Origin: a virus
Reading direction: 5' to 3' (one strand)
Virus record (IMG/VR): IMGVR_UViG_3300027734_000038
DNA: 64,000 bases
The translations under genes and the position numbers were made by a program. How positions within the stretch are numbered: the stretch's first letter is position 1; every line of letters starts with the position of its first letter. Positions 1 through 64,000 of the stretch are shown here, piece by piece. The notes beneath the pieces were generated by a model. The model was not told the origin of the DNA. It saw nothing but the letters and a program-made list of their open reading frames with translations, and made no database searches.

Positions 1-780
1 ATTGTTCAATTTTCAGTTAATGAAATTGACCCCATTACTTATGAAGAAGCCAAAACATTTATTAATAAATCAACATCAATTGAAGGCGTAAAAGAACAAT
101 TTAATTCCATTAAAAACTTTTTTAGTGGTGATGCACAAAAGACTTTAAATTTCAAACCAAAGAAGAAACGAAAAGTTGCAACCATTTCTCTATATATTCC
201 CGATACCTTAAATTTTCAATATACTTCTGGTTATGGTAATTTAAGTTTAGTAGAAGTAGCAAATGAAGTGGCTGGTGTTGTATCAAATGTACCAGTAGTA
301 GGCACTTTAGGTAAAATAGCCAGTCTTGGACTAACAGTTGCACAATCTAATGCAGCCAAACTTGCACTCTCTACACAAGGCCTTGCAATTAATCCACAAC
401 AACAATTATTATTTGAGGGTATTGATTTTAGAACCTATCAAATGGCATTTACTTTCACACCATATTCACGCCAAGAAGCTGAAACTGTGAAAGAAATTAT
501 CAAACTGTTCCGTTATCATGCTGCACCACAAATCACAACGGCAGCTGCTGGTATGTTTTTTGTACCACCATCAACATTTGATTTGGACTTTTTGTTTAAT
601 GGCCAAAGAAACAATAATGTAACAAGAGTTGCAGAAAGCGTCATTGAAAATATTGATGTGAACTATGCACCTAATGGTTGGGCTGCACACGATGATGGTG
701 CTCCGGTACAAACAACACTAACAATCAATTTTAAAGAAATCGAACTCATCGACAAAGATAAAATTAAGGCAGGATATTAA
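1..780 (+). CDS. gp48: Baseplate tail-tube cap gp48-like, 5' truncated
   Basis: Frame is open from base 1, so the gene extends upstream of the listed GTG. Motifs INPQQQLLFEGIDFRTYQMAFTFTP and IDVNYAPNG. Lies directly before gp53. Confidence 0.8.
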   Translation: MVQFSVNEIDPITYEEAKTFINKSTSIEGVKEQFNSIKNFFSGDAQKTLNFKPKKKRKVATISLYIPDTLNFQYTSGYGNLSLVEVANEVAGVVSNVPVVGTLGKIASLGLTVAQSNAAKLALSTQGLAINPQQQLLFEGIDFRTYQMAFTFTPYSRQEAETVKEIIKLFRYHAAPQITTAAAGMFFVPPSTFDLDFLFNGQRNNNVTRVAESVIENIDVNYAPNGWAAHDDGAPVQTTLTINFKEIELIDKDKIKAGY

Positions 781-1379
781 TGCAATATTTTGATACTTTA
801 CCAAAAATAATTGAAACCGACAATGTTGGAGTTTCAAGGGTATTCACCAATATTATGGCACGAGCCAGTATTATACCTGATGTATTAAAGAATCCTCTTG
901 TTTACTACTCATATGATATACAAGAAGGTGATACACCAGAAATCATTGCATACAAATACTATGGTGATTCTTATCGGTATTGGATTGTTCTATTTGCAAA
1001 TGAACTATTAGACCCACAATGGTCATGGCCAATGGATTCTACAGTATTTGATAACTACATGGCAGAAAAATATCCGTCTGGTAATACAACAACTACAGTT
1101 TACAGTTATGAAAAGAAATTAACTCAAACAGATAATTCTACCAATACAGTAACAATTAACACAATTGATGTAAATCAAACAGAATACAATACCATTGTTG
1201 AAAATACACAAACATATTCTATCGGTAATTCTACTGTGACTGTTGCAACCACAAAAAGAATCATTACTATCTATGATTATGAGTATGAGTTAAACGAATC
1301 AAAAAGAAAGATAAACATATTGAACTCGGTCTATGTTGACCAAATGGAATCACAATTTAAATCATTGATGTCACAATAA
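780..1379 (+). CDS. gp53: Baseplate wedge protein gp53
   Basis: MQYF start; YDIQEGDTPEIIAYKYYGD...YWIVLFAN...DPQWSWP; C-terminal YEYELNESKRKI. Confidence 0.9.
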   Translation: MQYFDTLPKIIETDNVGVSRVFTNIMARASIIPDVLKNPLVYYSYDIQEGDTPEIIAYKYYGDSYRYWIVLFANELLDPQWSWPMDSTVFDNYMAEKYPSGNTTTTVYSYEKKLTQTDNSTNTVTINTIDVNQTEYNTIVENTQTYSIGNSTVTVATTKRIITIYDYEYELNESKRKINILNSVYVDQMESQFKSLMSQ

Positions 1380-1380
1380 T

Positions 1381-2769
1381 ATGGAAAATAATCAACAAGT
1401 TCCAGTAGTTGAATCTCCTGGTGCTTATTACCCTCAAGACTTTTCGATACAGACACTCAATCTGTTGACCGCTAGTGGCCAACGATTTGAGTTAAAGAAA
1501 CTAATGGTTGAACTGTCATATTTTGAGGACATTTACAGTTTTGTTACTTCTGGTTATATTACATTGGTTGATGCACAAGGATTCTTAGAACTCTTTCAGT
1601 TAACCGGTAATGAATATATTGAAATCAACTTTGGTAAAATACGAACAGGTGACAACTCGACCGACCAATTGTTTAGAATCTATAAAACTAGTGATAGAAA
1701 ACCTAGTGGTAACATGAATAGTGAGGTATACACTCTTTACTTCTGTTCTGAAGAATTGTTACTATCGGAACAAACTAAAATCAGTAAATCATATACTGGC
1801 ACAGAAATATCCAAAATCATTGAAAATATTTTGGTTGAAAAATTAAAAGTAAAGAAGAAAAATATACAGGTAATAGAACAGACAATTGGTATGTATGACT
1901 TTGTTCTGCCTCGTTTAAAACCATTTGAAGCTATTAGTTGGTTGTCCACTTATGCAAGGCCAAAGATAACAGGCACAATAGGTGCTGATATGTTATTTTT
2001 TGAAACCAAGAATGGTTTTAATTACAGGTCATTACAGTCCATGTTCAAAGAACCAATTTATAGTACCTATCGATATCAGGCCAAGAACATTGAAGATTCA
2101 ATACAGGACTTTCAAGAAAAGACTATCACAGTATTGGATTATGAATTTGTCAAAACCTATGATGCACTAGAAGATATTAATTCTGGTACATTTGCCAATA
2201 AATTAATTTCAATTGACCCATTGGCAAGAACATATAAAACCATCGAGTTCAATTATAGTGATTATTTTGAAAAGAAAAAAACATCTTCTCTTAATAAAAA
2301 TGATGTATTGGTGCCATTAAAAAATAGATTAGGTAAAACACAAAACGAATCTTATGATTCTCGTATCAAAGTATCAACTTCTAATGCTTCACAGAATCAA
2401 TTACAATATGTTAAAAATATTCCTGGTTCTGTTGCAAAAGATATTGCCGTTGAAAATTATATACCTTTAAGAACAGCACAACTTGGTCTGGCGAATTATA
2501 CTGTAGTTAAGATTACCATACCAGGTGATCCTGGTATTACTGCTGGTCGAACTATTAATTTCAATCTATTGACATTGAAACCTTCAAGCAACAAAAAAGA
2601 GTTGGATAGATACTATTCAGGAACATATTTGGTGAGTGCTGTAAGACATATTATTAGTTCTGGTGGTGCATATCAAACAGTTTTAGAAATTACTAAAGAC
2701 AGTTCACCAACAGCGTATTCACAGATTAATAATAATAGTCCAGAATTTAGGAAAGCGGTAGATGAATAA
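1381..2769 (+). CDS. Baseplate hub protein (gp27-like)
   Basis: Lies between gp53 and gp5. Motifs YFEDIYS...SG, FFETKNGFNYRSL, IPGDPGITAG, SGTYLVSAVRH. Confidence 0.65.
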   Translation: MENNQQVPVVESPGAYYPQDFSIQTLNLLTASGQRFELKKLMVELSYFEDIYSFVTSGYITLVDAQGFLELFQLTGNEYIEINFGKIRTGDNSTDQLFRIYKTSDRKPSGNMNSEVYTLYFCSEELLLSEQTKISKSYTGTEISKIIENILVEKLKVKKKNIQVIEQTIGMYDFVLPRLKPFEAISWLSTYARPKITGTIGADMLFFETKNGFNYRSLQSMFKEPIYSTYRYQAKNIEDSIQDFQEKTITVLDYEFVKTYDALEDINSGTFANKLISIDPLARTYKTIEFNYSDYFEKKKTSSLNKNDVLVPLKNRLGKTQNESYDSRIKVSTSNASQNQLQYVKNIPGSVAKDIAVENYIPLRTAQLGLANYTVVKITIPGDPGITAGRTINFNLLTLKPSSNKKELDRYYSGTYLVSAVRHIISSGGAYQTVLEITKDSSPTAYSQINNNSPEFRKAVDE

Positions 2770-3838
2770 TTTTTTAGGTAAAGACGGATTTAATTGGTGG
2801 TATGGTGTCGTTGAGGACAATGCTGATCCTTTAAAGGCTGGTCGTGTGCGTGTTCGTATATTTGGTTATCATAGTGACAACCTACAAGAACTACCCACTA
2901 AAGATTTACCATGGGCTCAGCCATCATTATCACCTAGTAATTCAAAGACATTTAGTCCACCACGATTAGGTGATTATGTCATGGGATTCTTTTCTGATGG
3001 AGAGTCAGCACAGGCACCAGTCATTATGGGCGTGTTTCCTGGTTTTGAAGCATCTTATGATAAATCAAAAGGTTTCTCACCTCAAAGTAATTTAAAACAA
3101 GCAACACCGCCAGCAGGTCAAATACAATATCAAGTGGGTCAACCAACATTGGCACCGTTGGCACGAGGTGTTGTGGCAAATACAGCCATTTCACAAGCCA
3201 ACGACAATTTAGCTCATGTGTGTGATTTTGTGGGTGATATGCAAAAAAATATTAATCTTAAAAAATACACTAAAGCTATAGCTCAACAAATTAGAAAAGC
3301 CATTCGTGCCGTTTTAAGAGCATTAGGTCTAGGAGATGCTACAGGACAAACTTCTTGGTTATTAAATACACTCAAATCAATTAAACGAGAAGTTGATTAT
3401 ATTAATAAACAAATTTTACAACCTATTTTGGATTTTCAGAAGTATGTTGTGGCTTATATTGCAAAATTGAGAGAAATTTTACAATGGATTTTAAGTTTGC
3501 CTGCTAAATTTTTAGCATTGTTACAAGATTGTTTGGCAAGAATAATTAAAGCTATTGGAAATGTTTTTAAAGATATTGGTGCTGGTCTTTCAGATGGTTT
3601 ACAAAGTTCTGGTGACTTTGATGCAATACTTAAAGAGGCTAAATCTTTGGCAACTACTGTCGGAGATACAGTAAAATTAACTGCGGCTGTAGGAGCTGGC
3701 ACAGTTGCAATAGTGGGTTCAGCAACAGCAGGACTTTTAGTACCAACCAGTCAAGCAGAATTGGATGCGGCTAATGCGACCATTGCAGCATATGAAGCTC
3801 CAGCACAACCAAAAATTATACAAGATTCGGCACCTTAA
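2762..3838 (+). CDS. gp5: gp5 N-terminal (OB-fold) protein with a helical C-terminal region
   Basis: WWYGVVEDNADPLKAGRVRVRIFGYH...LPWA...GFFSDGESAQAPVIMG is the gp5 OB-fold signature. No lysozyme motif seen. Confidence 0.85.
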   Translation: MNNFLGKDGFNWWYGVVEDNADPLKAGRVRVRIFGYHSDNLQELPTKDLPWAQPSLSPSNSKTFSPPRLGDYVMGFFSDGESAQAPVIMGVFPGFEASYDKSKGFSPQSNLKQATPPAGQIQYQVGQPTLAPLARGVVANTAISQANDNLAHVCDFVGDMQKNINLKKYTKAIAQQIRKAIRAVLRALGLGDATGQTSWLLNTLKSIKREVDYINKQILQPILDFQKYVVAYIAKLREILQWILSLPAKFLALLQDCLARIIKAIGNVFKDIGAGLSDGLQSSGDFDAILKEAKSLATTVGDTVKLTAAVGAGTVAIVGSATAGLLVPTSQAELDAANATIAAYEAPAQPKIIQDSAP

Positions 3839-3840
3839 TT

Positions 3841-4614
3841 ATGGCAACTATACCACAATCACCATCTGACAATCTTTGGACCGAGCCAGAATCGGCCGCA
3901 ACAGTTGAAAACCCACCAATTTATCCATATAATACTATACAACAAACGGAGTCTGGTCATTCCTTTGAGATGGATGACACTCCAACGAGAGAACGAGTAA
4001 GATTACAACACCGTTCAGGTACTTTTTTAGAAATGCATCCTAATGGTGATGAAGTGCATAAGGTGTATGGTACTGGTTACGAAATACATCTAAAAGGCAA
4101 AAATGTTCTGATTAAAGGTACTTGTAATATTACTGTTGAAGGTCATGCCAATATGGATGTTAAAGGTGATTATAATTTACAGGTGGCAGGTGATTACAAT
4201 GTATTAGTGGGTGGTAAAACCAATCATCGGTCTGTGCGTGATATATCTTTATCGTGTGATGATGACATATCGATTGCGGCCAATGAAAACTTTGGAGGTT
4301 CAGTTCGTATAGCGGCATCTGACCATGTTCTTGTTGATTCTGATTTGGTGGTAGCTGGCTCTGTTGCAGCCGATTTAGTTACGGCTGAAAGTCGTATCAA
4401 TGCTGGTACTGGTGTATATGCAGGTCCTTTAGGAGTTTATTCTTTAGGTCCTATTACATCATTAACTTTGGTGACATCACCTCTTGCACAATTTGGTATT
4501 ATGAATGCCGTATTAATGTCTGATATTATTAATAAAGGTATTTACAATACACATATACACAATTCACCAAAAGGACCGACCAGTCCACCTTTGACACCTT
4601 TTTTTGGAGTTTAG
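3841..4614 (+). CDS. gp5: gp5 C-terminal spike (beta-helix) protein
   Basis: YPYN..QTESGHSFEMDDTP..ER.RLQHRSGTFLEMHPNG, followed by VxG repeats. Ends with HIH...GPTSPP. Confidence 0.85.
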   Translation: MATIPQSPSDNLWTEPESAATVENPPIYPYNTIQQTESGHSFEMDDTPTRERVRLQHRSGTFLEMHPNGDEVHKVYGTGYEIHLKGKNVLIKGTCNITVEGHANMDVKGDYNLQVAGDYNVLVGGKTNHRSVRDISLSCDDDISIAANENFGGSVRIAASDHVLVDSDLVVAGSVAADLVTAESRINAGTGVYAGPLGVYSLGPITSLTLVTSPLAQFGIMNAVLMSDIINKGIYNTHIHNSPKGPTSPPLTPFFGV

Positions 4615-4617
4615 ATA

Positions 4618-5424
4618 ATGGCATCAGTTAATAATGCAACAGGAGTATTTGCAACACTAGGTTATAATTTTAGTGACCCAAATAGTGATGTAATAAATCT
4701 CTCTGCAAACACCGTGGCTCATCTTAATTCGATGCCGGCGTTTATTGAAACATGGCAGGCTCAAGACATAGCTAACAACACAGTTGGTGGTTATTATCAA
4801 AATCCTGTGAATTCCAATACCAGTTCAATCATTACAATTTCACAAACCATGATAATTGTGGCAAATACTGGTGCCAGTCAAAACATTGCAAATTGTAATT
4901 TAATTATTACAGCTGCAAATGGTTTGTATAATAACACGAGTTCTTTTTTAGCTCACACCAATAGAATATCAGGAGTTACACCATTTGTAGGACAAGATGT
5001 TGTGAATCCATATTATGATACGGCTATGGGATTAGGTAAAACTGCCTTGTATATTACCAATCAAACTGACAATATAACCAATACTTCACCCATTTTAGGT
5101 AGTTTCACTAGTATATTGATTGGACCACAAATAGGTTCAGCAAATGTTACTTTATCCAACAATCTTGTAACTTTGACGAATGGTGTAACGGCCAACAATT
5201 TAACAGAGGCACAGATATCACAGATTCTATCTGATATATCAAATACTAACACACTTTTGGTAACCAGACAAAATGCTGATGTAACCTATTATACTAATTT
5301 GCGTAGTTTTGTAGACAACTACAATTCCGTCAAAAAATTCAGTAATATGGGTGAAACGGAGACCTATTTGGTCAACAATTTTGTTGGTACTGACAAAATA
5401 AAAGAAAGAATAAATCCTCAATAA
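4618..5424 (+). CDS. Hypothetical Asn/Thr-rich virion protein
   Basis: 268-aa ORF tightly packed between the gp5 spike and gp25. No family recognised. Confidence 0.6.
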   Translation: MASVNNATGVFATLGYNFSDPNSDVINLSANTVAHLNSMPAFIETWQAQDIANNTVGGYYQNPVNSNTSSIITISQTMIIVANTGASQNIANCNLIITAANGLYNNTSSFLAHTNRISGVTPFVGQDVVNPYYDTAMGLGKTALYITNQTDNITNTSPILGSFTSILIGPQIGSANVTLSNNLVTLTNGVTANNLTEAQISQILSDISNTNTLLVTRQNADVTYYTNLRSFVDNYNSVKKFSNMGETETYLVNNFVGTDKIKERINPQ

Positions 5425-5427
5425 AGC

Positions 5428-5503
5428 AAAATTTGATTTTTTGTGTTCCGGCCTCGAATTTTTTTGTCGTCAATTCAAATACTAAAAAAAGCAATTTTAC
5501 TCC
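5428..5503. repeat. Intergenic element, copy 1 of 2
   Basis: Aligns nearly gap-free with 22713-22787. Shared blocks: GTTCCGGCCTC, ATTCAAA, AAAAAGC, ATTTTACTCC. Confidence 0.85.
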
Positions 5504-5512
5504 TAGAGCAGA

Positions 5513-5519
5513 ATAAATA
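5513..5519 (+). promoter_or_regulatory. T4-type late promoter candidate (ATAAATA)
   Basis: Matches the TATAAATA core. Intergenic, before gp25. Confidence 0.5.
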
Positions 5520-5524
5520 AGAAG

Positions 5525-5920
5525 ATGGCACTAACAATAACAAAAATATACTCCGATATCGATTTCACTTTTACCAAGAAACCGGTAACGGCCGATGTAG
5601 CCCTTAGTTACGATGACCAAGCGGTCATTCGTTCTATCCGTAACCTATTGTTGACGAATCACTTTGAAAGACCTTTTAATCCAGATTTAGGTTCAAATCT
5701 TAATGCCTTACTGTTTGAAATGGTATCACCTCTAACGGCCGCATCGTTGGAAAGAGAAATCAATACGATGATTGACAATTATGAACCAAGAGCCAGAGTA
5801 AATCAAGTGATTGTGACTCCTCTTCCAGACAATAATGCTTATAATGTCTATCTCAGTTTCTATATTGAGAATGCCACATTACCGACAACAGTAACCCTAC
5901 TTTTAGAGAGAAATAGATAA
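5525..5920 (+). CDS. gp25: Baseplate wedge protein gp25
   Basis: YSDIDFTF...SIRNLLLT...ERPFNPDLGS...YEPR. Confidence 0.93.
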   Translation: MALTITKIYSDIDFTFTKKPVTADVALSYDDQAVIRSIRNLLLTNHFERPFNPDLGSNLNALLFEMVSPLTAASLEREINTMIDNYEPRARVNQVIVTPLPDNNAYNVYLSFYIENATLPTTVTLLLERNR

Positions 5921-5921
5921 A

Positions 5922-7997
5922 ATGGCAGGTGCTAATTCCAACATCCAAATGACCGATTTGGATTTCAATACAATTAAGAATAATCTAAAGACATACTTAC
6001 AATCGCAAGATGTATTAAAAGATTATAACTATGAAGGTTCTGCACTTTCTACTTTATTAGATATTCTTGCTTATAATACACAATATAGTGCATATTATTT
6101 GAATCAAGTGGGTAATGAGATGTTTTTGGACACAGCCATCCAAAGAGGATCAGTCATTTCTCATGCCAAACTATTAAACTATACACCACGGTCAGCCATT
6201 GCACCTACAGCCATAATTGATTTACAAGTAAACCAGGTAACTGGATCTTCATTGACATTACCAAAGTTTACTCAGTTTATGTCAGAAGCCATTGAAGGTG
6301 TAAATTATAACTTTGTTACTGCTGATTCATACACAGAAAATACTTCTGGTGGTGTGGTCAATTTTAATAATATTACTTTGAAACAAGGTTTGGCAACAAC
6401 ATTAAACTTTACTGTTGATTCTATCAATAACCCATCGTATACATTTGAAATACCTGATGAGAGTGTAGATACATCAACAATTACTGTTACAGTTCAACAA
6501 TCATCTTCAAATGCTGCCTCTGAAGTATATATTTTGGCCACTAATTTCTTGGCACTCACAGGCGATTCTAAAGTATACTTTTTACAAGAGAGTTTAACAA
6601 ACACCTATCAAATCTATTTTGGTGATGGTATTATTGGTAATAAATTAGTTGATGGTAATATTGTAGTCGTATCGTATGTAGTAACATCAGGCACTTCTGC
6701 GGCTGATGCCAATAATTTTGTATTGATGGATTCAATTTCAGGTTATTCAAATACATCTGTTTTCCCTGTAACAGCAGCAACAGCAGGTAACGATAGAGAA
6801 ACAATTGAATCTATTAAATTTCAGGCACCTAAATCTTATGCAGCACAAAACCGTGCCGTCACTAAAAACGATTATATTACCGCCATTCAACAGAATAGTT
6901 TAGGTATCTCATTTGATGCGGTAAGTGTATGGGGTGGTGAAGAAAATTCTCCTCCTGTATATGGTCAAGTGTTTATTTCTTTAAAGCCAACAGGTGCTTT
7001 TAGTTTAACTCAATCACAGAAACAACAAATTACATCACAAGTTTTAATTCCTATTTCTGTAGTAACAGTTACACCTACAATTGTTGATCCTGATTATACA
7101 TACATTCTTTTAACAGTTAATGTAATATATGATCCAAACAAAACAAATCAAACATCAACACAATTACAGTCAGGTATTAAATCAGCAATACAAGCATTTA
7201 CAAATAATACATTAAATACTTTTAATTCTACATTCAATACTTACGATTTACTGAATACAATTCAAACATACAGTACCTCTGTAATTACTAGTGAATACTC
7301 CATGAAACTGGAGAAAAAGTTTTTACCTAATTTAACTACACCAACAACATATAATCTTTATTATAATACTCCACTTCAAGCAGGTCGTTTCTTGAGTGGT
7401 GTGGGTAGTTCACCTGGAATGAGTTTTAGAGATCCATCCAATTTGGCCAACACCATTGACGGTGTTTACATTGAAGAAGTACCAACATCAACCAATGGAG
7501 TTGAATCGATTTCGATTTTAAATCCTGGTTTTTCTTATCAAAGCGCACCAACAGTTACTATCATGGGTGATGGTACAGGTGCAACAGCAACAGCTGAAAT
7601 ATCTGGTGGTTCTATACAAAGTGTTAAAATTACCAATGCAGGCAATGGATATACCAGTGCAATTGCAATGGTGACACCGGCTGCCGGTGATACAACAGGT
7701 CAATTAGCATCTCTTGTTGTTAATTTGCAAGGCCGTTATGGCACACTTAGAACATATTATTTTGATAGTTCTGGTGTTAAAACTATTTTCAATTCAAATA
7801 TTGGTACAATTGATTATCAAGAAGGTATCATTACATTAAACTCATTTAATCCCCTTACAATCGATAATGATTTTGGTCAACTATCTGTAATGGCCACACC
7901 AACTACAACAATTGTTTCTTCTTCATACAATCGAATTATTACTGTTGATCCTTTTGATCCAACAGCAATAACCGTTAACGTTACCGCCAAATCATGA
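5922..7997 (+). CDS. gp6: Baseplate wedge protein gp6
   Basis: LDFNTIKNNLK...DYNYEGS.LS.LLDILAYNT; YFGDGIIG; QNRAVT..DY; WGGEEN.PP.YG.VFIS. Confidence 0.93.
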   Translation: MAGANSNIQMTDLDFNTIKNNLKTYLQSQDVLKDYNYEGSALSTLLDILAYNTQYSAYYLNQVGNEMFLDTAIQRGSVISHAKLLNYTPRSAIAPTAIIDLQVNQVTGSSLTLPKFTQFMSEAIEGVNYNFVTADSYTENTSGGVVNFNNITLKQGLATTLNFTVDSINNPSYTFEIPDESVDTSTITVTVQQSSSNAASEVYILATNFLALTGDSKVYFLQESLTNTYQIYFGDGIIGNKLVDGNIVVVSYVVTSGTSAADANNFVLMDSISGYSNTSVFPVTAATAGNDRETIESIKFQAPKSYAAQNRAVTKNDYITAIQQNSLGISFDAVSVWGGEENSPPVYGQVFISLKPTGAFSLTQSQKQQITSQVLIPISVVTVTPTIVDPDYTYILLTVNVIYDPNKTNQTSTQLQSGIKSAIQAFTNNTLNTFNSTFNTYDLLNTIQTYSTSVITSEYSMKLEKKFLPNLTTPTTYNLYYNTPLQAGRFLSGVGSSPGMSFRDPSNLANTIDGVYIEEVPTSTNGVESISILNPGFSYQSAPTVTIMGDGTGATATAEISGGSIQSVKITNAGNGYTSAIAMVTPAAGDTTGQLASLVVNLQGRYGTLRTYYFDSSGVKTIFNSNIGTIDYQEGIITLNSFNPLTIDNDFGQLSVMATPTTTIVSSSYNRIITVDPFDPTAITVNVTAKS

Positions 7998-10804
7998 CTA
8001 TTGCTAGCGGCCAAAAAACATCACTATTAATACCATCACAGCTTCCCGAATTTGTTCGGGATGACCCGGCGTATGCTAATTTTGTATTATTTCTACAGGC
8101 ATACTATGAATGGTTGGAACAAAATAATAATGTAGAAGATAGAACAAAGAACATTTTAAATTATACCGATATTGACCAAACATCGGCTGAATTTTTAGAT
8201 TATTTTTATGAAGATTTTCTATCTTATTTTCCTGATGAAATTCTAGCAGACAAACAAAAGGTTGCTAAGATTGCAAGAGACCTTTATCAGTCAAAAGGTA
8301 CACAGGCGGCATATCGTTTTCTTTTCAGAACATTATACAATACTGATGTGGAATTCTTTTATACCAAAGATGCCGTTCTTCGTGCATCATCAGGTAAATG
8401 GTACATTGCAAAAAGTTTAAAATTAGATTCAGATAATGTAAACTTCTTAGATTGTGTCAATTATCGAATCTTTGGTGAAACATCTAAGTCTATTGCAACA
8501 ATTGAAAATGCAATTATTTCTGGTAACAAAATAGAATTATTCATTTCTGATATTCAACGACTGTTTCAGTCTGGTGAATTTGTTCGTGTAGTTGATGTTA
8601 ATAATCAAGATATCTTATTTGATGGTCAACCACTCATCGCAAAAATTGTAGGTCAGATTAGTCAAATTCGTATTAACCCAAATTATCGTGGGTTATTATA
8701 CCAACCAGGTGATCCAGTTATTGTATATGGAGGATTGAATTCGGCTAATGGTGAAGGTGCTACGGCTACTGTAGGTGAAACTACTTCTGGATCAATTCAG
8801 CGTATTAAATTAGAAACTGGAGGTTATGGTTATCGTAGTAATCCAAACACCATTATTACAATATCAAATGCTCCTGGTGCCGTTGCAGTTGTTGGAAGTT
8901 TAAGTCCCTCAGCAAATAGTATTGCTAATGTTACTTTTGTACCAACAGATGTTATTTCTTTAAAACGATTAACACAGATAGGTGCAGCAGATTATGCTTT
9001 CTCTAATGTGGCTTTGGCTAATGCGAACACCACATTGGCCAATGCATTTACATATACTGGATTTTCTGCATTTCCTATTTCTTCTGTTTTAGTAGAAAAC
9101 TCTGGTGGAGGAATTTCTTCTATACCATCAATTGATGCTACCTCACAATACACAACCGATGTGTCGGGTAGTTTAGCTAACTTGAAAAATTTAGGTATTT
9201 TGGCACCAATACAAATTATTTCTGCTGGTCGAGGTTATCAAAACAATGATATTATTCTATTTACTGGTGGCTCTGGGCTAGGCGCCAATGCCAAAGTAAG
9301 TTCTGTAGGAAGTAATGGACAAATATTATCCATTCAATACACATACCCATCACAAAGATTAACATATCCATTAGGTGGATTAGGTTATCGTGGTGATGCT
9401 TTGCCATCTGTAACTGTATCATCTGCCAACGTTGCAGCTGCAAATGCTGTATTGGTAGTTCCTGGAATATTAGGTGATGGAGCAACTTTCTCATCAATTG
9501 TGGATCGTGTTGGTTCAATTACATCAATTAATATTTTAAATGCTGGTGAAGATTATGTAGCTACACCAAATGTTTCACTTAAAATTCAAGACATTGTTGT
9601 AGCCAATTTAACAATTAATACTGTGCCTGTTGCTGGTGATATTGTATATCAAGGTGTAACATTAGCTAACTCAACTTATCAGGCCACAGTAGATTCAACT
9701 TCATTATTAACACCTTTTGGCAATCCATTACAATCACTATACCGTTTAAGAGTATATGGTTATACAGCATCTCCTAATCCAAGTCAAGTTATTCGTATTG
9801 CAAATAGTTCAACCATAATGTCTATGACTGGTGCCTATTCAACCATCAATACTGCAACACGATTTGATTCTACAGGTTTAATTACATATGGTGATGGTAC
9901 TGGTCGTGCAGATGCTTCATTCTTAAATGGTCTGGTAATTAGCCAAGGACAATACCTTGATACAACTGGTCAACCAAGTTCATTTGATGTTCTACAAAGT
10001 GAAATCTATAACAATTTTACATATCAAATTACATTAGAAAAAGAAATTGCAAAGTATAGAGATACATTGCTGAACTTACTACATCCAACTGGTATGAAGG
10101 TCATTGGTCGGTATGCAATGAAATCTAATGATGCAATTGATTTGACTACCGTTTCAGCATTAGACACAGGTTTCCCATTAGGTTATTATACTGGAGATCC
10201 TGGTTCTTATGTGACCATGAGTTCAACATGGACGAATTACAGTAATAATATTGTTAACTTTAAATCACTTGTTGGTGCCAACTTACAAAATATTGTATTA
10301 CCAAATAGTAGTTTGGCCATTACATTGACCAATGGATTCCAAATATTCTCTGAAGTGGCTGAGATTTATGGTAACGGAGCCAACAATGTTGTTCTCAAAG
10401 ATAATGTTTGGTTGACCTATGCAAATGTTGCCTATGTGACAGCAAATGCTGGTAGTAACGTCATAAATATAACATCATTGACAGGTTCTTATAACATTGT
10501 TAACGGTGGCGCTTACAGTAATACACAGTATCCACTTAAAGATATCGTGTTTGCTGGTGATAAAGTGCTGGTAGCCAACAATACTGAAAAAACGGTACAA
10601 AGTGTTAACTGGACTGGTGGTACAGTTACTTTGACCAGTAATTTGGCCAACACAGTTAATTCATTGATGTCGGTACAGAGAACAGTTAATACAACAGATG
10701 TCATTATATACGGACCTGTTGGCCAACAATATTCACCTGAGTTAATTACACAGGATGGAGATACAATTGCAACACAAGATAACAACGTCATTACACTAGG
10801 GTAA
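7994..10804 (+). CDS. gp7: Baseplate wedge initiator gp7-like
   Basis: SQLPEFVRDD...FLQAYYEWLE; Y.SKGT...FLFR.LY; LHPTGMK. Lies after gp6. Confidence 0.8.
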   Translation: MTIASGQKTSLLIPSQLPEFVRDDPAYANFVLFLQAYYEWLEQNNNVEDRTKNILNYTDIDQTSAEFLDYFYEDFLSYFPDEILADKQKVAKIARDLYQSKGTQAAYRFLFRTLYNTDVEFFYTKDAVLRASSGKWYIAKSLKLDSDNVNFLDCVNYRIFGETSKSIATIENAIISGNKIELFISDIQRLFQSGEFVRVVDVNNQDILFDGQPLIAKIVGQISQIRINPNYRGLLYQPGDPVIVYGGLNSANGEGATATVGETTSGSIQRIKLETGGYGYRSNPNTIITISNAPGAVAVVGSLSPSANSIANVTFVPTDVISLKRLTQIGAADYAFSNVALANANTTLANAFTYTGFSAFPISSVLVENSGGGISSIPSIDATSQYTTDVSGSLANLKNLGILAPIQIISAGRGYQNNDIILFTGGSGLGANAKVSSVGSNGQILSIQYTYPSQRLTYPLGGLGYRGDALPSVTVSSANVAAANAVLVVPGILGDGATFSSIVDRVGSITSINILNAGEDYVATPNVSLKIQDIVVANLTINTVPVAGDIVYQGVTLANSTYQATVDSTSLLTPFGNPLQSLYRLRVYGYTASPNPSQVIRIANSSTIMSMTGAYSTINTATRFDSTGLITYGDGTGRADASFLNGLVISQGQYLDTTGQPSSFDVLQSEIYNNFTYQITLEKEIAKYRDTLLNLLHPTGMKVIGRYAMKSNDAIDLTTVSALDTGFPLGYYTGDPGSYVTMSSTWTNYSNNIVNFKSLVGANLQNIVLPNSSLAITLTNGFQIFSEVAEIYGNGANNVVLKDNVWLTYANVAYVTANAGSNVINITSLTGSYNIVNGGAYSNTQYPLKDIVFAGDKVLVANNTEKTVQSVNWTGGTVTLTSNLANTVNSLMSVQRTVNTTDVIIYGPVGQQYSPELITQDGDTIATQDNNVITLG

Positions 10805-10807
10805 CAA

Positions 10808-13384
10808 ATGTCCACAGTAAAAATTACAGACCTGCCAGTCATATCAAGTTTAGATGCCAATACAGGCAACACCATTCTTGTTGGTGTAGATTTATCATCT
10901 GATGTCACAGGAAGAATTTCTGCTACCGTTCTTGCAGACGGCCTGTATGAAAACAAATCTCTTAAAGTTGGTCTACCTGATATTATATTTCCAAATGTGA
11001 TTGCACAATTTGCTGGTTCAGGTAATCCATATCTACAAGTTAATGCACAGAATACTGATAAAAACAGTTCAATAGATTATGTAGCAACTGCTGATATTGG
11101 CACAACTGCCAATAACTTTATTGATATGGGTATGAATAATTCATTATATAATGATCCAAATTTTTCTGCACAAAAAGCCTTAGATGGTTATTTGTATGTT
11201 CACGGTTCAGTCGATTCATCTTCTGATGGTAATTTAATTATTGGTACCGTATCATCTGGTGCCAATGTGGTCTTTGCTGTAGGCGGTCAAAAGTCTGCCA
11301 ATGTTGTGGCTACTATTTCTCGTTATGGTCTTTCAATGAATGGTGCAAGTTACATTAAATTTGCTGATGGTTCTATTCAGTCTGTTGCAGCTGCACCAGC
11401 AAGTTTATCTCAAGGTGCATATAATACCGCCAACTCAGCATCATCTAATACAGTTCTTATTCAAGGTGTCAATGCTACACAGAATACGAACATTACAACA
11501 GCCAACAATCATGCATGGGCAGCATTTACTAAAGCCAATAATGCTTTGGCTAACACATCAGGTACTTTTGCTGGTGATTTAACCATAACTGGCAATTTAA
11601 TAATTAGTAATACTGCAACAATCAACGGAACATTAACTCCGACTCTTAGTGCAAATGGAAATGTATCAGCATACGCATCAAAACATCTTGTAGAATACAA
11701 TCCAACCACAAAAGCACTTACTTACTCTAGCACACCTGATGCATCTAGTCCTTACATAACAGGATATAGTCAAGAAATCCATGTGAGTCCCGTGGCATTT
11801 AATGATAGTGGTAAAGGTACAATTGGTGATCCAGTAAAAACAATTGCTCGAGCAATACAACTAATAGCTCCTGCTTTTGAAACAACATCTGTTAATCAAA
11901 GAAAAACAATTGTTTTACATCCAGGCGATTATGCAGAAAATGTAACAATTAATACTCAGTATACCGTTTTAACCACACATGAGTTAATAGGTAAAAACAC
12001 AACTCTTTCTGGTACTTTAACTCTTACAACAGGTTGTACCGTTGATGGTCTAAAGATGAGCAATCTTGTTATTTCAGGAACTTCTGCAAATGGTTCGGTT
12101 GATATTATTGGTTGCACAGTAACGACTGCGGCAACAAAAACATCATCTGCATATACAAATTTTAGAGGATGTGATTTATCTTCATCTACATTAAGTATTA
12201 CTGGTACTGGTACAGTTGTAATGGTTGGTGGTAATTATTTTAGCGTTACTGTAAATAATGCCGCTGCATCAGTTTTGGCCAAAGCAGTTGTTAGTATGGG
12301 ACCAGTGACGCTGACGGCAGGAACAATGCAGATTTCTGACACGCTGATTTATGCTGCCACTAATATAGCTAATGCCATAACACAAAGTGCTGGATCGGTA
12401 TTAACATTAAATAATAGTCAGACACTAATACCAGACCTTTCAAATGTATCAAGAAACAGTTTTGGTGGATTTTATTCCATACTACATTCTGTTTATGATA
12501 AACCAAACTCTACTTTTGGTGGTACATCACTAAACGCAATTGATTATAGTCAGTATATCAATGCTGATAATTTAAATGTTCAAGGCAACGCAACAGTCAA
12601 TGGCACCGTTGTTCTAGCCAATTCAAACTTCTTAGCAACAGAAGCTGCCTTTAGAATCACCGCATCAGGAAGTTCACAAACTCCAACACAAGCCGGCACA
12701 CTAATGCAATTGACTGGCAAAGCAAACACGCCAGCCAGGATATTGATTGATTCCATTGGTATATCAAATACGGCATATTCTCTTATTGCTGGTAGAACTG
12801 CCAGAGGCACAGTAGGTGCACCAACAGCGACACAGAACAATGATATTCTGTTGCGTATTGCTGGTAACTCATATGGCGATACAGGATATGCACCATTTGG
12901 TGATGCAAGAATCGATTTTGTTGCTACTGAAAATCATTCAGACACAAATCGTGGGTCCAGAATAAGATTTTGGAACACACCAACGGGTTCAAATGTTGTT
13001 AATGAAATTGCTTCATTCAATGGTGATTCTGTAACTTTCACCGGTACTGTGGCACCAGTAAAAGGATTCATTTATACACCAAACATATATCCAAGTGCTC
13101 AAACGGCAGTTACTATAAGCTTTGCAAACGACTCAGTTGTTCGTGCTCAGACTTCAGCAGGCTTGGCTGTAACACTTTCAAATTTTGTTGTAGGTAAATC
13201 AGTTGAAGCTTGGATTACTAATACTGCTGGTGGTGGTCAAACATTTACTCATGGATGTTCTGCAACTAATTCAACAGTTAATTCAACTACATATAGTATT
13301 CCGGCAACATCAACTATTTTTGTAAAATACTGGTGTATGGATGGAACATTAGCAAATACTTTTGTAGCTATTACACACGCTTAA
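10808..13384 (+). CDS. Fibre/tailspike-like virion protein with a probable parallel beta-helix domain
   Basis: N-terminus MSTVKITDLP. Internal IHVSP...GTIGDPVKTIARAI...IVLHPGDYAENVTI resembles the start of a DUF1565/pectin-lyase-like domain. Confidence 0.6.
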   Translation: MSTVKITDLPVISSLDANTGNTILVGVDLSSDVTGRISATVLADGLYENKSLKVGLPDIIFPNVIAQFAGSGNPYLQVNAQNTDKNSSIDYVATADIGTTANNFIDMGMNNSLYNDPNFSAQKALDGYLYVHGSVDSSSDGNLIIGTVSSGANVVFAVGGQKSANVVATISRYGLSMNGASYIKFADGSIQSVAAAPASLSQGAYNTANSASSNTVLIQGVNATQNTNITTANNHAWAAFTKANNALANTSGTFAGDLTITGNLIISNTATINGTLTPTLSANGNVSAYASKHLVEYNPTTKALTYSSTPDASSPYITGYSQEIHVSPVAFNDSGKGTIGDPVKTIARAIQLIAPAFETTSVNQRKTIVLHPGDYAENVTINTQYTVLTTHELIGKNTTLSGTLTLTTGCTVDGLKMSNLVISGTSANGSVDIIGCTVTTAATKTSSAYTNFRGCDLSSSTLSITGTGTVVMVGGNYFSVTVNNAAASVLAKAVVSMGPVTLTAGTMQISDTLIYAATNIANAITQSAGSVLTLNNSQTLIPDLSNVSRNSFGGFYSILHSVYDKPNSTFGGTSLNAIDYSQYINADNLNVQGNATVNGTVVLANSNFLATEAAFRITASGSSQTPTQAGTLMQLTGKANTPARILIDSIGISNTAYSLIAGRTARGTVGAPTATQNNDILLRIAGNSYGDTGYAPFGDARIDFVATENHSDTNRGSRIRFWNTPTGSNVVNEIASFNGDSVTFTGTVAPVKGFIYTPNIYPSAQTAVTISFANDSVVRAQTSAGLAVTLSNFVVGKSVEAWITNTAGGGQTFTHGCSATNSTVNSTTYSIPATSTIFVKYWCMDGTLANTFVAITHA

Positions 13385-13390
13385 TAAATA
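13384..13390 (+). promoter_or_regulatory. Late promoter candidate (ATAAATA)
   Basis: Intergenic, before gp8. Confidence 0.4.
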
Positions 13391-13396
13391 CATACT

Positions 13397-14761
13397 ATGG
13401 CAAATAAAGACCTTCTAACATATAATGCAAAAGTAACTCAAGTTGAGCAGGACTATTTTGCTCCTGTGGCCTCGGTTACTGGTACTACCACACCAGTTAG
13501 CACACTCTATTGTTTTATGTCCCGTGTTTTACCATGGACAAATGATATTGATCCGCCACAACCAACTCAAGACCAAAAATCATTAAAGCAAATTTACAAA
13601 AATATATTTGCCGTTAAAAAAATTAATTCATCAGGTATTAGTCCTGTTATTCAAAGGATTGATTGGGATTCTGGTGAAAAATATGATTATTATCAAGATG
13701 ATGTTGATATGTTTGCACTCAATCCATCAGGCACATTGGTAAAACGATTCTATATTCGTAATCGATATGACCAAGTGTTTAAGTGTTTGTGGAATAACAA
13801 TGATGCTGACTCAACCGATGAACCATTTTTCCAACCAGGTACTTACGGCACCAATAACATTTATAAAGGTGCTGATGGTTATAAGTGGAAGTATATGTAT
13901 ACCATTGATGTGGGTCGTAAAACAACATTTATGGATGCAACTTGGATGCCAGTTCCTGTGGTCAAAACAGCACCATCACCAAACGATACATCATCGGGAT
14001 ATGGTGACATTGAAGTAATCAATGTGGTGACTGGTGGTTCTGGATATGATCCAGCAAACTCTGTTGTTAATCTTATTATTACTGGTGATGGAACCGGCAC
14101 CACAGGTACTATCTCAACTTCTAATGGTATCATTACTGATATTGTTGTAACCAATCCAGGATCCGATTACACTTTTGCAAATGTGTCTGTGACTTCAGCA
14201 GCAGGTTCAAACGCAACCTTCATCGCTCCTGTCAGTCCTATTGGCGGTCATGGTTACGATTCTGTATCTGAATTGGGTTGTTCTCATGTAATGGTGACTG
14301 CTGAATTTAATGGCAGTGAAGATGGATTAATACCAACAGACATCGATTTCAGGCAAGTTGGTTTGTTGGTCAATCCTACTGCACTTAGTACCTACCCCAA
14401 TCCAGCCAACGGCAGCATTTATAAGACTTCAACTGACTTTGTAGTGGCACCTGGATTTGGTAGTTATACTTCTGATGAAGTTGTTTATCAAGGTTCTTCT
14501 GCAAATACCGCAACATTTACTGGTACTGTATTAAGCTTTGATGCAGGATCCAATGTATTACGCTTGATAAATACATCAGGTACACAAACACTCAATGCAC
14601 CAATTTTTGGTGCTTCGTCATCAACAGCAAGAACAGTATTAAGTGTTAGCACCCCAGATTTTATTACTTTCTCCGGATTCATGACATATATTGAAAATAG
14701 AGAAAGTATTCAGAGAAGTGCAGACGGAATAGAACAATTTAAATTTGTATTAGGATACTAA
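13397..14761 (+). CDS. gp8: Baseplate wedge protein gp8
   Basis: RIDWDSG..YD.Y; VFKCLWNN; DGYKWKYMYTI; DFRQVGLL.NP; YIENR..I.RS.D..EQFK.VL.Y. Confidence 0.9.
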   Translation: MANKDLLTYNAKVTQVEQDYFAPVASVTGTTTPVSTLYCFMSRVLPWTNDIDPPQPTQDQKSLKQIYKNIFAVKKINSSGISPVIQRIDWDSGEKYDYYQDDVDMFALNPSGTLVKRFYIRNRYDQVFKCLWNNNDADSTDEPFFQPGTYGTNNIYKGADGYKWKYMYTIDVGRKTTFMDATWMPVPVVKTAPSPNDTSSGYGDIEVINVVTGGSGYDPANSVVNLIITGDGTGTTGTISTSNGIITDIVVTNPGSDYTFANVSVTSAAGSNATFIAPVSPIGGHGYDSVSELGCSHVMVTAEFNGSEDGLIPTDIDFRQVGLLVNPTALSTYPNPANGSIYKTSTDFVVAPGFGSYTSDEVVYQGSSANTATFTGTVLSFDAGSNVLRLINTSGTQTLNAPIFGASSSTARTVLSVSTPDFITFSGFMTYIENRESIQRSADGIEQFKFVLGY

Positions 14762-14764
14762 AAA

Positions 14765-17700
14765 ATGCCGCTTAATTTTAATGTTGAACCATATTATGAT
14801 GACTTTGATCCTGCCAAAAATTATCACAGGATCCTATTCAAACCTGGTTTTGCCGTTCAAGCTCGTGAACTAACACAATCACAGACTATTCTACAAGACC
14901 AAGTTACTAAATTTGCTGACAACATTTTTAAACAGAATACACCTGTAACTGGCGGACAATTAACAACCAATTTTCAATGTAGTTATATTAAACTACAAGA
15001 AACTTATAATAATGCAGCCATTAATGTTGATGAATTTAACAATAAAGTTATTCAAAATGCTTCTGGTTCAGTATTAGCCAAAGTTATTGCAGTTGTTGAA
15101 GCCACCGGTACAGGCGGTGCTGGTGATCCACCTACATTAATTGTTTCGTATAAATCAGGTGAACAGTTTCAAAGCAATGATGTTATCTATGACAATGGAT
15201 CCAATCTGGCTGCACAAGCCATCAGCGCTAATGCTACAGGTTTAAGTTCAGCAGTTTCAATTGCACAAGGTGTGTTCTATGTTTCAGACAACTACACAAG
15301 GTCTGATGGTATTACAATTTCTACTGGTGCATTTGTTCAAGTTAATCCTCAAACAATTGTTGTTGACAAATATGACAACACACCAACAAATCGTGTTGGT
15401 TTAAATATTACAGAAACAATTGTTGATTATGTTAATGATCCTTCTTTATTAGATCCTGCTATTGGTGCTTCTAACTATCAGGCGCCTGGTGCTGACCGAT
15501 ATAAAATTACTTTAACATTAGAAAGTCGTTCACTATCATTTGGTGACGATGATAGCTTTATTGAATTACTTCGTGTTGAAAATGGTCAGACTGTCAAGTT
15601 GGTTAATGAAACAGTTTACAATGTAATTGATGATTACTTTGCCAAGCGTACCAATGACACTAATGGTGACTTCATTGTTAATGATTATAATTTGACACCA
15701 AAAGCCAATACAGTTAATTCTGCCGAATATGATTTAGGTATTTCAAAAGGTATTTCTTATGTTCGTGGATATCGTTTAGAAAATCAATCTGATGTAACCC
15801 TAACAAACGACCGAGCAAGATTACAATCTGATGTAACCAACAATCCAACTTTTGTTGACTATGGTAACTATTTCTATGTCAATTCAGCCAATGGTGTATT
15901 TGATGTTACAACTTCGCCTCAAATTGATTTTCACACAGTAGACAAAACAGCTATCGTAACAACAAATCAATCATCATACAATTCTACTCGTGCAGCTACA
16001 GCTTATATTCGTAGCATGGTGTATGATAGCACATCAAACACAGCCAATGGTTCTGCATATGTTTATAAGGCGTATGTTTACAATATTCAAAATCAAACAT
16101 TATCAGCCAATGTTTCACAAATTGCACCAGTCAATGCAAACAATAGTTATATAAGATTGCCTAGTACCAATCAGTTTTCAAATGTGGCCAATGCCTATAC
16201 TGGAGTAACAGTCAGTATTGATTCAGGTACTTCTGCTGGTGATTTCAGAACAATTACAACCTACGATGCAGCTGCTAAAATTGCATATGTTGACCAACCA
16301 TTTACTGTAACATTGGCCAACAACTCGGTGTTTACTCTCCGTTTTGATACTACTGACTTTGAAACAATGATTAAGAGTACCTCTGGTACACCTTATTCTA
16401 TTACAGCCAATGCTGCAATTAATAATTTAAATAAAGTAAACAATGTTGCAGAAGGTGATGTTGTTTTACAAAACCCAAATGCACCAGAACTATTGTTTAC
16501 AATTGGTAACCCTTTTGTATCGTATGCAAACAATTCTTCATACACCACATCACAGGTGTTCCGTAATGTTTCGTTCACAACATCAGGCGGAAACATTGTT
16601 GCTCAACTAACATTTGGTTCTGCACCTACATCAACACTTCGTTTCTTAGGTAACGGCACATTATCATCTGATGCTGTGTCACAAAACTTTCAAATTATTG
16701 TTACTAATCCATTATCAAGTGGATTAAGAGTTGGTCAATTGTTACCATGGAATCAAGGTAGTAGAACTTGTGCAATCACAGGTTCAGGTGGTACAGCTAC
16801 ATTCACAACACCAACATCTGATTTAGGTCCATTCACCGCAACAATCATTGCTAAGGCTTTTGTTAGTAATGGTAATGACACTAACTTTGTATTGAAAGCC
16901 AAAAATCTGGTTGAAGGTAATACAACAGGCGTAAACATTACAGGCACAACTGTTGAAACATATACCAAAGTTGATTTAACAAATGGTCAAGTGTATGTTG
17001 CAAATACTGGAATTGTTGCTCCTGGTCAACCACAAAAACTATACATTACAGATGCAAAACGTATAGTTAAAATTATTGATACAAAATCTCCTGGCACAGC
17101 TGCAACAAATGCCATGTTGACCAATCCAATCTATGATGTTACATCTAGATTCACATTTGATAATGGTCAACGAGATTCATACTATGACTTCGCTAGTATT
17201 ACATTAGGCGTGGGTCAACCACAAATTGATGGTAATTTATTGGTTATATTAGATTACTATTCGACCACTGGTGGTGACGGATACTATTCTGTCATGTCTT
17301 ATTTGTCACCAGTATCATCTGCACCAGAGAGTTATGCTGAGATTCCATCTTACATGGCTTCTAGTGGCAATTACTATCAGTTAAGAGATTCTTTGGACTT
17401 TAGACCATCATTAATTAATGCTCAGAGTTCATTTATAATCCGGACTTCAAGTTCTGGTTCAGGTGCAGCAGGCGCATATATTCCTGTAGATTTAACTGAA
17501 TTTGAATCTGATTATGGATTCTATCTTGGTCGTTTTGACAAATTAGTATTAAGTAAAGACCGTGCATTTGAAATTGTTCAAGGCACACCATCGACCAATC
17601 CAATTCTACCAATTGAACCAGATGGTTCGTTGGTGATTGCAAATCTTTACCACGACCCATACACCGCATATATTCCAGGTGAAGCCACAGGTGTATTGCC

Positions 17701-20700
17701 AAGTTTATCTATTGAGCGTGTTAAACACAAGCGTTGGTTGATGCGTGATATTTCTGATTTAGAAACTCGTGTTAACAATATTGAATACTACACAGCACTC
17801 AATATGTTAGAAAAAGGTGCATCTTCTTTACAGATTCCTGATGGTAACGGATTAAATCGTTTCAAAAATGGTATTTTAGTTGATGACTTCTCTAGTTATG
17901 CTGCAGCTGATACTGCTAGTTCCGATTATTTGGCAACAATCAATCGTAGAACAAAACAGATGACTGCATCACAAGATGTGCAAAACTTCCCATTGCAATC
18001 ATTGTCACTAGTATATAATATGGGCCAGTTGGATGCTACAAGTGCAAACAATCTTGGTTATAATATTTCTCAGAGCTCTACATCAAACTTCTTTACATTA
18101 CCATACTCCACATCTAATGTGGTAACACAAAGAATTGCTTCACGCACAGTTAATTTAAACCCATTCTCTGTATCATTGAATTCTGGTGTATTAACACTCA
18201 GTCCTCCAATGGACAATTGGGTTGATACACAAAAATCACCTGACCTGTTGATTGTAGATCCAAATTTACAAGTATATCGTGCAAGTGACCAAGTTAATGT
18301 GTTACAAGTAGGTGATTGGAAAACAACTGTTGCAACATCAACCGATAATGTGGTTGCGGCTGGTCGTAACTGGCGTGTCAATCAGGTTACCACATATACA
18401 ACAGAACAACAAAAGGTTGTGTTAGGTAACTACGACAAACTTAATTCGAGTTATGTTGAAACTGCTGGTTTCATTACTGATGTTAGTATTTTGCCATATA
18501 TCCGTTCACAATTCTTATTCTTTAACACTTATGGTCTAACAGTTAATACCAATGTTAATGCGTATTTTGATGGTGTAAGTGTTAATAAGTATGTTCGCAA
18601 ACCAAATATCATTGAATTGACCGGTGTAACTGGTTCATTTAAAGACGGTGATATTATTGGTTATTATTCTGCTGGTAATTTTAGACCTGCTGCCAAAGTT
18701 GTTTCTTACTATGTTAATCCAGCTGCCAATACAACTGCTCGCCTCTATGTTGTTGGTGATATTGTTGGTCAAACATTTACTGCGGGTGGCGTATTACAAA
18801 ATGCTCAATTTAATGCTGCTGGTCAATATCAGTCAACTACAGCACAAGGAACCATTGCATCGTTTAGACATAACTCTGGTCAAGTCGTTAATGCCAATAC
18901 ATCAACATCTATTACATTAGGTGCCACAGCATCTACAACTGATATCTATACAGGTAACACAATTTATATTATTAATGGCACGGGTGTTGGCCAATCTGCA
19001 ACTATTACTGCATACAATGGTGCAACTAAGTTGGCAAACCTAAGTTCTTCTATTACAACTGCCAATGGCGACATCTATTCAATTGGTACAATGAAAACCA
19101 ATGAAGCGGGTATGATTTCGGGTATCTTTGCATTACCAGGCGGAGTATTCCATACAGGTCAAAGAACATTTAGAGTTGATAACTCAATTGGTGGTAATAT
19201 TAGTTCTGCACAGACTTTTGCAGAGGCCACATTCTATGCTTCTGGTTTACAACAGACTAAACAAGGTGTAAACTATGCATCTTCAATTGACTCTGCCAAG
19301 AATACTTTCACACAAAGTAATGAAAGAACCAACATCACTTCTTATACTTACACAACAGTATGGGATCCAGTTGCACAAACATTTATTATTGATAAAGAAA
19401 ACTATCCAAATGGTGTCTTTGTTGATTCAATTAAATTATTCTTTGCAACAAAAGCTGATGAGTTCTCACCAGTAACATTGTCTATTGTTGGTACACTAAA
19501 CGGATATCCAAATGGTGAAACATTGGATAATTCTCAAGTTACATTGACATCAGAGAATATTAATGTATCAAGCAATCCACATTATTTGGATCCTACCACA
19601 TATACTGTGTTTAAGTTCCCAGCACCAGTATATTTGGAATCTAACAAATTATATGCTGTTATTGTAAAATGTCCAACATCTAATGATTACACAATTTATA
19701 CTGCACAAAATGGTGACACAGCAATTTCATCTTCTGTTAAGAATTTGCCAAGTGACCCAACACCAACAACAATAACAAAGATTAACTCTGCACCATATGT
19801 TGGTTCATTATTCTTATCACAGAATTCACAAACATGGACTGCGGATCAAAACGAATCAATGATGTTTACAATGGATCGTTGTGTGTTCTCTGTTGGCACT
19901 CAACCTACATTACAGTTTGTAGTGCCAAATCGTTTACCATATCGTAAATTAACAGAACAAGATATTTCATACTATCTAAGTCCAAACACGATTAATACAT
20001 CCATCTCCTCGGCAGCCAATACTAATGTGGTCGTTGATGCATTTAATATTTCAACATCTGACTTTGTGCCGGGTAGCACATCACTCAGTTACACATATGG
20101 TGCCACATTAAATTCAACTAAGACAGCTGCACCAACACAGTCAGTTACTCCTGGTAAATATGGTACACCAATGTATGATGACATCTATCTAAATGATGGA
20201 TTAGGTGAGCGTGTATTGGCAGCTAACTCTAATACATCATTCTCATTGTATGCTAACATGACCACAGTAGATGATGCTGTGTCACCAATGATTTCAGATG
20301 ATGGATTAGGTGTATATACTATCACATGGAACATTAATAACTTAGAGTTATCTAATAGTATGATTACTGTGGCCAATGGTGGTTCTGGTTACAATGTCAA
20401 TACAACTTCCGTAACCATTACATCTAATACAGGTACTGGTGCAACAGCAACTGCCAATGTAGTTGGTGGAATAATTAAGAACATTTATATTACAAATGGT
20501 GGTTCTGGTTATGCAACAACACCAGTGATTACAGTTGCAGATGCCAACTCCTCACCAGGAATTGGTGCAACAGTTACAGTAGCAGGCGAAACATCACCAG
20601 CTGGTGGTAACGGCCAAACACGATACATTACTAAGAAAGTTATTTTGGATCAAGGATTTGATTCAGGTGATTTACGAGTATACTTTACTGCTTATCGTCC

Positions 20701-21028
20701 AGTCAATACAAACATCTATGTTTACTATAAGATTCTTTCTAGAAGTGATACACAGACATTTGATTCAGGCAACTGGCAGTTAATGTCGTTAATTAATAAC
20801 ACTAGTTCATTGTATTCACCAACAAGAGATAGCACTTATGAATTTGTAGCTGCACCTGGTGCTGATGGTGTTGCACAGAACTATGTTGAATATACTAGTG
20901 GTGTAACAGGTCAAACATACAACAATTTTAGTCAGTTTGCAATCAAGATTGTATTGGCAACATCTGATAAGACAGCAGTACCATTCTTATCAGATATTCG
21001 TGCAATCGCTTTACCATCGGCGGTGTAA
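14765..21028 (+). CDS. Large virion structural protein (DUF4815 / VrlC-like)
   Basis: NFNVEPYYDDFD..KNYHRILFKPG.AVQARELTQ.Q; APGADRYKI; RFKNGILVDDF; WDPVAQTF; C-terminal DIRAIAL. Confidence 0.85.
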   Translation: MPLNFNVEPYYDDFDPAKNYHRILFKPGFAVQARELTQSQTILQDQVTKFADNIFKQNTPVTGGQLTTNFQCSYIKLQETYNNAAINVDEFNNKVIQNASGSVLAKVIAVVEATGTGGAGDPPTLIVSYKSGEQFQSNDVIYDNGSNLAAQAISANATGLSSAVSIAQGVFYVSDNYTRSDGITISTGAFVQVNPQTIVVDKYDNTPTNRVGLNITETIVDYVNDPSLLDPAIGASNYQAPGADRYKITLTLESRSLSFGDDDSFIELLRVENGQTVKLVNETVYNVIDDYFAKRTNDTNGDFIVNDYNLTPKANTVNSAEYDLGISKGISYVRGYRLENQSDVTLTNDRARLQSDVTNNPTFVDYGNYFYVNSANGVFDVTTSPQIDFHTVDKTAIVTTNQSSYNSTRAATAYIRSMVYDSTSNTANGSAYVYKAYVYNIQNQTLSANVSQIAPVNANNSYIRLPSTNQFSNVANAYTGVTVSIDSGTSAGDFRTITTYDAAAKIAYVDQPFTVTLANNSVFTLRFDTTDFETMIKSTSGTPYSITANAAINNLNKVNNVAEGDVVLQNPNAPELLFTIGNPFVSYANNSSYTTSQVFRNVSFTTSGGNIVAQLTFGSAPTSTLRFLGNGTLSSDAVSQNFQIIVTNPLSSGLRVGQLLPWNQGSRTCAITGSGGTATFTTPTSDLGPFTATIIAKAFVSNGNDTNFVLKAKNLVEGNTTGVNITGTTVETYTKVDLTNGQVYVANTGIVAPGQPQKLYITDAKRIVKIIDTKSPGTAATNAMLTNPIYDVTSRFTFDNGQRDSYYDFASITLGVGQPQIDGNLLVILDYYSTTGGDGYYSVMSYLSPVSSAPESYAEIPSYMASSGNYYQLRDSLDFRPSLINAQSSFIIRTSSSGSGAAGAYIPVDLTEFESDYGFYLGRFDKLVLSKDRAFEIVQGTPSTNPILPIEPDGSLVIANLYHDPYTAYIPGEATGVLPSLSIERVKHKRWLMRDISDLETRVNNIEYYTALNMLEKGASSLQIPDGNGLNRFKNGILVDDFSSYAAADTASSDYLATINRRTKQMTASQDVQNFPLQSLSLVYNMGQLDATSANNLGYNISQSSTSNFFTLPYSTSNVVTQRIASRTVNLNPFSVSLNSGVLTLSPPMDNWVDTQKSPDLLIVDPNLQVYRASDQVNVLQVGDWKTTVATSTDNVVAAGRNWRVNQVTTYTTEQQKVVLGNYDKLNSSYVETAGFITDVSILPYIRSQFLFFNTYGLTVNTNVNAYFDGVSVNKYVRKPNIIELTGVTGSFKDGDIIGYYSAGNFRPAAKVVSYYVNPAANTTARLYVVGDIVGQTFTAGGVLQNAQFNAAGQYQSTTAQGTIASFRHNSGQVVNANTSTSITLGATASTTDIYTGNTIYIINGTGVGQSATITAYNGATKLANLSSSITTANGDIYSIGTMKTNEAGMISGIFALPGGVFHTGQRTFRVDNSIGGNISSAQTFAEATFYASGLQQTKQGVNYASSIDSAKNTFTQSNERTNITSYTYTTVWDPVAQTFIIDKENYPNGVFVDSIKLFFATKADEFSPVTLSIVGTLNGYPNGETLDNSQVTLTSENINVSSNPHYLDPTTYTVFKFPAPVYLESNKLYAVIVKCPTSNDYTIYTAQNGDTAISSSVKNLPSDPTPTTITKINSAPYVGSLFLSQNSQTWTADQNESMMFTMDRCVFSVGTQPTLQFVVPNRLPYRKLTEQDISYYLSPNTINTSISSAANTNVVVDAFNISTSDFVPGSTSLSYTYGATLNSTKTAAPTQSVTPGKYGTPMYDDIYLNDGLGERVLAANSNTSFSLYANMTTVDDAVSPMISDDGLGVYTITWNINNLELSNSMITVANGGSGYNVNTTSVTITSNTGTGATATANVVGGIIKNIYITNGGSGYATTPVITVADANSSPGIGATVTVAGETSPAGGNGQTRYITKKVILDQGFDSGDLRVYFTAYRPVNTNIYVYYKILSRSDTQTFDSGNWQLMSLINNTSSLYSPTRDSTYEFVAAPGADGVAQNYVEYTSGVTGQTYNNFSQFAIKIVLATSDKTAVPFLSDIRAIALPSAV

Positions 21029-21029
21029 T

Positions 21030-21251
21030 ATGGCAATTGTAAAAATACCTGGCACAACTTATGTAAGGGATACAAATACTATGGCTCTTATTAACACCGA
21101 TGTTGCTGGATTAGAAGATTATAGAATGAAATCGACTCTGATTAATAACCAAAAATCAGAAATAAATAAAGTAAAAAATGAAATCAATGAAATCCGAGGT
21201 GATGTAAAAGTTATCAAAGAATTATTGATGCAATTATCTGGAAAACAATAA
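21030..21251 (+). CDS. Small coiled-coil protein
   Basis: Likely start is the ATG at 21030 (MAIVKIPG..VRDTNTMALIN), just after the previous stop. C-terminal heptads. Confidence 0.7.
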   Translation: MAIVKIPGTTYVRDTNTMALINTDVAGLEDYRMKSTLINNQKSEINKVKNEINEIRGDVKVIKELLMQLSGKQ

Positions 21252-22714
21252 TGGCTAATACAGTTTCTTATCTAAGTTTTGCTAATACATTTGGTGATTG
21301 GGTCGTTGTAACGAATTCTCTGGCACGAGAGAGTAACGACTTTGCGGCCAATAATTATGTTAAGCCAACAGGTACACTCTTTTTAAATTCACCTTCATTA
21401 GGCTTACAAGTAGCAAATAATGCCATTGTTGCTGGTCAATTACAGGTACAAGGTACTGGTTCTGGTGCTTATGTTCAAAACAACTTGCGAGTTGATGGCC
21501 AAGTTACTTTTCAAAATACTACATTAGGATTAACCAATACTGGTGATATGGTAGTAGGTGGTAGTTTATCTGTTGGTGGAAACTTTATTATTACAGGTAG
21601 TACCATCAATAGTTCTAATAGTTTTACATTAAATGCAAATAATATTGTTGGTAGTAATACAACATTCAATGTGTATCGTGGTTCATCTGGTGCCAATGCT
21701 TCTATTTTATGGAACGAAAGTGTTGACCAATGGCAAATTTTAAATCTTACAGATTCAACATACTATAAGATTTTAACAACTAGTGATGTAACATCGTCAT
21801 TATTATCTACAAGTTCTAATACAGCGGCTTCAGCATCAGCAGCTAATACATTGAACACTTCAATTGCAACACAAAATATTGCATTGCAGAGCATTATTAC
21901 TACTGCAAACACTTCTATGAAGTCGTATGTAGATAATGCCAACACATCCATGAAATCTTATGTGGATTCCAATTTTGGTTTAATTTCTGGCATTAATGCA
22001 ACACAGAACTCATCAATCATTATTGCACAAGGTGTAGATAATACTCAAAATACACAGATTTCTGGTATTCAAGGTGTGGATGACACACAAAATACTCGCA
22101 TGAGTATCATTGAAGGTGTGAATGTCACTCAAAACACTAATATTACTTCTGTTAATAACTTTGCTGGTGGTGCTTATACAACTGCTAATGGTGCAAATGG
22201 TCTGGCCGCAGGTGCTTTTGCAGCTGCTAACACCAAAGTCGCTTCAATTACTGGTACAACCAATCAGGTTACTGTAACCGGCACAACTACACCAACATTA
22301 TCTTTACCGCAAAGTATTAATACTGGTGCATCCGTTCAGTTTGGTTCATTTGGCGTAGGTACAGCTGCATCCGGCACAACTGGTGAAATCCGTGCTACCA
22401 ATAACATTACTGCTTACTACTCAGATGATAGACTTAAAACCAAATTAGGCAATATTGAGAGTGCATTAGATAAAGTGTTGTCATTAAATGGTTTCTACCA
22501 TGAAGCCAATGAAACAGCACAAGCATTAGGTTATCAAGTAGTTCGTGAGGTCGGTGTGTCAGCACAAGAGGTCAATGCAGTTCTACCAGAGGTTGTGGCG
22601 CCTGCACCAATTGATCCTCAGTATATGACAGTTCGGTATGAAAGATTAGTTCCTTTGTTAATTGAAGCAATCAAGGAATTGAAGTCGGAGATAGATGGTT
22701 TGAAGAAATCCTAA
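21251..22714 (+). CDS. Tail fibre with C-terminal intramolecular chaperone (peptidase S74)
   Basis: YYSDDRLKT...VGVSAQEV..VLPEVV...V.YERLVPLLIEAIKEL. Confidence 0.85.
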   Translation: MANTVSYLSFANTFGDWVVVTNSLARESNDFAANNYVKPTGTLFLNSPSLGLQVANNAIVAGQLQVQGTGSGAYVQNNLRVDGQVTFQNTTLGLTNTGDMVVGGSLSVGGNFIITGSTINSSNSFTLNANNIVGSNTTFNVYRGSSGANASILWNESVDQWQILNLTDSTYYKILTTSDVTSSLLSTSSNTAASASAANTLNTSIATQNIALQSIITTANTSMKSYVDNANTSMKSYVDSNFGLISGINATQNSSIIIAQGVDNTQNTQISGIQGVDDTQNTRMSIIEGVNVTQNTNITSVNNFAGGAYTTANGANGLAAGAFAAANTKVASITGTTNQVTVTGTTTPTLSLPQSINTGASVQFGSFGVGTAASGTTGEIRATNNITAYYSDDRLKTKLGNIESALDKVLSLNGFYHEANETAQALGYQVVREVGVSAQEVNAVLPEVVAPAPIDPQYMTVRYERLVPLLIEAIKELKSEIDGLKKS

Positions 22715-22787
22715 AATTCGAAATTTTGCGTTCCGGCCTCAAAATTTTTTGCCGCTGATTCAAAGTTCCAAAAAGCGATTTTACTCC
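22713..22787. repeat. Intergenic element, copy 2 of 2
   Basis: See 5428-5503. Followed by the palindrome ACTCCATGGAGT and by CTAAATA at 22803. Confidence 0.85.
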
Positions 22788-22838
22788 ATGGAGTTAGACT
22801 AACTAAATACCTAAGAAACATTATATACAGGATATAAG

Positions 22839-23180
22839 ATGGCAGCAGCATATCAAGAACTATTTCTAGAACAAGGTACAACATTTACCACCAATATCAC
22901 ACTAGATGATATTGATGGACTCCCTTTCAATTTGACTGATGTTATCGCTAAAAGTCAGATTCGTAAGTCATACTATTCGGCCAATGTAACCGCTCAGTTT
23001 ACTACCACTATTAATTCTCCTAATACAGGAGTTATTCTATTGTCTTTATCAGCACCAGTCACAGCCAATATTGCGGCTGGCCGATATGTATATGATGTAG
23101 CAATTAAAGATACCGCTAATACTGTAACTAGAGTATTAGAAGGAGTCGTGAATGTTATTCCTCAAGTCACTAAGTTTTAA
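22839..23180 (+). CDS. Small virion adaptor protein
   Basis: LEQGTTF...QIRKSY...GRYVYDV...TRVLEG.V.V.PQVT. First gene after the intergenic element. Confidence 0.65.
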   Translation: MAAAYQELFLEQGTTFTTNITLDDIDGLPFNLTDVIAKSQIRKSYYSANVTAQFTTTINSPNTGVILLSLSAPVTANIAAGRYVYDVAIKDTANTVTRVLEGVVNVIPQVTKF

Positions 23181-23189
23181 GGAACTTTC

Positions 23190-23411
23190 ATGCCAGGACA
23201 AGTAATCGGAACAGTTAATGTTCAAGTAAACAAACAACAAAACCAGACTGTTCGTCAGTTAAATTATGGTATACGGTCATTACAAGGTTCTACAGACCTT
23301 TCGTTGGTCAACGTTCAAAACGATGATGTGATTGCTTATCAAGCAAATACGAATAGTTTTATTGTTAAATCCGTTCAAGATGCTGTGGACTTAGATGCAG
23401 GATTCTTCTAA
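23190..23411 (+). CDS. Small fibre connector ending in DAGFF
   Basis: 73-aa ORF with upstream AAGGA RBS and a C-terminal DxGxF motif. Confidence 0.6.
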   Translation: MPGQVIGTVNVQVNKQQNQTVRQLNYGIRSLQGSTDLSLVNVQNDDVIAYQANTNSFIVKSVQDAVDLDAGFF

Positions 23412-23608
23412 TGGCTAATACAGTCGTTCAGATTCTTCGTTCATATGCCAATACAGCACCAAAAAGTTTAGAAGATGGTGAGTTAGCGTATTCCTTTGTT
23501 TCCAATACGCTTTTTATTGGAACAGCGAATAGTCAAATCATTCAAATAGGCGGTCCAAATTATATTGCCAACGTCACCATTAATACGGTAGACGGTGGTG
23601 GATTTTAA
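23411..23608 (+). CDS. Minimal Mtd-N-like connector ending in DGGGF
   Basis: QILRS...P.SL..GELAYS motif shared with 23651 and 25990. Confidence 0.65.
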   Translation: MANTVVQILRSYANTAPKSLEDGELAYSFVSNTLFIGTANSQIIQIGGPNYIANVTINTVDGGGF

Positions 23609-23650
23609 TAAATAGAACTGATGGTACCATAATAATAAGAGAGAAAATAG

Positions 23651-25426
23651 ATGGCCAATACTAATATTTTAATTAAACGCTCGACCACAACTGGCGTTCC
23701 CGTCAGTTTACAAGCTGGTGAGTTAGCGTATTCATACCTATCCAATACAATCTTTATTGGAACACCAGGTGGAAATGGTGTTGTTAACGTTGGAGGTCAA
23801 TATTATACTTCTCAAGTTGATGCAGCTACCAGTTCAAATACTGCTAGCACATTAGTCAAGCGTAATGCGAATGGTCAATTCTCTGGTCGGTTAGATGGTA
23901 TTGCTGGTAAAGCTGATGTAATTACCAATGCAAGAAACTTCTCTATTTCTGGTGGTGATATCACTGCCTCAGCACAAAGTTTTGATGGTTCGGCCGCTGT
24001 CACTTTAAGTGCTTCTCTTAATGCAGTACCTTCTCTCGGTGCTGGTACTTACGGTTCTCAAACACAGATTCCAATCATTCAAGTGGCGGCCAATGGTCGT
24101 GTAATGAATGTTACAACTTCAACCATTTCTACAACTCTCTCTACTGCTGCTGATTCTGGAACTGGTTCTGTTAATCTATTAAACGATACATTAAGATTTG
24201 TTGGTGCTGAAGGTATTACAACATCAGACTCTAGCAATACAGTCACATTTAATGTTGATGATACAGTTGTTCGTTCTAATGCCTTTACTGGTGGCACACA
24301 GACAATCAACACCAATTTAACGATTGGTTCAGGAAAAGATTTAACTGTTACGGGTAACTTAATCGTTACAGGTAACGTAGTATCAGAAAACGTTACGCAA
24401 TTTGCTATTCAAGATCCATTACTTGTTCTTGGTATTGGTAACTATTTTTCTGATACAAAAGATATTGGTTTCGCAGCACACTATAATGATGGTTCGAATG
24501 CTCACACCGGTTTGATTCGTGATTCTAATGCTAGTAAAGAATATTATTTCTTTGAAGGTTATATACCCGACCTTGATGCAAACAACAACGTAAATATTAC
24601 CGACCCATCATTTAGAAAATCAAATGTTCATGTTAACTACCTTAAAGGTAATGTAGTTGCAAACACAATATCAACCGATACAATCACCACAACAGGTAAT
24701 GTAACAATTGGTGGTAATTTAGTAGTTGCTCAAGACATTGTAATTGATGACCTACAAGTTGATGTAATTACTGCAAATACATTAACACTCACCAATGCTC
24801 TTACAGTACCAAATGGTGGTACAGGTAAAACATCATTCACTTCTGGTCAAATTATTATTGGTTCTGGTGTAAATGGTCTTACACAGATTGCTAACTCAAC
24901 TGTTGCTGTTGGTCAAACTTTTGGATCCGCATCTTCTGTTGCTGCATTTCAAACTGATGTATATGGTCGTGTAGTTTCTGTAACGAATACTGCAATCAGT
25001 ATCGATACATCACAGATTACTTCTGGTACATTACCTTATACTCGTGGTGGTACAGGTTCCACAACTTACACAACAGGTGGTTTGTTAATTGCTGGTCCTT
25101 CTGGATTTGCATCACTCGCAAATACAACTTATACATTAACTGGTGCTCTTGCTTCCAATAATACAATCACAAGTATTACTGTTGATGCATATGGAAGATT
25201 CACTGCTGCAACCGGTTCTGCAATTTCTGGTTTAACTGTAGGTCAAGGTGGTACAGGACTCTCAACGATTACACAAAACGGTATCACATATGGTAACGGA
25301 ACAGGAAATCTAGGTGTAACATCAGCTGCAGGTGGCGCAGACCAAACTTGGTCAAATCAAATACTGACAGTTACTAATGCTGGTGTGCCTGTATGGACAA
25401 CTGCTTTAGACGGAGGCCAGTTCTAA
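23651..25426 (+). CDS. Fibre protein (Mtd-N-like N-terminus, C-terminal DGGQF)
   Basis: IKRS...GELAYS; VxxxGRV and GGTG fibre repeats; a DIGF.HYN.GSNAHTGL.RD domain shared with 27065. Confidence 0.75.
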   Translation: MANTNILIKRSTTTGVPVSLQAGELAYSYLSNTIFIGTPGGNGVVNVGGQYYTSQVDAATSSNTASTLVKRNANGQFSGRLDGIAGKADVITNARNFSISGGDITASAQSFDGSAAVTLSASLNAVPSLGAGTYGSQTQIPIIQVAANGRVMNVTTSTISTTLSTAADSGTGSVNLLNDTLRFVGAEGITTSDSSNTVTFNVDDTVVRSNAFTGGTQTINTNLTIGSGKDLTVTGNLIVTGNVVSENVTQFAIQDPLLVLGIGNYFSDTKDIGFAAHYNDGSNAHTGLIRDSNASKEYYFFEGYIPDLDANNNVNITDPSFRKSNVHVNYLKGNVVANTISTDTITTTGNVTIGGNLVVAQDIVIDDLQVDVITANTLTLTNALTVPNGGTGKTSFTSGQIIIGSGVNGLTQIANSTVAVGQTFGSASSVAAFQTDVYGRVVSVTNTAISIDTSQITSGTLPYTRGGTGSTTYTTGGLLIAGPSGFASLANTTYTLTGALASNNTITSITVDAYGRFTAATGSAISGLTVGQGGTGLSTITQNGITYGNGTGNLGVTSAAGGADQTWSNQILTVTNAGVPVWTTALDGGQF

Positions 25427-25463
25427 ATAGTAACTATATAATTTTTTATGATAGGAGTTTGAG

Positions 25464-25985
25464 ATGGATAACCAAAAGTATTTGAATTATTATGTTGAAA
25501 TAATGACTGGCACAATGACTGATGCCGTGATTAGAAATATTTCATTACAGGCTAATGCAAGAGTTACTGAAGAAGTAATTGATGAACAATCAAAAACAAT
25601 TGAGAAATTAAAAAATGATTTGGAAAATGTTAATTCTGGTAAAGACGGTACAATTAAAGGTCATTTAGATACTATTAATAGTTTAAATAATCAGCTGTCT
25701 GAACTAAACAAAATGAAAGGTGATTACGAAACTGTCAAACATCAAGTTGACCATGTAAATACTTTTAGAAGTGAATTGGTTAAAGAACGAGCAGAGCATT
25801 TAAAAACTCGTAAAGAATATGAAAACACTATTAAAGGATTGAATGAACAAATTGAATACTTGCAATTAACTCCTGCCAAGCGTAAAAAGATTGACGAAGA
25901 AAAAAATAAAGTGGTAGAAGTAATAGAACAATCTTCTGTTTTACCTATCATAGATGACCTAACAAAAGATGGCGGAAGTTTTTAA
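25464..25985 (+). CDS. Coiled-coil hypothetical protein ending in DGGSF
   Basis: Charged heptad-rich sequence. AGGAG RBS. Confidence 0.65.
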   Translation: MDNQKYLNYYVEIMTGTMTDAVIRNISLQANARVTEEVIDEQSKTIEKLKNDLENVNSGKDGTIKGHLDTINSLNNQLSELNKMKGDYETVKHQVDHVNTFRSELVKERAEHLKTRKEYENTIKGLNEQIEYLQLTPAKRKKIDEEKNKVVEVIEQSSVLPIIDDLTKDGGSF

Positions 25986-25989
25986 ATAG

Positions 25990-27024
25990 ATGGCAAATAC
26001 AACTTTACAGTTAAAAAAATCAGGCGCAACAGGTAATGTACCATCATCACTATCATATGGTGAGTTGGCGTTAAACTACGCTGATGGAAAACTGTATTAT
26101 AAGGCCGCTAATGGCACCATCACTTATATTCAAAGTGGTACATCAACAGATTCGTTTGCAACAATCAATGCAAACAGTTCTTTAATTCTTGCTACATCAC
26201 CTACTGATACACTTTCGATACGTCCTGGTAATAATATTACCATATCGACAGATACAGTTGGTAAATCAATTACAATTAATTCTACTGCTACTGGTGGTAG
26301 TGGTGATGGTACCGACCAGTTTGCTCGCAATACAGCTAACGCAGCCTTCAATCAAGCCAATGCGGCGATTGACTTAGCACAGTCTGCTTATAATTATGCA
26401 AATACAATTCCAGGTGGTGGCGGTGGTACATTAACAGTTTCAAATGATACTACATCTAACACAGCAAGATTTATTAACTTCACAAGTAATACTTCTGGTG
26501 CAATCAGCACCATTAATACTTCTAGTAATAATTTAACTTATGTTCCAGAAACAGGAACATTAAAAACTTTAGCATTAAATGTAACAGCCAATACCAATAT
26601 CTCAGCGAATAGTGCAACTGTGGTTGGTACCAGTCAACAAGTCTTGGATAGTTTTTCCACAGAACTGTATCGTGGTGCGTTCTATCAGATTCAGATGGAA
26701 ACACCAGGTGGTTTTCAAGTTTTAAATATTAGTATTGTTAACTCCGAAAGTAGTGCTCAAGTTACTACCTTTGGTGATGCATATAATGCCTCAGTTTTGG
26801 CAACTTTTGATGCAAGTGTTTCGGGTGGTTTAGTTCAACTCAAAATTACTCCAACACAATCATCTACAACAGTATCATATTTAAGACACGCATTAGTCAA
26901 ACTAACGGCAGGTATTCCTACTGGTGACATGGGTTTCGTTGCGGATCCAACCACAGCAACCTTTGATGCCGGATTTGACTTAGATGCAACCACTTCTACT
27001 TACGATTACGGTTTTGTGAGCTGA
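25990..27024 (+). CDS. Fibre protein (Mtd-N-like start, YRxAxY domain, three C-terminal DxGF motifs)
   Basis: LKKS...GELALNYADGKLYY; LDSF..LYRGAFYQIQ; DMGFV, DAGFD, DYGFVS. Confidence 0.7.
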   Translation: MANTTLQLKKSGATGNVPSSLSYGELALNYADGKLYYKAANGTITYIQSGTSTDSFATINANSSLILATSPTDTLSIRPGNNITISTDTVGKSITINSTATGGSGDGTDQFARNTANAAFNQANAAIDLAQSAYNYANTIPGGGGGTLTVSNDTTSNTARFINFTSNTSGAISTINTSSNNLTYVPETGTLKTLALNVTANTNISANSATVVGTSQQVLDSFSTELYRGAFYQIQMETPGGFQVLNISIVNSESSAQVTTFGDAYNASVLATFDASVSGGLVQLKITPTQSSTTVSYLRHALVKLTAGIPTGDMGFVADPTTATFDAGFDLDATTSTYDYGFVS

Positions 27025-27064
27025 TAAATACAAGATAATACAGATATTTTAGGATATAATAAAG

Positions 27065-28612
27065 ATGGCCACACAATTACAACTGAGAAAAGGTAATACC
27101 GCACAGACCGCAGTCTTTACAGGTGCAGTCGCTGAGGTTACTGTTGATACTGACCAAGATACCGTTGTTGTCCATGACGGCACAACTGTTGGCGGTAACT
27201 ATATTGTTACTAAAACACAATTACAAAGTAACGTATCGATACTACAAGGTATCAACACTACACAAAATACCAATATTACAGCTGTCAACGGATATGCCGC
27301 TGGTGCTTTCAATGCAGCCAATGGTGCCAATGGTTTAGCTGCCGGTGCTTTTGCAGCTGCCAATACCAACGCCACAAATATTACAATCATTCAAGGTGTA
27401 AACACCACACAAAATACCAACATTACCGCAGTAAACAACTATGCTGTTTCTGCATACAATCAAGCTAACACCAATGCAACCAACATTACAGCAGTAAATG
27501 GTTTTGCTCAGTCAGCATTTAATACTGCCAATGGTGCGAATGGTTTGGCTGCAGGTGCTTTTAATCAGGCAAACTCGGCATATTCTTATACTACACAAGT
27601 AGAAGCTATTGCACAAAATGGATGGAACAAAGCTAATGCTGCTTTTAATTCGTCCAATGCAGTAAATGGTTTTGCCGTATCGGCCTACAATCAGGCAAAC
27701 GCATCTACTCTTTTAGCACAATCAGCCTACGACACAGCCAATCTAAAGTTCAATACTTCTGGTGGTAATATTAATGGTTCAGTTACTATTACAGCTAATA
27801 ATAATTTAACTGTTACTGGTAACTTATATGTTCTAGGAAATACAACATCATTTTCTACACAAACATTTGATGTAGTTGACCCAATGATTCTGTTGGCAAC
27901 AGGAAACTATACAACTGATACATTAGACATTGGTTTTGCAGGACATTATAATAATGGTTCCAATGCTCATACAGGTTTGTTCCGAGATGCAGCAGGCACT
28001 AAAGAGTGGTACCTATTTGAAGGTTATACTCCTGAAGTTACTGGTAATAACAACATTAATGTTGCTGACAGTTCATTTAGAACATCCAATGTAAATGTTA
28101 ATTATGTAAAAGGTAATCTAATTGCTACAACAGCAATTGTTGGTGACCGTAATATACTAAATTATACACAGTCAGCTTTTGATACTGCCAACACGGCCAA
28201 TACAAGAGCATATGCTTCTGTTGCCAAGTCTGGCGATACAATGACTGGTGCATTGACTGGTGTAACAACACTTGGTACAACTACAATTAGTTTATCTCAT
28301 GTAGATGCCACAAGTAATACATTATTAACATCATCTACATCACAAGTTTCTGTTGATGCATGGCCAACAGCCACATATCGTTCTGCCAAATACTTTGTTC
28401 AAATTTCTTCTGGTACTGATTTTCATATTATTGAATTAAATCTACTTCACAATGGTACTACAGTATTCTTGGCACAATATGGTGAAGTATTAACTAGTTC
28501 TTCTTTAGGAACATTTGATGCTGATATTTCTGGTTCAACAGTTCGTCTATTGTTTACTGGTGTAAATGCAGTATCAACAGTCAAACTTTTAAGAACTGTG
28601 GTGGATGCATAA
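27065..28612 (+). CDS. Fibre protein (Mtd-N-like start, C-terminal YRSAKY domain)
   Basis: MATQLQLRKG...EVTVDTD..TVVVHDG; AxxxAN coiled-coil repeats; YRSAKYFVQ...LHNG. Confidence 0.75.
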   Translation: MATQLQLRKGNTAQTAVFTGAVAEVTVDTDQDTVVVHDGTTVGGNYIVTKTQLQSNVSILQGINTTQNTNITAVNGYAAGAFNAANGANGLAAGAFAAANTNATNITIIQGVNTTQNTNITAVNNYAVSAYNQANTNATNITAVNGFAQSAFNTANGANGLAAGAFNQANSAYSYTTQVEAIAQNGWNKANAAFNSSNAVNGFAVSAYNQANASTLLAQSAYDTANLKFNTSGGNINGSVTITANNNLTVTGNLYVLGNTTSFSTQTFDVVDPMILLATGNYTTDTLDIGFAGHYNNGSNAHTGLFRDAAGTKEWYLFEGYTPEVTGNNNINVADSSFRTSNVNVNYVKGNLIATTAIVGDRNILNYTQSAFDTANTANTRAYASVAKSGDTMTGALTGVTTLGTTTISLSHVDATSNTLLTSSTSQVSVDAWPTATYRSAKYFVQISSGTDFHIIELNLLHNGTTVFLAQYGEVLTSSSLGTFDADISGSTVRLLFTGVNAVSTVKLLRTVVDA

Positions 28613-28618
28613 TAAATA
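28612..28618 (+). promoter_or_regulatory. Late promoter candidate (ATAAATA)
   Basis: Intergenic, before the oxygenase. The same core also occurs at 23608, 25423, 27024 and 30353. Confidence 0.5.
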
Positions 28619-28647
28619 GTTTTATCATGTAAAAAAGTGAGGTTGTT

Positions 28648-29223
28648 ATGAGAGGTGAATGGTGTTATTTTGGGAAGTATTTTACTCCCGAGCAGTGCAG
28701 TAGAATATTAGAAAATGGATTAAAAATACCGGCACAAGACGCCAAGTTAGGCGTTGCCGGTATGAATGATTATAGTAATGATTCGTTCCGCAAATCCAAA
28801 ATCCGTTTTATTCAATCTGATAACCCCGATTTTAAGTGGCTCTTTGATGAGTTATTAAAAATGGGTATGCAGGCCAATAAAGATTGGTTCAATTTTCATA
28901 TTACCAATCTATCATATATTCAATTAGCCGAATACGATGAATCATATCAAGGTGAATACAAGAAACACCATGATGTGTTTTGGGTAAACAATGATAGTTA
29001 CCATCGTAAACTTACCTGTGTAATTCAACTTACAGACCCATCAGAGTATGAGGGTGGTGACCTAGAGTTGTTTGAACTATCTGAATATCCAAACAAAGAC
29101 GAACTACGCCAGCAAGGCACAGCAATCTTCTTCCCGTCTTTTATTCCACATCAAGCACATCCAGTAACAAAAGGTAAACGATATAGTATTGCAGTATGGT
29201 TTGAAGGAGATAAGTGGAAATGA
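28648..29223 (+). CDS. 2OG-Fe(II) oxygenase (PKHD/prolyl-hydroxylase-like)
   Basis: HxD (KHHD), RKLT.VIQL, YEGGDL, FPSF.PH...VTKG.RYS...W. Confidence 0.9.
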   Translation: MRGEWCYFGKYFTPEQCSRILENGLKIPAQDAKLGVAGMNDYSNDSFRKSKIRFIQSDNPDFKWLFDELLKMGMQANKDWFNFHITNLSYIQLAEYDESYQGEYKKHHDVFWVNNDSYHRKLTCVIQLTDPSEYEGGDLELFELSEYPNKDELRQQGTAIFFPSFIPHQAHPVTKGKRYSIAVWFEGDKWK

Positions 29224-30356
29224 GATTTCATATTTTAGGATTACCCCATACTGTATCATCAAAAGAATATAATGCGTGTGCATATACTCAGAAAGTGGTT
29301 AAATTTGGTAAGATGATGACTGAAAGAGGTCATGAAGTGATTCATTATGGCCATGAAGAATCGGACTTACCATGCACAGAACACGTTACTGTATTGTCTA
29401 CTGAAGATTGGAAGAAAACATATGGTGACCATGACTGGCGTAAACACTTCTTTAAGTTTGACACCAACGACCATGCATATCAAACTTTCTATCGTAATGC
29501 TATTGAAGAAGTAGGTAAACGCAAACAAAAGAATGACTTTATTCTTCCGTTTTGGGGTTCAGGTACTCGACCAGTCTGTGATGCACATCCAGATTTAATC
29601 TGTGTAGAACCAGGAATTGGTTATGCAGGTGGCCATTGGGCACGATTTAAAATCTTTGAATCTTATGCCATCTATCACGCATACTATGGACTAGATTCAG
29701 TAGGTACTTGTAAGCAAGACTGGTACGATGCAGTTATTCCAAACTACTTTGACCCCGAAGATTTTGTATATACACCAGAGGAGAAAGAAGATTACTTTCT
29801 ATTTCTAGGTCGTGTATATGAGGGTAAAGGAGTTAATATTGCGGTACAGGCAACTGAAGCCATTGGTGCCAAGTTAATTATTGCCGGACAGAACTCACTC
29901 AAAGATATGGGTTACAAAGAAGTACCATCTCATGTTACTGAAATTGGTTATGCGGATGTGGAAACTAGAAAGAAGTTGATGTCCAAAGCCAAAGGTGCAT
30001 TTGTGGCATCGTTATACACCGAACCTTTTGGAGGCGTTCAGGTCGAGTGCCTTTTCTCAGGTACGCCTACGATAACAACTGATTGGGGTTCGTTCACGGA
30101 GAACAATATCCATGGTGTTACGGGGTATAGGTGCAAGACCTTTGAACAGTTTACTTGGGCAGCTAAGAATATTGACAACATTAAACCACAAGCCTGTAGG
30201 GACTTCGCACTAAATAACTTTAGTCTGGATGTGGTAGCACAGAAATATGAAGAATATTTTCAGTCAGTATTAAATGTTTATAATGGTGATGGATGGTATG
30301 AAAAGAATGATAACCGGACCGAATTGGACTGGTTAACCAAATATTATCCTGCCTAA
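29220..30356 (+). CDS. Glycosyltransferase, GT-B fold, family 4-like
   Basis: FLFLGR...KG; EPFGGVQVE (E-x7-E)...GTP.ITTD. ATGA overlap with the oxygenase stop. Confidence 0.88.
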   Translation: MRFHILGLPHTVSSKEYNACAYTQKVVKFGKMMTERGHEVIHYGHEESDLPCTEHVTVLSTEDWKKTYGDHDWRKHFFKFDTNDHAYQTFYRNAIEEVGKRKQKNDFILPFWGSGTRPVCDAHPDLICVEPGIGYAGGHWARFKIFESYAIYHAYYGLDSVGTCKQDWYDAVIPNYFDPEDFVYTPEEKEDYFLFLGRVYEGKGVNIAVQATEAIGAKLIIAGQNSLKDMGYKEVPSHVTEIGYADVETRKKLMSKAKGAFVASLYTEPFGGVQVECLFSGTPTITTDWGSFTENNIHGVTGYRCKTFEQFTWAAKNIDNIKPQACRDFALNNFSLDVVAQKYEEYFQSVLNVYNGDGWYEKNDNRTELDWLTKYYPA

Positions 30357-30393
30357 ATATAATATAAACCAACCTTGGGGAAAGTGAACCGAA

Positions 30394-31533
30394 TTGGCAA
30401 CCAGCTCAAACTTTGTCGTTAAAAATGGCCTATCCGTAGGCGCAAATGCCGTTATTGCAGCTAACGGTGCGTGGATTGGTGCCAACACAAACCTCATCGG
30501 TGCAACTGGTCCTACAGGTGCCACAGGTCCACAAGGTGCAACTGGTTTTGGTGCTACTGGTGCTACAGGTATTATTGCACCTTGGATTTATATCACATCT
30601 ACAACCTCTGCGGTTGCAAATACTCAATATATCGCCAATACTGTTGGTGGTTCTTTCACTCTCACACTTCCATCTACACCAGTTTTAGGTACAACCATTG
30701 TTGTTACTGATGGTGGAAATTGGGGTAATAATAATCTCACAATCGGTCGTAACGGAAAAACAATTGAAGGTGATGCTTCTGATTTAATCTGTGATGTAGG
30801 TCAGACAACTATTCAGTTAATCTATGATAACATTACATGGCAGACAACTGCAACTATTGGTTCAAAAGGTGCTACTGGTATTACTGGTGCAACTGGTGTG
30901 CCGGCTGCATGGGCATATATCACAGCTAATACAAATGCTGGTGCCAACTCTCAATACATTGCTAATACAACAGGCGGTGCGTTTACATTAACACTACCTG
31001 CAACACCAGTAATTGGCACAACAGTAACAATTACCGATGGTGGTGATTGGGGTGTAAACAATTTAACTATTGCAAGAAATGGTTCTACAATTGAAGGTGT
31101 TGCTGATAATGTGGCGTTGAATCTTCCGTCAACATTAGTATACTTCATATATACTGGTACAACTTGGCAAGTAGTTACGACTGCTGGTTCACAAGGTGCC
31201 ACAGGCGTTACTGGTCCAACAGGACCTTCAGGCACAAATGGTGCCACAGGTTTAACCGGACCAACCGGTCCTACAGGTCCTACCGGTCCAACAGGACCTA
31301 CAGGTGCTACAGGTGCAGGCGCAACAGGTGCCACAGGTCCTGCCGGTCCATCAACAGTATCTTCAGGTGTAATTACTCTTTCAAGTTCTACACCATTTGT
31401 TTTAAATGCCAACACAATTACGGCAGATTACACAATTCCTGGTGGTTACAATGCCTTCAATGCTGGTCCAATGACTATTGCTACTGGTGTGAATGTAACG
31501 ATTGCTACTGATGCTAATTGGGTAATCATTTAA
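30394..31533 (+). CDS. Collagen-like hub protein: NFxxKNGL N-terminus, two gp10-like domains, C-terminal GPxT...W domain
   Basis: TTG start, inferred from identity with the N-termini of 35419 and 39297. G-X-T repeats. Two YIANT.GG.FTLTLP..P..G...D...W..NNLTI.RNG.TIEG domains. Confidence 0.8.
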
Positions 31534-31542
31534 GGATAAAAT

Positions 31543-31923
31543 ATGGCCGGCACATTAACATTAGACACATTAAAAACAAGCTCAGGAGTTCTTGCAACTC
31601 AGAATGGCATGACTGGTATTGCTAAGGCATGGGTAAATTTTTCTGTTGCAGGATCGGCTTGTTCTGTAGTTTCTTCCTTTAATGTTTCTTCTGTTACATA
31701 CAATTCAGCTGGAAATTTTACTATTAATATGACAACTGCAATGCCAAATGCAAATTATACAGCAATAATAGGATCAGTAAATACTTTTGGAAGTGGTGTT
31801 TATTACGGAACTGGTGTTTTTGGAACCAATACTACAAGTAGTTTTAGTATGAGGATGGTTGGTGGTAATGGCAGTTATATTGATGGATTAAATAACGGTT
31901 ATGCAGCAGTGTTCAGTTCATAA
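31543..31923 (+). CDS. Fibre-tip protein, family A (AKAWVNF)
   Basis: AKAWVNF...FNVSSVT...G.FTIN...AMPNANY. Confidence 0.7.
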   Translation: MAGTLTLDTLKTSSGVLATQNGMTGIAKAWVNFSVAGSACSVVSSFNVSSVTYNSAGNFTINMTTAMPNANYTAIIGSVNTFGSGVYYGTGVFGTNTTSSFSMRMVGGNGSYIDGLNNGYAAVFSS

Positions 31924-31932
31924 GGATAAACA

Positions 31933-32328
31933 ATGGCAGGCACACTAACTCTCTCAACATTATCTGATGGTACAAATAGTACCTCAGCAACTAATGCCAT
32001 TCAAGGTTCTGCAAAGGTTTGGGTAAATTTTAACGGCACAGGCACAGTAGCTATTAGGGCTTCTTATAATGTATCTAGCATTACTGACAACGGCACAGGC
32101 AACTACACAGTTAATTTTACAAACGCTTTAACCGATGCTAACTATGCAGTTCATGTAACAGGCACAGAAAATAATACTGGTGAGATTGCTCGTATTGCCA
32201 CTGTTTACGGGGACGCAAGCACAGGTGCTTCAGGCAAAACATCAAGTGCAGTAAGAGTAGTTTTTGGTGCATCAAACGCCGCTACTTTTTTTGATTCTGC
32301 CGAAATGAATGTAACTTGTTTTAGATAA
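31933..32328 (+). CDS. Fibre-tip protein, family A
   Basis: AKVWVNFNG...YNVSSITDNGTGNYTVNF; paralogue of 31543. Confidence 0.7.
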   Translation: MAGTLTLSTLSDGTNSTSATNAIQGSAKVWVNFNGTGTVAIRASYNVSSITDNGTGNYTVNFTNALTDANYAVHVTGTENNTGEIARIATVYGDASTGASGKTSSAVRVVFGASNAATFFDSAEMNVTCFR

Positions 32329-32345
32329 TTTATAAAGGAAAAAAA

Positions 32346-32765
32346 ATGACACAAGTAATTATTTTTACAAACGACAATGGTGGTGTATCAGTATGCACAC
32401 CAACAGGCGAATTGCCAATCGAAGCCGTGTTAGCAAAAGATGTACCAGAAGGTCGTGGTGCTAAGATTGTTAGTAACACAGATTTACCAAACGAACACAA
32501 TGATTTCTTCAATGCTTGGGAAATGGATGATGACGGTGTTGTTACTGTTAGTCTTACCAAAGCAAAAGAACTCACTAAGGCAAGACTTCGTTTAGAAAGA
32601 ACACCTTTGTTGACTGCACAAGATGTGTTATATCAACGTGCTCAAGAAGCTAATGCTGATACTACAGCAATTGTTGCCGAGAAGAACAGACTTCGTGATA
32701 TTACTTTGTTAGCTGATGCAGCAACAACTTTAGCTGCACTAAAAGCAATCTCAGTAGAGGCCTAA
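32346..32765 (+). CDS. Putative fibre assembly/chaperone protein (family A partner)
   Basis: Acidic N-terminus, then a helical R..R.PLL..D...K.RLRDIT segment resembling tail-fibre assembly proteins. Confidence 0.55.
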   Translation: MTQVIIFTNDNGGVSVCTPTGELPIEAVLAKDVPEGRGAKIVSNTDLPNEHNDFFNAWEMDDDGVVTVSLTKAKELTKARLRLERTPLLTAQDVLYQRAQEANADTTAIVAEKNRLRDITLLADAATTLAALKAISVEA

Positions 32766-32769
32766 TAAA

Positions 32770-33273
32770 ATGTCAGTCACCATTTCTGGTAGTGGACAAA
32801 TTGTAAAACAGATTCAACAGACTGTTGTTACAACTGGATCTTTTACTTCTACATCCACATCAATGGTGGACATTACCGGTATGTCTGTAAATATTACACC
32901 TAGTAATGTTGCAAACAAAGTATTGATTACTGTATGCATGACTTATGCACAACAGTCCAACTATAATGTGGCATTTCAATTGTTAAGAAATGGAACTCCT
33001 GTAGGTATTGGCACAAGCGGAACAACAGGACCAAATTATTCTTTTATTGCTTCGCCTGCTGGAACAAATACTCCAAGTAATGTTAATTGGACTTTTTTAG
33101 ATTCACCATCTTCAACTTCTGCACTCACATATAAAATACAATGTAGGCAACAACTTGGTGGTGCAGGAACATTTGCATTAAATTTTGCAAACGGATATTT
33201 AAATGCCACTGCTGATGTATATGGTGGTTGTTATACGTCAACAATCACGGCACAAGAAATAGCATACGCTTAA
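32770..33273 (+). CDS. Fibre-tip protein, family B (DSP..T...TY, C-terminal EIA)
   Basis: ITP....KVLI; LDSPSSTSALTYKIQ; STITAQEIA. Confidence 0.7.
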   Translation: MSVTISGSGQIVKQIQQTVVTTGSFTSTSTSMVDITGMSVNITPSNVANKVLITVCMTYAQQSNYNVAFQLLRNGTPVGIGTSGTTGPNYSFIASPAGTNTPSNVNWTFLDSPSSTSALTYKIQCRQQLGGAGTFALNFANGYLNATADVYGGCYTSTITAQEIAYA

Positions 33274-33283
33274 ATAATAACAA

Positions 33284-34339
33284 ATGACAATACTACAAAG
33301 TTCTATCGCAAGTAATGTAATCTCAGGAGCCACAGGTGCCACAGGTCCTTCTGGTTCTAATGGTACCAATGGAGCTACTGGTGCAACTGGTGCATCACCA
33401 TGGTCATTGAGTGGCTCAGATACATATTACACGGTTGGTAATGTAGGTATTGGTACTACTAGTCCTGCAAGCAAATTAGATGTAAAAGCTGGTACTGGCT
33501 CTGTAATTTCTCGTTCTACTAGCGGTACAAACTTTAAAGCGTTTTACGATGATGGTAGAACTACTTACACTTCTGTAAATTATGATGGCCTTTCTACAAC
33601 AGGAGCGCAAGATTTATTGCTTAATGCTGGAACTACTGCTTCACAAAATATGTTGTTTAGAACTGCTGACACAGAACGGATGCGTATTACTTCTGCTGGC
33701 GAATTGGGCGTTGGTGTAACTCCTAAAGCTTGGACCAATATTAAGTCAATTAGTTATGGGCAAAACGGTGCAGTTTATGGTGATGGTGCTAGTTATTCTT
33801 GGGCTTCTGGTATAGCTCAGAATAGTTACAACGAAACAAACGCATGGAAATATATTGCTTCAGGTTATTCTGCTAATAGATATGAACTTTCTGGTGATAA
33901 TGGAAGTCATGTTTGGTACACCGCTGGGTCAGGCACAGCAGGCGGCACTATTAGTTTTACGGAACAAGGGCGTTTTACTAGCGCAGGTGTTTTTCAGTTT
34001 AATTCAGGTTACGGTTCATCCGCTGCAGCATATGGTTGTCGTGCATGGGTTCATTTTACTGCAAGTAATGGCACAAGAAACGGTTCAGGAAATGTAAGTT
34101 CTGTAACCAGAAATGGCACGGCTGACTACACAGTAAATTTTGCTACTGCAATGCCAGATGGTAATTATGCAATTACCGGTTGTTTAAAACCAACTTCAGG
34201 TCAAACAGGTAATAATGCTCGAGATGTTCATGTAGCAGCAGAAACAGGTGCAAGCACATCTTCATTTAGAATTAGAACTGTTACTGCTGGTGCTGGTTTT
34301 GAAGAACCGGAATATGTTTATGTAGCAGTATTCAGATAA
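33284..34339 (+). CDS. Fibre: ISGATG N-terminus, TERMRI repeat, family A tip
   Basis: GNVGIGTTSP, TERMRITS, AYGCRAWVHF...NVSSVT. Confidence 0.75.
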   Translation: MTILQSSIASNVISGATGATGPSGSNGTNGATGATGASPWSLSGSDTYYTVGNVGIGTTSPASKLDVKAGTGSVISRSTSGTNFKAFYDDGRTTYTSVNYDGLSTTGAQDLLLNAGTTASQNMLFRTADTERMRITSAGELGVGVTPKAWTNIKSISYGQNGAVYGDGASYSWASGIAQNSYNETNAWKYIASGYSANRYELSGDNGSHVWYTAGSGTAGGTISFTEQGRFTSAGVFQFNSGYGSSAAAYGCRAWVHFTASNGTRNGSGNVSSVTRNGTADYTVNFATAMPDGNYAITGCLKPTSGQTGNNARDVHVAAETGASTSSFRIRTVTAGAGFEEPEYVYVAVFR

Positions 34340-34348
34340 AAATAAAAA

Positions 34349-34987
34349 ATGACCTCATTAAGTAACTTAATATCTTCTGCAATCTCTGGTGCCACAGGTG
34401 CCGTAGGTCCTACTGGTCCCACAGGACCAAATGGTGCATCTGGTCCAGCCGGTCCTACAGGTCCATTAGGACCAACTGGTGCAACAGGCGTAACTGGTCC
34501 TACAGGACCAACTGGTGGTCAAGGTGCCACAGGTGTTACAGGTCCTACGGGTCCATTAGGACCTACAGGACCAGCTGGTGCTACTGGTCCTGCCGGTTCT
34601 GTTGGAGTTACATCCCTTAACGGACAAACTGGTGCAATTACTAATACAGACATAGATGCTATTGGTAGTGTGATTGTTGCGGTGTATGCTATTAATGCTC
34701 CTAGCACAGCACCAGGGACATATGGATGGCAAACAACTAATGCAAATACTACAGTTGCGGGTTCAAATTTACGCTATAACTTTACTATACCTACATATAC
34801 AGAAGTTGCGGGAATTAGAAGTTGGTATACAAAAAACGTAGGTAGTAATTCGCCAAGTTATAACGGTGGCGGCACATCGCTTTCAGGAACTTGGAGAACT
34901 TTAAGTTATGAAAACAGATTTGGTTCAGAAGGTGACGGTAATTGGAGTTTTAGTTGGAATCCAGTATTATGTGTAAGAGTTTCTTAA
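34349..34987 (+). CDS. Collagen-like fibre with ISGATG N-terminus and a distinct tip (SGTWR...RVS)
   Basis: Long G-X-T tract; [11 protein letters not shown]. Confidence 0.75.
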
Positions 34988-34999
34988 AAGGATAAAATA

Positions 35000-35263
35000 A
35001 TGTTTACTATTCAATATGTTAAAGATTTGCAATGGTGTGATACAGAACACACTTTTTTTACTTGCGTTGCTAAATACGAAGAATTTAACGAAGAACATCC
35101 AACTGGTGTAAATGCAACTGACCATTATGCTCATATACAAGAAATTTGGGCTAAAGGTAATGCAGGCGAATATGGGGTAATTGCTGAATACATACCGCCA
35201 CCACCTGAAATCCCACCACTTCCTGATCCCGTAGTAACACCTGAACCGCCTGTTTTGGAGTAA
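35000..35263 (+). CDS. Putative fibre assembly partner
   Basis: Small acidic ORF with GEYG.IAEY.PP and a Pro-rich tail. AAGGA RBS. Confidence 0.55.
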   Translation: MFTIQYVKDLQWCDTEHTFFTCVAKYEEFNEEHPTGVNATDHYAHIQEIWAKGNAGEYGVIAEYIPPPPEIPPLPDPVVTPEPPVLE

Positions 35264-35265
35264 AT

Positions 35266-35412
35266 ATGGTTTATCCTAACTCTACACCTGAATTTCGCAT
35301 TGTTGTAAAGCAAAATGGTTCAGAAGAACTACAAGTGCGGTATATAAATTCAGCAATGGGTTACACAGGCAAATGGATGCCGGTAAAAATAGAAAAAGAA
35401 AAAGTAGAATAA
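35266..35412 (+). CDS. Small ORF, 48 aa (not in the ORF track)
   Basis: MVYPNSTPEFRIVVKQNGSEELQVRYINSAMGYTGKWMPVKIEKEKVE. GGAG RBS; fills the gap exactly. Confidence 0.6.
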   Translation: MVYPNSTPEFRIVVKQNGSEELQVRYINSAMGYTGKWMPVKIEKEKVE

Positions 35413-35418
35413 TAATAA

Positions 35419-36327
35419 ATGGCAACTAATTCAAACTTTAAAATCAAGAATGGCCTGACAGTCAACACGACTGATGTTATTGCTGCCAACGGAGCTTGGA
35501 TTGGTATTGCTACAAACTTAGTAGGTGGCACAGGCGCAACAGGTGTTACAGGTCCTACAGGTGCGACAGGCGTTCAAGGACTTTTAGGGCCCACAGGTCC
35601 TACTGGTGCCACGGGTATTACGGGTTCAACAGGACCAGATGGTCCAACCGGCCCAACCGGTTCTACAGGACCAACAGGTCCATTAGGTGCAACTGGTCTA
35701 ACAGGACCACAAGGTGCGACAGGCGTTACTGGTCCATCAGGTCCAGTCGGTTCAACAGGTATCACAGGACCTACTGGTCCTACAGGCCCAGCCGGTCCTA
35801 CTGGTGCAACTGGTGGTTTGCAAGCTTGGCTTGTAATTACTGCTAATACAGCTGCATCAGGCAACACACAATATATTGCTAACACAGCTGCTGGTTCATT
35901 TACATTAACATTACCTGCAACACCAAACATTGGTTCAACAGTTGCTGTTGCCGATGGTTACAGTTGGGGTGCCAACAATTTAGTTGTAGCACGCAATGGT
36001 TCTACTATTGAAAGAGTTGCAGATGATATCTCTCTCAATATTACAAACAGTTTAGTTTATTTTGTATACACAGGCGACACATGGCAGGTTGTATCTACTG
36101 CTGGTCCTGCCGGTGCAACTGGTGCTACAGGTGCAAATGGTAGTAATGGTGCTTCTGGTGCCACAGGTCCTGGTGGTTCATATACTGGATTTGTAATTCA
36201 CACAGATACTATTCAAGCAAACACAACGATTGCTTCAGGCAATAATGCCTTGTCTGTTGGACCAATCACACAAGCAAACAATGTCACAGTAACTCTTGCT
36301 AGCGGTCAACGCTGGATAGTAATCTAA
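35419..36327 (+). CDS. Collagen-like hub protein: NFxxKNGL N-terminus, one gp10-like domain, C-terminal GPIT...W domain
   Basis: Longest G-X-T tract in the window; ends [24 protein letters not shown]. Confidence 0.8.
35524..35817 (+). repeat. Collagen-like (Gly-X-Thr)n coding repeat
   Basis: About 30 GPT/GAT/GVT triplets. Similar tracts occur in 30394, 34349, 39297, 48069, 50958 and 53652. Confidence 0.9.
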
Positions 36328-36335
36328 GGAATAAC

Positions 36336-36926
36336 ATGGCTCTCATTTTTGATGGCACAACCGGTACAATTAGTGGAGCAGTAGTTGCCAACACACAGTT
36401 GTCTGGCACAATGACTTCTTCACAAATTGGTTCTGTTTCTAATACATCAATTACAGGCACTATGGCATACTCACAGATGCCTTCAGGTAGTGTTGTTCAA
36501 GTTGCTGTGGGTCAAACAGATTTTAACGGTACTTTAACTGAAGGTGCTTCATATACTGTTGGTTCAGCAATTACTCCTGTAACTAGTTATTCTAAACTAT
36601 TAATGGTTGGTAATGTATATTTGCGTTCACCTTATGCTTATGGTGGTTATGGCGATTATACTATTGGACCTAACTACGGTATTGGTAATAGCCTTTCAGA
36701 TTCAAGTAGTACCTATACAATATTTCTTCAAGGCATGAACTCTGGTAATTTTGGAGGAGGTTCTTATACTGCTTCATCAAGCACTCCAAGTATTATGCAT
36801 TATGCTGTAAAAGGCACCGGTTCTTGGACAACTTCTGACACTCCACGATATACTATGCAGATTGGTCCTGTTTATGGCGGAACCTATTGGGGTAAAATGA
36901 CAGTTATCTACTACTTTATTAAATAA
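36336..36926 (+). CDS. Fibre-tip protein, divergent family B
   Basis: MPSGSVVQV...ITP...SKLL. Confidence 0.6.
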   Translation: MALIFDGTTGTISGAVVANTQLSGTMTSSQIGSVSNTSITGTMAYSQMPSGSVVQVAVGQTDFNGTLTEGASYTVGSAITPVTSYSKLLMVGNVYLRSPYAYGGYGDYTIGPNYGIGNSLSDSSSTYTIFLQGMNSGNFGGGSYTASSSTPSIMHYAVKGTGSWTTSDTPRYTMQIGPVYGGTYWGKMTVIYYFIK

Positions 36927-36933
36927 GAAAACT

Positions 36934-37263
36934 ATGGAACAAGCAATTAAATTTATAGAAGCTGTCATAACATTGAGGCCAAATTCTATTGGTAAATTTG
37001 CCACTAGTGGTATTGAAATTACGGAATGGCACGATGAAAATAATATTCAGCCAACAAATGAAGAAGTCTTAGCAGAAGTTGCAAGAAAAGAATCTGAGTA
37101 TGACAACAATGAGTATCAAAGAAATAGAGCAAAAAAATATCCAGCAATTGCGGACCAACTTGATATGTTATGGCACGCAATGGATACTGGAGCATTACCT
37201 AAAGTTGATTCATTCTATGACGCCATTCAAGCCGTTAAGAATGAGTATCCTAAAGCAGAATAA
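36934..37263 (+). CDS. Putative fibre assembly partner (YQR.R..YP.I.DQLD family)
   Basis: Paralogue of 47759. Confidence 0.6.
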   Translation: MEQAIKFIEAVITLRPNSIGKFATSGIEITEWHDENNIQPTNEEVLAEVARKESEYDNNEYQRNRAKKYPAIADQLDMLWHAMDTGALPKVDSFYDAIQAVKNEYPKAE

Positions 37264-37273
37264 ATAATACACA

Positions 37274-38194
37274 ATGAGCACAATATCAGCCGGCACAAGT
37301 AACACTACCTCACTCGTATACACAGGTGATACGACAGGTAACTTAGCGTTCCAAATTAATGGAACTACCGAAGCCATGCGTATCACTTCTGGTGGAAATG
37401 TGGGAGTTGGTACTACTAGTCCAGAAAAGAATTTTGATATTCTTGTGACTGGATCCAACCCAACATCAAATTTGCAAGTTCGAGCAAATCGCACAGGATA
37501 CGGAAATGTTAGAGCAGGACTTTCTGTTTATGCAGCAGGTAGTTCTTCTACAGACATTACAACGTTGGTTAATGAAGGCGGTGTTTTAGCATTTCAAACA
37601 GGATCTACAGAACGGATGCGTATTAAATCTACTGGTGCTGTTGTTGTTGGTAAAACAACTGAATCAGGAATGGCTACTGGCAGTTCTGTAAATATGGGTA
37701 TATGTTTAAATGATAGTGGCAATCCAGGAATCCTTACTATTCAAGAAAATACTGATGCTAATTTATATTTGTCTAAAGCAAGCGGATATTCATCAGGCAT
37801 ATATACAAGATTTTATGTAACAGGTACACAAGTAGGTAAGATTGAAAGTAACGGATCATCTACGTCTTATGTGACTTCTTCTGACTATCGTTTAAAAGAA
37901 AATATTACACCAATGATTGGTGCTTTGGCTAAAATAGCGTTGTTAAAACCTGTTACTTACAAATGGAAAGCTAACGGTTCTGCAAGTGAAGGTTTTATTG
38001 CCCATGAATTGCAAGAGGTTTGTCCAGAGGCAGTAAGTGGAAAAAAAGATGCCGTAAATAAAAATGGAGATATTGAGCCACAAGGTGTTGACACATCATT
38101 CTTAGTGGCTACTTTAACTGCCGCTATTCAAGAACTAAACGCTAAAGTAGATGCACAAGCCGCAGAAATTGCCGCATTGAAAGGAAATAATTAA
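37274..38194 (+). CDS. Fibre with TERMRI repeats and S74 chaperone
   Basis: SSDYRLKENI...GFIAHELQEV.P.AV.G.KD...LTAAIQEL. Confidence 0.85.
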   Translation: MSTISAGTSNTTSLVYTGDTTGNLAFQINGTTEAMRITSGGNVGVGTTSPEKNFDILVTGSNPTSNLQVRANRTGYGNVRAGLSVYAAGSSSTDITTLVNEGGVLAFQTGSTERMRIKSTGAVVVGKTTESGMATGSSVNMGICLNDSGNPGILTIQENTDANLYLSKASGYSSGIYTRFYVTGTQVGKIESNGSSTSYVTSSDYRLKENITPMIGALAKIALLKPVTYKWKANGSASEGFIAHELQEVCPEAVSGKKDAVNKNGDIEPQGVDTSFLVATLTAAIQELNAKVDAQAAEIAALKGNN

Positions 38195-38982
38195 TGCCTT
38201 CAACCGTCAATGCAGACAATGGTGTATCATCAGGTTCAGTAGGTCTTAAATACGCCTCTGACAATAGCGGAGTATTGGCTCTACAAACAAATGGTAACAC
38301 AGCAGTAACGATTACATCTGCAAACAATGTGGGTATTGGAACAACAAGTCCAGATTCATTACTTCATGTAGTTAATCCATTGAGTGCTTCTATTCGTGTT
38401 GGTTATGCCGGCGGTTCTACAAATTATTATGATGCATCTGTTCACACATTTAGAGCAAACACAGGATCACCTTCTGTATTTGTGGCAAATCAATATGGTA
38501 TTGGATTAGGGACAGTTACACCATCTTCAGGTATGGGTATTGCTTTTCCAGCGGCACAAGTTGCTTCATCTGATCCTAATACATTAGATGATTATGAAGA
38601 AGGTACATTTACACCTATTGTTTATGGTGGCAGTTCTACTGGAACAACAACTTACAGTTCTCAATATGGAAAATATACAAGAATTGGAAATGTTGTAACT
38701 ATTAGCGCCCAAATGGATTGGACTTCTGCTACAGGAACAGGGTCAATGCAGATTGGAGGTTTTCCTTTTACGAGTTCTAGCACAACAGGTATTAATCCAA
38801 TTGGAACCGTAATGATGTATAATATTGCCGTTCCAGCAAGCAGTATTTTCTTTTCTCTATATACAAACGGTAATAATACTGTTGCAAATATTTATGCTAA
38901 TAGAGATAACAATACTTGGACTGCCGTTCAAATGGATTCTAACGCTATATTGTTATACACATTAACTTATTTTACGGCTTAA
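38194..38982 (+). CDS. Fibre-tip protein (NTLDDYEEGTFTP family)
   Basis: LDDYEEGTFTP...GKYTRIGNVV...GGFPF. Confidence 0.7.
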   Translation: MPSTVNADNGVSSGSVGLKYASDNSGVLALQTNGNTAVTITSANNVGIGTTSPDSLLHVVNPLSASIRVGYAGGSTNYYDASVHTFRANTGSPSVFVANQYGIGLGTVTPSSGMGIAFPAAQVASSDPNTLDDYEEGTFTPIVYGGSSTGTTTYSSQYGKYTRIGNVVTISAQMDWTSATGTGSMQIGGFPFTSSSTTGINPIGTVMMYNIAVPASSIFFSLYTNGNNTVANIYANRDNNTWTAVQMDSNAILLYTLTYFTA

Positions 38983-38991
38983 TTATAAATT

Positions 38992-39013
38992 ATCTAAAGT
39001 GGATTCTTTAGAT
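38992..39013 (+). promoter_or_regulatory. Hairpin with TGGATT loop upstream of the RBS
   Basis: ATCTAAAG-TGGATT-CTTTAGAT, a perfect 8-bp stem. No U-tract follows. Confidence 0.5.
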
Positions 39014-39033
39014 GGACAAAAGGAGAAGTGAAA

Positions 39034-39285
39034 ATGGCATTAACAAAAGAAGTAGTAATCGATAAAGTAGAAGTAGTAGAAAACGGAATTGTTCAGGTTC
39101 GTCAAGTAACACGAATCATGGAAGATGGTAATCAATTATCTTCTTCCTATCACCGTTGGACATTAACACCAGGTCAAGATGTAACTGACCAAGAATCAAA
39201 AGTTCAAGCAGTATGTAATGCTGTGTGGACAGAAGAAGTTATTGCTGCATACGAAGCACAACAAGAAGCTAACAGACCAGTTTAA
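39034..39285 (+). CDS. Putative fibre assembly partner (MALTKE...YHR family)
   Basis: ATG at 39034 with AGGAG at 39021-39025. Confidence 0.6.
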   Translation: MALTKEVVIDKVEVVENGIVQVRQVTRIMEDGNQLSSSYHRWTLTPGQDVTDQESKVQAVCNAVWTEEVIAAYEAQQEANRPV

Positions 39286-39296
39286 TAAAGTAAATA

Positions 39297-40106
39297 ATGG
39301 CAACTAATTCAAACTTCATAATTAAAAATGGCCTGACAGTAGGCGCTAATACTGTTATTGCCGCTAACGGTATGTGGGTTGGTGCCAACACAAATTTAGT
39401 AGGTGCCACAGGTATTGCTGGTCCAACAGGACCTACAGGTCCACAAGGTTCAACAGGTCCTGCCGGTCCAACTGGTGCAACAGGTACTATTACCGCATGG
39501 ACTAGAGTTACTGCCAATACAAATCTTACAGCCAATGCACAATACATTGCTGATACATCTGGTGGTCCTTTTACTGTAACACTACCAGCAACTCCATCTT
39601 TAGGAACTATTGAAGTTATTTCTGATGGCGCTGCATGGGGTAATAACAATCTGACAGTTGCTCGTAATGGTTCTACTATTGAAGGACAGGCACAAGATTT
39701 AATATTAAATATTTCAACTAGTTTAGTGTATTTAATTTATGATGGCACTACTTGGAATCTTACTTCGACTGCTGGTCCACAAGGTGCCACCGGTCCTTTA
39801 GGTCCTACTGGACCAACAGGTGCGACTGGTGCAGGTTCTACTGGTGCCACCGGTTCTACTGGACCTGGAGGTCCTGCCGGTCCATCCGGTCCAACAGGTC
39901 CAACTGGTGCAACAGGTGCTTTTTCTGGCACGACAGCAGCACAGATTATAACAACAAACACAACTGCAGCTACTTCTAATATAACCGGTTCTATTATTGG
40001 TGCTGGTGGTTTAGGTGTTTCAGGTAATGTTTATGCAGATGCAGTTTATTCTGGTGGTCAAGAAGTTATTGGAACAAGTCTAGCCTTTTCAATTGCTTTG
40101 GGGTGA
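39297..40106 (+). CDS. Collagen-like hub protein: NFxxKNGL N-terminus, one gp10-like domain, C-terminal AFSIALG
   Basis: Paralogous to 30394 and 35419 but with a different C-terminus. Confidence 0.8.
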   Translation: MATNSNFIIKNGLTVGANTVIAANGMWVGANTNLVGATGIAGPTGPTGPQGSTGPAGPTGATGTITAWTRVTANTNLTANAQYIADTSGGPFTVTLPATPSLGTIEVISDGAAWGNNNLTVARNGSTIEGQAQDLILNISTSLVYLIYDGTTWNLTSTAGPQGATGPLGPTGPTGATGAGSTGATGSTGPGGPAGPSGPTGPTGATGAFSGTTAAQIITTNTTAATSNITGSIIGAGGLGVSGNVYADAVYSGGQEVIGTSLAFSIALG

Positions 40107-40109
40107 TAA

Positions 40110-40802
40110 ATGAATAGTGGAATATATTGCATAACAAATACTATAACCGGTAAAAAATATATTGGTCAAAGTAAAAATATTAAAAGAAGATTTAATAGCC
40201 ATAAAAGAGCATCTGTAACCAAGAAAAAAGGTGAATGTTTTTATTTACAAAATGCAATTGGTAAACATGGTATAGATAATTTTACTTTTGAAATATTGTT
40301 ATATGCAACAGATAGAGATTATTTAAACATTATGGAACGAAAATGTATAATTGAATTCGATACATTATCTCCTAATGGTTATAATTTGGATACTGGTGGT
40401 TATTTTAATAAAACCATTAGTGAATCAACAAGACAAAAAATGAATGGTAGAACTCCTTGGAATAAAGGTGTTCCTATGTCAGAAGAACAAAAACAAAAAT
40501 TATCTAAAATGAAAAAAGGAAAACCTGCGGCCAACAAAGGAGTTCCTGCTTCAGAAGAACAGAAAAGAAAACAATCAATTGCAATGAAAGGAAAACCTGC
40601 GGTTAATAAAGGTATTCCTATGTCTGAGGAACAAAAAAAGAAGCTTCGTAAAGCGGATAAATCTTACACTCAGACACCAGAGTATAGAAAAAAGATGAGT
40701 GAATCTCTTAAAAAAAGAGTCATTTCACCAGAGCATAGGGCAAAAATTAACGCCGGACAAAGGTTAAGAGCCGAACTAAATAGAAGTAGAAAAGGATTAT
40801 AA
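40110..40802 (+). mobile_element. Free-standing GIY-YIG homing endonuclease with NUMOD3-like repeats
   Basis: SGIYCITNTITGKKYIGQS...RR...H; E...I; NGYNL; three NKG.P.SEEQK.K repeats of ~24 aa. Confidence 0.9.
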
Positions 40803-41131
40803 TGGCCAATACATTTACAAGTTATCTCAATAAGAATATTCCAACTACGGGTGCAACTGTTGTAACCGCTTCTGGTGGAACACAGACTACAGTTATTGGC
40901 CTATCTTGTGCAAACATTTCTACTGCAAATACTATTACTGCTGATGTTTATATTACTCGTTCAGCAGTAGATTATTATTTGGTTAAAGGTGCTACAGTAC
41001 CTATTGGTGGTTCTCTTGTGGTAGTTGGCGGAGACCAAAAGGTTGTTCTTGTTGCTGGCGATGCACTCAAAGTGGTGTCATCTGCAAACACTTCAATGGA
41101 TGTTGTTACATCTGCACTAGTCATCTCATAA
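40802..41131 (+). CDS. Small beta-rich connector (MANTF family)
   Basis: TTVIGLSCAN...VP.GGSL......KVVL..GD.LKV.S. Confidence 0.65.
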   Translation: MANTFTSYLNKNIPTTGATVVTASGGTQTTVIGLSCANISTANTITADVYITRSAVDYYLVKGATVPIGGSLVVVGGDQKVVLVAGDALKVVSSANTSMDVVTSALVIS

Positions 41132-41140
41132 GGATAATTA

Positions 41141-42445
41141 ATGTCTTTTATTGGGAATAGTTTTACTAATCAAACATTTGTTCCACAAGTAGATTACTTT
41201 AATGGTAATGCCTCTAATACTGCATTTACTTTAAGTAGAAATGTTGCCTCAGCTGCTGATGTTCAAGTGGTTATCGAAAACGTACCACAGAATCCATCAT
41301 CAGCATTTACAGTATCAGGTAATGTAATCACATTTACTTCTGCACCACCTAGTGGCACAAACAACATCTATGTTCGTTACACAAGTCCAACAACCAATTT
41401 GGTTAAGCCGGCTCCTGGTACAGTAAGTAATACAGAAATTAGTTCTGCATTTTCTTTGTGGAATTTAAGTGGTGCTGATATTAATTATACAGCAGGTAAT
41501 GTGGGGATTGGTACTGCTAGTCCGACAGGAAAGTTAAATGTTGTTCAAAACGGAACTCCTATTATTTCTCAATTTAATAGGACTGATGCTGGAACAGGAC
41601 TTGTTATAGCTGCAGATTCTTCTGGACCATATTTTAGACCCACAACAAGTAGTGCAATTCGCTGGAATAATTCAGGTAATACAGTAGAATATATGCGAAT
41701 TGATTCTAATGGTAATATTGGTATTGGTGCTACTAGTCCTTGGTCACAAGTTTCAATGTTAACGCCAGCTGGAGGAACAGACGGATATTTTGGTGTTAAA
41801 GACACTACTTATGGTGGTGATGTTCGTTTTGGCAAAGCAAGTGGTATTAACAATAATGCAATTGCAGGAGTTTGGTCAAATAACGAATTTCTGTTTTACA
41901 CCAACGGCACAGAACGGATGCGTATTAGTTCTGGTGGTAATTTTCTTGTTGGCGGCACAACACCAATAGGAACAGATGGAAACTTATTAGCAAGCGCTGA
42001 TTACACATCAACTTATAGAAGCACAGGAACTTCTGGTGCTTATATTCATGCTTTTGCATCTGATATAGGTGGAACAAGAACAGTTAAATATGCCGTTTAT
42101 GCTAACGGAACTGTAGGCGCAGTATCAGACCAAAACTTTAAAAAGAATATTGAACCAGCTAGAAATTACCTTGCTGATTTAATGAATATTGAAGTTGTTA
42201 AATACAACTGGAAATCAGATGAAGAAAATGCACCTAAAGAATTAGGTTACATTGCTCAACAAGTAGAAACTGTTTTTGCTGGAATGGTTGATGAGCAAAC
42301 ATATAAAGATGGTAATGGCGAAGAAGTAACACAAAAAATGTTGAAGAAAGAAGTGTTTGTGCCCATGCTTCTCAAAGCAATACAAGAACAACAAGCAATT
42401 ATAGAAGATTTAAAATCTCGTATTGAAGTATTGGAGGCCAAATAA
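41141..42445 (+). CDS. Fibre: MSxIGN N-terminus, FNG..TAFT domain, TERMRI repeats, S74 chaperone
   Basis: VSDQNFKKNI...LGYIAQQVE...PMLLKAIQEQ. Confidence 0.8.
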   Translation: MSFIGNSFTNQTFVPQVDYFNGNASNTAFTLSRNVASAADVQVVIENVPQNPSSAFTVSGNVITFTSAPPSGTNNIYVRYTSPTTNLVKPAPGTVSNTEISSAFSLWNLSGADINYTAGNVGIGTASPTGKLNVVQNGTPIISQFNRTDAGTGLVIAADSSGPYFRPTTSSAIRWNNSGNTVEYMRIDSNGNIGIGATSPWSQVSMLTPAGGTDGYFGVKDTTYGGDVRFGKASGINNNAIAGVWSNNEFLFYTNGTERMRISSGGNFLVGGTTPIGTDGNLLASADYTSTYRSTGTSGAYIHAFASDIGGTRTVKYAVYANGTVGAVSDQNFKKNIEPARNYLADLMNIEVVKYNWKSDEENAPKELGYIAQQVETVFAGMVDEQTYKDGNGEEVTQKMLKKEVFVPMLLKAIQEQQAIIEDLKSRIEVLEAK

Positions 42446-43539
42446 TGGCAATCTCAAAAATAACTGCCAACTCTTTAGATAATGGTGGAGGTTCAGTTGC
42501 CACCAATACTGCGGTTGGCCAAGGAACTTTAAACTCAAATAGTTCTGGGGGTTTTAATACAGCAATGGGTTATCAAGCTGCATATAATACCACAGGTTCA
42601 AACAATACTGCAATTGGTTATCAATCACTCGTTTCAAATACCACCGCAGGAGGTAGCACTGCTGTAGGATACAGAGCACTATATTCTGCAAATAGAACTG
42701 ATGATGTAAATGGATATAACACGGCGGTTGGATACACCGCTGGGTATTCTCAAGCTACGGGACAGTTCAATGTATTTATTGGTAGAGATTGCGGGTATTC
42801 TGCAACTGGCTCTGAAAACACTTTTGTTGGGCATACATCAGGTTACTACACAACTGGAAGCTCCAACACTTTTATTGGAAAACAAGCAGGTTATCTAGTA
42901 ACAACAGGTTATAACCAAGTATTTCTTGGGAGTTTTAGTGGAAACCAAAATACATTAGATATGCGGACAGCAAGCAATACTATTGTATTGTCTGATGGTG
43001 GTGGGGTTCCAAGAGCGTGGTATCAATCCGCCAACTTTATTATTTCTCCAGTTTCTCCAACAGGTATTCAATATACTGCTGACAATGCACAATTTTATCC
43101 TTATCCAGATAACACAGCTAAATTAGGTTATCCATCATATCGATGGACTGTTGTGTATGCTGTATCAGGAACAATTAATACTTCTGATGCCAATCAAAAA
43201 CAGCAAATTCGTAGTCTTGACGAAAAAGAAAAAGCAGTGGCTACACGCATTAAAGGTTTAATTAAAGCGTTTAAATGGAATGATTCAGTTGCTGAAAAAG
43301 GCGATGGTGCTCGTATCCACGTTGGTGTAATTGCACAAGATGTTCAATCTGCGTTTATTGCAGAAGGTTTAGACCCCAGCCATTATGGTATGTTCTGTTC
43401 TGATACTTGGTATGAAGTTGATGGTAAAGCTGGAAAAGCATCCGATCCACACACAGCCGACACAGAAGGTGCGGTTGAAGTTACGCAACTTGGTGTTCGT
43501 TATGACCAACTTTTAGCTTTTGTGATATCGGCTCTATAA
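42445..43539 (+). CDS. Fibre with NTAxG (YadA-head-like) repeats and S74-like chaperone
   Basis: NTAVG/NTAIG/NTFIG repeats; TSDANQKQQI...H.GVIAQDV...GVRYDQLLAF. Confidence 0.8.
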   Translation: MAISKITANSLDNGGGSVATNTAVGQGTLNSNSSGGFNTAMGYQAAYNTTGSNNTAIGYQSLVSNTTAGGSTAVGYRALYSANRTDDVNGYNTAVGYTAGYSQATGQFNVFIGRDCGYSATGSENTFVGHTSGYYTTGSSNTFIGKQAGYLVTTGYNQVFLGSFSGNQNTLDMRTASNTIVLSDGGGVPRAWYQSANFIISPVSPTGIQYTADNAQFYPYPDNTAKLGYPSYRWTVVYAVSGTINTSDANQKQQIRSLDEKEKAVATRIKGLIKAFKWNDSVAEKGDGARIHVGVIAQDVQSAFIAEGLDPSHYGMFCSDTWYEVDGKAGKASDPHTADTEGAVEVTQLGVRYDQLLAFVISAL

Positions 43540-43548
43540 GGATAATTA

Positions 43549-44550
43549 ATGTCATACATTGGAAATAGTCCTACACAATCAGCATTTGTCACCGATTTAT
43601 TTAACGGTACCGGTAGCACGACTGCATTTACCATGTCGGTCTCACCAGCTAATCCTGCCTCCATACTTGTTTCTGTATCTGGTGTTCTACAATCTCCTGA
43701 TACATATTCTATTTCAGGACAAACACTCAACTTCTCAGCGGCACCACCAAGTGCCACAGGAAATATTTCTGTAAGATATTTGGGAATACCTGCATCAGGT
43801 GTTACCACTACCGCATACAGAACACTTACCGAATTTACTGCAACGGCTGGTCAAACCACATTTACTCCACCAAGTTACACAGTAGGTTTTATATCAGTAT
43901 ACAGAAACGGTGTCATGTTGGGTTCAGCAGACTTTACTGCGACAAACGGAACTTCTGTGGTGTTGGCAAGCGGTGCAACTGCTGGTGATTTAGTTGTTAC
44001 AGAATCATTCTATGTTAGCTCAGTATTAAATGCAATACCAAATACAGCAAATGCAGTTAATAACTTATTGATTTCTGATGGTGCTATTAGTCAAACTAAA
44101 GTTGCAACTGGTGTGGCAGGAACAGGACCAGCATTTAGTGCTTATAATTCTGTTAATCAAACAAGTATTTCTAATGCTACATGGACTAAAGTAACATTAG
44201 ATACAGAAGAATTTGATACAAATAGTAATTTTGCTTCTAGTCGTTTTACTCCAACTGTTGCTGGTTATTATCAAATTAATGGTGAATTAGACACATATGG
44301 AACAAGTTTAAATTATTCATTAATTGCTATATACAAAAATGGTTCAATTTATAAACGTGGAAGTGGTTTAGGTAATTACACAACCTATGAATTTTATACA
44401 AGCATTTCGTCTATCGTTTATTTAAATGGTACAACCGATTATGTGGAACTATACGGATATTTAAATTCATCTTCTGCTGGAAGTAATATTTTTTATTCGG
44501 GTAATACACAAACTGGTTATTTCAATGGCGCACTAGTGAGGGCCGCATAA
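43549..44550 (+). CDS. Fibre: MSYIGN N-terminus, FNG..TAFT and TATAGQTTF domains, family C (C1q-like) tip
   Basis: GPAFSAY...EEFDTNSNF.SSRFTPTVAGYYQ...YLNGTTDYVELY. Confidence 0.75.
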   Translation: MSYIGNSPTQSAFVTDLFNGTGSTTAFTMSVSPANPASILVSVSGVLQSPDTYSISGQTLNFSAAPPSATGNISVRYLGIPASGVTTTAYRTLTEFTATAGQTTFTPPSYTVGFISVYRNGVMLGSADFTATNGTSVVLASGATAGDLVVTESFYVSSVLNAIPNTANAVNNLLISDGAISQTKVATGVAGTGPAFSAYNSVNQTSISNATWTKVTLDTEEFDTNSNFASSRFTPTVAGYYQINGELDTYGTSLNYSLIAIYKNGSIYKRGSGLGNYTTYEFYTSISSIVYLNGTTDYVELYGYLNSSSAGSNIFYSGNTQTGYFNGALVRAA

Positions 44551-45500
44551 TGACACAAGCCGCAATACTAGCTTCTTCAGCATCCTCTGGTGTTTCTACT
44601 GGATACAAAAATAGAGTTATCAATGGTGGCATGGTTATTAACCAAAGAGGCACAACATCAGGTGTAACTTCAGGTTACTTTGTTGACCGTTGGCAATTAA
44701 GTGGTTGTAGCACATCAAGTGTTTTAACTTCTAGTCTACCTACAGGATTTAGTAAAGGTATTAGTATTACTGCCACTTCAGGTAATCCAATTGCTATTCA
44801 TAAAATTGAAGCGGCAAATTGTTCTGATTTAAGTGGTCAAAGTGTTACGCTTAGTTTCTATGCACAGAATATTTCAAATGCCACCACATTATACGCATCA
44901 TTGGCATATGCAACTGCATCAGATAATTTTGGTGGCACAACAACCATTTCAGAACAAAATTTAGGAACACTAACGGGTTCATGGGTTAGATATACATACA
45001 CATGGAATAATTTACCAAGTGGTGTGCTTAACGGACTGTCAATCAATATTCTTTGTGGTGGTTCTGGAACATTCACCATGGGCATTACTGGTGTCCAGCT
45101 GGAAGTTGGAACCACGACAACAAATTTTGAATACCGTGATTACGGAAATGAATTGAGAATGTGCCAAAGGTATGCACAAAGATTTGGCGGTGATGTTGCT
45201 TATTCGGCAATAGGATTTGGCTTTGGTGATTCAGCTAATGGATGGGTAGATGCACAAGTCACACCACCAACAGTGATGAGAACTGTTCCTTCAGTAACAT
45301 CAAGTGGAAGTTTTAGAGTAGTACCACCTGATAATACAAGTGGTTTAGCTGTTACTGGAATTTCAATAAATGGTAGCACAGCAAATTCAAAACTATTTTA
45401 TATAATTTGCACGGCATCAAGCATTACTGGTTTTAGAGGTTATGTTTTAAGGGCGGACAATTCAACTTCTGCTTATATTCTTTTTTCTGCGGAGTTATAA
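44550..45500 (+). CDS. Fibre-tip protein, family D (NRxING...QLE.G...CQRY...SAEL)
   Basis: Paralogue of 49222 and 52399. Possible carbohydrate-binding jelly-roll. Confidence 0.7.
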   Translation: MTQAAILASSASSGVSTGYKNRVINGGMVINQRGTTSGVTSGYFVDRWQLSGCSTSSVLTSSLPTGFSKGISITATSGNPIAIHKIEAANCSDLSGQSVTLSFYAQNISNATTLYASLAYATASDNFGGTTTISEQNLGTLTGSWVRYTYTWNNLPSGVLNGLSINILCGGSGTFTMGITGVQLEVGTTTTNFEYRDYGNELRMCQRYAQRFGGDVAYSAIGFGFGDSANGWVDAQVTPPTVMRTVPSVTSSGSFRVVPPDNTSGLAVTGISINGSTANSKLFYIICTASSITGFRGYVLRADNSTSAYILFSAEL

Positions 45501-45662
45501 ATGTATAAATTAGGACAAACAAGCCCATTAACTAATGAACCAATTTGCATATATAAAACTGATAGCAATTTATCTATTCCATTATGTGCCGACAACACAG
45601 ACTACCAAGCCTACCTTGCATGGGTAGCAGAAGGCAATACTCCTTTACCAGCGGACGAATAA
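45501..45662 (+). CDS. Small partner protein, DNTDYQ..L.WVAEGN family (53 aa, not in the ORF track)
   Basis: MYKLGQTSPLTNEPICIYKTDSNLSIPLCADNTDYQAYLAWVAEGNTPLPADE. GGAG RBS. Confidence 0.8.
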   Translation: MYKLGQTSPLTNEPICIYKTDSNLSIPLCADNTDYQAYLAWVAEGNTPLPADE

Positions 45663-45666
45663 ATAA

Positions 45667-45873
45667 ATGGCACTCACAAAAATACCAGCAACAATGGTGG
45701 GTAATTCCACCGCAAATACTGCTATGTCAGTTGGTGTTCCAATTATTGAGAACACACAGACTGTTTCATATCCGTATACAATCAGCGCCAACAATTCAGC
45801 AATCTCTGTTGGTCCAATAACACTTTCAGCCAATGTAACAATTGGTTCTGGAAGTAGATGGGTAATCGTATGA
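45667..45873 (+). CDS. Minimal hub: MALTKI N-terminus plus GPIT...W domain
   Basis: Ends SAISVGPITLSANVTIGSGSRWVIV. Confidence 0.75.
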   Translation: MALTKIPATMVGNSTANTAMSVGVPIIENTQTVSYPYTISANNSAISVGPITLSANVTIGSGSRWVIV

Positions 45874-46409
45874 CAGCATTAGTAATTCTTGGAGATACAA
45901 GTGGTTCAGTAACCTTGGCGGCACCAGCGGCTGCAGGTTCAACTACTCTAACTTTGCCTACACAAACCGGCACGGTTGGTCTAAGTGGTCCTGCATTTTT
46001 GGCTTATGGTACTGCTTTGACTAGTTGTGCTAGTGGTGCTTCCGTTAAGGTTAATTTAGCAGCAAAAGATTTTGATACAACAAGTTCATTTAATACCTCA
46101 ACATCTCGCTGGACTCCACTTGTTGCTGGGTATTATCTATTAACTGCTTCTATGTATTTTCCAAGTGCGGCATCTGGTAAAAACGGAGAATTATTTTTTC
46201 TAAAAAATGCAGCAACAAGCATAACCAACGGATTAATGAGCACTTATAACGGACAAGGTATGATTTTATGTGCATCAACAATTTGTTATCTTAATGGTTC
46301 TACTGATTATGTTGAATGTTATGTATATCAAGATTCTGGTAGCACTTTAAATATGGGTTCCAATTCTTATGGTTATAACTTTAACGGTTGTTTTTTAAGA
46401 GGTGCATAA
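45870..46409 (+). CDS. Fibre-tip protein, family C
   Basis: Start MTALV (ATGA overlap); GPAF.AY...FDT...WTPLVAGYY...NGSTDYVE. Confidence 0.7.
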   Translation: MTALVILGDTSGSVTLAAPAAAGSTTLTLPTQTGTVGLSGPAFLAYGTALTSCASGASVKVNLAAKDFDTTSSFNTSTSRWTPLVAGYYLLTASMYFPSAASGKNGELFFLKNAATSITNGLMSTYNGQGMILCASTICYLNGSTDYVECYVYQDSGSTLNMGSNSYGYNFNGCFLRGA

Positions 46410-46573
46410 TGAGTTTATATGATAAAATTGTTGCACTTTATCCAGAATTAGTTGCTACTGATTTTTCTCCGTCTATGGGTTCAATCAGGTTGCAAGATGA
46501 AGGTAATGGTGTTTATATTGCCAAATGGGAACACCCAACATTACCTAAACCTACGGATGAACAGTTAGCATGA
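46409..46573 (+). CDS. XkdW-like small partner protein
   Basis: MSLYDKI..LYPEL...DF...I.LQD.G.G.YIAKW.HPTL..PT.EQL. Confidence 0.65.
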   Translation: MSLYDKIVALYPELVATDFSPSMGSIRLQDEGNGVYIAKWEHPTLPKPTDEQLA

Positions 46574-47091
46574 CCACAACAATTAACGCAAGTACCTCTG
46601 CCGGTTTAATAATTACTCCTGATACTTCAGGTAATATTCAGTTACAATATAATGGTGTGGCTGCACCAGCATTTAGTGCTTATGTTACAGGAAATCAAAG
46701 TATTTCTTCAGGTACTTTTACAAAAATGCAATGTGGTACAGAAGAATGGGATACAGCTAGTTGTTATGATAACGCAACAAATTATAGGTTTACTCCTACT
46801 GTTGCCGGATACTATCAATTTAATGGTATGTGGGGTGCGGCTTCAGGATCACCAACAAGAGTTATTATAGCCTTGTATAAAAATGGTAGTGTTGCTAGAT
46901 ATGGATTAGATTTAGGTATAAGTTCTGCAGGATTCAATAATGGAGCAGGAGATGTGGTTAGTTCCATGTTATATCTAAATGGCACAACCGATTATGTTGA
47001 ACTTTATGCATATGCCGCAGGTGGTGCAACAATCCAAGGCGGAAATAGTGCATCTGGTTATTTTCAAGGTTACTTAGCAAGAGCTGTTTAA
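46570..47091 (+). CDS. Fibre-tip protein, family C
   Basis: PAFSAY...EEWDT...RFTPTVAGYYQ...LNGTTDYVELY. Confidence 0.7.
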   Translation: MTTTINASTSAGLIITPDTSGNIQLQYNGVAAPAFSAYVTGNQSISSGTFTKMQCGTEEWDTASCYDNATNYRFTPTVAGYYQFNGMWGAASGSPTRVIIALYKNGSVARYGLDLGISSAGFNNGAGDVVSSMLYLNGTTDYVELYAYAAGGATIQGGNSASGYFQGYLARAV

Positions 47092-47109
47092 TATTTAAAA
47101 GGAAACAAA

Positions 47110-47292
47110 ATGAAAACTTTATACGAAAAAATTCTATCAATCTATCCAGAACTAACTGATGCTGATTTTATGCCAGGTCGTGGCACAATTATGCTTCAGA
47201 ATGATTCTGACGGCCGTGGTGATTACATCAGAGAATGGAATCATGCAACATTGGCAGAACCAACAGAAGAACAATTAGCGAGCGCTGAATAA
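47110..47292 (+). CDS. XkdW-like small partner protein
   Basis: LYEKI..YPEL...DF...LQNDSDGRGDYI..W. Paralogue of 46409. Confidence 0.65.
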   Translation: MKTLYEKILSIYPELTDADFMPGRGTIMLQNDSDGRGDYIREWNHATLAEPTEEQLASAE

Positions 47293-47738
47293 TGTCTATT
47301 GTATTGAACGGTACTAATAATCAAATTACTGGAGTACCGGGATTGGTATTGCAAGTGGTTAGTTCTACTTTTACTTCTTCGTTTTCTTCTTCATCGGGAA
47401 GTTTTGTTTCTATAGGATTAACCGCATCTATTACACCAACAAGTTCTTCAAGTAAAATTTTGATATTAATAGATTCGTTTGTTCGTAGTGATGCTGCAAA
47501 TTTTGTTGATGCAACAATTTATAAAAATTCCACTAATTTAGGTGGAGCATATGGTTTAAAAAATGCTTATGTAAACGCAGCATTTGTTATGCCAATTCCG
47601 TTTACTTATTATGATTCACCAGCAACAACTTCTTCAACTTCTTATACATTGTATATGCGGACTGAAAATGCCGCCACTTTTTACTTAGAAGCTGCTGGTA
47701 GAGTTTCAACAATCACACTTATGGAAATAGCAGCTTAA
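47292..47738 (+). CDS. Fibre-tip protein, family B
   Basis: VLQVV...ITPTSSSSKIL...DSPATTS..SY...STITLMEIAA. Confidence 0.7.
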   Translation: MSIVLNGTNNQITGVPGLVLQVVSSTFTSSFSSSSGSFVSIGLTASITPTSSSSKILILIDSFVRSDAANFVDATIYKNSTNLGGAYGLKNAYVNAAFVMPIPFTYYDSPATTSSTSYTLYMRTENAATFYLEAAGRVSTITLMEIAA

Positions 47739-47758
47739 TTTAACAAAAAGGAAACAAA

Positions 47759-48055
47759 ATGAGAATCTCTAAAATTGATGCAATCTTATCTCTATCACCT
47801 GGTGCTGAAGTAGTAGTGCGTGGTGAAGAAGTAGAATGGATTAATCCTTCTACTGCACCTGTAACTGAAGCACAAATTGCTGCTGAGTTGGTAAGACTCC
47901 AAGCAGCCTACGAAGCAAAACAATATCAGCGTGACCGTGCTGGTGAATATCCAGCAATTGGTGACCAATTGGATGCTTTGTTCCATGCAGGAGTATTCCC
48001 TGAAGCCATGGCAGAAATCATTCAGGCCGTCAAAGATAAATACCCTAAATCATAA
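47759..48055 (+). CDS. Putative fibre assembly partner (YQR.R..YP.I.DQLD family)
   Basis: YQRDRAGEYPAIGDQLDAL.H...AVKDKYPK. Confidence 0.6.
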   Translation: MRISKIDAILSLSPGAEVVVRGEEVEWINPSTAPVTEAQIAAELVRLQAAYEAKQYQRDRAGEYPAIGDQLDALFHAGVFPEAMAEIIQAVKDKYPKS

Positions 48056-48068
48056 TTTAGGATAATCA

Positions 48069-48692
48069 ATGCAATATCAAAGTTTCGTTGCTGGGTCAGG
48101 AATATCAGGTGCTACCGGTCCAACCGGTGCTACTGGTGTCATTGCACCGTGGACAAGAATCTCCGCAAATACAAGTGCTTCGGCTAATACACAGTATCTA
48201 GCCAACACAGCAACTGGTGCCTTCACTCTAACATTACCAGGTACACCATCAGTTGGTGTTATGGTAGTGATTGCTGATGATTATAACTTTGGTGCAAACA
48301 ATCTTTTTGTTGCAAGAAATGGTTCTACTATTCAAGGCATTGCTGATGACTTAGGTATTAACATCAGCAACTCATTGACAACATTGATTTATGATGGTAC
48401 TACTTGGAGAGTTTCTACAAATGCTGGACCACAAGGTGCAACTGGTGCCACAGGTCCTACAGGAACTTCTGGTACCAACGGTGCCACAGGTGCTACCGGT
48501 TTAGGTGCTACTGGTGCTACTGGTGCCAGTTTGTTTGCTGATTCCAATAATGTTATTTTTTTAAATAATACGTTGATTACTTCTAACACAACATTGCAAC
48601 CAGGTCGTGGTGCATTTTCTGTTGGACCAATCTCTGTTAATACAGGTGTTCAACTTATTGTTTCATCTAACACAAGGTATGTGGTACTATGA
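48069..48692 (+). CDS. Hub: ISGATG N-terminus, gp10-like domain, C-terminal GPIS...Y domain
   Basis: [10 protein letters not shown]; YLANT..AFTLTLP..P..G...NNL..RNGSTI.G; SVGPISVNTGVQLIVSSNTRYVVL. Confidence 0.75.
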   Translation: MQYQSFVAGSGISGATGPTGATGVIAPWTRISANTSASANTQYLANTATGAFTLTLPGTPSVGVMVVIADDYNFGANNLFVARNGSTIQGIADDLGINISNSLTTLIYDGTTWRVSTNAGPQGATGATGPTGTSGTNGATGATGLGATGATGASLFADSNNVIFLNNTLITSNTTLQPGRGAFSVGPISVNTGVQLIVSSNTRYVVL

Positions 48693-49222
48693 GTAATATT
48701 ATTCTAGGCTCAGGACCTTCAGGTTCAGGTTCATTAACCTTACAAGCACCGAATACAAATAGTAATCAGACAGTTAATTTTCCTGATGCTTCTGGCATAC
48801 CCATGGTTAGTGGTAATATGCCAGCGTTTTATGCTTATCAAAATTCAGCACAATCAATTCCAAATGTAACTTGGACTAAAGTATTGTTTCAAGTAGAAGA
48901 ATTTGATACTAATAGTAATTTTGCTTCAAGCCGTTTTACTCCTACTGTTGCTGGTTATTACCAACTTACTTCTCAATTGCAATATACAACTATTGCTGGT
49001 GGAAGAAATATGTTTGTAATATATAAAAATGGTGCTGAGTATAGACACCTACAGGATATGCAAACAAGTTACACTATTGGATTAATGGGAACTTCATTAG
49101 TTTATGCAAATGGTTCATCAGACTATTTTGAAATTTATATTTATACGTCAACTGGTGCATACACATTAGATAATAATTCAGCAATAACATATTTTAGCGG
49201 TTGTTTAGTGAGGGCTGCATAA
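48689..49222 (+). CDS. Fibre-tip protein, family C
   Basis: MVSGNMPAF.AY...EEFDTNSNFASSRFTPTVAGYYQ...LVRAA. Confidence 0.7.
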   Translation: MSNIILGSGPSGSGSLTLQAPNTNSNQTVNFPDASGIPMVSGNMPAFYAYQNSAQSIPNVTWTKVLFQVEEFDTNSNFASSRFTPTVAGYYQLTSQLQYTTIAGGRNMFVIYKNGAEYRHLQDMQTSYTIGLMGTSLVYANGSSDYFEIYIYTSTGAYTLDNNSAITYFSGCLVRAA

Positions 49223-50322
49223 TGCCATACGGTTCAATCTCAGTAGACCAAATTAATAACACCACAGGATATTCTCTTGGTGCTGGTAACGCTTCTATTA
49301 TGAAGAATCGCATTATCAATGGTGCGATGGTTATTGACCAAAGAAATGCTGGTGCTAGTGTTACGCCAGCAAATAACACTTACACTTTAGACCGATGGAA
49401 TACTTATCAAAGCACTTCTTCTGCTTATAGTGTTCAACAAAATGCTGGTTCTGTAACACCACCATTAGGGTTTACAAACTATCTTGGCGTAACTTCTTTA
49501 GCAGCAACTTCATTATCTGCTGGAAGTTATTTTATGCTTACTCAAATTATTGAAGGATTTAATGTTGCTGATTTAGGTTGGGGAAGTGCTAACGCCAAAA
49601 CTATAACATTATCTTTTTGGGTGCGTAGTTCTTTAACTGGAACATTTGGCGGATCTTTACAAAATGGTGGAACAAGAAGCTACCCATTTACTTACACAAT
49701 TTCTGCCGCAAATACTTGGGAACAAAAATCAATTACTGTTGCAGGTGATACAAGTGGAACTTGGGCAACAGATAATACTGCTGGCATTAAATTACGAATT
49801 GGTCTTGGTGTTGGCACAACCGCAAGCACAACTGCTGGCGCATGGGCAACCGGCGATTACTATTCAGCAACAGGTGCCACTTCAATAGTAGGAACAAACG
49901 GTGCCACATTCTATATTACTGGAGTTCAGTTGGAAGTTGGAAGTGTGGCCACAGGTTATGAATATGAAAATATTGCTCAAACTTATTCAAAATGCCAACG
50001 CTATTACACAGTTTTGTTATCAGGCAACGATAAGAGTTTATGCCTTGCAACTTGGTATAACACTTCAGAATGGGATGCAGTAGTATTTTTTCCAACGATG
50101 CGGTCAGCACCTACAGCATCATCAACAACAGTATCTTCTGGATATTATTTTGATAAATTAGGTGGCAATATTACTTTTGACAATATTAGTGGTGTTTTTG
50201 GTGCTGGCTTAAATGTTGCACAACCATACAAAGTGGCATTAAGTGGCGGTGTTGCTGGTTATTGCGGAAGCATTAGAACTTTAAATGCTTCTTGTTTTAT
50301 TGCTTTAAGTGCGGAGTTATAA
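49222..50322 (+). CDS. Fibre-tip protein, family D
   Basis: Start MPYGS (TAATG overlap); KNRIINGAM.IDQRN...GVQLEVG...CQRYY...SAEL. Confidence 0.75.
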   Translation: MPYGSISVDQINNTTGYSLGAGNASIMKNRIINGAMVIDQRNAGASVTPANNTYTLDRWNTYQSTSSAYSVQQNAGSVTPPLGFTNYLGVTSLAATSLSAGSYFMLTQIIEGFNVADLGWGSANAKTITLSFWVRSSLTGTFGGSLQNGGTRSYPFTYTISAANTWEQKSITVAGDTSGTWATDNTAGIKLRIGLGVGTTASTTAGAWATGDYYSATGATSIVGTNGATFYITGVQLEVGSVATGYEYENIAQTYSKCQRYYTVLLSGNDKSLCLATWYNTSEWDAVVFFPTMRSAPTASSTTVSSGYYFDKLGGNITFDNISGVFGAGLNVAQPYKVALSGGVAGYCGSIRTLNASCFIALSAEL

Positions 50323-50323
50323 A

Positions 50324-50491
50324 ATGACCTATCAATTATCAAATTTTCGTGGCAAATTAGCTTGCATTGTAAAAACTGATGGTAACATGAAACATTTTAT
50401 TCCTTTATCGAAAGATAACACCGATTACCAAGAATATCTAAAATGGGTTGCAGAAGGTAACACACCAGAACCAGCAGAAGGCACAGAATGA
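50324..50491 (+). CDS. Small partner protein, DNTDYQ family
   Basis: Start MTYQL; DNTDYQEYLKWVAEGNTPEPA. Confidence 0.75.
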   Translation: MTYQLSNFRGKLACIVKTDGNMKHFIPLSKDNTDYQEYLKWVAEGNTPEPAEGTE

Positions 50492-50961
50492 CAACGACTA
50501 TTGACGGTAATTCAGGAGTTATATTTCCAAATAACACTACACAAGCTAGTGCTGGTCAAGTGTTGCAGGTGGTTAATGGCACTTATTCAGGCCCCTATTT
50601 TTCAACAACAAGTACCACTTTTGTATCTACTGGATTAACGGTAACTATTACACCTAAGTTTGTTACAAGTAAAATTTTATTACTTTTACAAGTTGAAGTT
50701 TATAATGATACAGCAAATAAAGGTGGTGATTTAACCATTTATAAAAATGGTGCAAATTTAGCCTCAGGTTTATTAGGAAGAATGTATCCTATTTCTGGTC
50801 AATTAGCTATTAATATTCCTATTAATTATTACGATTCGCCATCAACAACATCAGCAACAACTTATACACTTTATATTAAAACAACAAATGCTGGATATGC
50901 TTTCAATGCTTTTCAAGATGCTTTTCCATCAACAATTACTGCATTGGAAATAGCAGCATGA
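50488..50961 (+). CDS. Fibre-tip protein, family B
   Basis: GQVLQVV...ITPKF.TSKIL...DSPSTTSATTY...EIAA. Confidence 0.7.
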   Translation: MTTTIDGNSGVIFPNNTTQASAGQVLQVVNGTYSGPYFSTTSTTFVSTGLTVTITPKFVTSKILLLLQVEVYNDTANKGGDLTIYKNGANLASGLLGRMYPISGQLAINIPINYYDSPSTTSATTYTLYIKTTNAGYAFNAFQDAFPSTITALEIAA

Positions 50962-51329
50962 CAATATACTTAGGGCAAATTGCTGGTTCTGGAATATCTG
51001 GTGCAACCGGTCCTACAGGTCCAACTGGACCATCTGGTGCTACTGGTGTATTTCCAACAAGCAGTTCAGCTAACTTAGCAATCACTAATGCCAATACATC
51101 AACATCAAATACTACTGGTGCTCTGACTGTTGCAGGTGGTGTAGGTGTTACAGGTAATGTATGGGTAGATACTGTTGTTGTTACGAATGGTTTGATACTT
51201 AATTCTAACACAATAAATAGAAGTTATACAGTACCAGACAATTACAATGCTGGTTCATTTGGTCCAATCACAGTAGCAAACTCTGCGATTGTTACAGTAC
51301 CAAGTGGTTCAATTTGGACCGTGGTTTAA
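50958..51329 (+). CDS. Hub: ISGATG N-terminus plus GPIT...W domain
   Basis: [10 protein letters not shown]; ends GPITVANSAIVTVPSGSIWTVV. Confidence 0.75.
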   Translation: MTIYLGQIAGSGISGATGPTGPTGPSGATGVFPTSSSANLAITNANTSTSNTTGALTVAGGVGVTGNVWVDTVVVTNGLILNSNTINRSYTVPDNYNAGSFGPITVANSAIVTVPSGSIWTVV

Positions 51330-51338
51330 GGATAAAGA

Positions 51339-51848
51339 ATGACATTCAAAGTTGATGGATCAAACGGATTAACATTTCCAAATAACACTACACAAGCTAG
51401 TGCTGGCCAAGTGTTGCAAGTTGTTCAAGCAGAATATGCCACACAAGTATCTTTATCTTCTATAACATATACAGATACCGGATTATCCGCAACCATTACT
51501 CCTAAATTTGCAACAAGTAAAATTTTAGTTAATATAAGTCAAAATCTATACATATACAGAGAGTTTGCATTTCAATATGGATATCTTCAACTATTGAGAA
51601 ATGGTTCTGTTGCAAAAGATTTTAGATTAGTTATGAATCAAACTGCTGGAAATCCTGCTGGCGGAAGTTATCCTTACCACGACATGAGTGCGGTTGTTGG
51701 ATTAAGTTATTTGGATTCACCAGCAAGCACTTCTGCTTTAACATATAAAACACAACAAAAATGTGGAACAACAAGCAATGGCGGAACAATAATTGCTCAA
51801 ATTGATAGTGCTCCATCTTTCATTACACTTATGGAGATTGCAGCCTAA
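51339..51848 (+). CDS. Fibre-tip protein, family B
   Basis: GQVLQVV...ITPKFATSKILV...DSPASTSALTYK...MEIAA. Confidence 0.7.
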   Translation: MTFKVDGSNGLTFPNNTTQASAGQVLQVVQAEYATQVSLSSITYTDTGLSATITPKFATSKILVNISQNLYIYREFAFQYGYLQLLRNGSVAKDFRLVMNQTAGNPAGGSYPYHDMSAVVGLSYLDSPASTSALTYKTQQKCGTTSNGGTIIAQIDSAPSFITLMEIAA

Positions 51849-52399
51849 TGCCAATTAAATTACAATCTTCTTCTGGTGGTTCAGTTACTTTAGATGTGCC
51901 GGTCACAGCAAGTAACTTTAATGTAACTGTACCTAATGCTTCTGGTACTGCTATGGTTAGCGGTAATATGCCAGCGTTTAGTGCTTATAAAACTTCCCAT
52001 CAAAGTTATTCAAATAATACTTGGACAAAAATAACTTACGACACAGAAGAATATGATACCAATAGTAATTTTGCTTCAAGCACTTTTACTCCCACAGTTG
52101 CAGGGTATTATCTGTTTACTGCAAGAAACCAATTTATTGCAGATGGAGTTGCAATGGCTGAAATAAATTCAGCGTTTTTTAAAAATGGCACTATTGCTAA
52201 AACAGGAACTTATAAGTATCAACCAGCGGCACTTACTGCACAATTTGGAAGTAACATTTCTGCTGTAATTTATTGCAACGGTACAACAGATTATGTTGAA
52301 TGTTACGGAAGAACTGACGGAAGCACTTTGTATGTTTATGGTGCAGCTGGTGCGGCGCCTTACACATACTTTCAAGGCATTTTAATGAGGGCTGCATAA
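51848..52399 (+). CDS. Fibre-tip protein, family C
   Basis: MVSGNMPAFSAY...DTNSNFAS..FTPTVAGYY...NGTTDYVE...MRAA. Confidence 0.7.
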   Translation: MPIKLQSSSGGSVTLDVPVTASNFNVTVPNASGTAMVSGNMPAFSAYKTSHQSYSNNTWTKITYDTEEYDTNSNFASSTFTPTVAGYYLFTARNQFIADGVAMAEINSAFFKNGTIAKTGTYKYQPAALTAQFGSNISAVIYCNGTTDYVECYGRTDGSTLYVYGAAGAAPYTYFQGILMRAA

Positions 52400-53487
52400 T
52401 GTCGGTACAATACGGCGGAGATAAAATAACATTTGCTGATGGTTCTTCTACATCTAGTGGATATACTTTTAGAAATAGAATCATTAACGGTGCCATGGTT
52501 ATAAGCCAATATAACGGCACAAGTAGTGTATCAATAGATAACACTAAAAACCAATACTACATTGACAGATGGGCTATTCAAAACAATACTGGTTCTGCGG
52601 TGTTTTCTTATCAACAAGTTACAACTGCACCAACCGGATTTAACAATAGTTTAAAAATAACTGTTACTACTGCTGATGGTTCTTTAACTTCTACTGCTAA
52701 AGCACAAATTTATCAACCAATTGAAGGTTACAACATTGCCGATTTAGGATGGGGAACTGCCAACGCCAAATCCGTTACCTTGTCATTTTGGGTTCAATCT
52801 AGTGTAACAGGAACTTTTGGTGGTGCATTGGGCAACAATGCTAATGATAGAAGTTATCCATTTACATATACAATCTCATCAGCAAATACTTGGGAACAAA
52901 AATCAATTACCATTGCTGGTGATACAACAGGCACTTGGCTAACTACTAATGGTTTAGGCATCAATGTTGATTTTAGTTTAGGTGCTGGAACTTCTCGTAG
53001 TGGAACTGCTGGTACTTGGGGTGGTGCTTGGTACACTTCTGCTACTGGTGCAACTAATTTATTAGCTACAAACGGAGCCACATTCTACATTACTGGTATT
53101 CAGTTTGAAGTAGGAAGTTCATCAACAACTTTTGAAGCTCGTGATTACGGAAATGAATTAAGAATGTGTCAGCGGTATTATCAGTTATGTAATGGATTTC
53201 TTGGAACTCCGGGCGCTTCTACTACAATCATGTATACATCTATTCAATACCAAGTTGCAATGAGAGCAAATCCATCTTTAGGACAAACAGGAGTTATTAA
53301 TATGACTGCACCCGGTGTTGATACATGGCAACAATCTAGCACAGGTATAGCAGCTGGAGGCCAAAATACAACAGGAACATGGATTCAATTAAACAATTTT
53401 TCTGGTTTAACTCAGCATAGACCATATGTCCAGTCCGTTAATTATGCTGGCAATGGATATGTTATTACTTTATCTGCGGAGTTATGA
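52399..53487 (+). CDS. Fibre-tip protein, family D
   Basis: RNRIINGAM...IEG.N.ADLGWG.ANAK..TLSFWV...CQRYY...SAEL. Confidence 0.75.
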   Translation: MSVQYGGDKITFADGSSTSSGYTFRNRIINGAMVISQYNGTSSVSIDNTKNQYYIDRWAIQNNTGSAVFSYQQVTTAPTGFNNSLKITVTTADGSLTSTAKAQIYQPIEGYNIADLGWGTANAKSVTLSFWVQSSVTGTFGGALGNNANDRSYPFTYTISSANTWEQKSITIAGDTTGTWLTTNGLGINVDFSLGAGTSRSGTAGTWGGAWYTSATGATNLLATNGATFYITGIQFEVGSSSTTFEARDYGNELRMCQRYYQLCNGFLGTPGASTTIMYTSIQYQVAMRANPSLGQTGVINMTAPGVDTWQQSSTGIAAGGQNTTGTWIQLNNFSGLTQHRPYVQSVNYAGNGYVITLSAEL

Positions 53488-53648
53488 TGATTTATAAATT
53501 AATGAATGTAATGGGACATGAATCGGTAAGTTTATTTAAAGATACAGAATTTGTAATGAATATTCCATTTGATCCAGATAACACAGATTACCAAAAATAT
53601 CTAAAATGGGTTGCAGAAGGCAACGAACCATTACCAGCGGACGAATAA
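53484..53648 (+). CDS. Small partner protein, DNTDYQ family (54 aa, not in the ORF track)
   Basis: MMIYKLMNVMGHESVSLFKDTEFVMNIPFDPDNTDYQKYLKWVAEGNEPLPADE. Confidence 0.8.
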   Translation: MMIYKLMNVMGHESVSLFKDTEFVMNIPFDPDNTDYQKYLKWVAEGNEPLPADE

Positions 53649-53651
53649 TAA

Positions 53652-55151
53652 ATGCCAATCTATCAATCAGTTGTTGCGGGTTCAGGAATATCAGGTGCTA
53701 CAGGACCTAATGGTGCTACTGGCGTTACAGGACCTACAGGACCAAATGGACCAACAGGCCCAACCGGACCAGCTGGTGCTACCGGTGTAACTGGACCAAC
53801 AGGACCAGCTGGTGCTACTGGACCAAATTCAATTGCAGCTGTATCAGACCAATCAAATAGTTCTACAGGATATCTTGCATTACCGGCAGGTACATCAGGA
53901 CAAAGACCGGGTAGTTCTGCAAATGGATACACAAGATTAAACACCACCGTTGGTGCAGTAGAATCTTATTTCAATGGTAAATGGCAAGCAATTACAACTT
54001 TTGCAACGGTACCTAATGCACCAACTGCTGTATCTGCGGTTGCTGGTGATGCTCAAGCTGTAGTATCGTTTACTGCACCAGCAAATAATGGTGGATCAAC
54101 AATCACATCTTATACGGCAGTATCTTCTCCAGGTGGATTTACTGCATCAGTTTCACAATCAGGTTCAGGTAGTGTTACTGTAACAGGTTTATCAAATGGT
54201 ACTGCATACACATTTACAGTATTTGCCACAAATGCTATTGGTAGTGGTGCATCAAGTTCTGCAAGTGGTTCAGTAACACCAGTTGCACCAGTAGTTGTTT
54301 CTTCACTTATTATTGCTGGTGGAGGAGGCGGCGGAGCGTATTACCAAGCTGGTGGTGGCGGTGCTGGTGGATATATAAATTCATTTGCTTCAGAAACATC
54401 TGGTGGAAACTCAGCTACTGCGGCAAAATCAAGCGTAGCTGTTGGAACTGTTCTTACTGTAACAGTTGGCGGTGGCGGTAATGGTGGATCAGGATTAGGT
54501 TCTGTTGGTTCGCAAGGAAGTTCATCTTCTATTATTGGAACTGGAATGTCGGTGACTGCTACTGGTGGCGGATACGGTTCATCAGGCCAAAATGCAAGCC
54601 CTCCTGCTGGTGGTAATGGTGGTTCTGGTGGTGGTGGTGCTGACTATGTGCCAGGCACAGCATCTGCAGGTGGTTCTGGCATTGCTGGACAAGGATCAAA
54701 CGGGTCTGCTCCCCCTCATGCAGGTCCTTCTTATGGTTCTGGAGCTGGTGGTGGTGCAGGACAAATCGGTCAAACTGGAAGTGGTACTGTTGGCGGTGTA
54801 GGCGGTGCAGGTTTATCTTCGTCTATTACCGGAACTGCTACAACTAGAGGCGGTGGAGGTGGCGGGTCTTGTTACTCAGGTTCTGGTGGTCAAGGCGGTG
54901 CTGGTGGTTCTGGTGGTGGCGGTAACGGGTCTACTGGCGCTGGTGGCGCTGGTACGCCTAATACTGGTGGCGGTGGTGGCGGTGGTGAGCGAGGTGGGGC
55001 TGGAACAGGTGGAAATGGTGGTAAAGGAGTTGTTATTATTAGCGTGCCCACTTCGCAATATTCAGGAACATCTAGCGGAGCCTCCACAATTTCTACGGCT
55101 GGGTCAAATACTTACTTAGTATTTAATGACTCTGGAAGTTATACAGTTTAA
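53652..55151 (+). CDS. Fibre: ISGATG N-terminus, collagen tract, FN3 domain, glycine-rich tip
   Basis: P.APT.V.A.AG..A.VSFTAP..GGS.IT.Y...GL.NGT.YTF.V.A.N..G (FN3), then AGGGGGG...GGGGAGG...NTGGGGGG...GG.GVVII. Confidence 0.8.
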
Positions 55152-55164
55152 TTAAGGAAAAAAT

Positions 55165-55563
55165 ATGGCTTATTTTGCAAAATTAAACTCTCAAAATATA
55201 GTAGAACAAGTCGTTTCTGTAGGCAATGAAATGCTTTTAGATAACGGCATCGAGTCTGAAGCTAAAGGCATAGAATTTTTACGTGCCCTATATAACGAAC
55301 CAAATGCCGTTTGGGTGCAAACATCTTATAACAGCAGAGGCGGTATGCATACTAACGGTGGTATTTCATTCAGAAAAAACTATGCGGCTATTGGTGGCCT
55401 ATACGATATAGTTCGTGACGCCTTTATTCCTAGAAAACGATATGGTTCTTGGATATTGAATGAAAATACTTGTTTATGGGAATCTCCGACACCCATGCCA
55501 AATGATGGTAAACAATATATTTGGGATGAAATAACAAAATCTTGGACAGAAATAACAGAATAA
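55165..55563 (+). CDS. Putative partner of the glycine-rich tip (MAYFA...QTSYN family)
   Basis: WVQTSYN...FRKNYA..G..YD...DAFI...SW.LNE.TC.WE.P.P.P. Confidence 0.6.
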   Translation: MAYFAKLNSQNIVEQVVSVGNEMLLDNGIESEAKGIEFLRALYNEPNAVWVQTSYNSRGGMHTNGGISFRKNYAAIGGLYDIVRDAFIPRKRYGSWILNENTCLWESPTPMPNDGKQYIWDEITKSWTEITE

Positions 55564-55567
55564 ACCA

Positions 55568-55617
55568 ATATCCTCATCACCTAAATACAGGATATCTTTA
55601 ATGTTGAGGACAACATG
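55568..55617 (+). promoter_or_regulatory. gp13 leader: late promoter core CTAAATA within alternative hairpins around the RBS
   Basis: CTAAATA at 55581-55587. Complementary pairs TCCTCA/TGAGGA, ATATCCT/AGGATAT and ATGTTG/CAACAT. Confidence 0.5.
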
Positions 55618-56388
55618 GCAACAGTTACCAATCGAGACCAATTTACAGACTACTGCCTACGCAAGCTTGGCTTTCCAGTTATTGAAATTAACGTAGATCC
55701 AGACCAAGTATCCGATAGGATTGATGATGCACTTCAATATTGGACAGACTATCACTTTGATGGTCTACAGAAAACATATTACATTCACGAAATTACACAA
55801 GAAGATGTCGATAATAGATATCTTGATTTAACTGGTGTAAGAGATAATGCCAACGTTGCTACAGAAATTGTAGGTGTTACTCGTATATTTCCACTTCAAG
55901 ATTCCCAATCAAGCATCAATATGTTTGACTTGCGGTATCAACTTCGTCTAAACGAACTCTACGATTTTACATCTGCATCATACATCAACTACACCATGAC
56001 TATGCAGCATCTTCGTATGCTTGAACAGTTATTTACTGGTGAAGTTCCAATTCGTTATCAGCGTCATACACAAAAGCTCTTTGCTGATTGGGCATGGGGT
56101 GACCAAGAAGCTCCAGTTGGCCAACCAGTTATTATTGATTGTTATACTACTATTAATCCTGAAGTATACAGTCGAATGTGGGACGACCGTTGGTTGAAAC
56201 GTTATGCAACTGCTTTGATTAAACGTCAATGGGGTGAAAATCTTAAAAAGTTTGGTAACATTCAATTGCCAGGTGGTGTCGTATTGAATGGCGACAAAAT
56301 CTTTGAAGAAGCTATGAATGAAATCGATGACCTCGAAAAAGATATGGAAAACAATTACGGTGGCGTTCTTGAATTCTTTATGAACTAA
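55615..56388 (+). CDS. gp13: Neck protein gp13
   Basis: YCLRKLG.PVIEINVD..Q..DRID.ALQY...YHFDG; W.K.YATALIK.QWG.NL.KF..IQLPGGV.LNG. Confidence 0.95.
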   Translation: MATVTNRDQFTDYCLRKLGFPVIEINVDPDQVSDRIDDALQYWTDYHFDGLQKTYYIHEITQEDVDNRYLDLTGVRDNANVATEIVGVTRIFPLQDSQSSINMFDLRYQLRLNELYDFTSASYINYTMTMQHLRMLEQLFTGEVPIRYQRHTQKLFADWAWGDQEAPVGQPVIIDCYTTINPEVYSRMWDDRWLKRYATALIKRQWGENLKKFGNIQLPGGVVLNGDKIFEEAMNEIDDLEKDMENNYGGVLEFFMN

Positions 56389-56400
56389 GAAAACGGCACA

Positions 56401-57306
56401 ATGGCTACTTCTCAATACTTTAATAATTACAATTCTCGCTTTCAAGAGCAAAGGCTCGTGGAAGACCTCATCGTTGAATCCATAAAAATTATGGGATTCG
56501 ATGGAATGTATTTGCCTAATGACAATGATGCTGCTCGTGATTTATTGTTTGGTGAAGATCCAGTTAAGAAATTTCAATCGGCATTTCCTGTTGAGATGTA
56601 TCTTTCAGAAGCACTTAACTATACCGGTGAAAAAGAATTCTTTTCTAAATTTGGTCTTGAGATTAAGAACCATACTAAGGTACTTTTAACCAAGAGAACA
56701 TTTGAACAAAGAGTACCACAAAATATTTTTCAAAGACCACGAGAAGGTGATTTAATTTGGATTCCATTTTTAAATGGCACAGGTGAATTGTATGAGATTA
56801 CATTTACCGACCAAGACAAAGACTTCTATATGCTTGGTCGACCAGCACCATATTTCTATGAACTACACTTAGAGAAGTTTAAGTTCTCCAGTGAACTTAT
56901 TGCTACTGGTGTTAGAGATATTGATGATGCAGCCACACAGTCAACATACACTATTGACCTCAATCTTGGTGCCGGCACAGGTGACTACCAATACGGTGAA
57001 ATTGTATATCAATCATCTGCCAATACACAAGCCAATGCAACTGCCGTGGCCGTTGTGCAATCGTGGGTTCGTGGTGCCAATACTTCTACAGCCAACACAT
57101 TATCAATTTCTAATATTGCCGGTGAATTCATTGAAGGTGGTCCACTTAAAGTTGTTGGTGCCACAAGTAATGCACAATATAGATTATCTTCATATGACCC
57201 ATTAAGTGATAATGTAATAGATGATACTTATGATAATTATATCATTGAACAAAATGCAAATTCAATTGTCAACTTTGCTGAAACAAATCCTTTTGGTAGC
57301 ATTTAA
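56401..57306 (+). CDS. gp14: Neck protein gp14
   Basis: EQ.L.EDL..ESIK..G; FSKFGLEI; RPREGDLI; C-terminal F.E.NPFG. Confidence 0.93.
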   Translation: MATSQYFNNYNSRFQEQRLVEDLIVESIKIMGFDGMYLPNDNDAARDLLFGEDPVKKFQSAFPVEMYLSEALNYTGEKEFFSKFGLEIKNHTKVLLTKRTFEQRVPQNIFQRPREGDLIWIPFLNGTGELYEITFTDQDKDFYMLGRPAPYFYELHLEKFKFSSELIATGVRDIDDAATQSTYTIDLNLGAGTGDYQYGEIVYQSSANTQANATAVAVVQSWVRGANTSTANTLSISNIAGEFIEGGPLKVVGATSNAQYRLSSYDPLSDNVIDDTYDNYIIEQNANSIVNFAETNPFGSI

Positions 57307-58397
57307 TGGCTAATATATTTTACAATCGTGCATTAAGAAAGTATGTGGTAGGTTTTGGTAACCTATTCAACGACATTACTTTGGTGCGATATAATCCAGA
57401 CTATTCTGAAGCACAACGTATGATTGTGCCAATTGTGTATGCACCAAAAGAAGATTATGTTACTCGTTTAGAAACTGATCCACTTTTAAATAAGAAAACA
57501 CAGATTACATTACCAAGAATGTCATTTGAATTACTTGGTTTTAATTATGATTCTAGTCGTAAACAAAATACTAATGTCAAACAGTTTGCACAGACATCTG
57601 CAGGATTAATTTCACAATACAATCCAGTACCATATAATTTTGATTTCAATCTATATCTGTATGTAAGAAACATTGAAGATGGTACACAAATTATTGAACA
57701 CATTCTTTCTTACTTTACACCAGACTATACAATGAAACTAAATATGATACCTGAAATGGGTATCGTTAAAGAAGTTCCTGTTGTATTAAATTCAACATCA
57801 CAAGATATTGATTATGAAGGTGGTTATGAAAGAGATACTCGTGTTATTATTTGGACATTAACTTTTACAGTTAAAGGCCACATCTATGGTAAGATATCTG
57901 AGGCAGGCGGACCAATTACTCATTCAATTACATCTATCTATAATAAAATTACTGAAGATGATGTAATACAATTTACAATGAATTCAAGTTCAGGTGTAGG
58001 TACCTATCAGATTGGTGAAACAGTCTATCAAGGTTACTCTGCACCTTTAGCAATTGCAACAGGTAAAGTAGTTTCATTTAATAATAATCTATTACAATTA
58101 AAAAATATTAACGGTAACTTTGTTTCTAATTTACCTATTCAGTCAACTAGTTCTAGTACCAATTATACATTTACATCATTTAATCCTGTGGCACAGAAGT
58201 TGGTTCAGATAGATACGACACCAATGCCAACTGATGCAAATGTAAATACACCATACATTGTAACTACAGAAATATCAGAAGCGCCATTTATTGAAGAAGG
58301 ATTATTGTTGCCAGAGAACTTTGCTGGTGATGCATTAGACCAAGTTGGTCGAGATGACCTACATATAGAACAAGAAAATCCAACAGATTTAGAATAA
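57306..58397 (+). CDS. gp15: Tail sheath stabiliser/completion protein gp15 with C-terminal extension
   Basis: FG.LFN.I; VP..YAPK; LPRMSFE; PVPYN..F.L; QI.E.IL.YF.P; DYEG....R..IWTL.F. Confidence 0.93.
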   Translation: MANIFYNRALRKYVVGFGNLFNDITLVRYNPDYSEAQRMIVPIVYAPKEDYVTRLETDPLLNKKTQITLPRMSFELLGFNYDSSRKQNTNVKQFAQTSAGLISQYNPVPYNFDFNLYLYVRNIEDGTQIIEHILSYFTPDYTMKLNMIPEMGIVKEVPVVLNSTSQDIDYEGGYERDTRVIIWTLTFTVKGHIYGKISEAGGPITHSITSIYNKITEDDVIQFTMNSSSGVGTYQIGETVYQGYSAPLAIATGKVVSFNNNLLQLKNINGNFVSNLPIQSTSSSTNYTFTSFNPVAQKLVQIDTTPMPTDANVNTPYIVTTEISEAPFIEEGLLLPENFAGDALDQVGRDDLHIEQENPTDLE

Positions 58398-58408
58398 AGG
58401 TAATTAAA

Positions 58409-59302
58409 ATGTCCCGCACATTACAATTCAGACGATATAATTCTGCAACCGTAGCCAATACAATAGGTGCTAACGGTGAATTAATTATCAACTCAACAAA
58501 TCAAACAATCACGGTACACGATGGTGTAACGCCTGGTGGATATGCAACATTAAATTCTGTAACAGATAATAACATCGACCAATATGCTCGAACAACTGCC
58601 AATTCAGCAACTAGTTTGGCACAATCATCATACAATTATGCTAATACAATTGGTTCAAGTTCAATTGATTCGTATGCTCGCACAACTGCCAATACAGCAA
58701 CTAATAATATTACTATTATGACTGGTGTTAATGATACTCAAAATACCAGAATTAATAGTATCGAAACAATTAACACCAACCAAAATAATAGTATTACAAT
58801 TATACAAGGTGTAGATACAACACAAAACACCAGACTTAATAGTATTGAAACAATTGATATTAATCAAAATAATAGTATTACAATTATACAAGGTGTAGAT
58901 ACAACACAAAATACTAGACTTAATAGTATTGAAACAATTAATAACAGCCAAAATACTTCTATTAATGCAGCTGCTCAAACTGTTCCACAAAATGCACAGT
59001 CAACAAATTATGTTTTACAGTTAACTGATGCTGGTAAACACATTTACTATACACAAGCATCTAATACAATACTATACATTCCTACAACATCAAATGTGGC
59101 ATTTTCAAATGGTTCAACCATTATGATTGTTTCAAGAACATCATCAAGTGCAAACATAACTGTATCGCCAAATACTGGTGTAACAATGTATTTTGCTGGT
59201 AATACAACAAGTGCTTCTAGAAATGTTACTACATATGGTATGGCTTCATTAATTCAAGTTGCATCAAACACATGGTTTATTAACGGTACTGGAGTTTCGT
59301 AA
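58409..59302 (+). CDS. Fibre protein (Mtd-N-like start, coiled-coil repeats)
   Basis: LQFRR...GA.GELII......VHDG.T.GG; C-terminal Y.L.LTDAGKHI...F.NG. Confidence 0.7.
   Translation: MSRTLQFRRYNSATVANTIGANGELIINSTNQTITVHDGVTPGGYATLNSVTDNNIDQYARTTANSATSLAQSSYNYANTIGSSSIDSYARTTANTATNNITIMTGVNDTQNTRINSIETINTNQNNSITIIQGVDTTQNTRLNSIETIDINQNNSITIIQGVDTTQNTRLNSIETINNSQNTSINAAAQTVPQNAQSTNYVLQLTDAGKHIYYTQASNTILYIPTTSNVAFSNGSTIMIVSRTSSSANITVSPNTGVTMYFAGNTTSASRNVTTYGMASLIQVASNTWFINGTGVS
58739..58956 (+). repeat. Coding tandem repeat, 84-bp unit, about 2.5 copies
   Basis: QNTRxNSIETIxxNQNNSITIIQGVDTT repeated. Confidence 0.85.
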
Positions 59303-60009
59303 TGAGTGGTATGATGGCTATAATGGCCAGTAATGTTCAACGACAAACTACTGTTGCAGCTGCTTCAGCAACATTGGTTTATGATTTGGATGCAGCAAAT
59401 TTTTCTGCTGTGCCAACTAGTGGTGTATCAAAAGATGCAACCGGAACTTACACCTTAACATCAAATGCTGGTACTTCTCTTACTTGGAATAGTGCCAACG
59501 GTGGAACATTTGCCAAGTCAAACTCTACAGGAACAGATTACATCTATGGCGGTCCAAGTTATGTTACTGCACAAAGTTATACTGTATTCATGGCATATAA
59601 ATTATCTGCAACATCAGCAGGTAGATTGTTAAACACTCAAAATGAAGGTGTTAAAGATTGGTTGATGGGTGCTTATAATGGTAATCCAAATACTTTTTAT
59701 CCAAACTTTTCTGTAAACTTACCATCATCTGGAGCTGATACTGTTTGGCATTTAGACTTTGCTACTTGGAATACTTCTACCAACGTTGGTAATTTATACG
59801 CATCAACAAGCACTGCACCATCAGCAGTATCATTCACAGCAACTAATGCTGGTGGCGGTGGTTTTAATCAACTAAGATTGTTTAGTCGTTCAGCTGGTAC
59901 AGAAGTTCAATCAGGAAATATAGCGTTTGTAAAAGTATATAATGGTGTATTGTCTTTGGCAGATATACAATCTTTACACGCAACATATAAGGCAAGATTT
60001 GGATATTAA
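59302..60009 (+). CDS. ConA-like lectin/LamG-type domain protein
   Basis: LVYDLDAAN...; G.IA.VKVYN.VLS..DI...K.RFG. Coupled to the upstream fibre by TAATG. Confidence 0.6.
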   Translation: MSGMMAIMASNVQRQTTVAAASATLVYDLDAANFSAVPTSGVSKDATGTYTLTSNAGTSLTWNSANGGTFAKSNSTGTDYIYGGPSYVTAQSYTVFMAYKLSATSAGRLLNTQNEGVKDWLMGAYNGNPNTFYPNFSVNLPSSGADTVWHLDFATWNTSTNVGNLYASTSTAPSAVSFTATNAGGGGFNQLRLFSRSAGTEVQSGNIAFVKVYNGVLSLADIQSLHATYKARFGY

Positions 60010-60012
60010 ACT

Positions 60013-60429
60013 ATGAATGATTTGAATAAAACTTTATCTGATGTTTTTGATATTGCACCAATACCAGAAGAAAAGAAAGAAAAACTTCCTACGGTGTCGG
60101 TCAAGTATAATGAGCCTGATTTAAAACAAGACCTCACAGACGCCTATCAACAATCAAAAGAAAATCTACAAGGTATTATTGACCAAGGACAAGAAGCCAT
60201 GGAAGAAATACTCAACATTGCCAAAGCAGGCCAACATCCACGAGCATTTGAAGTCTATGGTGGTCTACTAAAAAATATGGTAGATGCCAATAAAGAACTT
60301 TTATCTATTCAAAAACAAATGCGTGAGATGGATGAAGAAAAGAAAAAGAATGCTGGCACAAATATTGATAAGGCCATTTTTGTAGGTAGCACAGCAGAAC
60401 TCAATAAACTTCTCAAAGGAAAAGAATGA
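60013..60429 (+). CDS. gp16: Terminase small subunit gp16
   Basis: HPRAFEV...L.K...D....L..Q; FVGSTAEL.KLLK. Confidence 0.9.
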   Translation: MNDLNKTLSDVFDIAPIPEEKKEKLPTVSVKYNEPDLKQDLTDAYQQSKENLQGIIDQGQEAMEEILNIAKAGQHPRAFEVYGGLLKNMVDANKELLSIQKQMREMDEEKKKNAGTNIDKAIFVGSTAELNKLLKGKE

Positions 60430-61148
60430 AACTTTGGGTGAATGTTTGTTTTTATTATGTAGAAGAACGATTAGAGCAGTTTAGAAAAGTAATAAAAACA
60501 TTATCTGAAATACCAAACATCAAACTCATTATTAACAGTAATGTTAATTTTGATTCTACTTTGCCTATTCATGTATCAGAACTAGGCGACCCATTCTGGC
60601 ACACATGGGAACATAAGAAGTATATGCCAAAATTTTTAGAATCGGACTACACACACTTTGCATACTTGGAAGGTAATATTCAAGTTGAAAAGAAAACATT
60701 TCTTTACTGGAACCAAACTAGGAGTTTATTTTTAAAGAATAATTTAAACTTTATACCTGCCGTTCACCGTGTTCAAAGAGATACAGAAGGTCAAGTGTAT
60801 TCTTTAGATTGCACACATCTACAAAGGCATCGACCAACAATTACAGTAGAAGAACAGAAGTTTATTTCTTTATCTGAACCATATCAAGGTATGTTTATTA
60901 TGGATAAAGAATTGGTCAAAGAACATATTGAATCGGATTACTATAAGTTTGGCCAAAAAGGATCATGGGGTATTCGTGAGTCAGCCAATCTAGGCAATAT
61001 GTTTGTGAACATACCTCCAGGTTATGGACATAGATATATGTTACCACTAAATAATTTCTCCGACACATGGGTTACACATTTTGGTACTGATTACCATGGT
61101 GATAAAAATTCACCTCACGCCAAGATAAAAATTCAGGATTTGTTTTAA
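60426..61148 (+). CDS. Hypothetical protein, possibly GT-A-like
   Basis: 240-aa ORF overlapping both neighbours. TWEHK...YTHFAYLEGNI and PYQGMF are weakly GT-like. Confidence 0.45.
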   Translation: MKLWVNVCFYYVEERLEQFRKVIKTLSEIPNIKLIINSNVNFDSTLPIHVSELGDPFWHTWEHKKYMPKFLESDYTHFAYLEGNIQVEKKTFLYWNQTRSLFLKNNLNFIPAVHRVQRDTEGQVYSLDCTHLQRHRPTITVEEQKFISLSEPYQGMFIMDKELVKEHIESDYYKFGQKGSWGIRESANLGNMFVNIPPGYGHRYMLPLNNFSDTWVTHFGTDYHGDKNSPHAKIKIQDLF

Positions 61149-62827
61149 TGAACCAAAAAGACTCTTACCGTGATAACCCCCTACTTAAAAAGGTAGGTGT
61201 TGACCATCAGTATACCAAAGAACAGATTGAAGAATATGTAAAGTGTTCTAAGGATCCTGTTTACTTTTGTATGAACTACATTAAGATTGTAAACGTGGAT
61301 GAAGGCCTCATTAACTTTAATATGTGGGACTTTCAGAAAGAAATGCTTAATCTATTCAAAGATAATCGTTTCGTTATTACCAAATGTCCTCGTCAGGTGG
61401 GTAAAACTACTACAACAGTTAGCTATCTTCTTTGGGCAACTATTTTTACCGATTCTCAAAACGTAGCCGTTCTGGCAAACAAAGGTTCACTTGCAAGAGA
61501 TATTCTATCCAAGTATCAACTGGCATATGAGAATTTACCACAATGGCTCCAACAAGGTGTGGTGACATGGAACAAGGGTAATGTAGAACTAGAGAACGGG
61601 TCTAAGGTAATCGCTGCCTCGACTTCCTCCTCTGCAATCCGAGGTGGTTCTTTTAACATTGTATTCTTAGACGAATTTGCTTTCGTGCCAAACAATATTG
61701 CCAATGAGTTCTTTAACTCAGTCTATCCTGTAATCTCCTCTGGTAAGTCCTCAAAGATTATTATTGTTTCTACACCAAATGGTATGAATCTATTCTATAA
61801 ACTATGGATGGATTCAATAGAGAAACGAAATAACTATAAAAACTTTGAAATTCATTGGTCTATGGTACCGGGTCGTGATGATGTATGGAAAGAAGAAACT
61901 ATCCGTAATACATCAGAACGACAATTTGCACAAGAGTTTGAAACGGAGTTCTTAGGTTCTTCCAACACCTTGATTTCTGGTTACAAGTTACAACAATTGA
62001 GGTACATGAACCCAATTGCAGAACATGATAAGATGAAGATATATGAACATCCTATCAAAGAAGGACAGAATGATGAAAAGTCTGACCACTTATATGCAAT
62101 GACGGTTGATGTATCTGAAGGTAAAAATTTAGACAGTTCTACATTCTCAATATTTGATATATCTACCACACCATACAGGCAAGTGGCTACATATTCTAGT
62201 TCATCAATATCACCTATATTATTCCCAACGGTAATTGTCAATGCGGCTAGAGTATATAATGATGCCTATATTTTGATTGAAATCAATAACAATCCACAAG
62301 TGGCAGACTTTATTCATTCAGATTTAGAATATGAGAATCTATTGAAAGTCTTTACTGGCAATAAAAAACCACAACAGTTGTCTGCTGGTTTTGCCAGAGG
62401 TGTTCAAATGGGACTGAAAATGTCTCCTCAGGTCAAAGCGGTGGGTTGTTCTAACCTTAAAACTTTGATTGAAGGTGATAAGTTATTAATTAATGACTTT
62501 GACACTTACTCAGAGTTAACCACTTTTGAACAACATAAAACCTCATTTGCCGCTGCGGAAGGTGCAAATGATGATATGGCGATGACTTTGGTCATCTTTG
62601 CATGGGCAACAACACAGGCCTACTTCAGAGAAATTGTCAACCATGATTTGAGAAAACAGATTCAGTTGGAAAACATGAATCAAATAGATGAAGATGTTTT
62701 ACCCGAACCTATCATAGAAGATGGTTTACAACATGATTTTATGGTAGAAGGCGGTGATGTATGGGAAGTTGCTGGTGGAGGTGATACATATGCATCATAT
62801 CACCATAGTTTCTTTAAGGACTTGTAA
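61148..62827 (+). CDS. gp17: Terminase large subunit gp17
   Basis: PRQVGKTT (Walker A), FLDEFAF (Walker B), STPNGMN, DVSEG...D.S, DD.AM.L. Confidence 0.97.
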   Translation: MNQKDSYRDNPLLKKVGVDHQYTKEQIEEYVKCSKDPVYFCMNYIKIVNVDEGLINFNMWDFQKEMLNLFKDNRFVITKCPRQVGKTTTTVSYLLWATIFTDSQNVAVLANKGSLARDILSKYQLAYENLPQWLQQGVVTWNKGNVELENGSKVIAASTSSSAIRGGSFNIVFLDEFAFVPNNIANEFFNSVYPVISSGKSSKIIIVSTPNGMNLFYKLWMDSIEKRNNYKNFEIHWSMVPGRDDVWKEETIRNTSERQFAQEFETEFLGSSNTLISGYKLQQLRYMNPIAEHDKMKIYEHPIKEGQNDEKSDHLYAMTVDVSEGKNLDSSTFSIFDISTTPYRQVATYSSSSISPILFPTVIVNAARVYNDAYILIEINNNPQVADFIHSDLEYENLLKVFTGNKKPQQLSAGFARGVQMGLKMSPQVKAVGCSNLKTLIEGDKLLINDFDTYSELTTFEQHKTSFAAAEGANDDMAMTLVIFAWATTQAYFREIVNHDLRKQIQLENMNQIDEDVLPEPIIEDGLQHDFMVEGGDVWEVAGGGDTYASYHHSFFKDL

Positions 62828-62839
62828 ATCCTATGAATC

Positions 62840-62846
62840 ATAAATA
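62840..62846 (+). promoter_or_regulatory. Late promoter candidate (ATAAATA) for gp18
   Basis: Intergenic, upstream of the AAGGAGA RBS. Confidence 0.55.
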
Positions 62847-62898
62847 TCAATATGGTATTTTAACTGCCAAGAACACATAATAATTCAAGGAGAATAAA

Positions 62899-64000
62899 AT
62901 GGCGTTTCAAATCTCTCCAGGCGTAAATGTTTCCGAGGTCGACTTAACAACAGTCGTCCCATCGGTACTAACTACGGCCGGTGCTTTTGCTGGAACCTTT
63001 GCGTGGGGTCCTGCAAATCAAGTAATTCTAGTAGACAATGAGCTAACTTTCAAACAAATATTTGGTAGTCCAAATGCAAATTCGTTTGTGTCTTATTTTA
63101 CTGCTGCCAGTTTTTTAGCTTATGGTAATAATTTAAGTGTTGTTCGTGCTATCAATGGTAGTTCAAATAATGCCGTTGCCAACACATCAACTGTAAATTC
63201 CACACAAATTGCAAACGAAGAACAATACGAAAATACTATTTTAAACGTCGATAAAAATAACCTTTACGGTGCTTTTATGGCTCGTTATCCTGGTTCTTTA
63301 GGTAATTCTTTATCAGTTTCTATATGCGCCAACACTACTTTGTTTACCTCTTGGTCATATAAATCATATTTCACATCTGCTCCCGGCACTTCAGAATACG
63401 CAACAGATGTAGGTGGTTCAAACGATGAAGTTCACATTGTTGTTATTGATGCAGGCGGCAAATTTACAGGCACTCAAGGAACAGTTTTAGAAGTTTATCC
63501 ATTTGTATCCAAAGCATATGATGCATCTTTAAATGGTCAAACAAATTATTACAAACAAGTTTTGTTTAATAATTCACAATATGTTTATGCTGTAGATCCT
63601 CCAAGTTATTCTACCACAAAAAATAACTGGTTTACATCAGCAGCAAATACAACCTATGTTAGTTTGACAACTAATCAGACTTTACCTTTAAGTTATGGTA
63701 ATGAATCGACTGTAACAAACGGAAATTTACAAACATCTTACGATTTGTTTGCCAATAAAGAATTGATTGATATTTCATTAGTTCTAACTGGTGATGCTAA
63801 TACAGTTGTTCAACAATATGTAATTGATAACATTGTCAACTCTCGTAAAGATTGTGTGGCATTTATTTCACCTCCATACAATGCATTGGATAATTCTGTT
63901 GCAGCTAATCAAATTACTGGTGTTCAAAACTGGTTAACAAGTTTGGCTCGTTCAAGTTCATATGTGGTTGCCGACTCTGGTTGGAAATATATGTATGACA
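62899..64000 (+). CDS. gp18: Tail sheath protein gp18, 3' truncated
   Basis: MAFQISPGVNVSEVDLT...F.WGP; ARYPGSLGN; RKDCVAFISP; DSGWKYMYD. Absent from the ORF track because there is no stop in the window. Confidence 0.95.
   Translation, partial: MAFQISPGVNVSEVDLTTVVPSVLTTAGAFAGTFAWGPANQVILVDNELTFKQIFGSPNANSFVSYFTAASFLAYGNNLSVVRAINGSSNNAVANTSTVNSTQIANEEQYENTILNVDKNNLYGAFMARYPGSLGNSLSVSICANTTLFTSWSYKSYFTSAPGTSEYATDVGGSNDEVHIVVIDAGGKFTGTQGTVLEVYPFVSKAYDASLNGQTNYYKQVLFNNSQYVYAVDPPSYSTTKNNWFTSAANTTYVSLTTNQTLPLSYGNESTVTNGNLQTSYDLFANKELIDISLVLTGDANTVVQQYVIDNIVNSRKDCVAFISPPYNALDNSVAANQITGVQNWLTSLARSSSYVVADSGWKYMYD

Follow-up and report, generated by a model that had tools for sequence, protein, structure and literature searches.

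A fibre gene cluster of a freshwater T4-like phage that probably encodes a multi-level branched adhesion appendage

Introduction

In phage T4, gp9 and gp34 are joined as one trimer to one trimer. Other joints and branching arrangements have been described in several phages. The XD1 domain is reported not to dock trimers on its axis and is elsewhere a glycan-binding fold (PMC8825819), RBP2 of KP34 bears an N-terminal MALxxLV peptide (PMC6872550), and assembly in KP32 requires both a branching domain and a peptide (PMC13352976). In DT57C, LtfA augments the sheets of LtfC (PMC10713586). In P-SSP7, a well-studied marine phage, mutations that break resistance map to genes 37 and 38 (PMC5520035).

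We analysed a 64,000-nt stretch of DNA (hereafter the window) of IMG/VR virus record IMGVR_UViG_3300027734_000038, in which genes are named by their start positions and all parts listed below with a coordinate range lie on the + strand. The virus is an uncultured freshwater myophage of the T4-like type, and 51 of its genes are located between the baseplate genes and neck gene 13. We propose that they encode a modular, multi-level branched adhesion appendage of the virion, the gene order of which largely follows its wiring (probability about 0.7).

Results

General features of the cluster

The cluster comprises 22 tip genes, linkers, and chaperones, the ends of which pair by class. The original prediction, made from the sequence, had counted about 22 tips, which is confirmed, and about 45 genes, fewer than the 51 present, which include 14 small genes that are likely tip chaperones, as well as genes for an oxygenase, a glycosyltransferase, and a homing endonuclease. 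All of the motifs that it listed are present where it had placed them, i.e. xKRS..GELA in three genes (23411, 23651, and 25990), NFxxKNGL in three (30394, with a TTG start, 35419, and 39297), ISGATG in five, MANTF in one (40802), MSxIGN and MAxxKI in two each, MTQA, short strand-type starts in 15, YRxAxY in two, and 'gp10-like' and GPIT..W domains in five each. The tip proteins are 126–499 aa long with C1q-like, S74, FN3/Gly-rich, or unassigned heads, and no catalytic family of depolymerases was detected among the tips scanned with Pfam. A separate S74 fibre gene (21251) adjoins the baseplate genes.

A freshwater sequencing run, not flagged as the source, covers 30/30 bins of the region 35.0–54.9 kb with contigs of 1.0–2.8 kb that show 0–1 differences and span several gene junctions, and the layout of the window recurs in a diverged genome (G001); these two results exclude an assembly artefact. 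Contigs from RNA libraries cover 29/30 bins, which is not a demonstration of transcription. The T4 late promoter TATAAATA does not occur on the coding strand of the window, and sub-tree boundaries therefore could not be drawn from promoters.

Proposed root and trunk

The first gene (22839..23180) encodes an LtfC-like protein of 113 aa, the candidate collar and root of the appendage, which was assigned by its position, by a match to PHROG 3304 'L-shaped tail fiber protein assembly' (E 1e-22), and by Atlas, where LtfC is the leading annotation (11% of members). A gene of this type stands first in the clusters compared. The original prediction gave no attachment point; the LtfC-like root narrows the choice without settling it. 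The next product (23190..23411) has a strand-rich N-terminus, which by analogy with LtfA may add strands to the collar, and a C-terminal DxGxF plug. It is followed by a 65-aa bead (23411..23608) with a gp37-N-like socket and a DGGGF plug, which is self-compatible because it carries both halves of the joint, and by a 591-aa stalk (23651..25426) with a gp37-N-like socket and a DGGQF plug. The charged, probably coiled-coil protein encoded by 25464..25985 ends in DGGSF, and may be a spacer, a ruler, or a second anchor; its position and ending are kept in 23/23 clusters that have a counterpart. This gene was considered as a wac homologue and rejected, as it does not match T4 wac and gene 13 follows only 30 kb later. 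The trunk continues with 25990..27024 (a gp37-N-like socket, a gp9-C-terminal-like domain containing YRxAxY, and a C-terminal DxGxV plug) and 27065..28612 (an Mtd_N socket; Pfam, E 4e-10; and a second gp9-C-terminal-like domain). DxGxV before Mtd_N is a further pair that the original prediction had missed.

The profile of the GELA family, built from the window and its relatives, matches residues 5–51 of T4 gp37 (E 4.9e-13); a sequence search detected no solved relative of this domain. T4 gp36 ends in DFGYY, and each of the three gp37-N-like domains here follows a DxGxF end, so that, as judged by homology, a gp36–gp37-type joint is re-used here. Module and peptide numbers, which had been predicted mostly to match, do so with one further exception here: there are four DxGxF ends for three GELA domains, coiled-coil gene 25464 also bearing such an end. 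The polarity assigned by the original prediction, N-terminal peptides being the plugs, is reversed for DxGxF, DxGxV, and AFSIALG, where the C-terminal peptide acts as plug and the folded N-terminus of the next gene product serves as socket.

The trunk is followed by genes for a 2OG-Fe(II) oxygenase and a GT1-type glycosyltransferase (28648..30356; Pfam). Such genes co-occur with collagen repeats in the clusters compared, and the two enzymes probably modify collagen-like stalks.

gp9-like domains, hubs, and XD1 domains

A structure model of the gp9-like domain of 27065 (pLDDT 95) superimposes on residues 181–299 of the 303-aa chain of 9F4A, which is gp9 (Z 11.9, rmsd 1.8 Å, 99 residues aligned), and a tailspike C-terminal domain is nearly tied (Z 11.1). 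At the profile level, the YRxAxY domain matches T4 gp9 175–282 weakly, and no solved relative was found by sequence search. The NFxxKNGL peptide gave no profile match to gp34, with which it has only F-x4-GL in common, and the XD1 domains match gp34 95–189 (E 2e-9). From the modelled fold, the T4 gp9–gp34 joint appears to be re-used.

Three hubs start with NFxxKNGL. In branch 1 (30394..34987), hub 30394 contains two XD1 domains, collagen repeats, and a GPIT socket, and is followed by a triad of tip genes (31543, 31933, and 32770), chaperone 32346, and the XD1 children 33284 and 34349. Branch 2 (35419..39285) consists of hub 35419 (one XD1 domain and a GPIT socket), triad 36336, 37274 (S74), and 38194, and chaperones. 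The hub of branch 3 (39297..40106) contains one XD1 domain and ends in an AFSIALG plug. The predicted mismatch between two YRxAxY domains and three NFxxKNGL peptides is real: among whole clusters, the ratio is 2:3 in the window and in G001, 2:2 in two others, and 1:3 in G031, and searches of the window and of five partial relatives gave no third gp9-like domain. These counts do not fit one partner per gp9-like connector, and since the mismatch recurs in relatives, full occupancy of a single tree is not assured.

The five 'gp10-like' domains match CBA120 TSP4 90–167, which lies inside XD1 (80–178), and T4 gp10 60–137. They had been taken for the proven docking type, but they are XD1-type; the XD2/XD3 type is the FNG/TATAGQ module described below. 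No child is evident for XD1 in G018 and G020, and in G001 one XD1 domain is lost together with the 48069/50958 subtree and the third hub has none. The last tip (53652..55563; an ISGATG-class plug, collagen repeats, FN3, and a Gly-rich domain) is probably a child of the XD1 domain in hub 35419, and 55165 is its likely chaperone. The predicted depth-first gene order thus holds for the most part, but not strictly, 53652 being far from its likely parent.

Jelly-roll adaptors and XD2-like modules

A GIY-YIG/NUMOD3 homing endonuclease gene (40110..40802) is inserted within the junction between the AFSIALG plug and its adaptor; it is not present in a near-identical locus (L001) and is not part of the tree. 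The 109-aa MANTF adaptor (40802..41131) was modelled as a jelly roll (pLDDT 95), for which a fold search returned generic jelly rolls only (best Z 9.8, rmsd 2.9 Å, 95 aligned); neither sequence nor fold search gave a clear solved relative, and its viral relatives are annotated as virion proteins. The adaptors fall into four sequence-specific subfamilies, each with its own upstream C-terminal peptide and downstream N-terminal peptide.

The adaptor children occupy 41141..45662, where XD2-like modules were recognised by profile matches. Gene 41141 contains one XD2-like module and S74 and has one child, 42445; gene 43549 contains two XD2-like modules and a C1q-like head and has two, 44550 and 45667. 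The three copies in the window (two FNG and one TATAGQ) constitute one domain family, the profile of which matches TSP4 206–249 (E 9e-4), 9K4A (E 3e-11), and P-SCSP1u gp28. The MAxSxI, MALTxV, and MTxA peptide classes track the number of XD2-like modules, and a second module predicts an MTxA gene (present in 31/34 vs. 0/42). By homology, an XD2-type branching domain with a MALxxLV-type peptide is a known joint that is re-used here.

The GPIT..W domain and its tip triads

In addition to the hubs of branches 1 and 2, three genes carry GPIT sockets: the 68-aa mini-hub 45667 with a MALTKI plug (45667..48055 with its triad 45870, 46570, and 47292, of classes B, C, and A, and chaperones), hub 48069 with an ISGATG-class plug and XD1 (48069..50961; triad 48689, 49222, and 50488; absent with its subtree in G001), and mini-hub 50958 with an ISGATG-class plug (50958..53648; triad 51339, 51848, and 52399). 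Exactly three tips of different N-terminal classes follow the GPIT..W gene in 5/5 cases, and their heads are unrelated (126–366 aa). This order is not due to chance, because none of 1,000,000 gene-order shuffles placed three strand-start tips after all five GPIT genes. The domain is C-terminal in 249/249 matches, and a sequence search found no solved relative, the single match having an E-value of 0.02.

Triad classes were assigned by profiles, which replaced an earlier regular-expression classifier that was too crude. Profiles trained on other phages recovered 30/33 triad genes in four T4-like clusters with a socket and matched only 4 of the 290 fibre genes in 25 clusters without one. Exactly one class A member was present in 55/60 triads, a partly in-sample figure (null mean 27, maximum 42). 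Deviations were also observed: loci of the L317 type have a single 113-aa gene after the socket, L404 and L438 have none, P-SSP7 has a fourth tip beyond the triad, and the triads of HMO-2011 lack class A. A complex predicted from three GPIT domains and a single copy of each triad peptide (A, B, and C) scored 0.02; as an uncontrolled prediction, it weighs on neither side.

The C-terminus of P-SSP7 gp17 is a GPIT domain, and genes 37–39 downstream have A/B/C-type starts. The same grammar was found in HMO-2011, MEP301, ICBM1, and RB11-B. In the literature library consulted, which is incomplete, no description of a three-way GPIT joint or of the adaptor family was found.

Covariation of cognate ends

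Cognate and non-cognate counts were compared over 29 whole clusters, with related genomes among them and with C-terminal peptide patterns tuned by eye. Cognate counts co-vary (rho 0.92 for DxGxL vs. Mtd_N and 0.99 for YRxAxY vs. NFxxKNG), and non-cognate pairs mostly do not (rho mostly <0.5, maximum 0.62). The counts of the four adaptor pairs are equal in 29/29 clusters (non-zero in 11, 9, 9, and 3). Adjacent gene ends can be co-inherited, which weakens count matching as evidence of pairing.

Discussion

The predicted multi-level branched fibre with several specific docking pairs is supported, because counts match across genomes and four joints are homologous to joints of T4, T5, and CBA120. 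In the wiring that we infer, including every contact, its stoichiometry, the attachment site, and the ligands, trimeric fibre pieces would be encoded by separate genes and joined via about nine joint types. The trunk would run from collar 22839 via 23190, 23411, 23651, possibly 25464, and 25990 to 27065, using gp36–gp37-type and Mtd_N joints. The gp9-like domains would take the gp34-like hubs (30394, 35419, and 39297), which would branch via XD1 domains, whose children have amphipathic N-terminal peptides, and via a C-terminal peptide with a jelly-roll adaptor; XD2-like domains would take MAxSxI, MALTxV, and MTxA children. The C-terminal GPIT..W domain would take three different tip proteins at once, preferably as socket3:A3:B3:C3, with the short class A peptide on the axis, the two longer peptides splayed, and each tip remaining a homotrimer. 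The three branches would bear 5, 4, and 13 tips, respectively, with as many as 11 joints between tip and root. Heads (C1q-like, lectin/CBM-like, S74-capped, or Gly-rich) would exchange freely behind a given plug, which would allow a multivalent, broad first contact with host surfaces. A bolder version, which we hold tentatively and at slightly less than even odds, is that GPIT..W is an undescribed, obligate, and nestable three-way joint that, with four mutually specific adaptors and the T4 joints, forms a wiring code of aquatic phages readable from gene order, with >20 tips and about 10 levels, and accounts for the distal fibre of P-SSP7.

The joints might be real and yet be contested, tips and branches competing for shared sockets so that each virion or fibre displays a random subset as a combinatorial bet-hedge. 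The 2:3, 2:3, and 1:3 ratios of gp9-like domains to hubs, the five similar ISGATG-class plugs, the self-compatible genes (23411, 23651, and 48069), and the fourth tip of P-SSP7 all fit such competition, but free alternatives would not be expected to show exact 1:3 counts with one member per class, nor the 1:1 adaptor numbers of the 29 clusters, and we regard it as possible but rather unlikely. Three different N-terminal peptides per trimeric socket would also suit a heterotrimeric fibre with one A, one B, and one C chain, as in C1q, in which GPIT acts as a homo-to-heterotrimer switch, and triad heads are often paralogous in P-SSP7 and HMO-2011. In the window, however, triad heads are unrelated, and some members carry S74 chaperone domains (37274; a MEP301 tip looks similar). 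S74 chaperone domains work as homotrimers. We consider the heterotrimer improbable.

Two further explanations concern the locus as a whole. The trunk (23411, 23651, and 25464) could be a self-polymerizing bead-chain neck or head fibre like gp82–gp81–gp80 of A-1(L), its terminal tree serving retention or environmental sensing and not primary receptor binding. The socket and plug of one class in 23411, the position of the cluster next to neck gene 13, the other S74 fibre beside the baseplate genes, and the A-1(L) fibre itself, which has about 14 head-to-tail gp81 trimers and a tip that did not bind the host (PMC10966104), are all consistent with this; but an insensitive search with the 65-aa protein gave no match to A-1(L) gp81/gp82, and the homologous P-SSP7 tips are encoded behind the tail fibre gene and affect host range; we consider this account unlikely. 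Finally, the conserved ends might be recombination anchors or trimerization signals linked on the DNA, the fibres being separate at different virion sites. In its favour, most paired ends are neighbours on the DNA, the modules fit many short contig ends from other phages, and, according to the reference list of PMC1079782, T-even fibre loci recombine at conserved motifs. Nevertheless, pairing at the protein level is maintained in T4-like, T7-like, and further marine and lake phages, extends to partners that are not adjacent (XD1 children and MALTxV), and survives the insertion of endonuclease gene 40110, and homology links four joints to physical joints already proven; we judge this explanation very unlikely.

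In abundant phages of sea and fresh water, the variable fibre islands mostly appear in annotations as runs of hypothetical tail-fibre genes. Should the proposed grammar be correct, quaternary wiring would be readable from sequence and host-range evolution would consist of head swapping behind fixed plugs. P-SSP7 genes 37–39, host-range genes with no structural place, would gain a direct role that is testable in a cultured phage, and protein assembly work would have at its disposal a natural collection of trimer connectors with mutual specificity.

Among known systems, the T4 long tail fibre (gp9–gp34–gp35–gp36–gp37) resembles this cluster in its gp37-N domain with a gp36-type C-terminal peptide, its gp9 C-terminal fold, after which come hubs with XD1 domains like those of gp34, and its S74 or small tip chaperones. 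However, that fibre is linear and uses each joint once, whereas joints here are repeated, have moved away from the baseplate, and are combined with branching joints. The XD1- and XD2-type domains are shared with CBA120 TSP1–4, G7C gp66/gp63.1, and KP32/KP34 RBP1/RBP2, and a short MALxxLV-type peptide after an XD2-like domain with KP34, but those phages have 2–4 depolymerase tailspikes and one joint family, in contrast to the 22 small heads without enzymatic function and the roughly nine joint types of this cluster. Deep branching, which the original prediction contrasted with the few tailspikes of known complexes, is not new: for phiKp24 (and the phiK64-1/RaK2 group) a hyperbranched, layered model with 14 fibres built on gp10-like docking sites already exists (PMC9700779); these fibres are beta-helix depolymerases in four inferred layers, and the available part of that report describes no adaptor family or three-way joint. 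As in T5/DT57C, an LtfC-like first gene precedes a gene with a strand-rich N-terminus, but in T5-like phages the LtfC collar is a dodecameric ring on the tail tip, and DT57C is a siphophage with one branch, unlike the contractile T4-like virion here. The A-1(L) neck fibre likewise joins separate trimers head to tail through a self-compatible middle unit, but is unbranched. P-SSP7 gp17 and genes 37–39, published as a paralogue cassette with no assigned structural role in a phage whose distal fibre cryo-EM did not resolve, have the same C-terminal domain and the same three plug classes, but this joint only. What seems new in the present cluster is the jelly-roll adaptor with its four subfamilies and the C-terminal GPIT..W domain followed by three tips.

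Gene content of the cluster

The window is part of the genome of a T4-like myophage, with baseplate genes (including those for gp6 and gp8) at 5.5–21 kb and neck, sheath-stabiliser and terminase genes from 55615 onward. Its DNA was found in freshwater metagenomes, the same gene block is also present on a 169-kb contig, and contigs from a run that carries no source flag cover the region evenly and bridge several gene junctions. The fibre cluster comprises 51 co-directional genes, from an LtfC-like gene (22839) to gene 13. All of the recurring N-terminal peptides and internal or C-terminal modules listed in the original prediction are present, and 22 of the 51 genes end in tip domains, in agreement with the proposed number. 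The tip heads fall in few families, namely C1q-like (five), 'GQVLQVV' (four), lectin-like (three), CBM-like (three) and S74-capped (three), in addition to singletons, and 14 small charged genes behind tips probably encode assembly chaperones, judging from position and composition.

A gene at 21251–22714, directly after the baseplate genes, encodes a separate S74-capped fibre of 487 aa that may be the primary tail fibre. A 2087-aa DUF4815 protein follows gp8 (14765–21028) at the place of T4 genes 9–12, and no free-standing gp9 was found within the window. A second Mtd_N-like fibre gene (E 6e-5), without an obvious DxGxL partner, and a 235-aa neighbour are located outside the cluster, after gene 15 (58409–60009).

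The GPIT..W domain and its triads

Each of the five GPIT..W genes in the window, which end in a putative socket (a folded domain that would accept an end peptide, or plug), is followed by exactly three tip genes with strand starts, an arrangement matched in 0 of 1,000,000 gene-order shuffles. The domain consists of 45 residues, lies at the C-terminus in all 249 hits and is present in cultured phages of several kinds. Triad N-peptide profiles, trained on other phages and then run on T4-like clusters, find 30 of 33 triad genes in those that have GPIT..W; in those that lack it, they match 4 of 290 fibre genes. Among 60 fully classified triads, from related genomes and partly in-sample, 55 contain exactly one class A peptide (null mean 27) and 51 contain three different classes (null mean 21). 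The joint also nests: in the related genome G001 and in RB11-B, a member of a triad in its turn ends in GPIT..W.

In P-SSP7, the distal fibre of which is not resolved, gp17 ends in GPIT..W and is followed by genes 37–39, with A, B and C-like starts; resistance-breaking mutations were reported in genes 37 and 38, without structural assignment (PMC5520035). HMO-2011 encodes a fibre, an adaptor, two sockets and two triads, with class A missing. In six loci of small phages (L317, L319, L321, L325, L335 and L337), what comes after the GPIT domain is no triad but a single gene of 113 aa, a distant member of the adaptor family. An additional pairing is seen in two podovirus loci (L050:15085–16300 and L074:10560–12470), where a gene with a C-terminal SQ(T/x)FK-type end precedes one that begins with MP(I/L)(L/I)xT.

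Other joints and the adaptor family

The GELA domain corresponds to the N-terminal domain of T4 gp37 (E 4.9e-13), and T4 gp36 ends in DFGYY, so the C-terminal peptide is the plug at this joint. In a predicted model, the YRxAxY domain folds like the C-terminal domain of gp9 (Z 11.9, rmsd 1.8 Å), which holds the N-terminus of gp34 in T4 (PMC1079782), and the hubs that follow YRxAxY genes carry gp34-like XD1 domains. The FNG and TATAGQ modules form a single family matching XD2 of CBA120 TSP4; an MTxA gene comes next after two such modules in 31 of 34 cases and after one module in 0 of 42. The MALTKI start resembles the KP34 peptide MALxxLV (PMC6872550), and KP32 assembly requires such pairs of branching domain and peptide (PMC13352976). 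The LtfC-like first gene has a counterpart in DT57C, where the LtfC ring accepts fibre N-terminal strands (PMC10713586).

The five 'gp10-like' domains, originally taken as known docking sites, proved to be XD1, a domain on whose axis no trimers dock in TSP4, gp9 or gp10 (PMC8825819). The matching counts (5:5 and 3:3) and the similar amphipathic starts of genes directly after C-terminal XD1 domains point to XD1 as a lateral socket at this locus.

The adaptor (108–120 aa) has four subfamilies, each with its own C-terminal peptide upstream and its own N-terminal class downstream; pair counts are equal in 29 of 29 clusters, with peptide patterns tuned by eye. It is confidently predicted to fold as one jelly roll (pLDDT 95), fold comparison gave no clear solved relative, and many viral relatives exist, some annotated as virion proteins. 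No description of the adaptor or of the proposed GPIT..W three-way joint was found in the literature searched. A GIY-YIG/NUMOD3 homing endonuclease (40110–40802) lies between a plug and its adaptor and is absent from the near-identical locus L001; in phage MEP301, the N-peptide of the following tip is duplicated at the start of an endonuclease (L279:6023–6604).

Count matching across related clusters

Twenty-eight further whole clusters (8–32 kb each) were rebuilt, giving 29 with the window. Across these, cognate plug and socket counts co-vary, as anticipated, and non-cognate counts mostly do not. DxGxF recurrently exceeds its partner domain by one, the extra copy being due to a coiled-coil gene that in every case (23/23) separates the stalk from the third socket. 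The charged coiled-coil-like gene at 25464–25985 varies in length among clusters (161–251 aa) and ends in DGG(S/T)F; possible roles for its product are ruler, chain terminator and second anchor. The mismatch of two YRxAxY domains to three NFxxKNGL peptides belongs to a second recurrent offset: clusters, the window included, often have fewer gp9-like domains than hubs (2:3, 2:3 and 1:3).

In G001, the third hub lacks XD1 and the 48069/50958 subtree is also absent, a paired absence that assigns 48069 to the hub 39297 and 53652 to the hub 35419; the proposed depth-first gene order therefore holds mostly, but not strictly. One record, G021 (loci L112 and L253), carries gene 13 twice, once on each strand, which could reflect a chimeric assembly.

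Proposed assembly and comparison with known systems

We favour a tree of trimers, in which up to 11 joints would separate root and tip and the branches would bear 5, 4 and 13 tips. Each triad tip would be a homotrimer, given the unrelated head folds and S74 chaperones. We infer that one socket trimer would be capped by nine N-peptides; the short ones of class A would sit on the axis, and linkers that break the symmetry, as in gp10, would splay the rest. Virions may be heterogeneous owing to competition for the gp9-like domains. The self-compatible proteins 23411, 23651 and 48069 could occur in repeats, like gp81 of A-1(L).

A 2OG-Fe(II) oxygenase and/or a glycosyltransferase (28648–30356 in the window) is present in 7 of 8 clusters with at least 165 Gly-X-Y triplets, against 0 of 21 clusters that have at most 56, a comparison that comprises only ~3–4 independent lineages; this co-occurrence suggests that the phages themselves encode the enzymes that hydroxylate and glycosylate collagen-like fibres.

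Branched receptor-binding complexes are already known, with up to 14 fibres in a model of phiKp24. The present locus would work like these complexes, yet is not a member of the group, since no depolymerase family turned up among the tips scanned and about nine joint types set it apart. Four of its joints are known parts, and one may be new.

Follow-up and report, generated by a model that had tools for sequence, protein, structure and literature searches.

A C-terminal fibre module and three classes of tip N-termini suggest a three-way socket for swappable host-recognition proteins in aquatic phages

Introduction

A module of about 45 residues forms the end of tail fibres in many aquatic phages and, together with three docking tags at the N-termini of the proteins encoded behind it, points to a three-way socket that takes exchangeable tips for host recognition. 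The hypervariable host-recognition islands of abundant aquatic phages consist mostly of "hypothetical" genes, and their fibre ends are unresolved in cryo-EM. The module and the three tags would give a simple rule to pick receptor-binding genes in thousands of uncultured genomes.

Results and Discussion

Fibre Locus of the Window

The window, by which we mean the whole stretch of 64,000 nucleotides that was analysed (IMGVR_UViG_3300027734_000038), holds a T4-like phage fibre locus. The five hub and 15 tip open reading frames proposed by a sequence-only reading were all found on the + strand (Table 1), and all five hub proteins do terminate in the GP(I/M)(T/S)...W/Y module. Three tips follow the hub in 5 of 5 cases, counted up to the next hub or collagen "plug" gene, and a sixth copy of the module was not found in the window. 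The hub at 30394 starts with TTG, and the tip at 45870 begins at the second Met codon of a reading frame that is open from 45858. None of the four plug genes (33284, 34349, 39297, and 53652) scores as a tip start; gene 42445, outside any cassette, gives a borderline score. Five copies of an XD-like domain, with a weak match to the CBA120 tailspike 7rfv (E=0.002), are present in 30394 (two), 35419, 39297, and 48069. The locus may encode a branched fibre tree with five junctions, in which the gp10/XD-like domains would form the inner forks and not the link between hub and tips, and the small partner genes between the tips are putative assembly chaperones.

Table 1: Hubs, tips, and partner genes of the window.
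Feature	Coordinates	Strand	Match or remark
Hub 1: collagen, two gp10/XD-like domains, C-terminal hub module	30394..31533	+	fibre segment
Tip, beta-class N-terminus, head family A	31543..31923	+	
Tip, beta-class N-terminus, head family A	31933..32328	+	
Small partner gene, putative assembly chaperone	32346..32765	+	also found behind family A tips at other loci
Tip, gamma-class N-terminus, head family B	32770..33273	+	
Hub 2: collagen, one XD-like domain, hub module	35419..36327	+	
Tip, gamma-class N-terminus	36336..36926	+	
Partner gene, paralogue of 47759	36934..37263	+	
Tip, variant N-terminus, C-terminal S74 intramolecular chaperone	37274..38194	+	PF13884, 4e-14
Tip, variant N-terminus, DDYEEG-type head	38194..38982	+	
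Partner gene	39034..39285	+	similar gene follows similar tip in S-T4
Hub 3: 68 aa, short plug N-terminus, hub module, without collagen	45667..45873	+	
Tip, alpha-class N-terminus, head family C (weakly C1q-like)	45870..46409	+	
Partner gene, paralogue of 47110	46409..46573	+	
Tip, beta-variant N-terminus, head family C	46570..47091	+	C1q E=0.08, whole domain, below cut-off
Partner gene, XkdW-like	47110..47292	+	PF09636, 2e-7
Tip, gamma-class N-terminus, head family B	47292..47738	+	
Partner gene	47759..48055	+	
Hub 4: plug N-terminus, one XD-like domain, collagen, hub module	48069..48692	+	
Tip, alpha-class N-terminus, head family C	48689..49222	+	
Tip, beta-class N-terminus, head family D	49222..50322	+	phrog_4492, 8e-47
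Partner gene found after family D tips	50324..50491	+	
Tip, gamma-class N-terminus, head family B	50488..50961	+	
Hub 5: plug N-terminus, short collagen, hub module	50958..51329	+	
Tip, gamma-class N-terminus, head family B	51339..51848	+	family profile matches PDB 9efk orf22
Tip, alpha-class N-terminus, head family C	51848..52399	+	
Tip, variant N-terminus counted as beta, head family D	52399..53487	+	
Partner gene found after family D tips	53484..53648	+	

The Hub Module

The module is C-terminal in 642 of 643 hubs of the loci and in 272 of 274 database matches. It matches 9,360 protein clusters (50% identity) and ends many unrelated carriers, which make up 60 carrier families. No match was obtained with the module in Pfam or NCBIfam, by Foldseek against the PDB, or with the hub, alpha, and beta profiles against PDB sequences. 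In PHROGs it is matched only as the terminal stretch of fibre families, a BFVD search returned family members only, and the nearest Atlas clusters have no family common to them. At least one MAG contig is among the matches listed in the GTDB scan. A literature search of incomplete coverage found no description of the module or of a three-tip rule.

The module was modelled by AF2 with a pLDDT of 86 and seven short strands, and is predicted to be a small single-chain beta-helix ending at the C-terminus. Covariation inside the hub gave couplings at i+19 to i+26. Structural comparison of the model with solved structures by VIA gave best Z values of 2-3.3; among the matches are bactofilin 6ria, with 39 residues aligned at Z 2.6 and rmsd 1.6, and antigen 43 7kob, with 45 aligned at Z 2.5 and rmsd 1.9. 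Since tandem hub repeats exist (P0023 and P0029), the predicted solenoid can extend.

Tip Counts across Genomes

The window tips belong to the training set, and chance was therefore tested on other genomes. In non-training loci, tip-type N-termini were found in 717 of 1,931 genes at most nine genes downstream of a hub versus 24 of 1,868 genes elsewhere. Endonuclease insertions interrupt some cassettes, with tips sitting behind them, and the tip profiles were retrained once to catch these tips and then frozen. Among the 105 complete non-redundant cassettes of the blind sets, 79 have three tips, 13 two, 4 four, and 3 one, and three is the modal count in 40 of the 60 carrier families. The narrow distribution predicted for other genomes was thus observed, with about 75% of complete cassettes at three tips, about 4% at four, and about one quarter departing from three under the automatic count. 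That every hub has exactly three was too strict a claim, because about 12% of the cassettes have two tips (real in several lineages), some hubs have no adjoining tip (S-CAM7, L203, and L209), and tandem hubs share one tip set. Three tips are a strong mode, not a law. They are present in the cultured phages S-T4, Venkman, S-RIM44, ICBM2, and MEP401, and nested hubs preserve the count: in L133, L164, and RB11-B, where the hub module closes a tip protein, six tips accompany the two hubs.

Three Classes of N-Termini

The short strand-turn start that had been ascribed to all tips is not one peptide; the first 10-35 residues fall instead into three classes, a division that is new here. The alpha module is the longest and the gamma module the shortest, and the beta class pools three sub-profiles picked after inspection of the data. 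One tip of each class was found in 109 of 156 triplets (33 expected) and, in the blind sets, in 52 of 80 (17 expected), and two alpha-class tips stand together in 2 of 156 triplets against 28 expected, the expected values overstating significance since the cassettes are related by descent. Part of the pattern could stem from a three-gene ancestor. The alpha-beta-gamma triplets occur in all six gene orders, the commonest order being gamma-alpha-beta (61/156 triplets), and another 18 of the 156 are all-beta, without the three classes.

As two alpha-class tips almost never co-occur, the slots look non-equivalent. The trimeric hub with three docking positions that was originally proposed agrees with the narrow count, but equivalent sites fail to explain the scarcity of alpha-alpha pairs. 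We consider it rather probable that the hub module serves as a junction at the fibre tip and offers three slots that are not equivalent; the docking and its geometry are inferred.

The existence of two-tip, four-tip, and shared cassettes, the non-independence of the loci, and the dominance of the gamma-alpha-beta order would also suit tips that are mutually exclusive alternative caps, one type per fibre end on the axis, three being an inherited cassette size. We hold this to be rather improbable: the class composition survives reordering, head replacement, moves among the 60 carrier families, and nesting, and alternatives for one site should have one common N-terminus, not three distinct ones. 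Two-tip cassettes bear on a further model. In a serial stack the hub would bind one class, which would create the site for the second and this in turn the site for the third, so that one of each is obtained without three different faces; the order of module lengths and the extendable solenoid of the tandem hubs agree with such a stack. A fixed chain should not, however, tolerate the loss of any class, yet alpha-beta, alpha-gamma, and beta-gamma pairs are all present, and we regard the stack as quite improbable.

Exchange of Heads

In the sequences compared, heads are exchanged freely while the N-termini stay fixed. Each of the six largest head families was found with all three classes. In the sister phages L005 and L085 the hubs are 92-100% identical and the tip N-termini 80-100%, but 8 of the 9 heads only 36-57%. 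No natural hub-then-tip fusion was found.

The three tip genes could always make one heterotrimeric head, for which the tail proteins of the virophage DSLV2 are a precedent (PMC12724248). The all-beta triplets mostly fit this, 11 of 14 having one head family (median length ratio 1.08), as do genes 37-39 of P-SSP7, paralogues of 191-198 aa. Three consecutive paralogues of similar length are seen in P-SSP7 and in most all-beta triplets, and in 0 of the 5 window cassettes. Head families are mixed in 79 of 86 alpha-beta-gamma triplets, and 22 triplets have exactly one tip with S74, which requires a homotrimer. Given the mixed heads and single S74 tips, an obligatory heterotrimer can hold only for a subset, and as a general explanation it is very improbable. 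Unlike heads would trimerise separately, and a heterotrimeric head may arise where a cassette consists of three paralogues of the same length.

Proposed Junction

In the junction with three non-equivalent slots, the N-terminal strands of the tips would dock on the open beta-helix end by strand addition and act as addresses, and each fibre end would consequently display three different host-binding proteins. Our tentative geometry is that, on the last rung of a single hub chain, each of the three faces would accept strand 1 of a different tip class; a trimeric fibre would then carry hub3:alpha3:beta3:gamma3. It is likewise possible, though we have some doubt, that the 45-residue beta-helix end is a universal three-address socket with three unlike faces for one N-terminal strand class each. 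Crowding would be a problem, since one small junction would have to hold three trimeric heads whose linkers are short (about 25 residues).

Short linkers rather suit a head on the same axis, as would be the case if each of the three hub protomers capped one tip homotrimer in a 1:3 stack, the pseudo-threefold beta-helix sitting on three N-termini and contacts between neighbouring tips enforcing one of each. A three-sided single-chain helix fits a trimer, family B heads are found in an 18-chain fibre protein (9efk), and the homotrimer needed by the single S74 tips of the 22 triplets would be provided. Equivalent sites should accept any gene number, yet four tips are rare and two of the alpha class almost never seen, and hub 3 is without collagen or other evident trimerising stalk. 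We judge this arrangement unlikely.

Prediction of a complex of three hub chains with alpha, beta, and gamma N-termini scored 0.01, which speaks neither for nor against docking. A first pass of hub-tip covariation paired strand 1 of the alpha class with the last strand of the hub and the beta class with its middle strand, a lead only, with top z-scores (5.3, 4.1, and 4.4) close to those of relatedness-preserving swaps (3.5-4.9). In an artificial read-through that joins hub 5 to its own gamma tip, AF2 placed the tip strand at a pLDDT of 71-77 (pTM 0.68), values biased by the tether and without control. If the three-face geometry holds, it would explain the display of three different adhesins by a homotrimeric fibre and would supply a compact three-way protein connector. 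If the socket is true, podo-, sipho-, and myophages that are not related would use it to carry three different, freely exchangeable receptor-binding proteins on each fibre end and to nest sockets into trees, and it would add to the known connectors one whose sequence code can be read.

Comparison with Known Systems

The tailspikes TSP1-4 of the Ackermannviridae CBA120 and S117 (PMC11414711) resemble the proposed junction in having several receptor-binding proteins per anchor, conserved N-terminal docking parts, and exchangeable heads. Their XD domains are N-proximal jelly-rolls of about 90 aa with one partner each, whereas the hub module is a C-terminal predicted beta-helix of about 45 aa with three class-coded partners. 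The hub was rejected as an XD domain: its sequence family is distinct and C-terminal, XD is absent from hubs 45667 and 50958, and 0 of 7 XD-bearing proteins in outside loci are hubs.

One monomer reportedly binds per trimer in S16 gp37-gp38, a 3:1 mismatch. The T2/S16 gp37-gp38 and phiKMV-like Ar-KM gp44-gp45 pairs (10.64898/2026.05.18.726046) resemble the proposed system in that the N-terminus of a separate protein docks on a trimeric fibre end. In Ar-KM one monomer docks per trimer, also a 3:1 mismatch, by a short helix, whereas three tips are present here; Ar-KM has three further fibre genes too (10.64898/2026.05.18.726046). A single gp38-type adhesin after the fibre gene was rejected on the blind cassettes, only 3 of 105 having one tip and 79 having three. 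As a sign of the polyglycine-sandwich head of gp38-type adhesins, Gly_rich_2 gave no match in the 12 window tips scanned and is present in plug gene 53652.

The tripartite tail of DSLV2 (PMC12724248) also comes from three consecutive genes with position-specific classes, for whose products a heterotrimer is proposed. These genes are collar/gp37-like paralogues that keep a fixed order, and a hub of this kind is not described for them, whereas here the order is free and the heads are mixed. In the chain-like fibre of A1002 (PMC13730344) a scaffold recruits different fibre proteins by beta-sheet augmentation, much as is proposed here, but as eleven dimers along a rope protein rather than as three tips at a C-terminal module. 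A tail-fibre shufflon or invertible cassette, in which a recombinase acts on promoterless 3' fragments between repeated crossover sites, was rejected: every tip begins with an ATG of its own, all tips point the same way, and in a search for direct repeats the 20 largest families were seen to lie in paralogous coding sequence.

Fibre of P-SSP7

The P-SSP7 gp17 is a trimer with its distal part unresolved (10.64898/2026.08.19.745834). The hub module forms its C-terminus, and the tips encoded behind it have gamma-, alpha-, and beta-class N-termini and family B heads. Genes 37-39 were described as three paralogues that make up one cassette; virions contain gp37 and gp38, which bear host-range mutations, their location was left open, and no homologues of genes 37 and 38 were found in other T7-like cyanophages (PMC5520035). 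The docking module, the classes, and the general rule, all absent from that paper, are given here, and the socket, if true, predicts the position of gp37-39, including both host-range proteins. P-SSP7 has a fourth tip-like gene (041), probably a deletion relic, since its relatives L285-287 and L299 have two 3-tip cassettes.

The Hub Module and Its Locus

The window covers the structural region of a T4-like phage, with all genes on the + strand. The sequence-only reading had described five hubs, each ending in a ~45-aa GP(I/M)(T/S)...W/Y module and each followed by exactly three tip genes, which come from freely mixed families and start with a short beta-strand-plus-turn peptide. All 5 hubs and 15 tips were recovered at their positions by an ORF check, and no sixth hub was found within the window. 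The locus is flanked on one side by baseplate-wedge-like genes and on the other by a conserved trio that, from sequence and position, would be neck/tail-completion genes; the PHROGs labels in between are tail fibre, collagen-like tail, or unknown. By profile score, the collagen plug genes closing the cassettes (a hub and its tips) have no tip-type start.

Features of the fibre locus (alpha, beta, gamma: classes of tip N-terminus; XD: gp10-like fork domain)
Position	Feature	Remarks
21251-22714	Long-fibre-like gene, 487 aa	Adjoins 2,087-aa baseplate protein; PHROGs matches: distal long tail fibre
28648-30356	Oxygenase-like gene (2OG-Fe(II) motifs by eye), GT1 glycosyltransferase	Just upstream of collagen-rich fibre genes; possibly fibre-modifying
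30394	Hub 1	Two XD-like domains; tips beta-beta-gamma by profile score
33284	Plug gene	Plug N-terminus
34349	Plug gene	Plug N-terminus
35419	Hub 2	XD-like domain; tips beta-beta-gamma by profile score
39297	Plug gene	XD-like domain
39297-45500	Region of 39297	Short hydrophobic C-terminal motif in 39297, then endonuclease, 109-aa 40802, 41141 and 43549
40110-40802	GIY-YIG/NUMOD3 homing endonuclease	Within fibre locus
45667	Hub 3	One alpha, one beta, one gamma tip
48069	Hub 4	XD-like domain; plug N-terminus; one alpha, one beta, one gamma tip
50958	Hub 5	Plug N-terminus; one alpha, one beta, one gamma tip
53652-55563	Plug gene with Fn3 and Gly_rich_2 domains, then 132-aa partner	Plug N-terminus
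55615-58397	Conserved trio	

No Pfam or NCBIfam model matched the hub module, whose family comprises 9,360 clusters at 50% identity. In 642 of 643 copies from fetched loci, and in 272 of 274 from database proteins, no more than 6 residues separate the module from the C-terminus; the carriers are mutually unrelated (the T7-like gp17 of P-SSP7, 3,000-aa cyanomyophage fibres, a Vibrio myophage baseplate protein, 60-90-aa adaptors). The AF2 model is confident (pLDDT 86) with seven short strands, intra-module couplings occur at i+19 to i+26, and the structural neighbours, though weak matches, are largely beta-helices; we read the modelled fold as a putative two-rung beta-helix finishing at the C-terminus. 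Two outside proteins carry tandem copies, five in P0023 and three in P0029.

Tip Number in Other Phages

Approximately 520 outside loci were fetched and their genes called with a simple purpose-made caller; the tip profiles came from hand-labelled examples and then went through a single retraining that used loci up to L213. In loci outside training, 717 of the 1,931 genes that closely follow a hub had a tip-type start, versus 24 of 1,868 elsewhere. Counting tips across these loci bore out the dominance of three: with shared descent corrected in part only, the complete, de-duplicated blind cassettes had three tips in 79 cases, two in 13, none in 5, one in 3 and four in 4, and one further blind locus, 3+3 in layout, scored as seven. 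Inspection of the first blind set suggests that about seven of its non-three cases are in fact three (a tip missed or falsely called), and a few of the automatically counted threes are probably two. Three is the modal count in 40 of 60 carrier families and occurs in the cultured phages S-T4, Venkman, S-RIM44, ICBM2 and MEP401. Two-tip lineages, hubs without adjacent tips and tandem hubs with one common set are real exceptions, and three is therefore a sharp mode and near-ceiling, not the law first claimed for every hub. The module and the three-tip rule are real and widespread; our literature search found no paper describing either, and both are apparently undescribed so far.

No tips were found near hub genes L203:2, L209:11 and L087 (S-CAM7), whose tips may be encoded at another place; those of L203 and L209 sit directly before neck-like genes. 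In a large podophage-like lineage (L006-L015, L020, L027-L049), two hub genes with Cys-rich N-termini stand in tandem and have a single set of three tips between them. The hubs of Pseudomonas phages Ep4 (L004) and PP21 (L086) are divergent, extend a little further at the C-terminus and have one beta-type tip only. Many outside cassettes, like the window locus, are broken by endonuclease-like genes.

Three Classes of Tip N-Terminus

By their N-termini, the tips divide into three classes: alpha, which is long (strand, Gly turn, strand, Ala-Pro, strand), beta, and gamma, which is short. With beta pooled from three sub-profiles after the data were seen, 109 of 156 three-tip cassettes (triplets) hold one of each class (33 expected) and 2 hold two alphas (28 expected); with the six raw profiles unpooled, all three tips differ in 111 of 156. 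All six possible class orders occur. The head does not set the class, since each of the six largest head families is found with alpha, beta and gamma. Heads are also swapped between the sister phages L005 and L085, where hub identity is 92-100% and that of tip N-termini 80-100%, whereas heads share 36-57% in 8 of 9. A tip may itself end in a hub, giving two hubs and six tips in L133, L164 and RB11-B, the last with two more beta-like genes behind.

Hub position, tip number, tip classes, head swapping and nesting are all observed in the sequences; the tip N-termini would dock onto the hub through strand addition. We prefer a model in which each hub chain takes one strand per class (hub3:alpha3:beta3:gamma3), because a limit of three partners that all differ calls for slots that differ as well, which the three sides of the predicted single-chain helix could supply. 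It is possible instead that each hub protomer carries one tip trimer, that the tips are alternative caps, or that they stack serially. Exactly one S74 tip occurs in 22 triplets, and therefore the heads are not always one heterotrimer, as they may be in all-beta triplets of same-length paralogues.

Tips as Host-Recognition Proteins

The role of the tips is host recognition. Heads of family B show a match to the C-terminal end of PDB 9efk orf22 (E=3e-26), an 18-chain protein from a Legionella phage fibre; family C heads are weakly C1q-like, and an S74 chaperone is present in tip 37274. Hypervariable islands of marine phages typically contain C1q-, lectin- and XkdW-like genes (PMC3909814). P-SSP7 gp17, of which the trimeric N-terminus is solved but not the distal part (10.64898/2026.08.19.745834), has the hub module at its C-terminal end; the three genes that follow, 37-39, encode a gamma, an alpha and a beta tip, respectively. 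Both gp37 and gp38 are virion proteins with host-range mutations, their place in the particle being left open (PMC5520035). A fourth P-SSP7 tip is probably the remnant of a two-cassette locus like those in L285-287 and L299.

The hub/tip system is a variant form of branched fibre tips, with binding and geometry inferred. Its mode of action resembles that of the branched receptor-binding systems already known and of gp38-type tips, but the hub connector is no XD domain and no single adhesin cap. The window uses XD-like forks too: its five XD-like domains and five similar plug N-termini suggest a tree bearing as many as 15 tips at hub junctions, and their 1:1 pairing is a plausible inner branching code.

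Fibre genes 30394, 35419 and 39297 have in common an N-terminal ~50-aa segment (68-75% DNA identity); 27065 and 25990, through their C-terminal domains, are candidates for anchoring it. We read 39297 as a second adaptor type. Genes 41141 and 43549 share an 80-aa N-terminus, and similar pairs were seen in other loci. The last plug gene region is 99% identical in L005, whereas the adjoining tip heads differ.

Follow-up and report, generated by a model that had tools for sequence, protein, structure and literature searches.

Genes for fibres that begin with a short hydrophobic leader are genomically coupled to genes for fibres that carry an XD1-type gp10-like module, a domain also found as the middle domain of T4 gp9, domain 1 of gp10, the N-proximal domain of gp34 and in CBA120 TSP4. 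Both kinds of gene lie in one fibre locus, that of an uncultured T4-like myovirus, within the window, i.e. the whole stretch of 64,000 nt analysed here (IMG/VR record IMGVR_UViG_3300027734_000038). The locus is headed by genes for a 2OG-Fe(II) oxygenase and a GT1-family transferase. The final fibre gene, 53652 (genes are named by their first nucleotide), lies 5′ of the gp13-like neck gene, and the gp13-, gp14- and gp15-like genes (55615–58397) are 3′ of the fibre genes. When 9 kb of the window was searched by megablast against a phage collection, nothing matched, and a cultured close relative was thus not available for comparison.

All eight fibre proteins contain Gly-X-Y runs and match collagen-like fibre families (PF01391; PHROGs 5073, 819, 6320 and 1806), which are defined by the repeat and for which neither an XD1 insert nor a short leader is described. 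Pfam Collagen scores above its cutoff in 30394, 35419, 39297 and 34349, and in 48069, 33284 and 50958 the runs are short and fall below it; 53652 gives no Pfam Collagen match, and its run is visible in the translation only. An N-terminus of ∼35 residues (MATNSNFxxKNGL..., here the KNGL anchor) is common to 30394, 35419 and 39297 and differs from the ISGATG leader. The original prediction of five domain copies, two in 30394 and one each in 35419, 39297 and 48069, was borne out by a six-frame regular-expression scan of the window, in which Y[IL]A[ND]T..G.FT[LV]TLP has exactly five matches and NNL...RNG.TI occurs at the same five sites. The five predicted ISGATG N-termini (33284, 34349, 48069, 50958 and 53652) are likewise the only ISGATG occurrences in six frames and lie at residues 12–18 of the ORF in every case; the looser pattern [ST]GATG has 38 matches. 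It also proved correct that 48069 holds both the peptide and the domain (six-frame scan and translation) and that the two-domain gene 30394 is followed, after 31543, 31933, 32346 and 32770, by two ISGATG genes, 33284 and 34349. The XD1 copies in the window are 93 residues long, and their pairwise identities of 49–68% (protein) and 55–70% (DNA) mark them as old paralogues rather than recent duplicates. Features of the fibre genes are summarized in Table 1.

Table 1. Fibre genes of the locus and their elements (all coordinates are nucleotide positions in the window)
Feature	Position	Strand	Elements	Basis
Trunk fibre 1 (30394), 379 aa	30394..31533	+	KNGL-type anchor, collagen, XD1a, 16-aa collagen linker, XD1b, collagen, CT45	Translation; Pfam Collagen; PHROG 972 (gp34-like), 9648, 31104; CT45 HMM
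XD1 copy a of 30394	30583..30861	+		Motif scan, alignment, tree (clade support 100/100)
XD1 copy b of 30394 (copy modelled)	30910..31188	+		AF2; Foldseek and VIA
CT45 of 30394			C-terminal adaptor domain, ∼50 aa	CT45 HMM
Leader fibre type 1a (33284), 351 aa	33284..34339	+	Leader MTILQSSIASNVISGATG (33284–33337), short collagen, fibre body, tip	
Leader fibre type 1b (34349), 212 aa	34349..34987	+	Leader (34349–34399), ∼27 collagen triplets, C-terminal domain	
Trunk fibre 2 (35419), 302 aa	35419..36327	+	KNGL anchor, long collagen, XD1 (35827–36105), collagen, CT45	
Trunk fibre 3 (39297), 269 aa	39297..40106	+	KNGL anchor, collagen, XD1 (39498–39776), collagen, different C-terminus	
XD1-bearing leader fibre (48069), 207 aa	48069..48692	+	Leader (48069–48119), three Gly-X-Y triplets, XD1 (48150–48428), collagen, CT45	
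Leader fibre type 2 (50958), 123 aa	50958..51329	+	Leader (50958–51011), five triplets, CT45 adaptor	
Leader fibre type 2 (53652), 499 aa	53652..55151	+	Leader (53652–53705), collagen, FN3, glycine-rich domain	Pfam fn3, Gly_rich_2

The second XD1 copy of 30394 was modelled as a monomer by AF2 with a pLDDT of 97.3. The model is a two-sheet β-sandwich of ∼95 residues that superposes on solved XD1, and its best matches by both Foldseek and VIA are TSP4 XD1, gp10 and gp9. The segments matched by the window domain (TSP4 82–180, gp10 49–151 and gp9 67–167) are the XD1 domains of these proteins. Profile searches matched gp34 (residues 99–191, 2.1e-14), the N-terminal part of TSP4 (92–175, 3e-14) and gp10 (59–146, 5e-10), and a profile built from the five window copies alone gave E values of 3e-5, 1.4e-3 and 1.5e-3, respectively. 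The gp10-like assignment of the original prediction was thus upheld by both profile and structure searches. Pfam reported only Collagen on the domain-bearing proteins, with no T4 gp9/gp10 family match at E < 0.1. A match to XD2 or XD3 failed: on chains that hold both of these domains the structural alignment lands on residues 82–180, and the sole HMM stretch over the XD2 region (TSP4 XD2 ∼189–250, XD3 ∼265–335) scores −1.5 to 1.4 bits. The very large family comprises 9,448 representative proteins, many of them without collagen, and a single protein can hold as many as 23 XD1 copies. The first XD1 follows an anchor and a collagen run in all four window proteins, and in database relatives XD1 is found directly behind N-terminal anchors of three kinds (KNGL, Mtd_N and leader). 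Its place beside any anchor type would suit a proximal collar as well as a socket.

Chao et al. (2022; PMC8825819) describe XD1 as a spacer to which no function is assigned and which offers no free trimeric face; docking is established for XD2 and XD3 only. The window domain had been likened to the tailspike attachment sites of G7C gp66 and CBA120 TSP2/TSP4. However, the window domain is XD1 and the established sites are XD2/XD3; gp66 and TSP2 contain XD2 and XD3 only (PMC8825819), so the analogy does not transfer. The G7C gp66/gp63.1 pair represents the same concept, in that one receptor-binding protein is borne by another via a gp10-like module, but gp66 is without the domain type of the window (PMC8825819). 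The N-terminal region of CBA120 TSP4 has the arrangement AD-XD1-XD2-XD3 (PDB entries 7REJ, 7RFO and 7RFV) and belongs to the branched TSP1–4 complex; the window fibres lack XD2 and XD3, and their XD1 domains, unlike those of CBA120, lie within collagen stalks and are sometimes in tandem. Partners in CBA120 dock on XD2/XD3 via folded heads (TD1, or D1-D2), whereas the plug proposed for the window would be ∼12 residues leading into collagen. No folded head of the CBA120 type was found in the leader proteins, whose collagen is preceded by 11–12 residues without a domain match. T4 gp10 (XD1-XD2-XD3-D4) uses XD2 and XD3 to bind gp11 and gp12, its XD1 being without an assigned partner, and collagen repeats, present in the window fibres, are absent from gp10, gp9 and N-proximal gp34. 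TSP2 unexpectedly bound the AD-XD1 fragment of TSP4 (PMC8825819).

In all five leader proteins ISGATG marks the start of the Gly-X-Y run, and the 11–12 residues that precede the collagen are hydrophobic. Neither Pfam nor PHROGs gave a match to an N-terminal domain in these proteins. The leader peptides are conserved although DNA identity is just 54–81%; purifying selection acts on the leader, an N-terminal module. In a single-chain AF2 model of the 48069 N-terminus the leader is disordered (pLDDT < 50) and no docking in cis was seen, for which a trimer would be needed. A complex prediction of three copies of 30394 residues 36–290 with three copies of 33284 residues 1–45, run with alignments and without controls, gave a score of 0.06 (mark 0.32), which speaks neither for nor against binding.

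Numbers of XD1 domains and leader genes agree within the clade of the window. The XD1:leader ratio is 5:5 in the window, 3:3 in G001, 1:1 in G019, 1:1 in G020 and G022, and 0:0 in G006; G018, an incomplete contig, has three XD1 and at least two leaders. Many of the contigs compared are fragments, in which both counts may be incomplete. Twelve relatives anchored on gp13, three of them near-complete genomes, showed no XD1 at E ≤ 0.001, a count that is usable for G006 alone. The differences between relatives can be followed in orthologous fibres. The orthologues of XD1a of 30394 are XD1a of G001, XD1a of G018 and the sole XD1 of G019 (tree support 100/100). Orthologues of 33284 are present in G001 (37106) and G018 (13539), and leaders orthologous to that of 34349 in G001, G018 and G019. 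In G019 the XD1 retained is of type a and the leader of type 1b. The 35419-type adaptor carries XD1 in the window, G001 and G018 and none in G019, which is also without a leader fibre of the 53652 type. The window is alone in having XD1 in the 39297-type fibre, whose orthologues in G001 and G018 are without the domain, and alone in having the extra leader fibres. The XD1 tree allows a consistent map of XD1 type to leader type.

The coupling extends to more distant lineages, where the counts are less regular. In a sample of loci anchored on a P4H-like gene, a choice independent of both XD1 and leader, leader fibres are present in five of six XD1-bearing lineages vs one of the 11 collagen-fibre lineages that have no XD1 (Fisher p = 0.005). 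In a second set, of 17 lineages anchored on XD1 and flanked by 6 kb or more on both sides, a leader gene is present in 15 and XD1 and leader counts are correlated (Spearman 0.54, p = 0.025), but exact equality (9/17) is not significant (permutation p = 0.23); among the six lineages with multiple XD1 domains two have equal counts and the others are 3:2, 3:2, 2:1 and 2:1. Other mismatches are 2:0 (L323 and the L358 group) and 1:0 (L313). No leader gene accompanies XD1 in L025, L026 (a 94% complete genome with six XD1 domains) and L028 or in L314–316. Conversely, L156 has a leader and no XD1 within 14.6 kb, and in G021 a leader fibre adjoins an XD1-free fibre, with no XD1 in 80 kb. Across several unrelated virion types the leader gene is mostly immediately downstream of the XD1 fibre gene. 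The 1:1 co-occurrence anticipated in the original prediction therefore stands as equality within the clade and as an association of presence and absence, and it fails as a count rule in distant lineages (3:2, 2:1, 2:0 and 0:1).

We tentatively propose that the leader fibres form branches, each plugged onto a trunk fibre that bears XD1, and that the XD1 knob is their likeliest socket. The trunk fibres 30394, 35419 and 39297 begin with the KNGL anchor and have a Gly-X-Thr collagen stalk broken by one or two XD1 knobs; a trimer of the leader peptide is the sole plausible means of attachment of the leader fibres; and 48069, with both plug and socket, would extend the fibre tree. We infer that the docking is physical and that its site is XD1 and not some other trunk region, with presumably one leader per XD1, a ratio that holds in this clade alone. 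What survives of the earlier interpretation is the XD1/leader link, by co-occurrence, and the gp10-like fold; the docking-domain analogy and a general 1:1 rule do not. A wider form of the proposal appears doubtful: XD1 would be a general socket for hydrophobic leaders, with a type-specific code in which leader 1b goes to XD1a, leader 1a to XD1b and the leader of 53652 type to the XD1 of 39297 type, by which aquatic phages build and reshuffle tree-like fibres and plug-and-socket proteins such as 48069 act as extenders.

Somewhat unlikely, in our judgement, is that XD1 is an in-line collar or spacer, that leader fibres dock at other sites (for example the baseplate, an adaptor or a different trunk region), and that both belong to one mobile fibre cassette in which the 5:5 count is incidental. 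XD1 is described as packing round the threefold axis in TSP4, gp10 and gp9 and offering no free trimeric face (PMC8825819), and tandem arrays of up to 23 copies, the three different kinds of adjoining anchor, the lack of significant count equality outside the clade and the G021 leader fibre beside an XD1-free fibre all agree with such a spacer. It accounts poorly for gain and loss of XD1 in orthologous fibres of the clade, matched three times by leader genes, and for XD1-free KNGL collagen fibres, which are without leader genes in ten of 11 lineages. Recurrence of the coupling in phages with different virion modules, moreover, argues against a shared baseplate site. That the XD1 knobs are carbohydrate-binding beads with weak multivalent affinity for host glycans, the leader fibres being unrelated, seems improbable, as the coupling would be left unexplained and XD1 is at the virion-proximal end in gp9, gp10 and TSP4. 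We regard as more improbable still that the leader is no plug and instead a cap for registration or nucleation of the collagen, or a tag for chaperones or for the neighbouring oxygenase and glycosyltransferase. The leader does always abut the first Gly-X-Y triplet, and the two enzyme genes do head the locus; yet KNGL-type collagen fibres of the same loci fold without a leader, XD1-free P4H/GT loci have none, and the leader proteins would be left without a means of attachment to the virion.

Branched receptor-binding complexes allow one phage to recognize several hosts and are targets for host-range engineering, and the connectors understood so far are XD2 and XD3 modules only. If XD1 is the leader socket, it would gain a function, the binding of TSP2 to the AD-XD1 fragment of TSP4 would be explained, and the architecture of fibre loci could be read by a simple rule in an aquatic phage group that is very large and for the most part uncultured, with XD1 in 9,448 or more representative proteins. 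Even without a physical pairing the annotation is corrected, the domain being of the spacer type XD1 and not of a docking type.

Two other features were considered as correlates of the leaders. CT45, as an alternative socket, numbers five against five leaders in the window and four against three in G001, and it tracks leaders worse than XD1 does; of 17 XD1-bearing loci scanned outside the clade, 16 are without CT45, and leader genes are present in most of these. KNGL-type fibres number three in each of the window, G001, G019 and G020 and so do not follow the leader count. A degenerate DNA search for the type 2 leader gave 98 matches, mostly chance or internal collagen sites, among which nine are true N-terminal leaders: eight in close relatives and one in the L183 lineage, which has one XD1 fibre and one leader gene.

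The domain and leader counts of the original prediction were both reproduced by a six-frame regular-expression scan of the window. Each of the two core motifs of the 93-residue gp10-like domain occurs five times, at the predicted sites (two in fibre 30394, one each in 35419, 39297 and 48069). ISGATG, the end of the short N-terminal leader, also occurs five times (33284, 34349, 48069, 50958 and 53652), always at ORF residues 12-18 and where a Gly-X-Y run begins. The domain copies are 49-68% identical. The leaders fall into two groups, with the pattern xSxIxSxxISGATG common to 33284 and 34349 and a second, 12-letter pattern common to 48069, 50958 and 53652; their DNA is only 54-81% identical, so selection, and not recent copying, has kept the peptide alike. 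The three leader-free domain-bearing proteins (30394, 35419 and 39297) share a different N-terminus of ~35 residues, MATNSNFxxKNGL.... The leader comes out disordered when the 48069 N-terminus is modelled as a monomer. It is a true module of the N-terminus and the sole candidate attachment element of the proteins that carry it.

A profile of the five copies matched the solved structures of CBA120 TSP4-N (3e-5), T4 gp10 (1.4e-3) and T4 gp34 (1.5e-3), and a 125-sequence profile improved the PDB matches to 2e-14 for gp34 residues 99-191, 3e-14 for TSP4 92-175 and 5e-10 for gp10 59-146. These segments identify the domain as XD1, an assignment that we consider secure. Among 1.84 billion representative proteins, 9,448 matched at E<=0.001, with up to about 23-24 copies per protein (23 XD1 in protein P0003); protein-level matches include Synechococcus, Pelagibacter and Nitratiruptor phages. 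The predicted gp10-like docking domain thus stands as a structural assignment at the superfamily level; the functional analogy does not carry over, since it is XD2 and XD3 that bind partners (PMC8825819, PMC11414711). G7C gp66 and TSP2 contain XD2 and XD3 only (PMC8825819), whereas the window domain is XD1.

Within the clade, the 66-kb viral contig G001 shares synteny with the window between the Mtd_N fibre and gp13 and has three XD1 (2+1) and three ISGATG leaders, the two-XD1 fibre again being followed by two leader genes. The XD1:leader ratio is 1:1 in G019 (whole locus present, P4H-like gene to gp13), G020 and G022, 0:0 in G006 and 3:>=2 in G018, where the contig is cut before the locus end. 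XD1 is present on the 35419-type adaptor of the window, G001 and G018 but not on that of G019, which is also without a 53652-type leader fibre; XD1 on the 39297-type fibre and the extra leader fibres are both confined to the window. The single XD1 of G019 is orthologous to XD1a, one of the two copies in 30394, and G019 keeps leader type 1b (that of 34349). The domain tree makes the 39297 XD1 an orthologue of the one borne by a different trunk, the 35419-type adaptor, in G001 and G018 (support 97/93), so XD1 modules move between fibre genes; the 53652-type leader fibre meanwhile persists. These matched changes fit type-specific pairing at the domain level. The C-terminal domain CT45 is found behind other N-termini in G001, suggesting a shuffling of N-terminal plugs between CT45 adaptors, and it predicts leaders less well than XD1. 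Small 'tip' genes follow each CT45 protein gene.

A wider sample, anchored on the P4H-like gene and hence independent of both XD1 and leader, contained leader fibres in 5/6 XD1-bearing versus 1/11 XD1-free collagen-fibre lineages (Fisher p=0.005). Leaders, which show a hydrophobic pattern with collagen behind it, are widespread as a class of N-termini, and their genes typically lie just downstream of an XD1 fibre gene, across phages with quite different virion modules. In 17 lineages the flanks reach at least 6 kb on both sides; here XD1 and leader counts correlate (rho 0.54, p=0.025), but the predicted 1:1 equality is not general, as it holds in nine (permutation p=0.23). Multi-XD1 fibres show 2:2 in four lineages (the window group, L295, L298/L312 and L326) and 3:2, 3:2, 2:1, 2:1 and 2:0 elsewhere; the ten-XD1 fibre has at least one leader-type gene, at the cut contig end. 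Collagen-free XD1 loci without any leader gene exist, e.g. L026, from a 94%-complete genome. The clearest counter-example to coupling is G021, an L250 contig with no XD1 in 80 kb, yet with one leader fibre.

Features of the fibre loci (window coordinates unless stated)
Feature	Position	Remarks
2OG-Fe(II) oxygenase (PF13640) and GT1-family glycosyltransferase	28648-30356	Overlapping genes; head of locus, directly upstream of first collagen fibre
CT45 (~50 aa; ...N.GP......V.......W.V)	30394-31533, 35419-36327, 45667-45873, 48069-48692, 50958-51329	Conserved C-terminal domain; 45667-45873 product only 68 aa, little besides CT45
YPxIxDQLDxLxH small proteins	36934-37263, 47759-48055	First is PHROG 9114
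Peptidase_S74 fibres	37274-38194, 41141-42445, 42445-43539	C-terminal intramolecular chaperone domains
XD1 of 39297	39498-39776
GIY-YIG/NUMOD3 homing endonuclease (SegE-like)	40110-40802	Inside fibre locus, directly after 39297; Pfam
Last leader fibre	53652-55151	Collagen, FN3 and glycine-rich domain (PF21722, PHROG 2295)
35419-type adaptor with XD1	G001, 39202-40053
Collagen fibre gene	G021, 10375-12932	Three overlapping ORFs, possibly frameshifted; directly upstream of 164-aa leader fibre
Ten-XD1 fibre	L253/L294, 11753-18751	2,332 aa, collagen between knobs; IMG/VR contig of 156,624 bp

The genomic coupling of leader fibres with XD1-bearing collagen fibres is real. That the XD1 knob itself is the physical socket is our leading but tentative reading, rather less likely than not; a passive spacer with docking elsewhere is the main rival and somewhat less likely still. 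In the published account XD1, whose function 'is not yet fully understood', seems to serve as a spacer that packs around the threefold axis (PMC8825819); TSP2, however, unexpectedly bound an AD-XD1 fragment (PMC8825819), which points the opposite way. Glycan binding by XD1 and a non-docking role of the leader are minor alternatives. A weaker pairing rule, in which each leader needs an XD1-bearing trunk, is sensible; the stronger rule that every XD1 is occupied is unsupported. Branched fibre complexes on gp10-like modules are already known, and the new elements would be that the subtype employed is XD1, that it sits within collagen stalks and that the plug is peptide-sized; we found none of these in the literature searched.

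All genes between 27 and 58 kb lie on the + strand, and gp13-like (head-tail adaptor), gp14-like and gp15-like genes downstream of the fibre locus indicate that the window derives from a T4-like myovirus; a megablast search of a cultured-phage collection with 9 kb of the window found no close relative. The oxygenase/glycosyltransferase pair also heads collagen-fibre loci in dozens of related contigs, with or without XD1. The homing endonuclease may drive exchange of fibre modules. Orthologues of the last leader fibre keep the leader and differ in their C-terminal bodies (349-499 aa). The Peptidase_S74 fibres have conserved N-terminal classes of their own (MSxISAGTSNT..., MSFIGNS...), also seen in G001, G018 and G019. 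Copies of the YPxIxDQLDxLxH proteins, which may be fibre chaperones, lie behind tip genes in all clade members.
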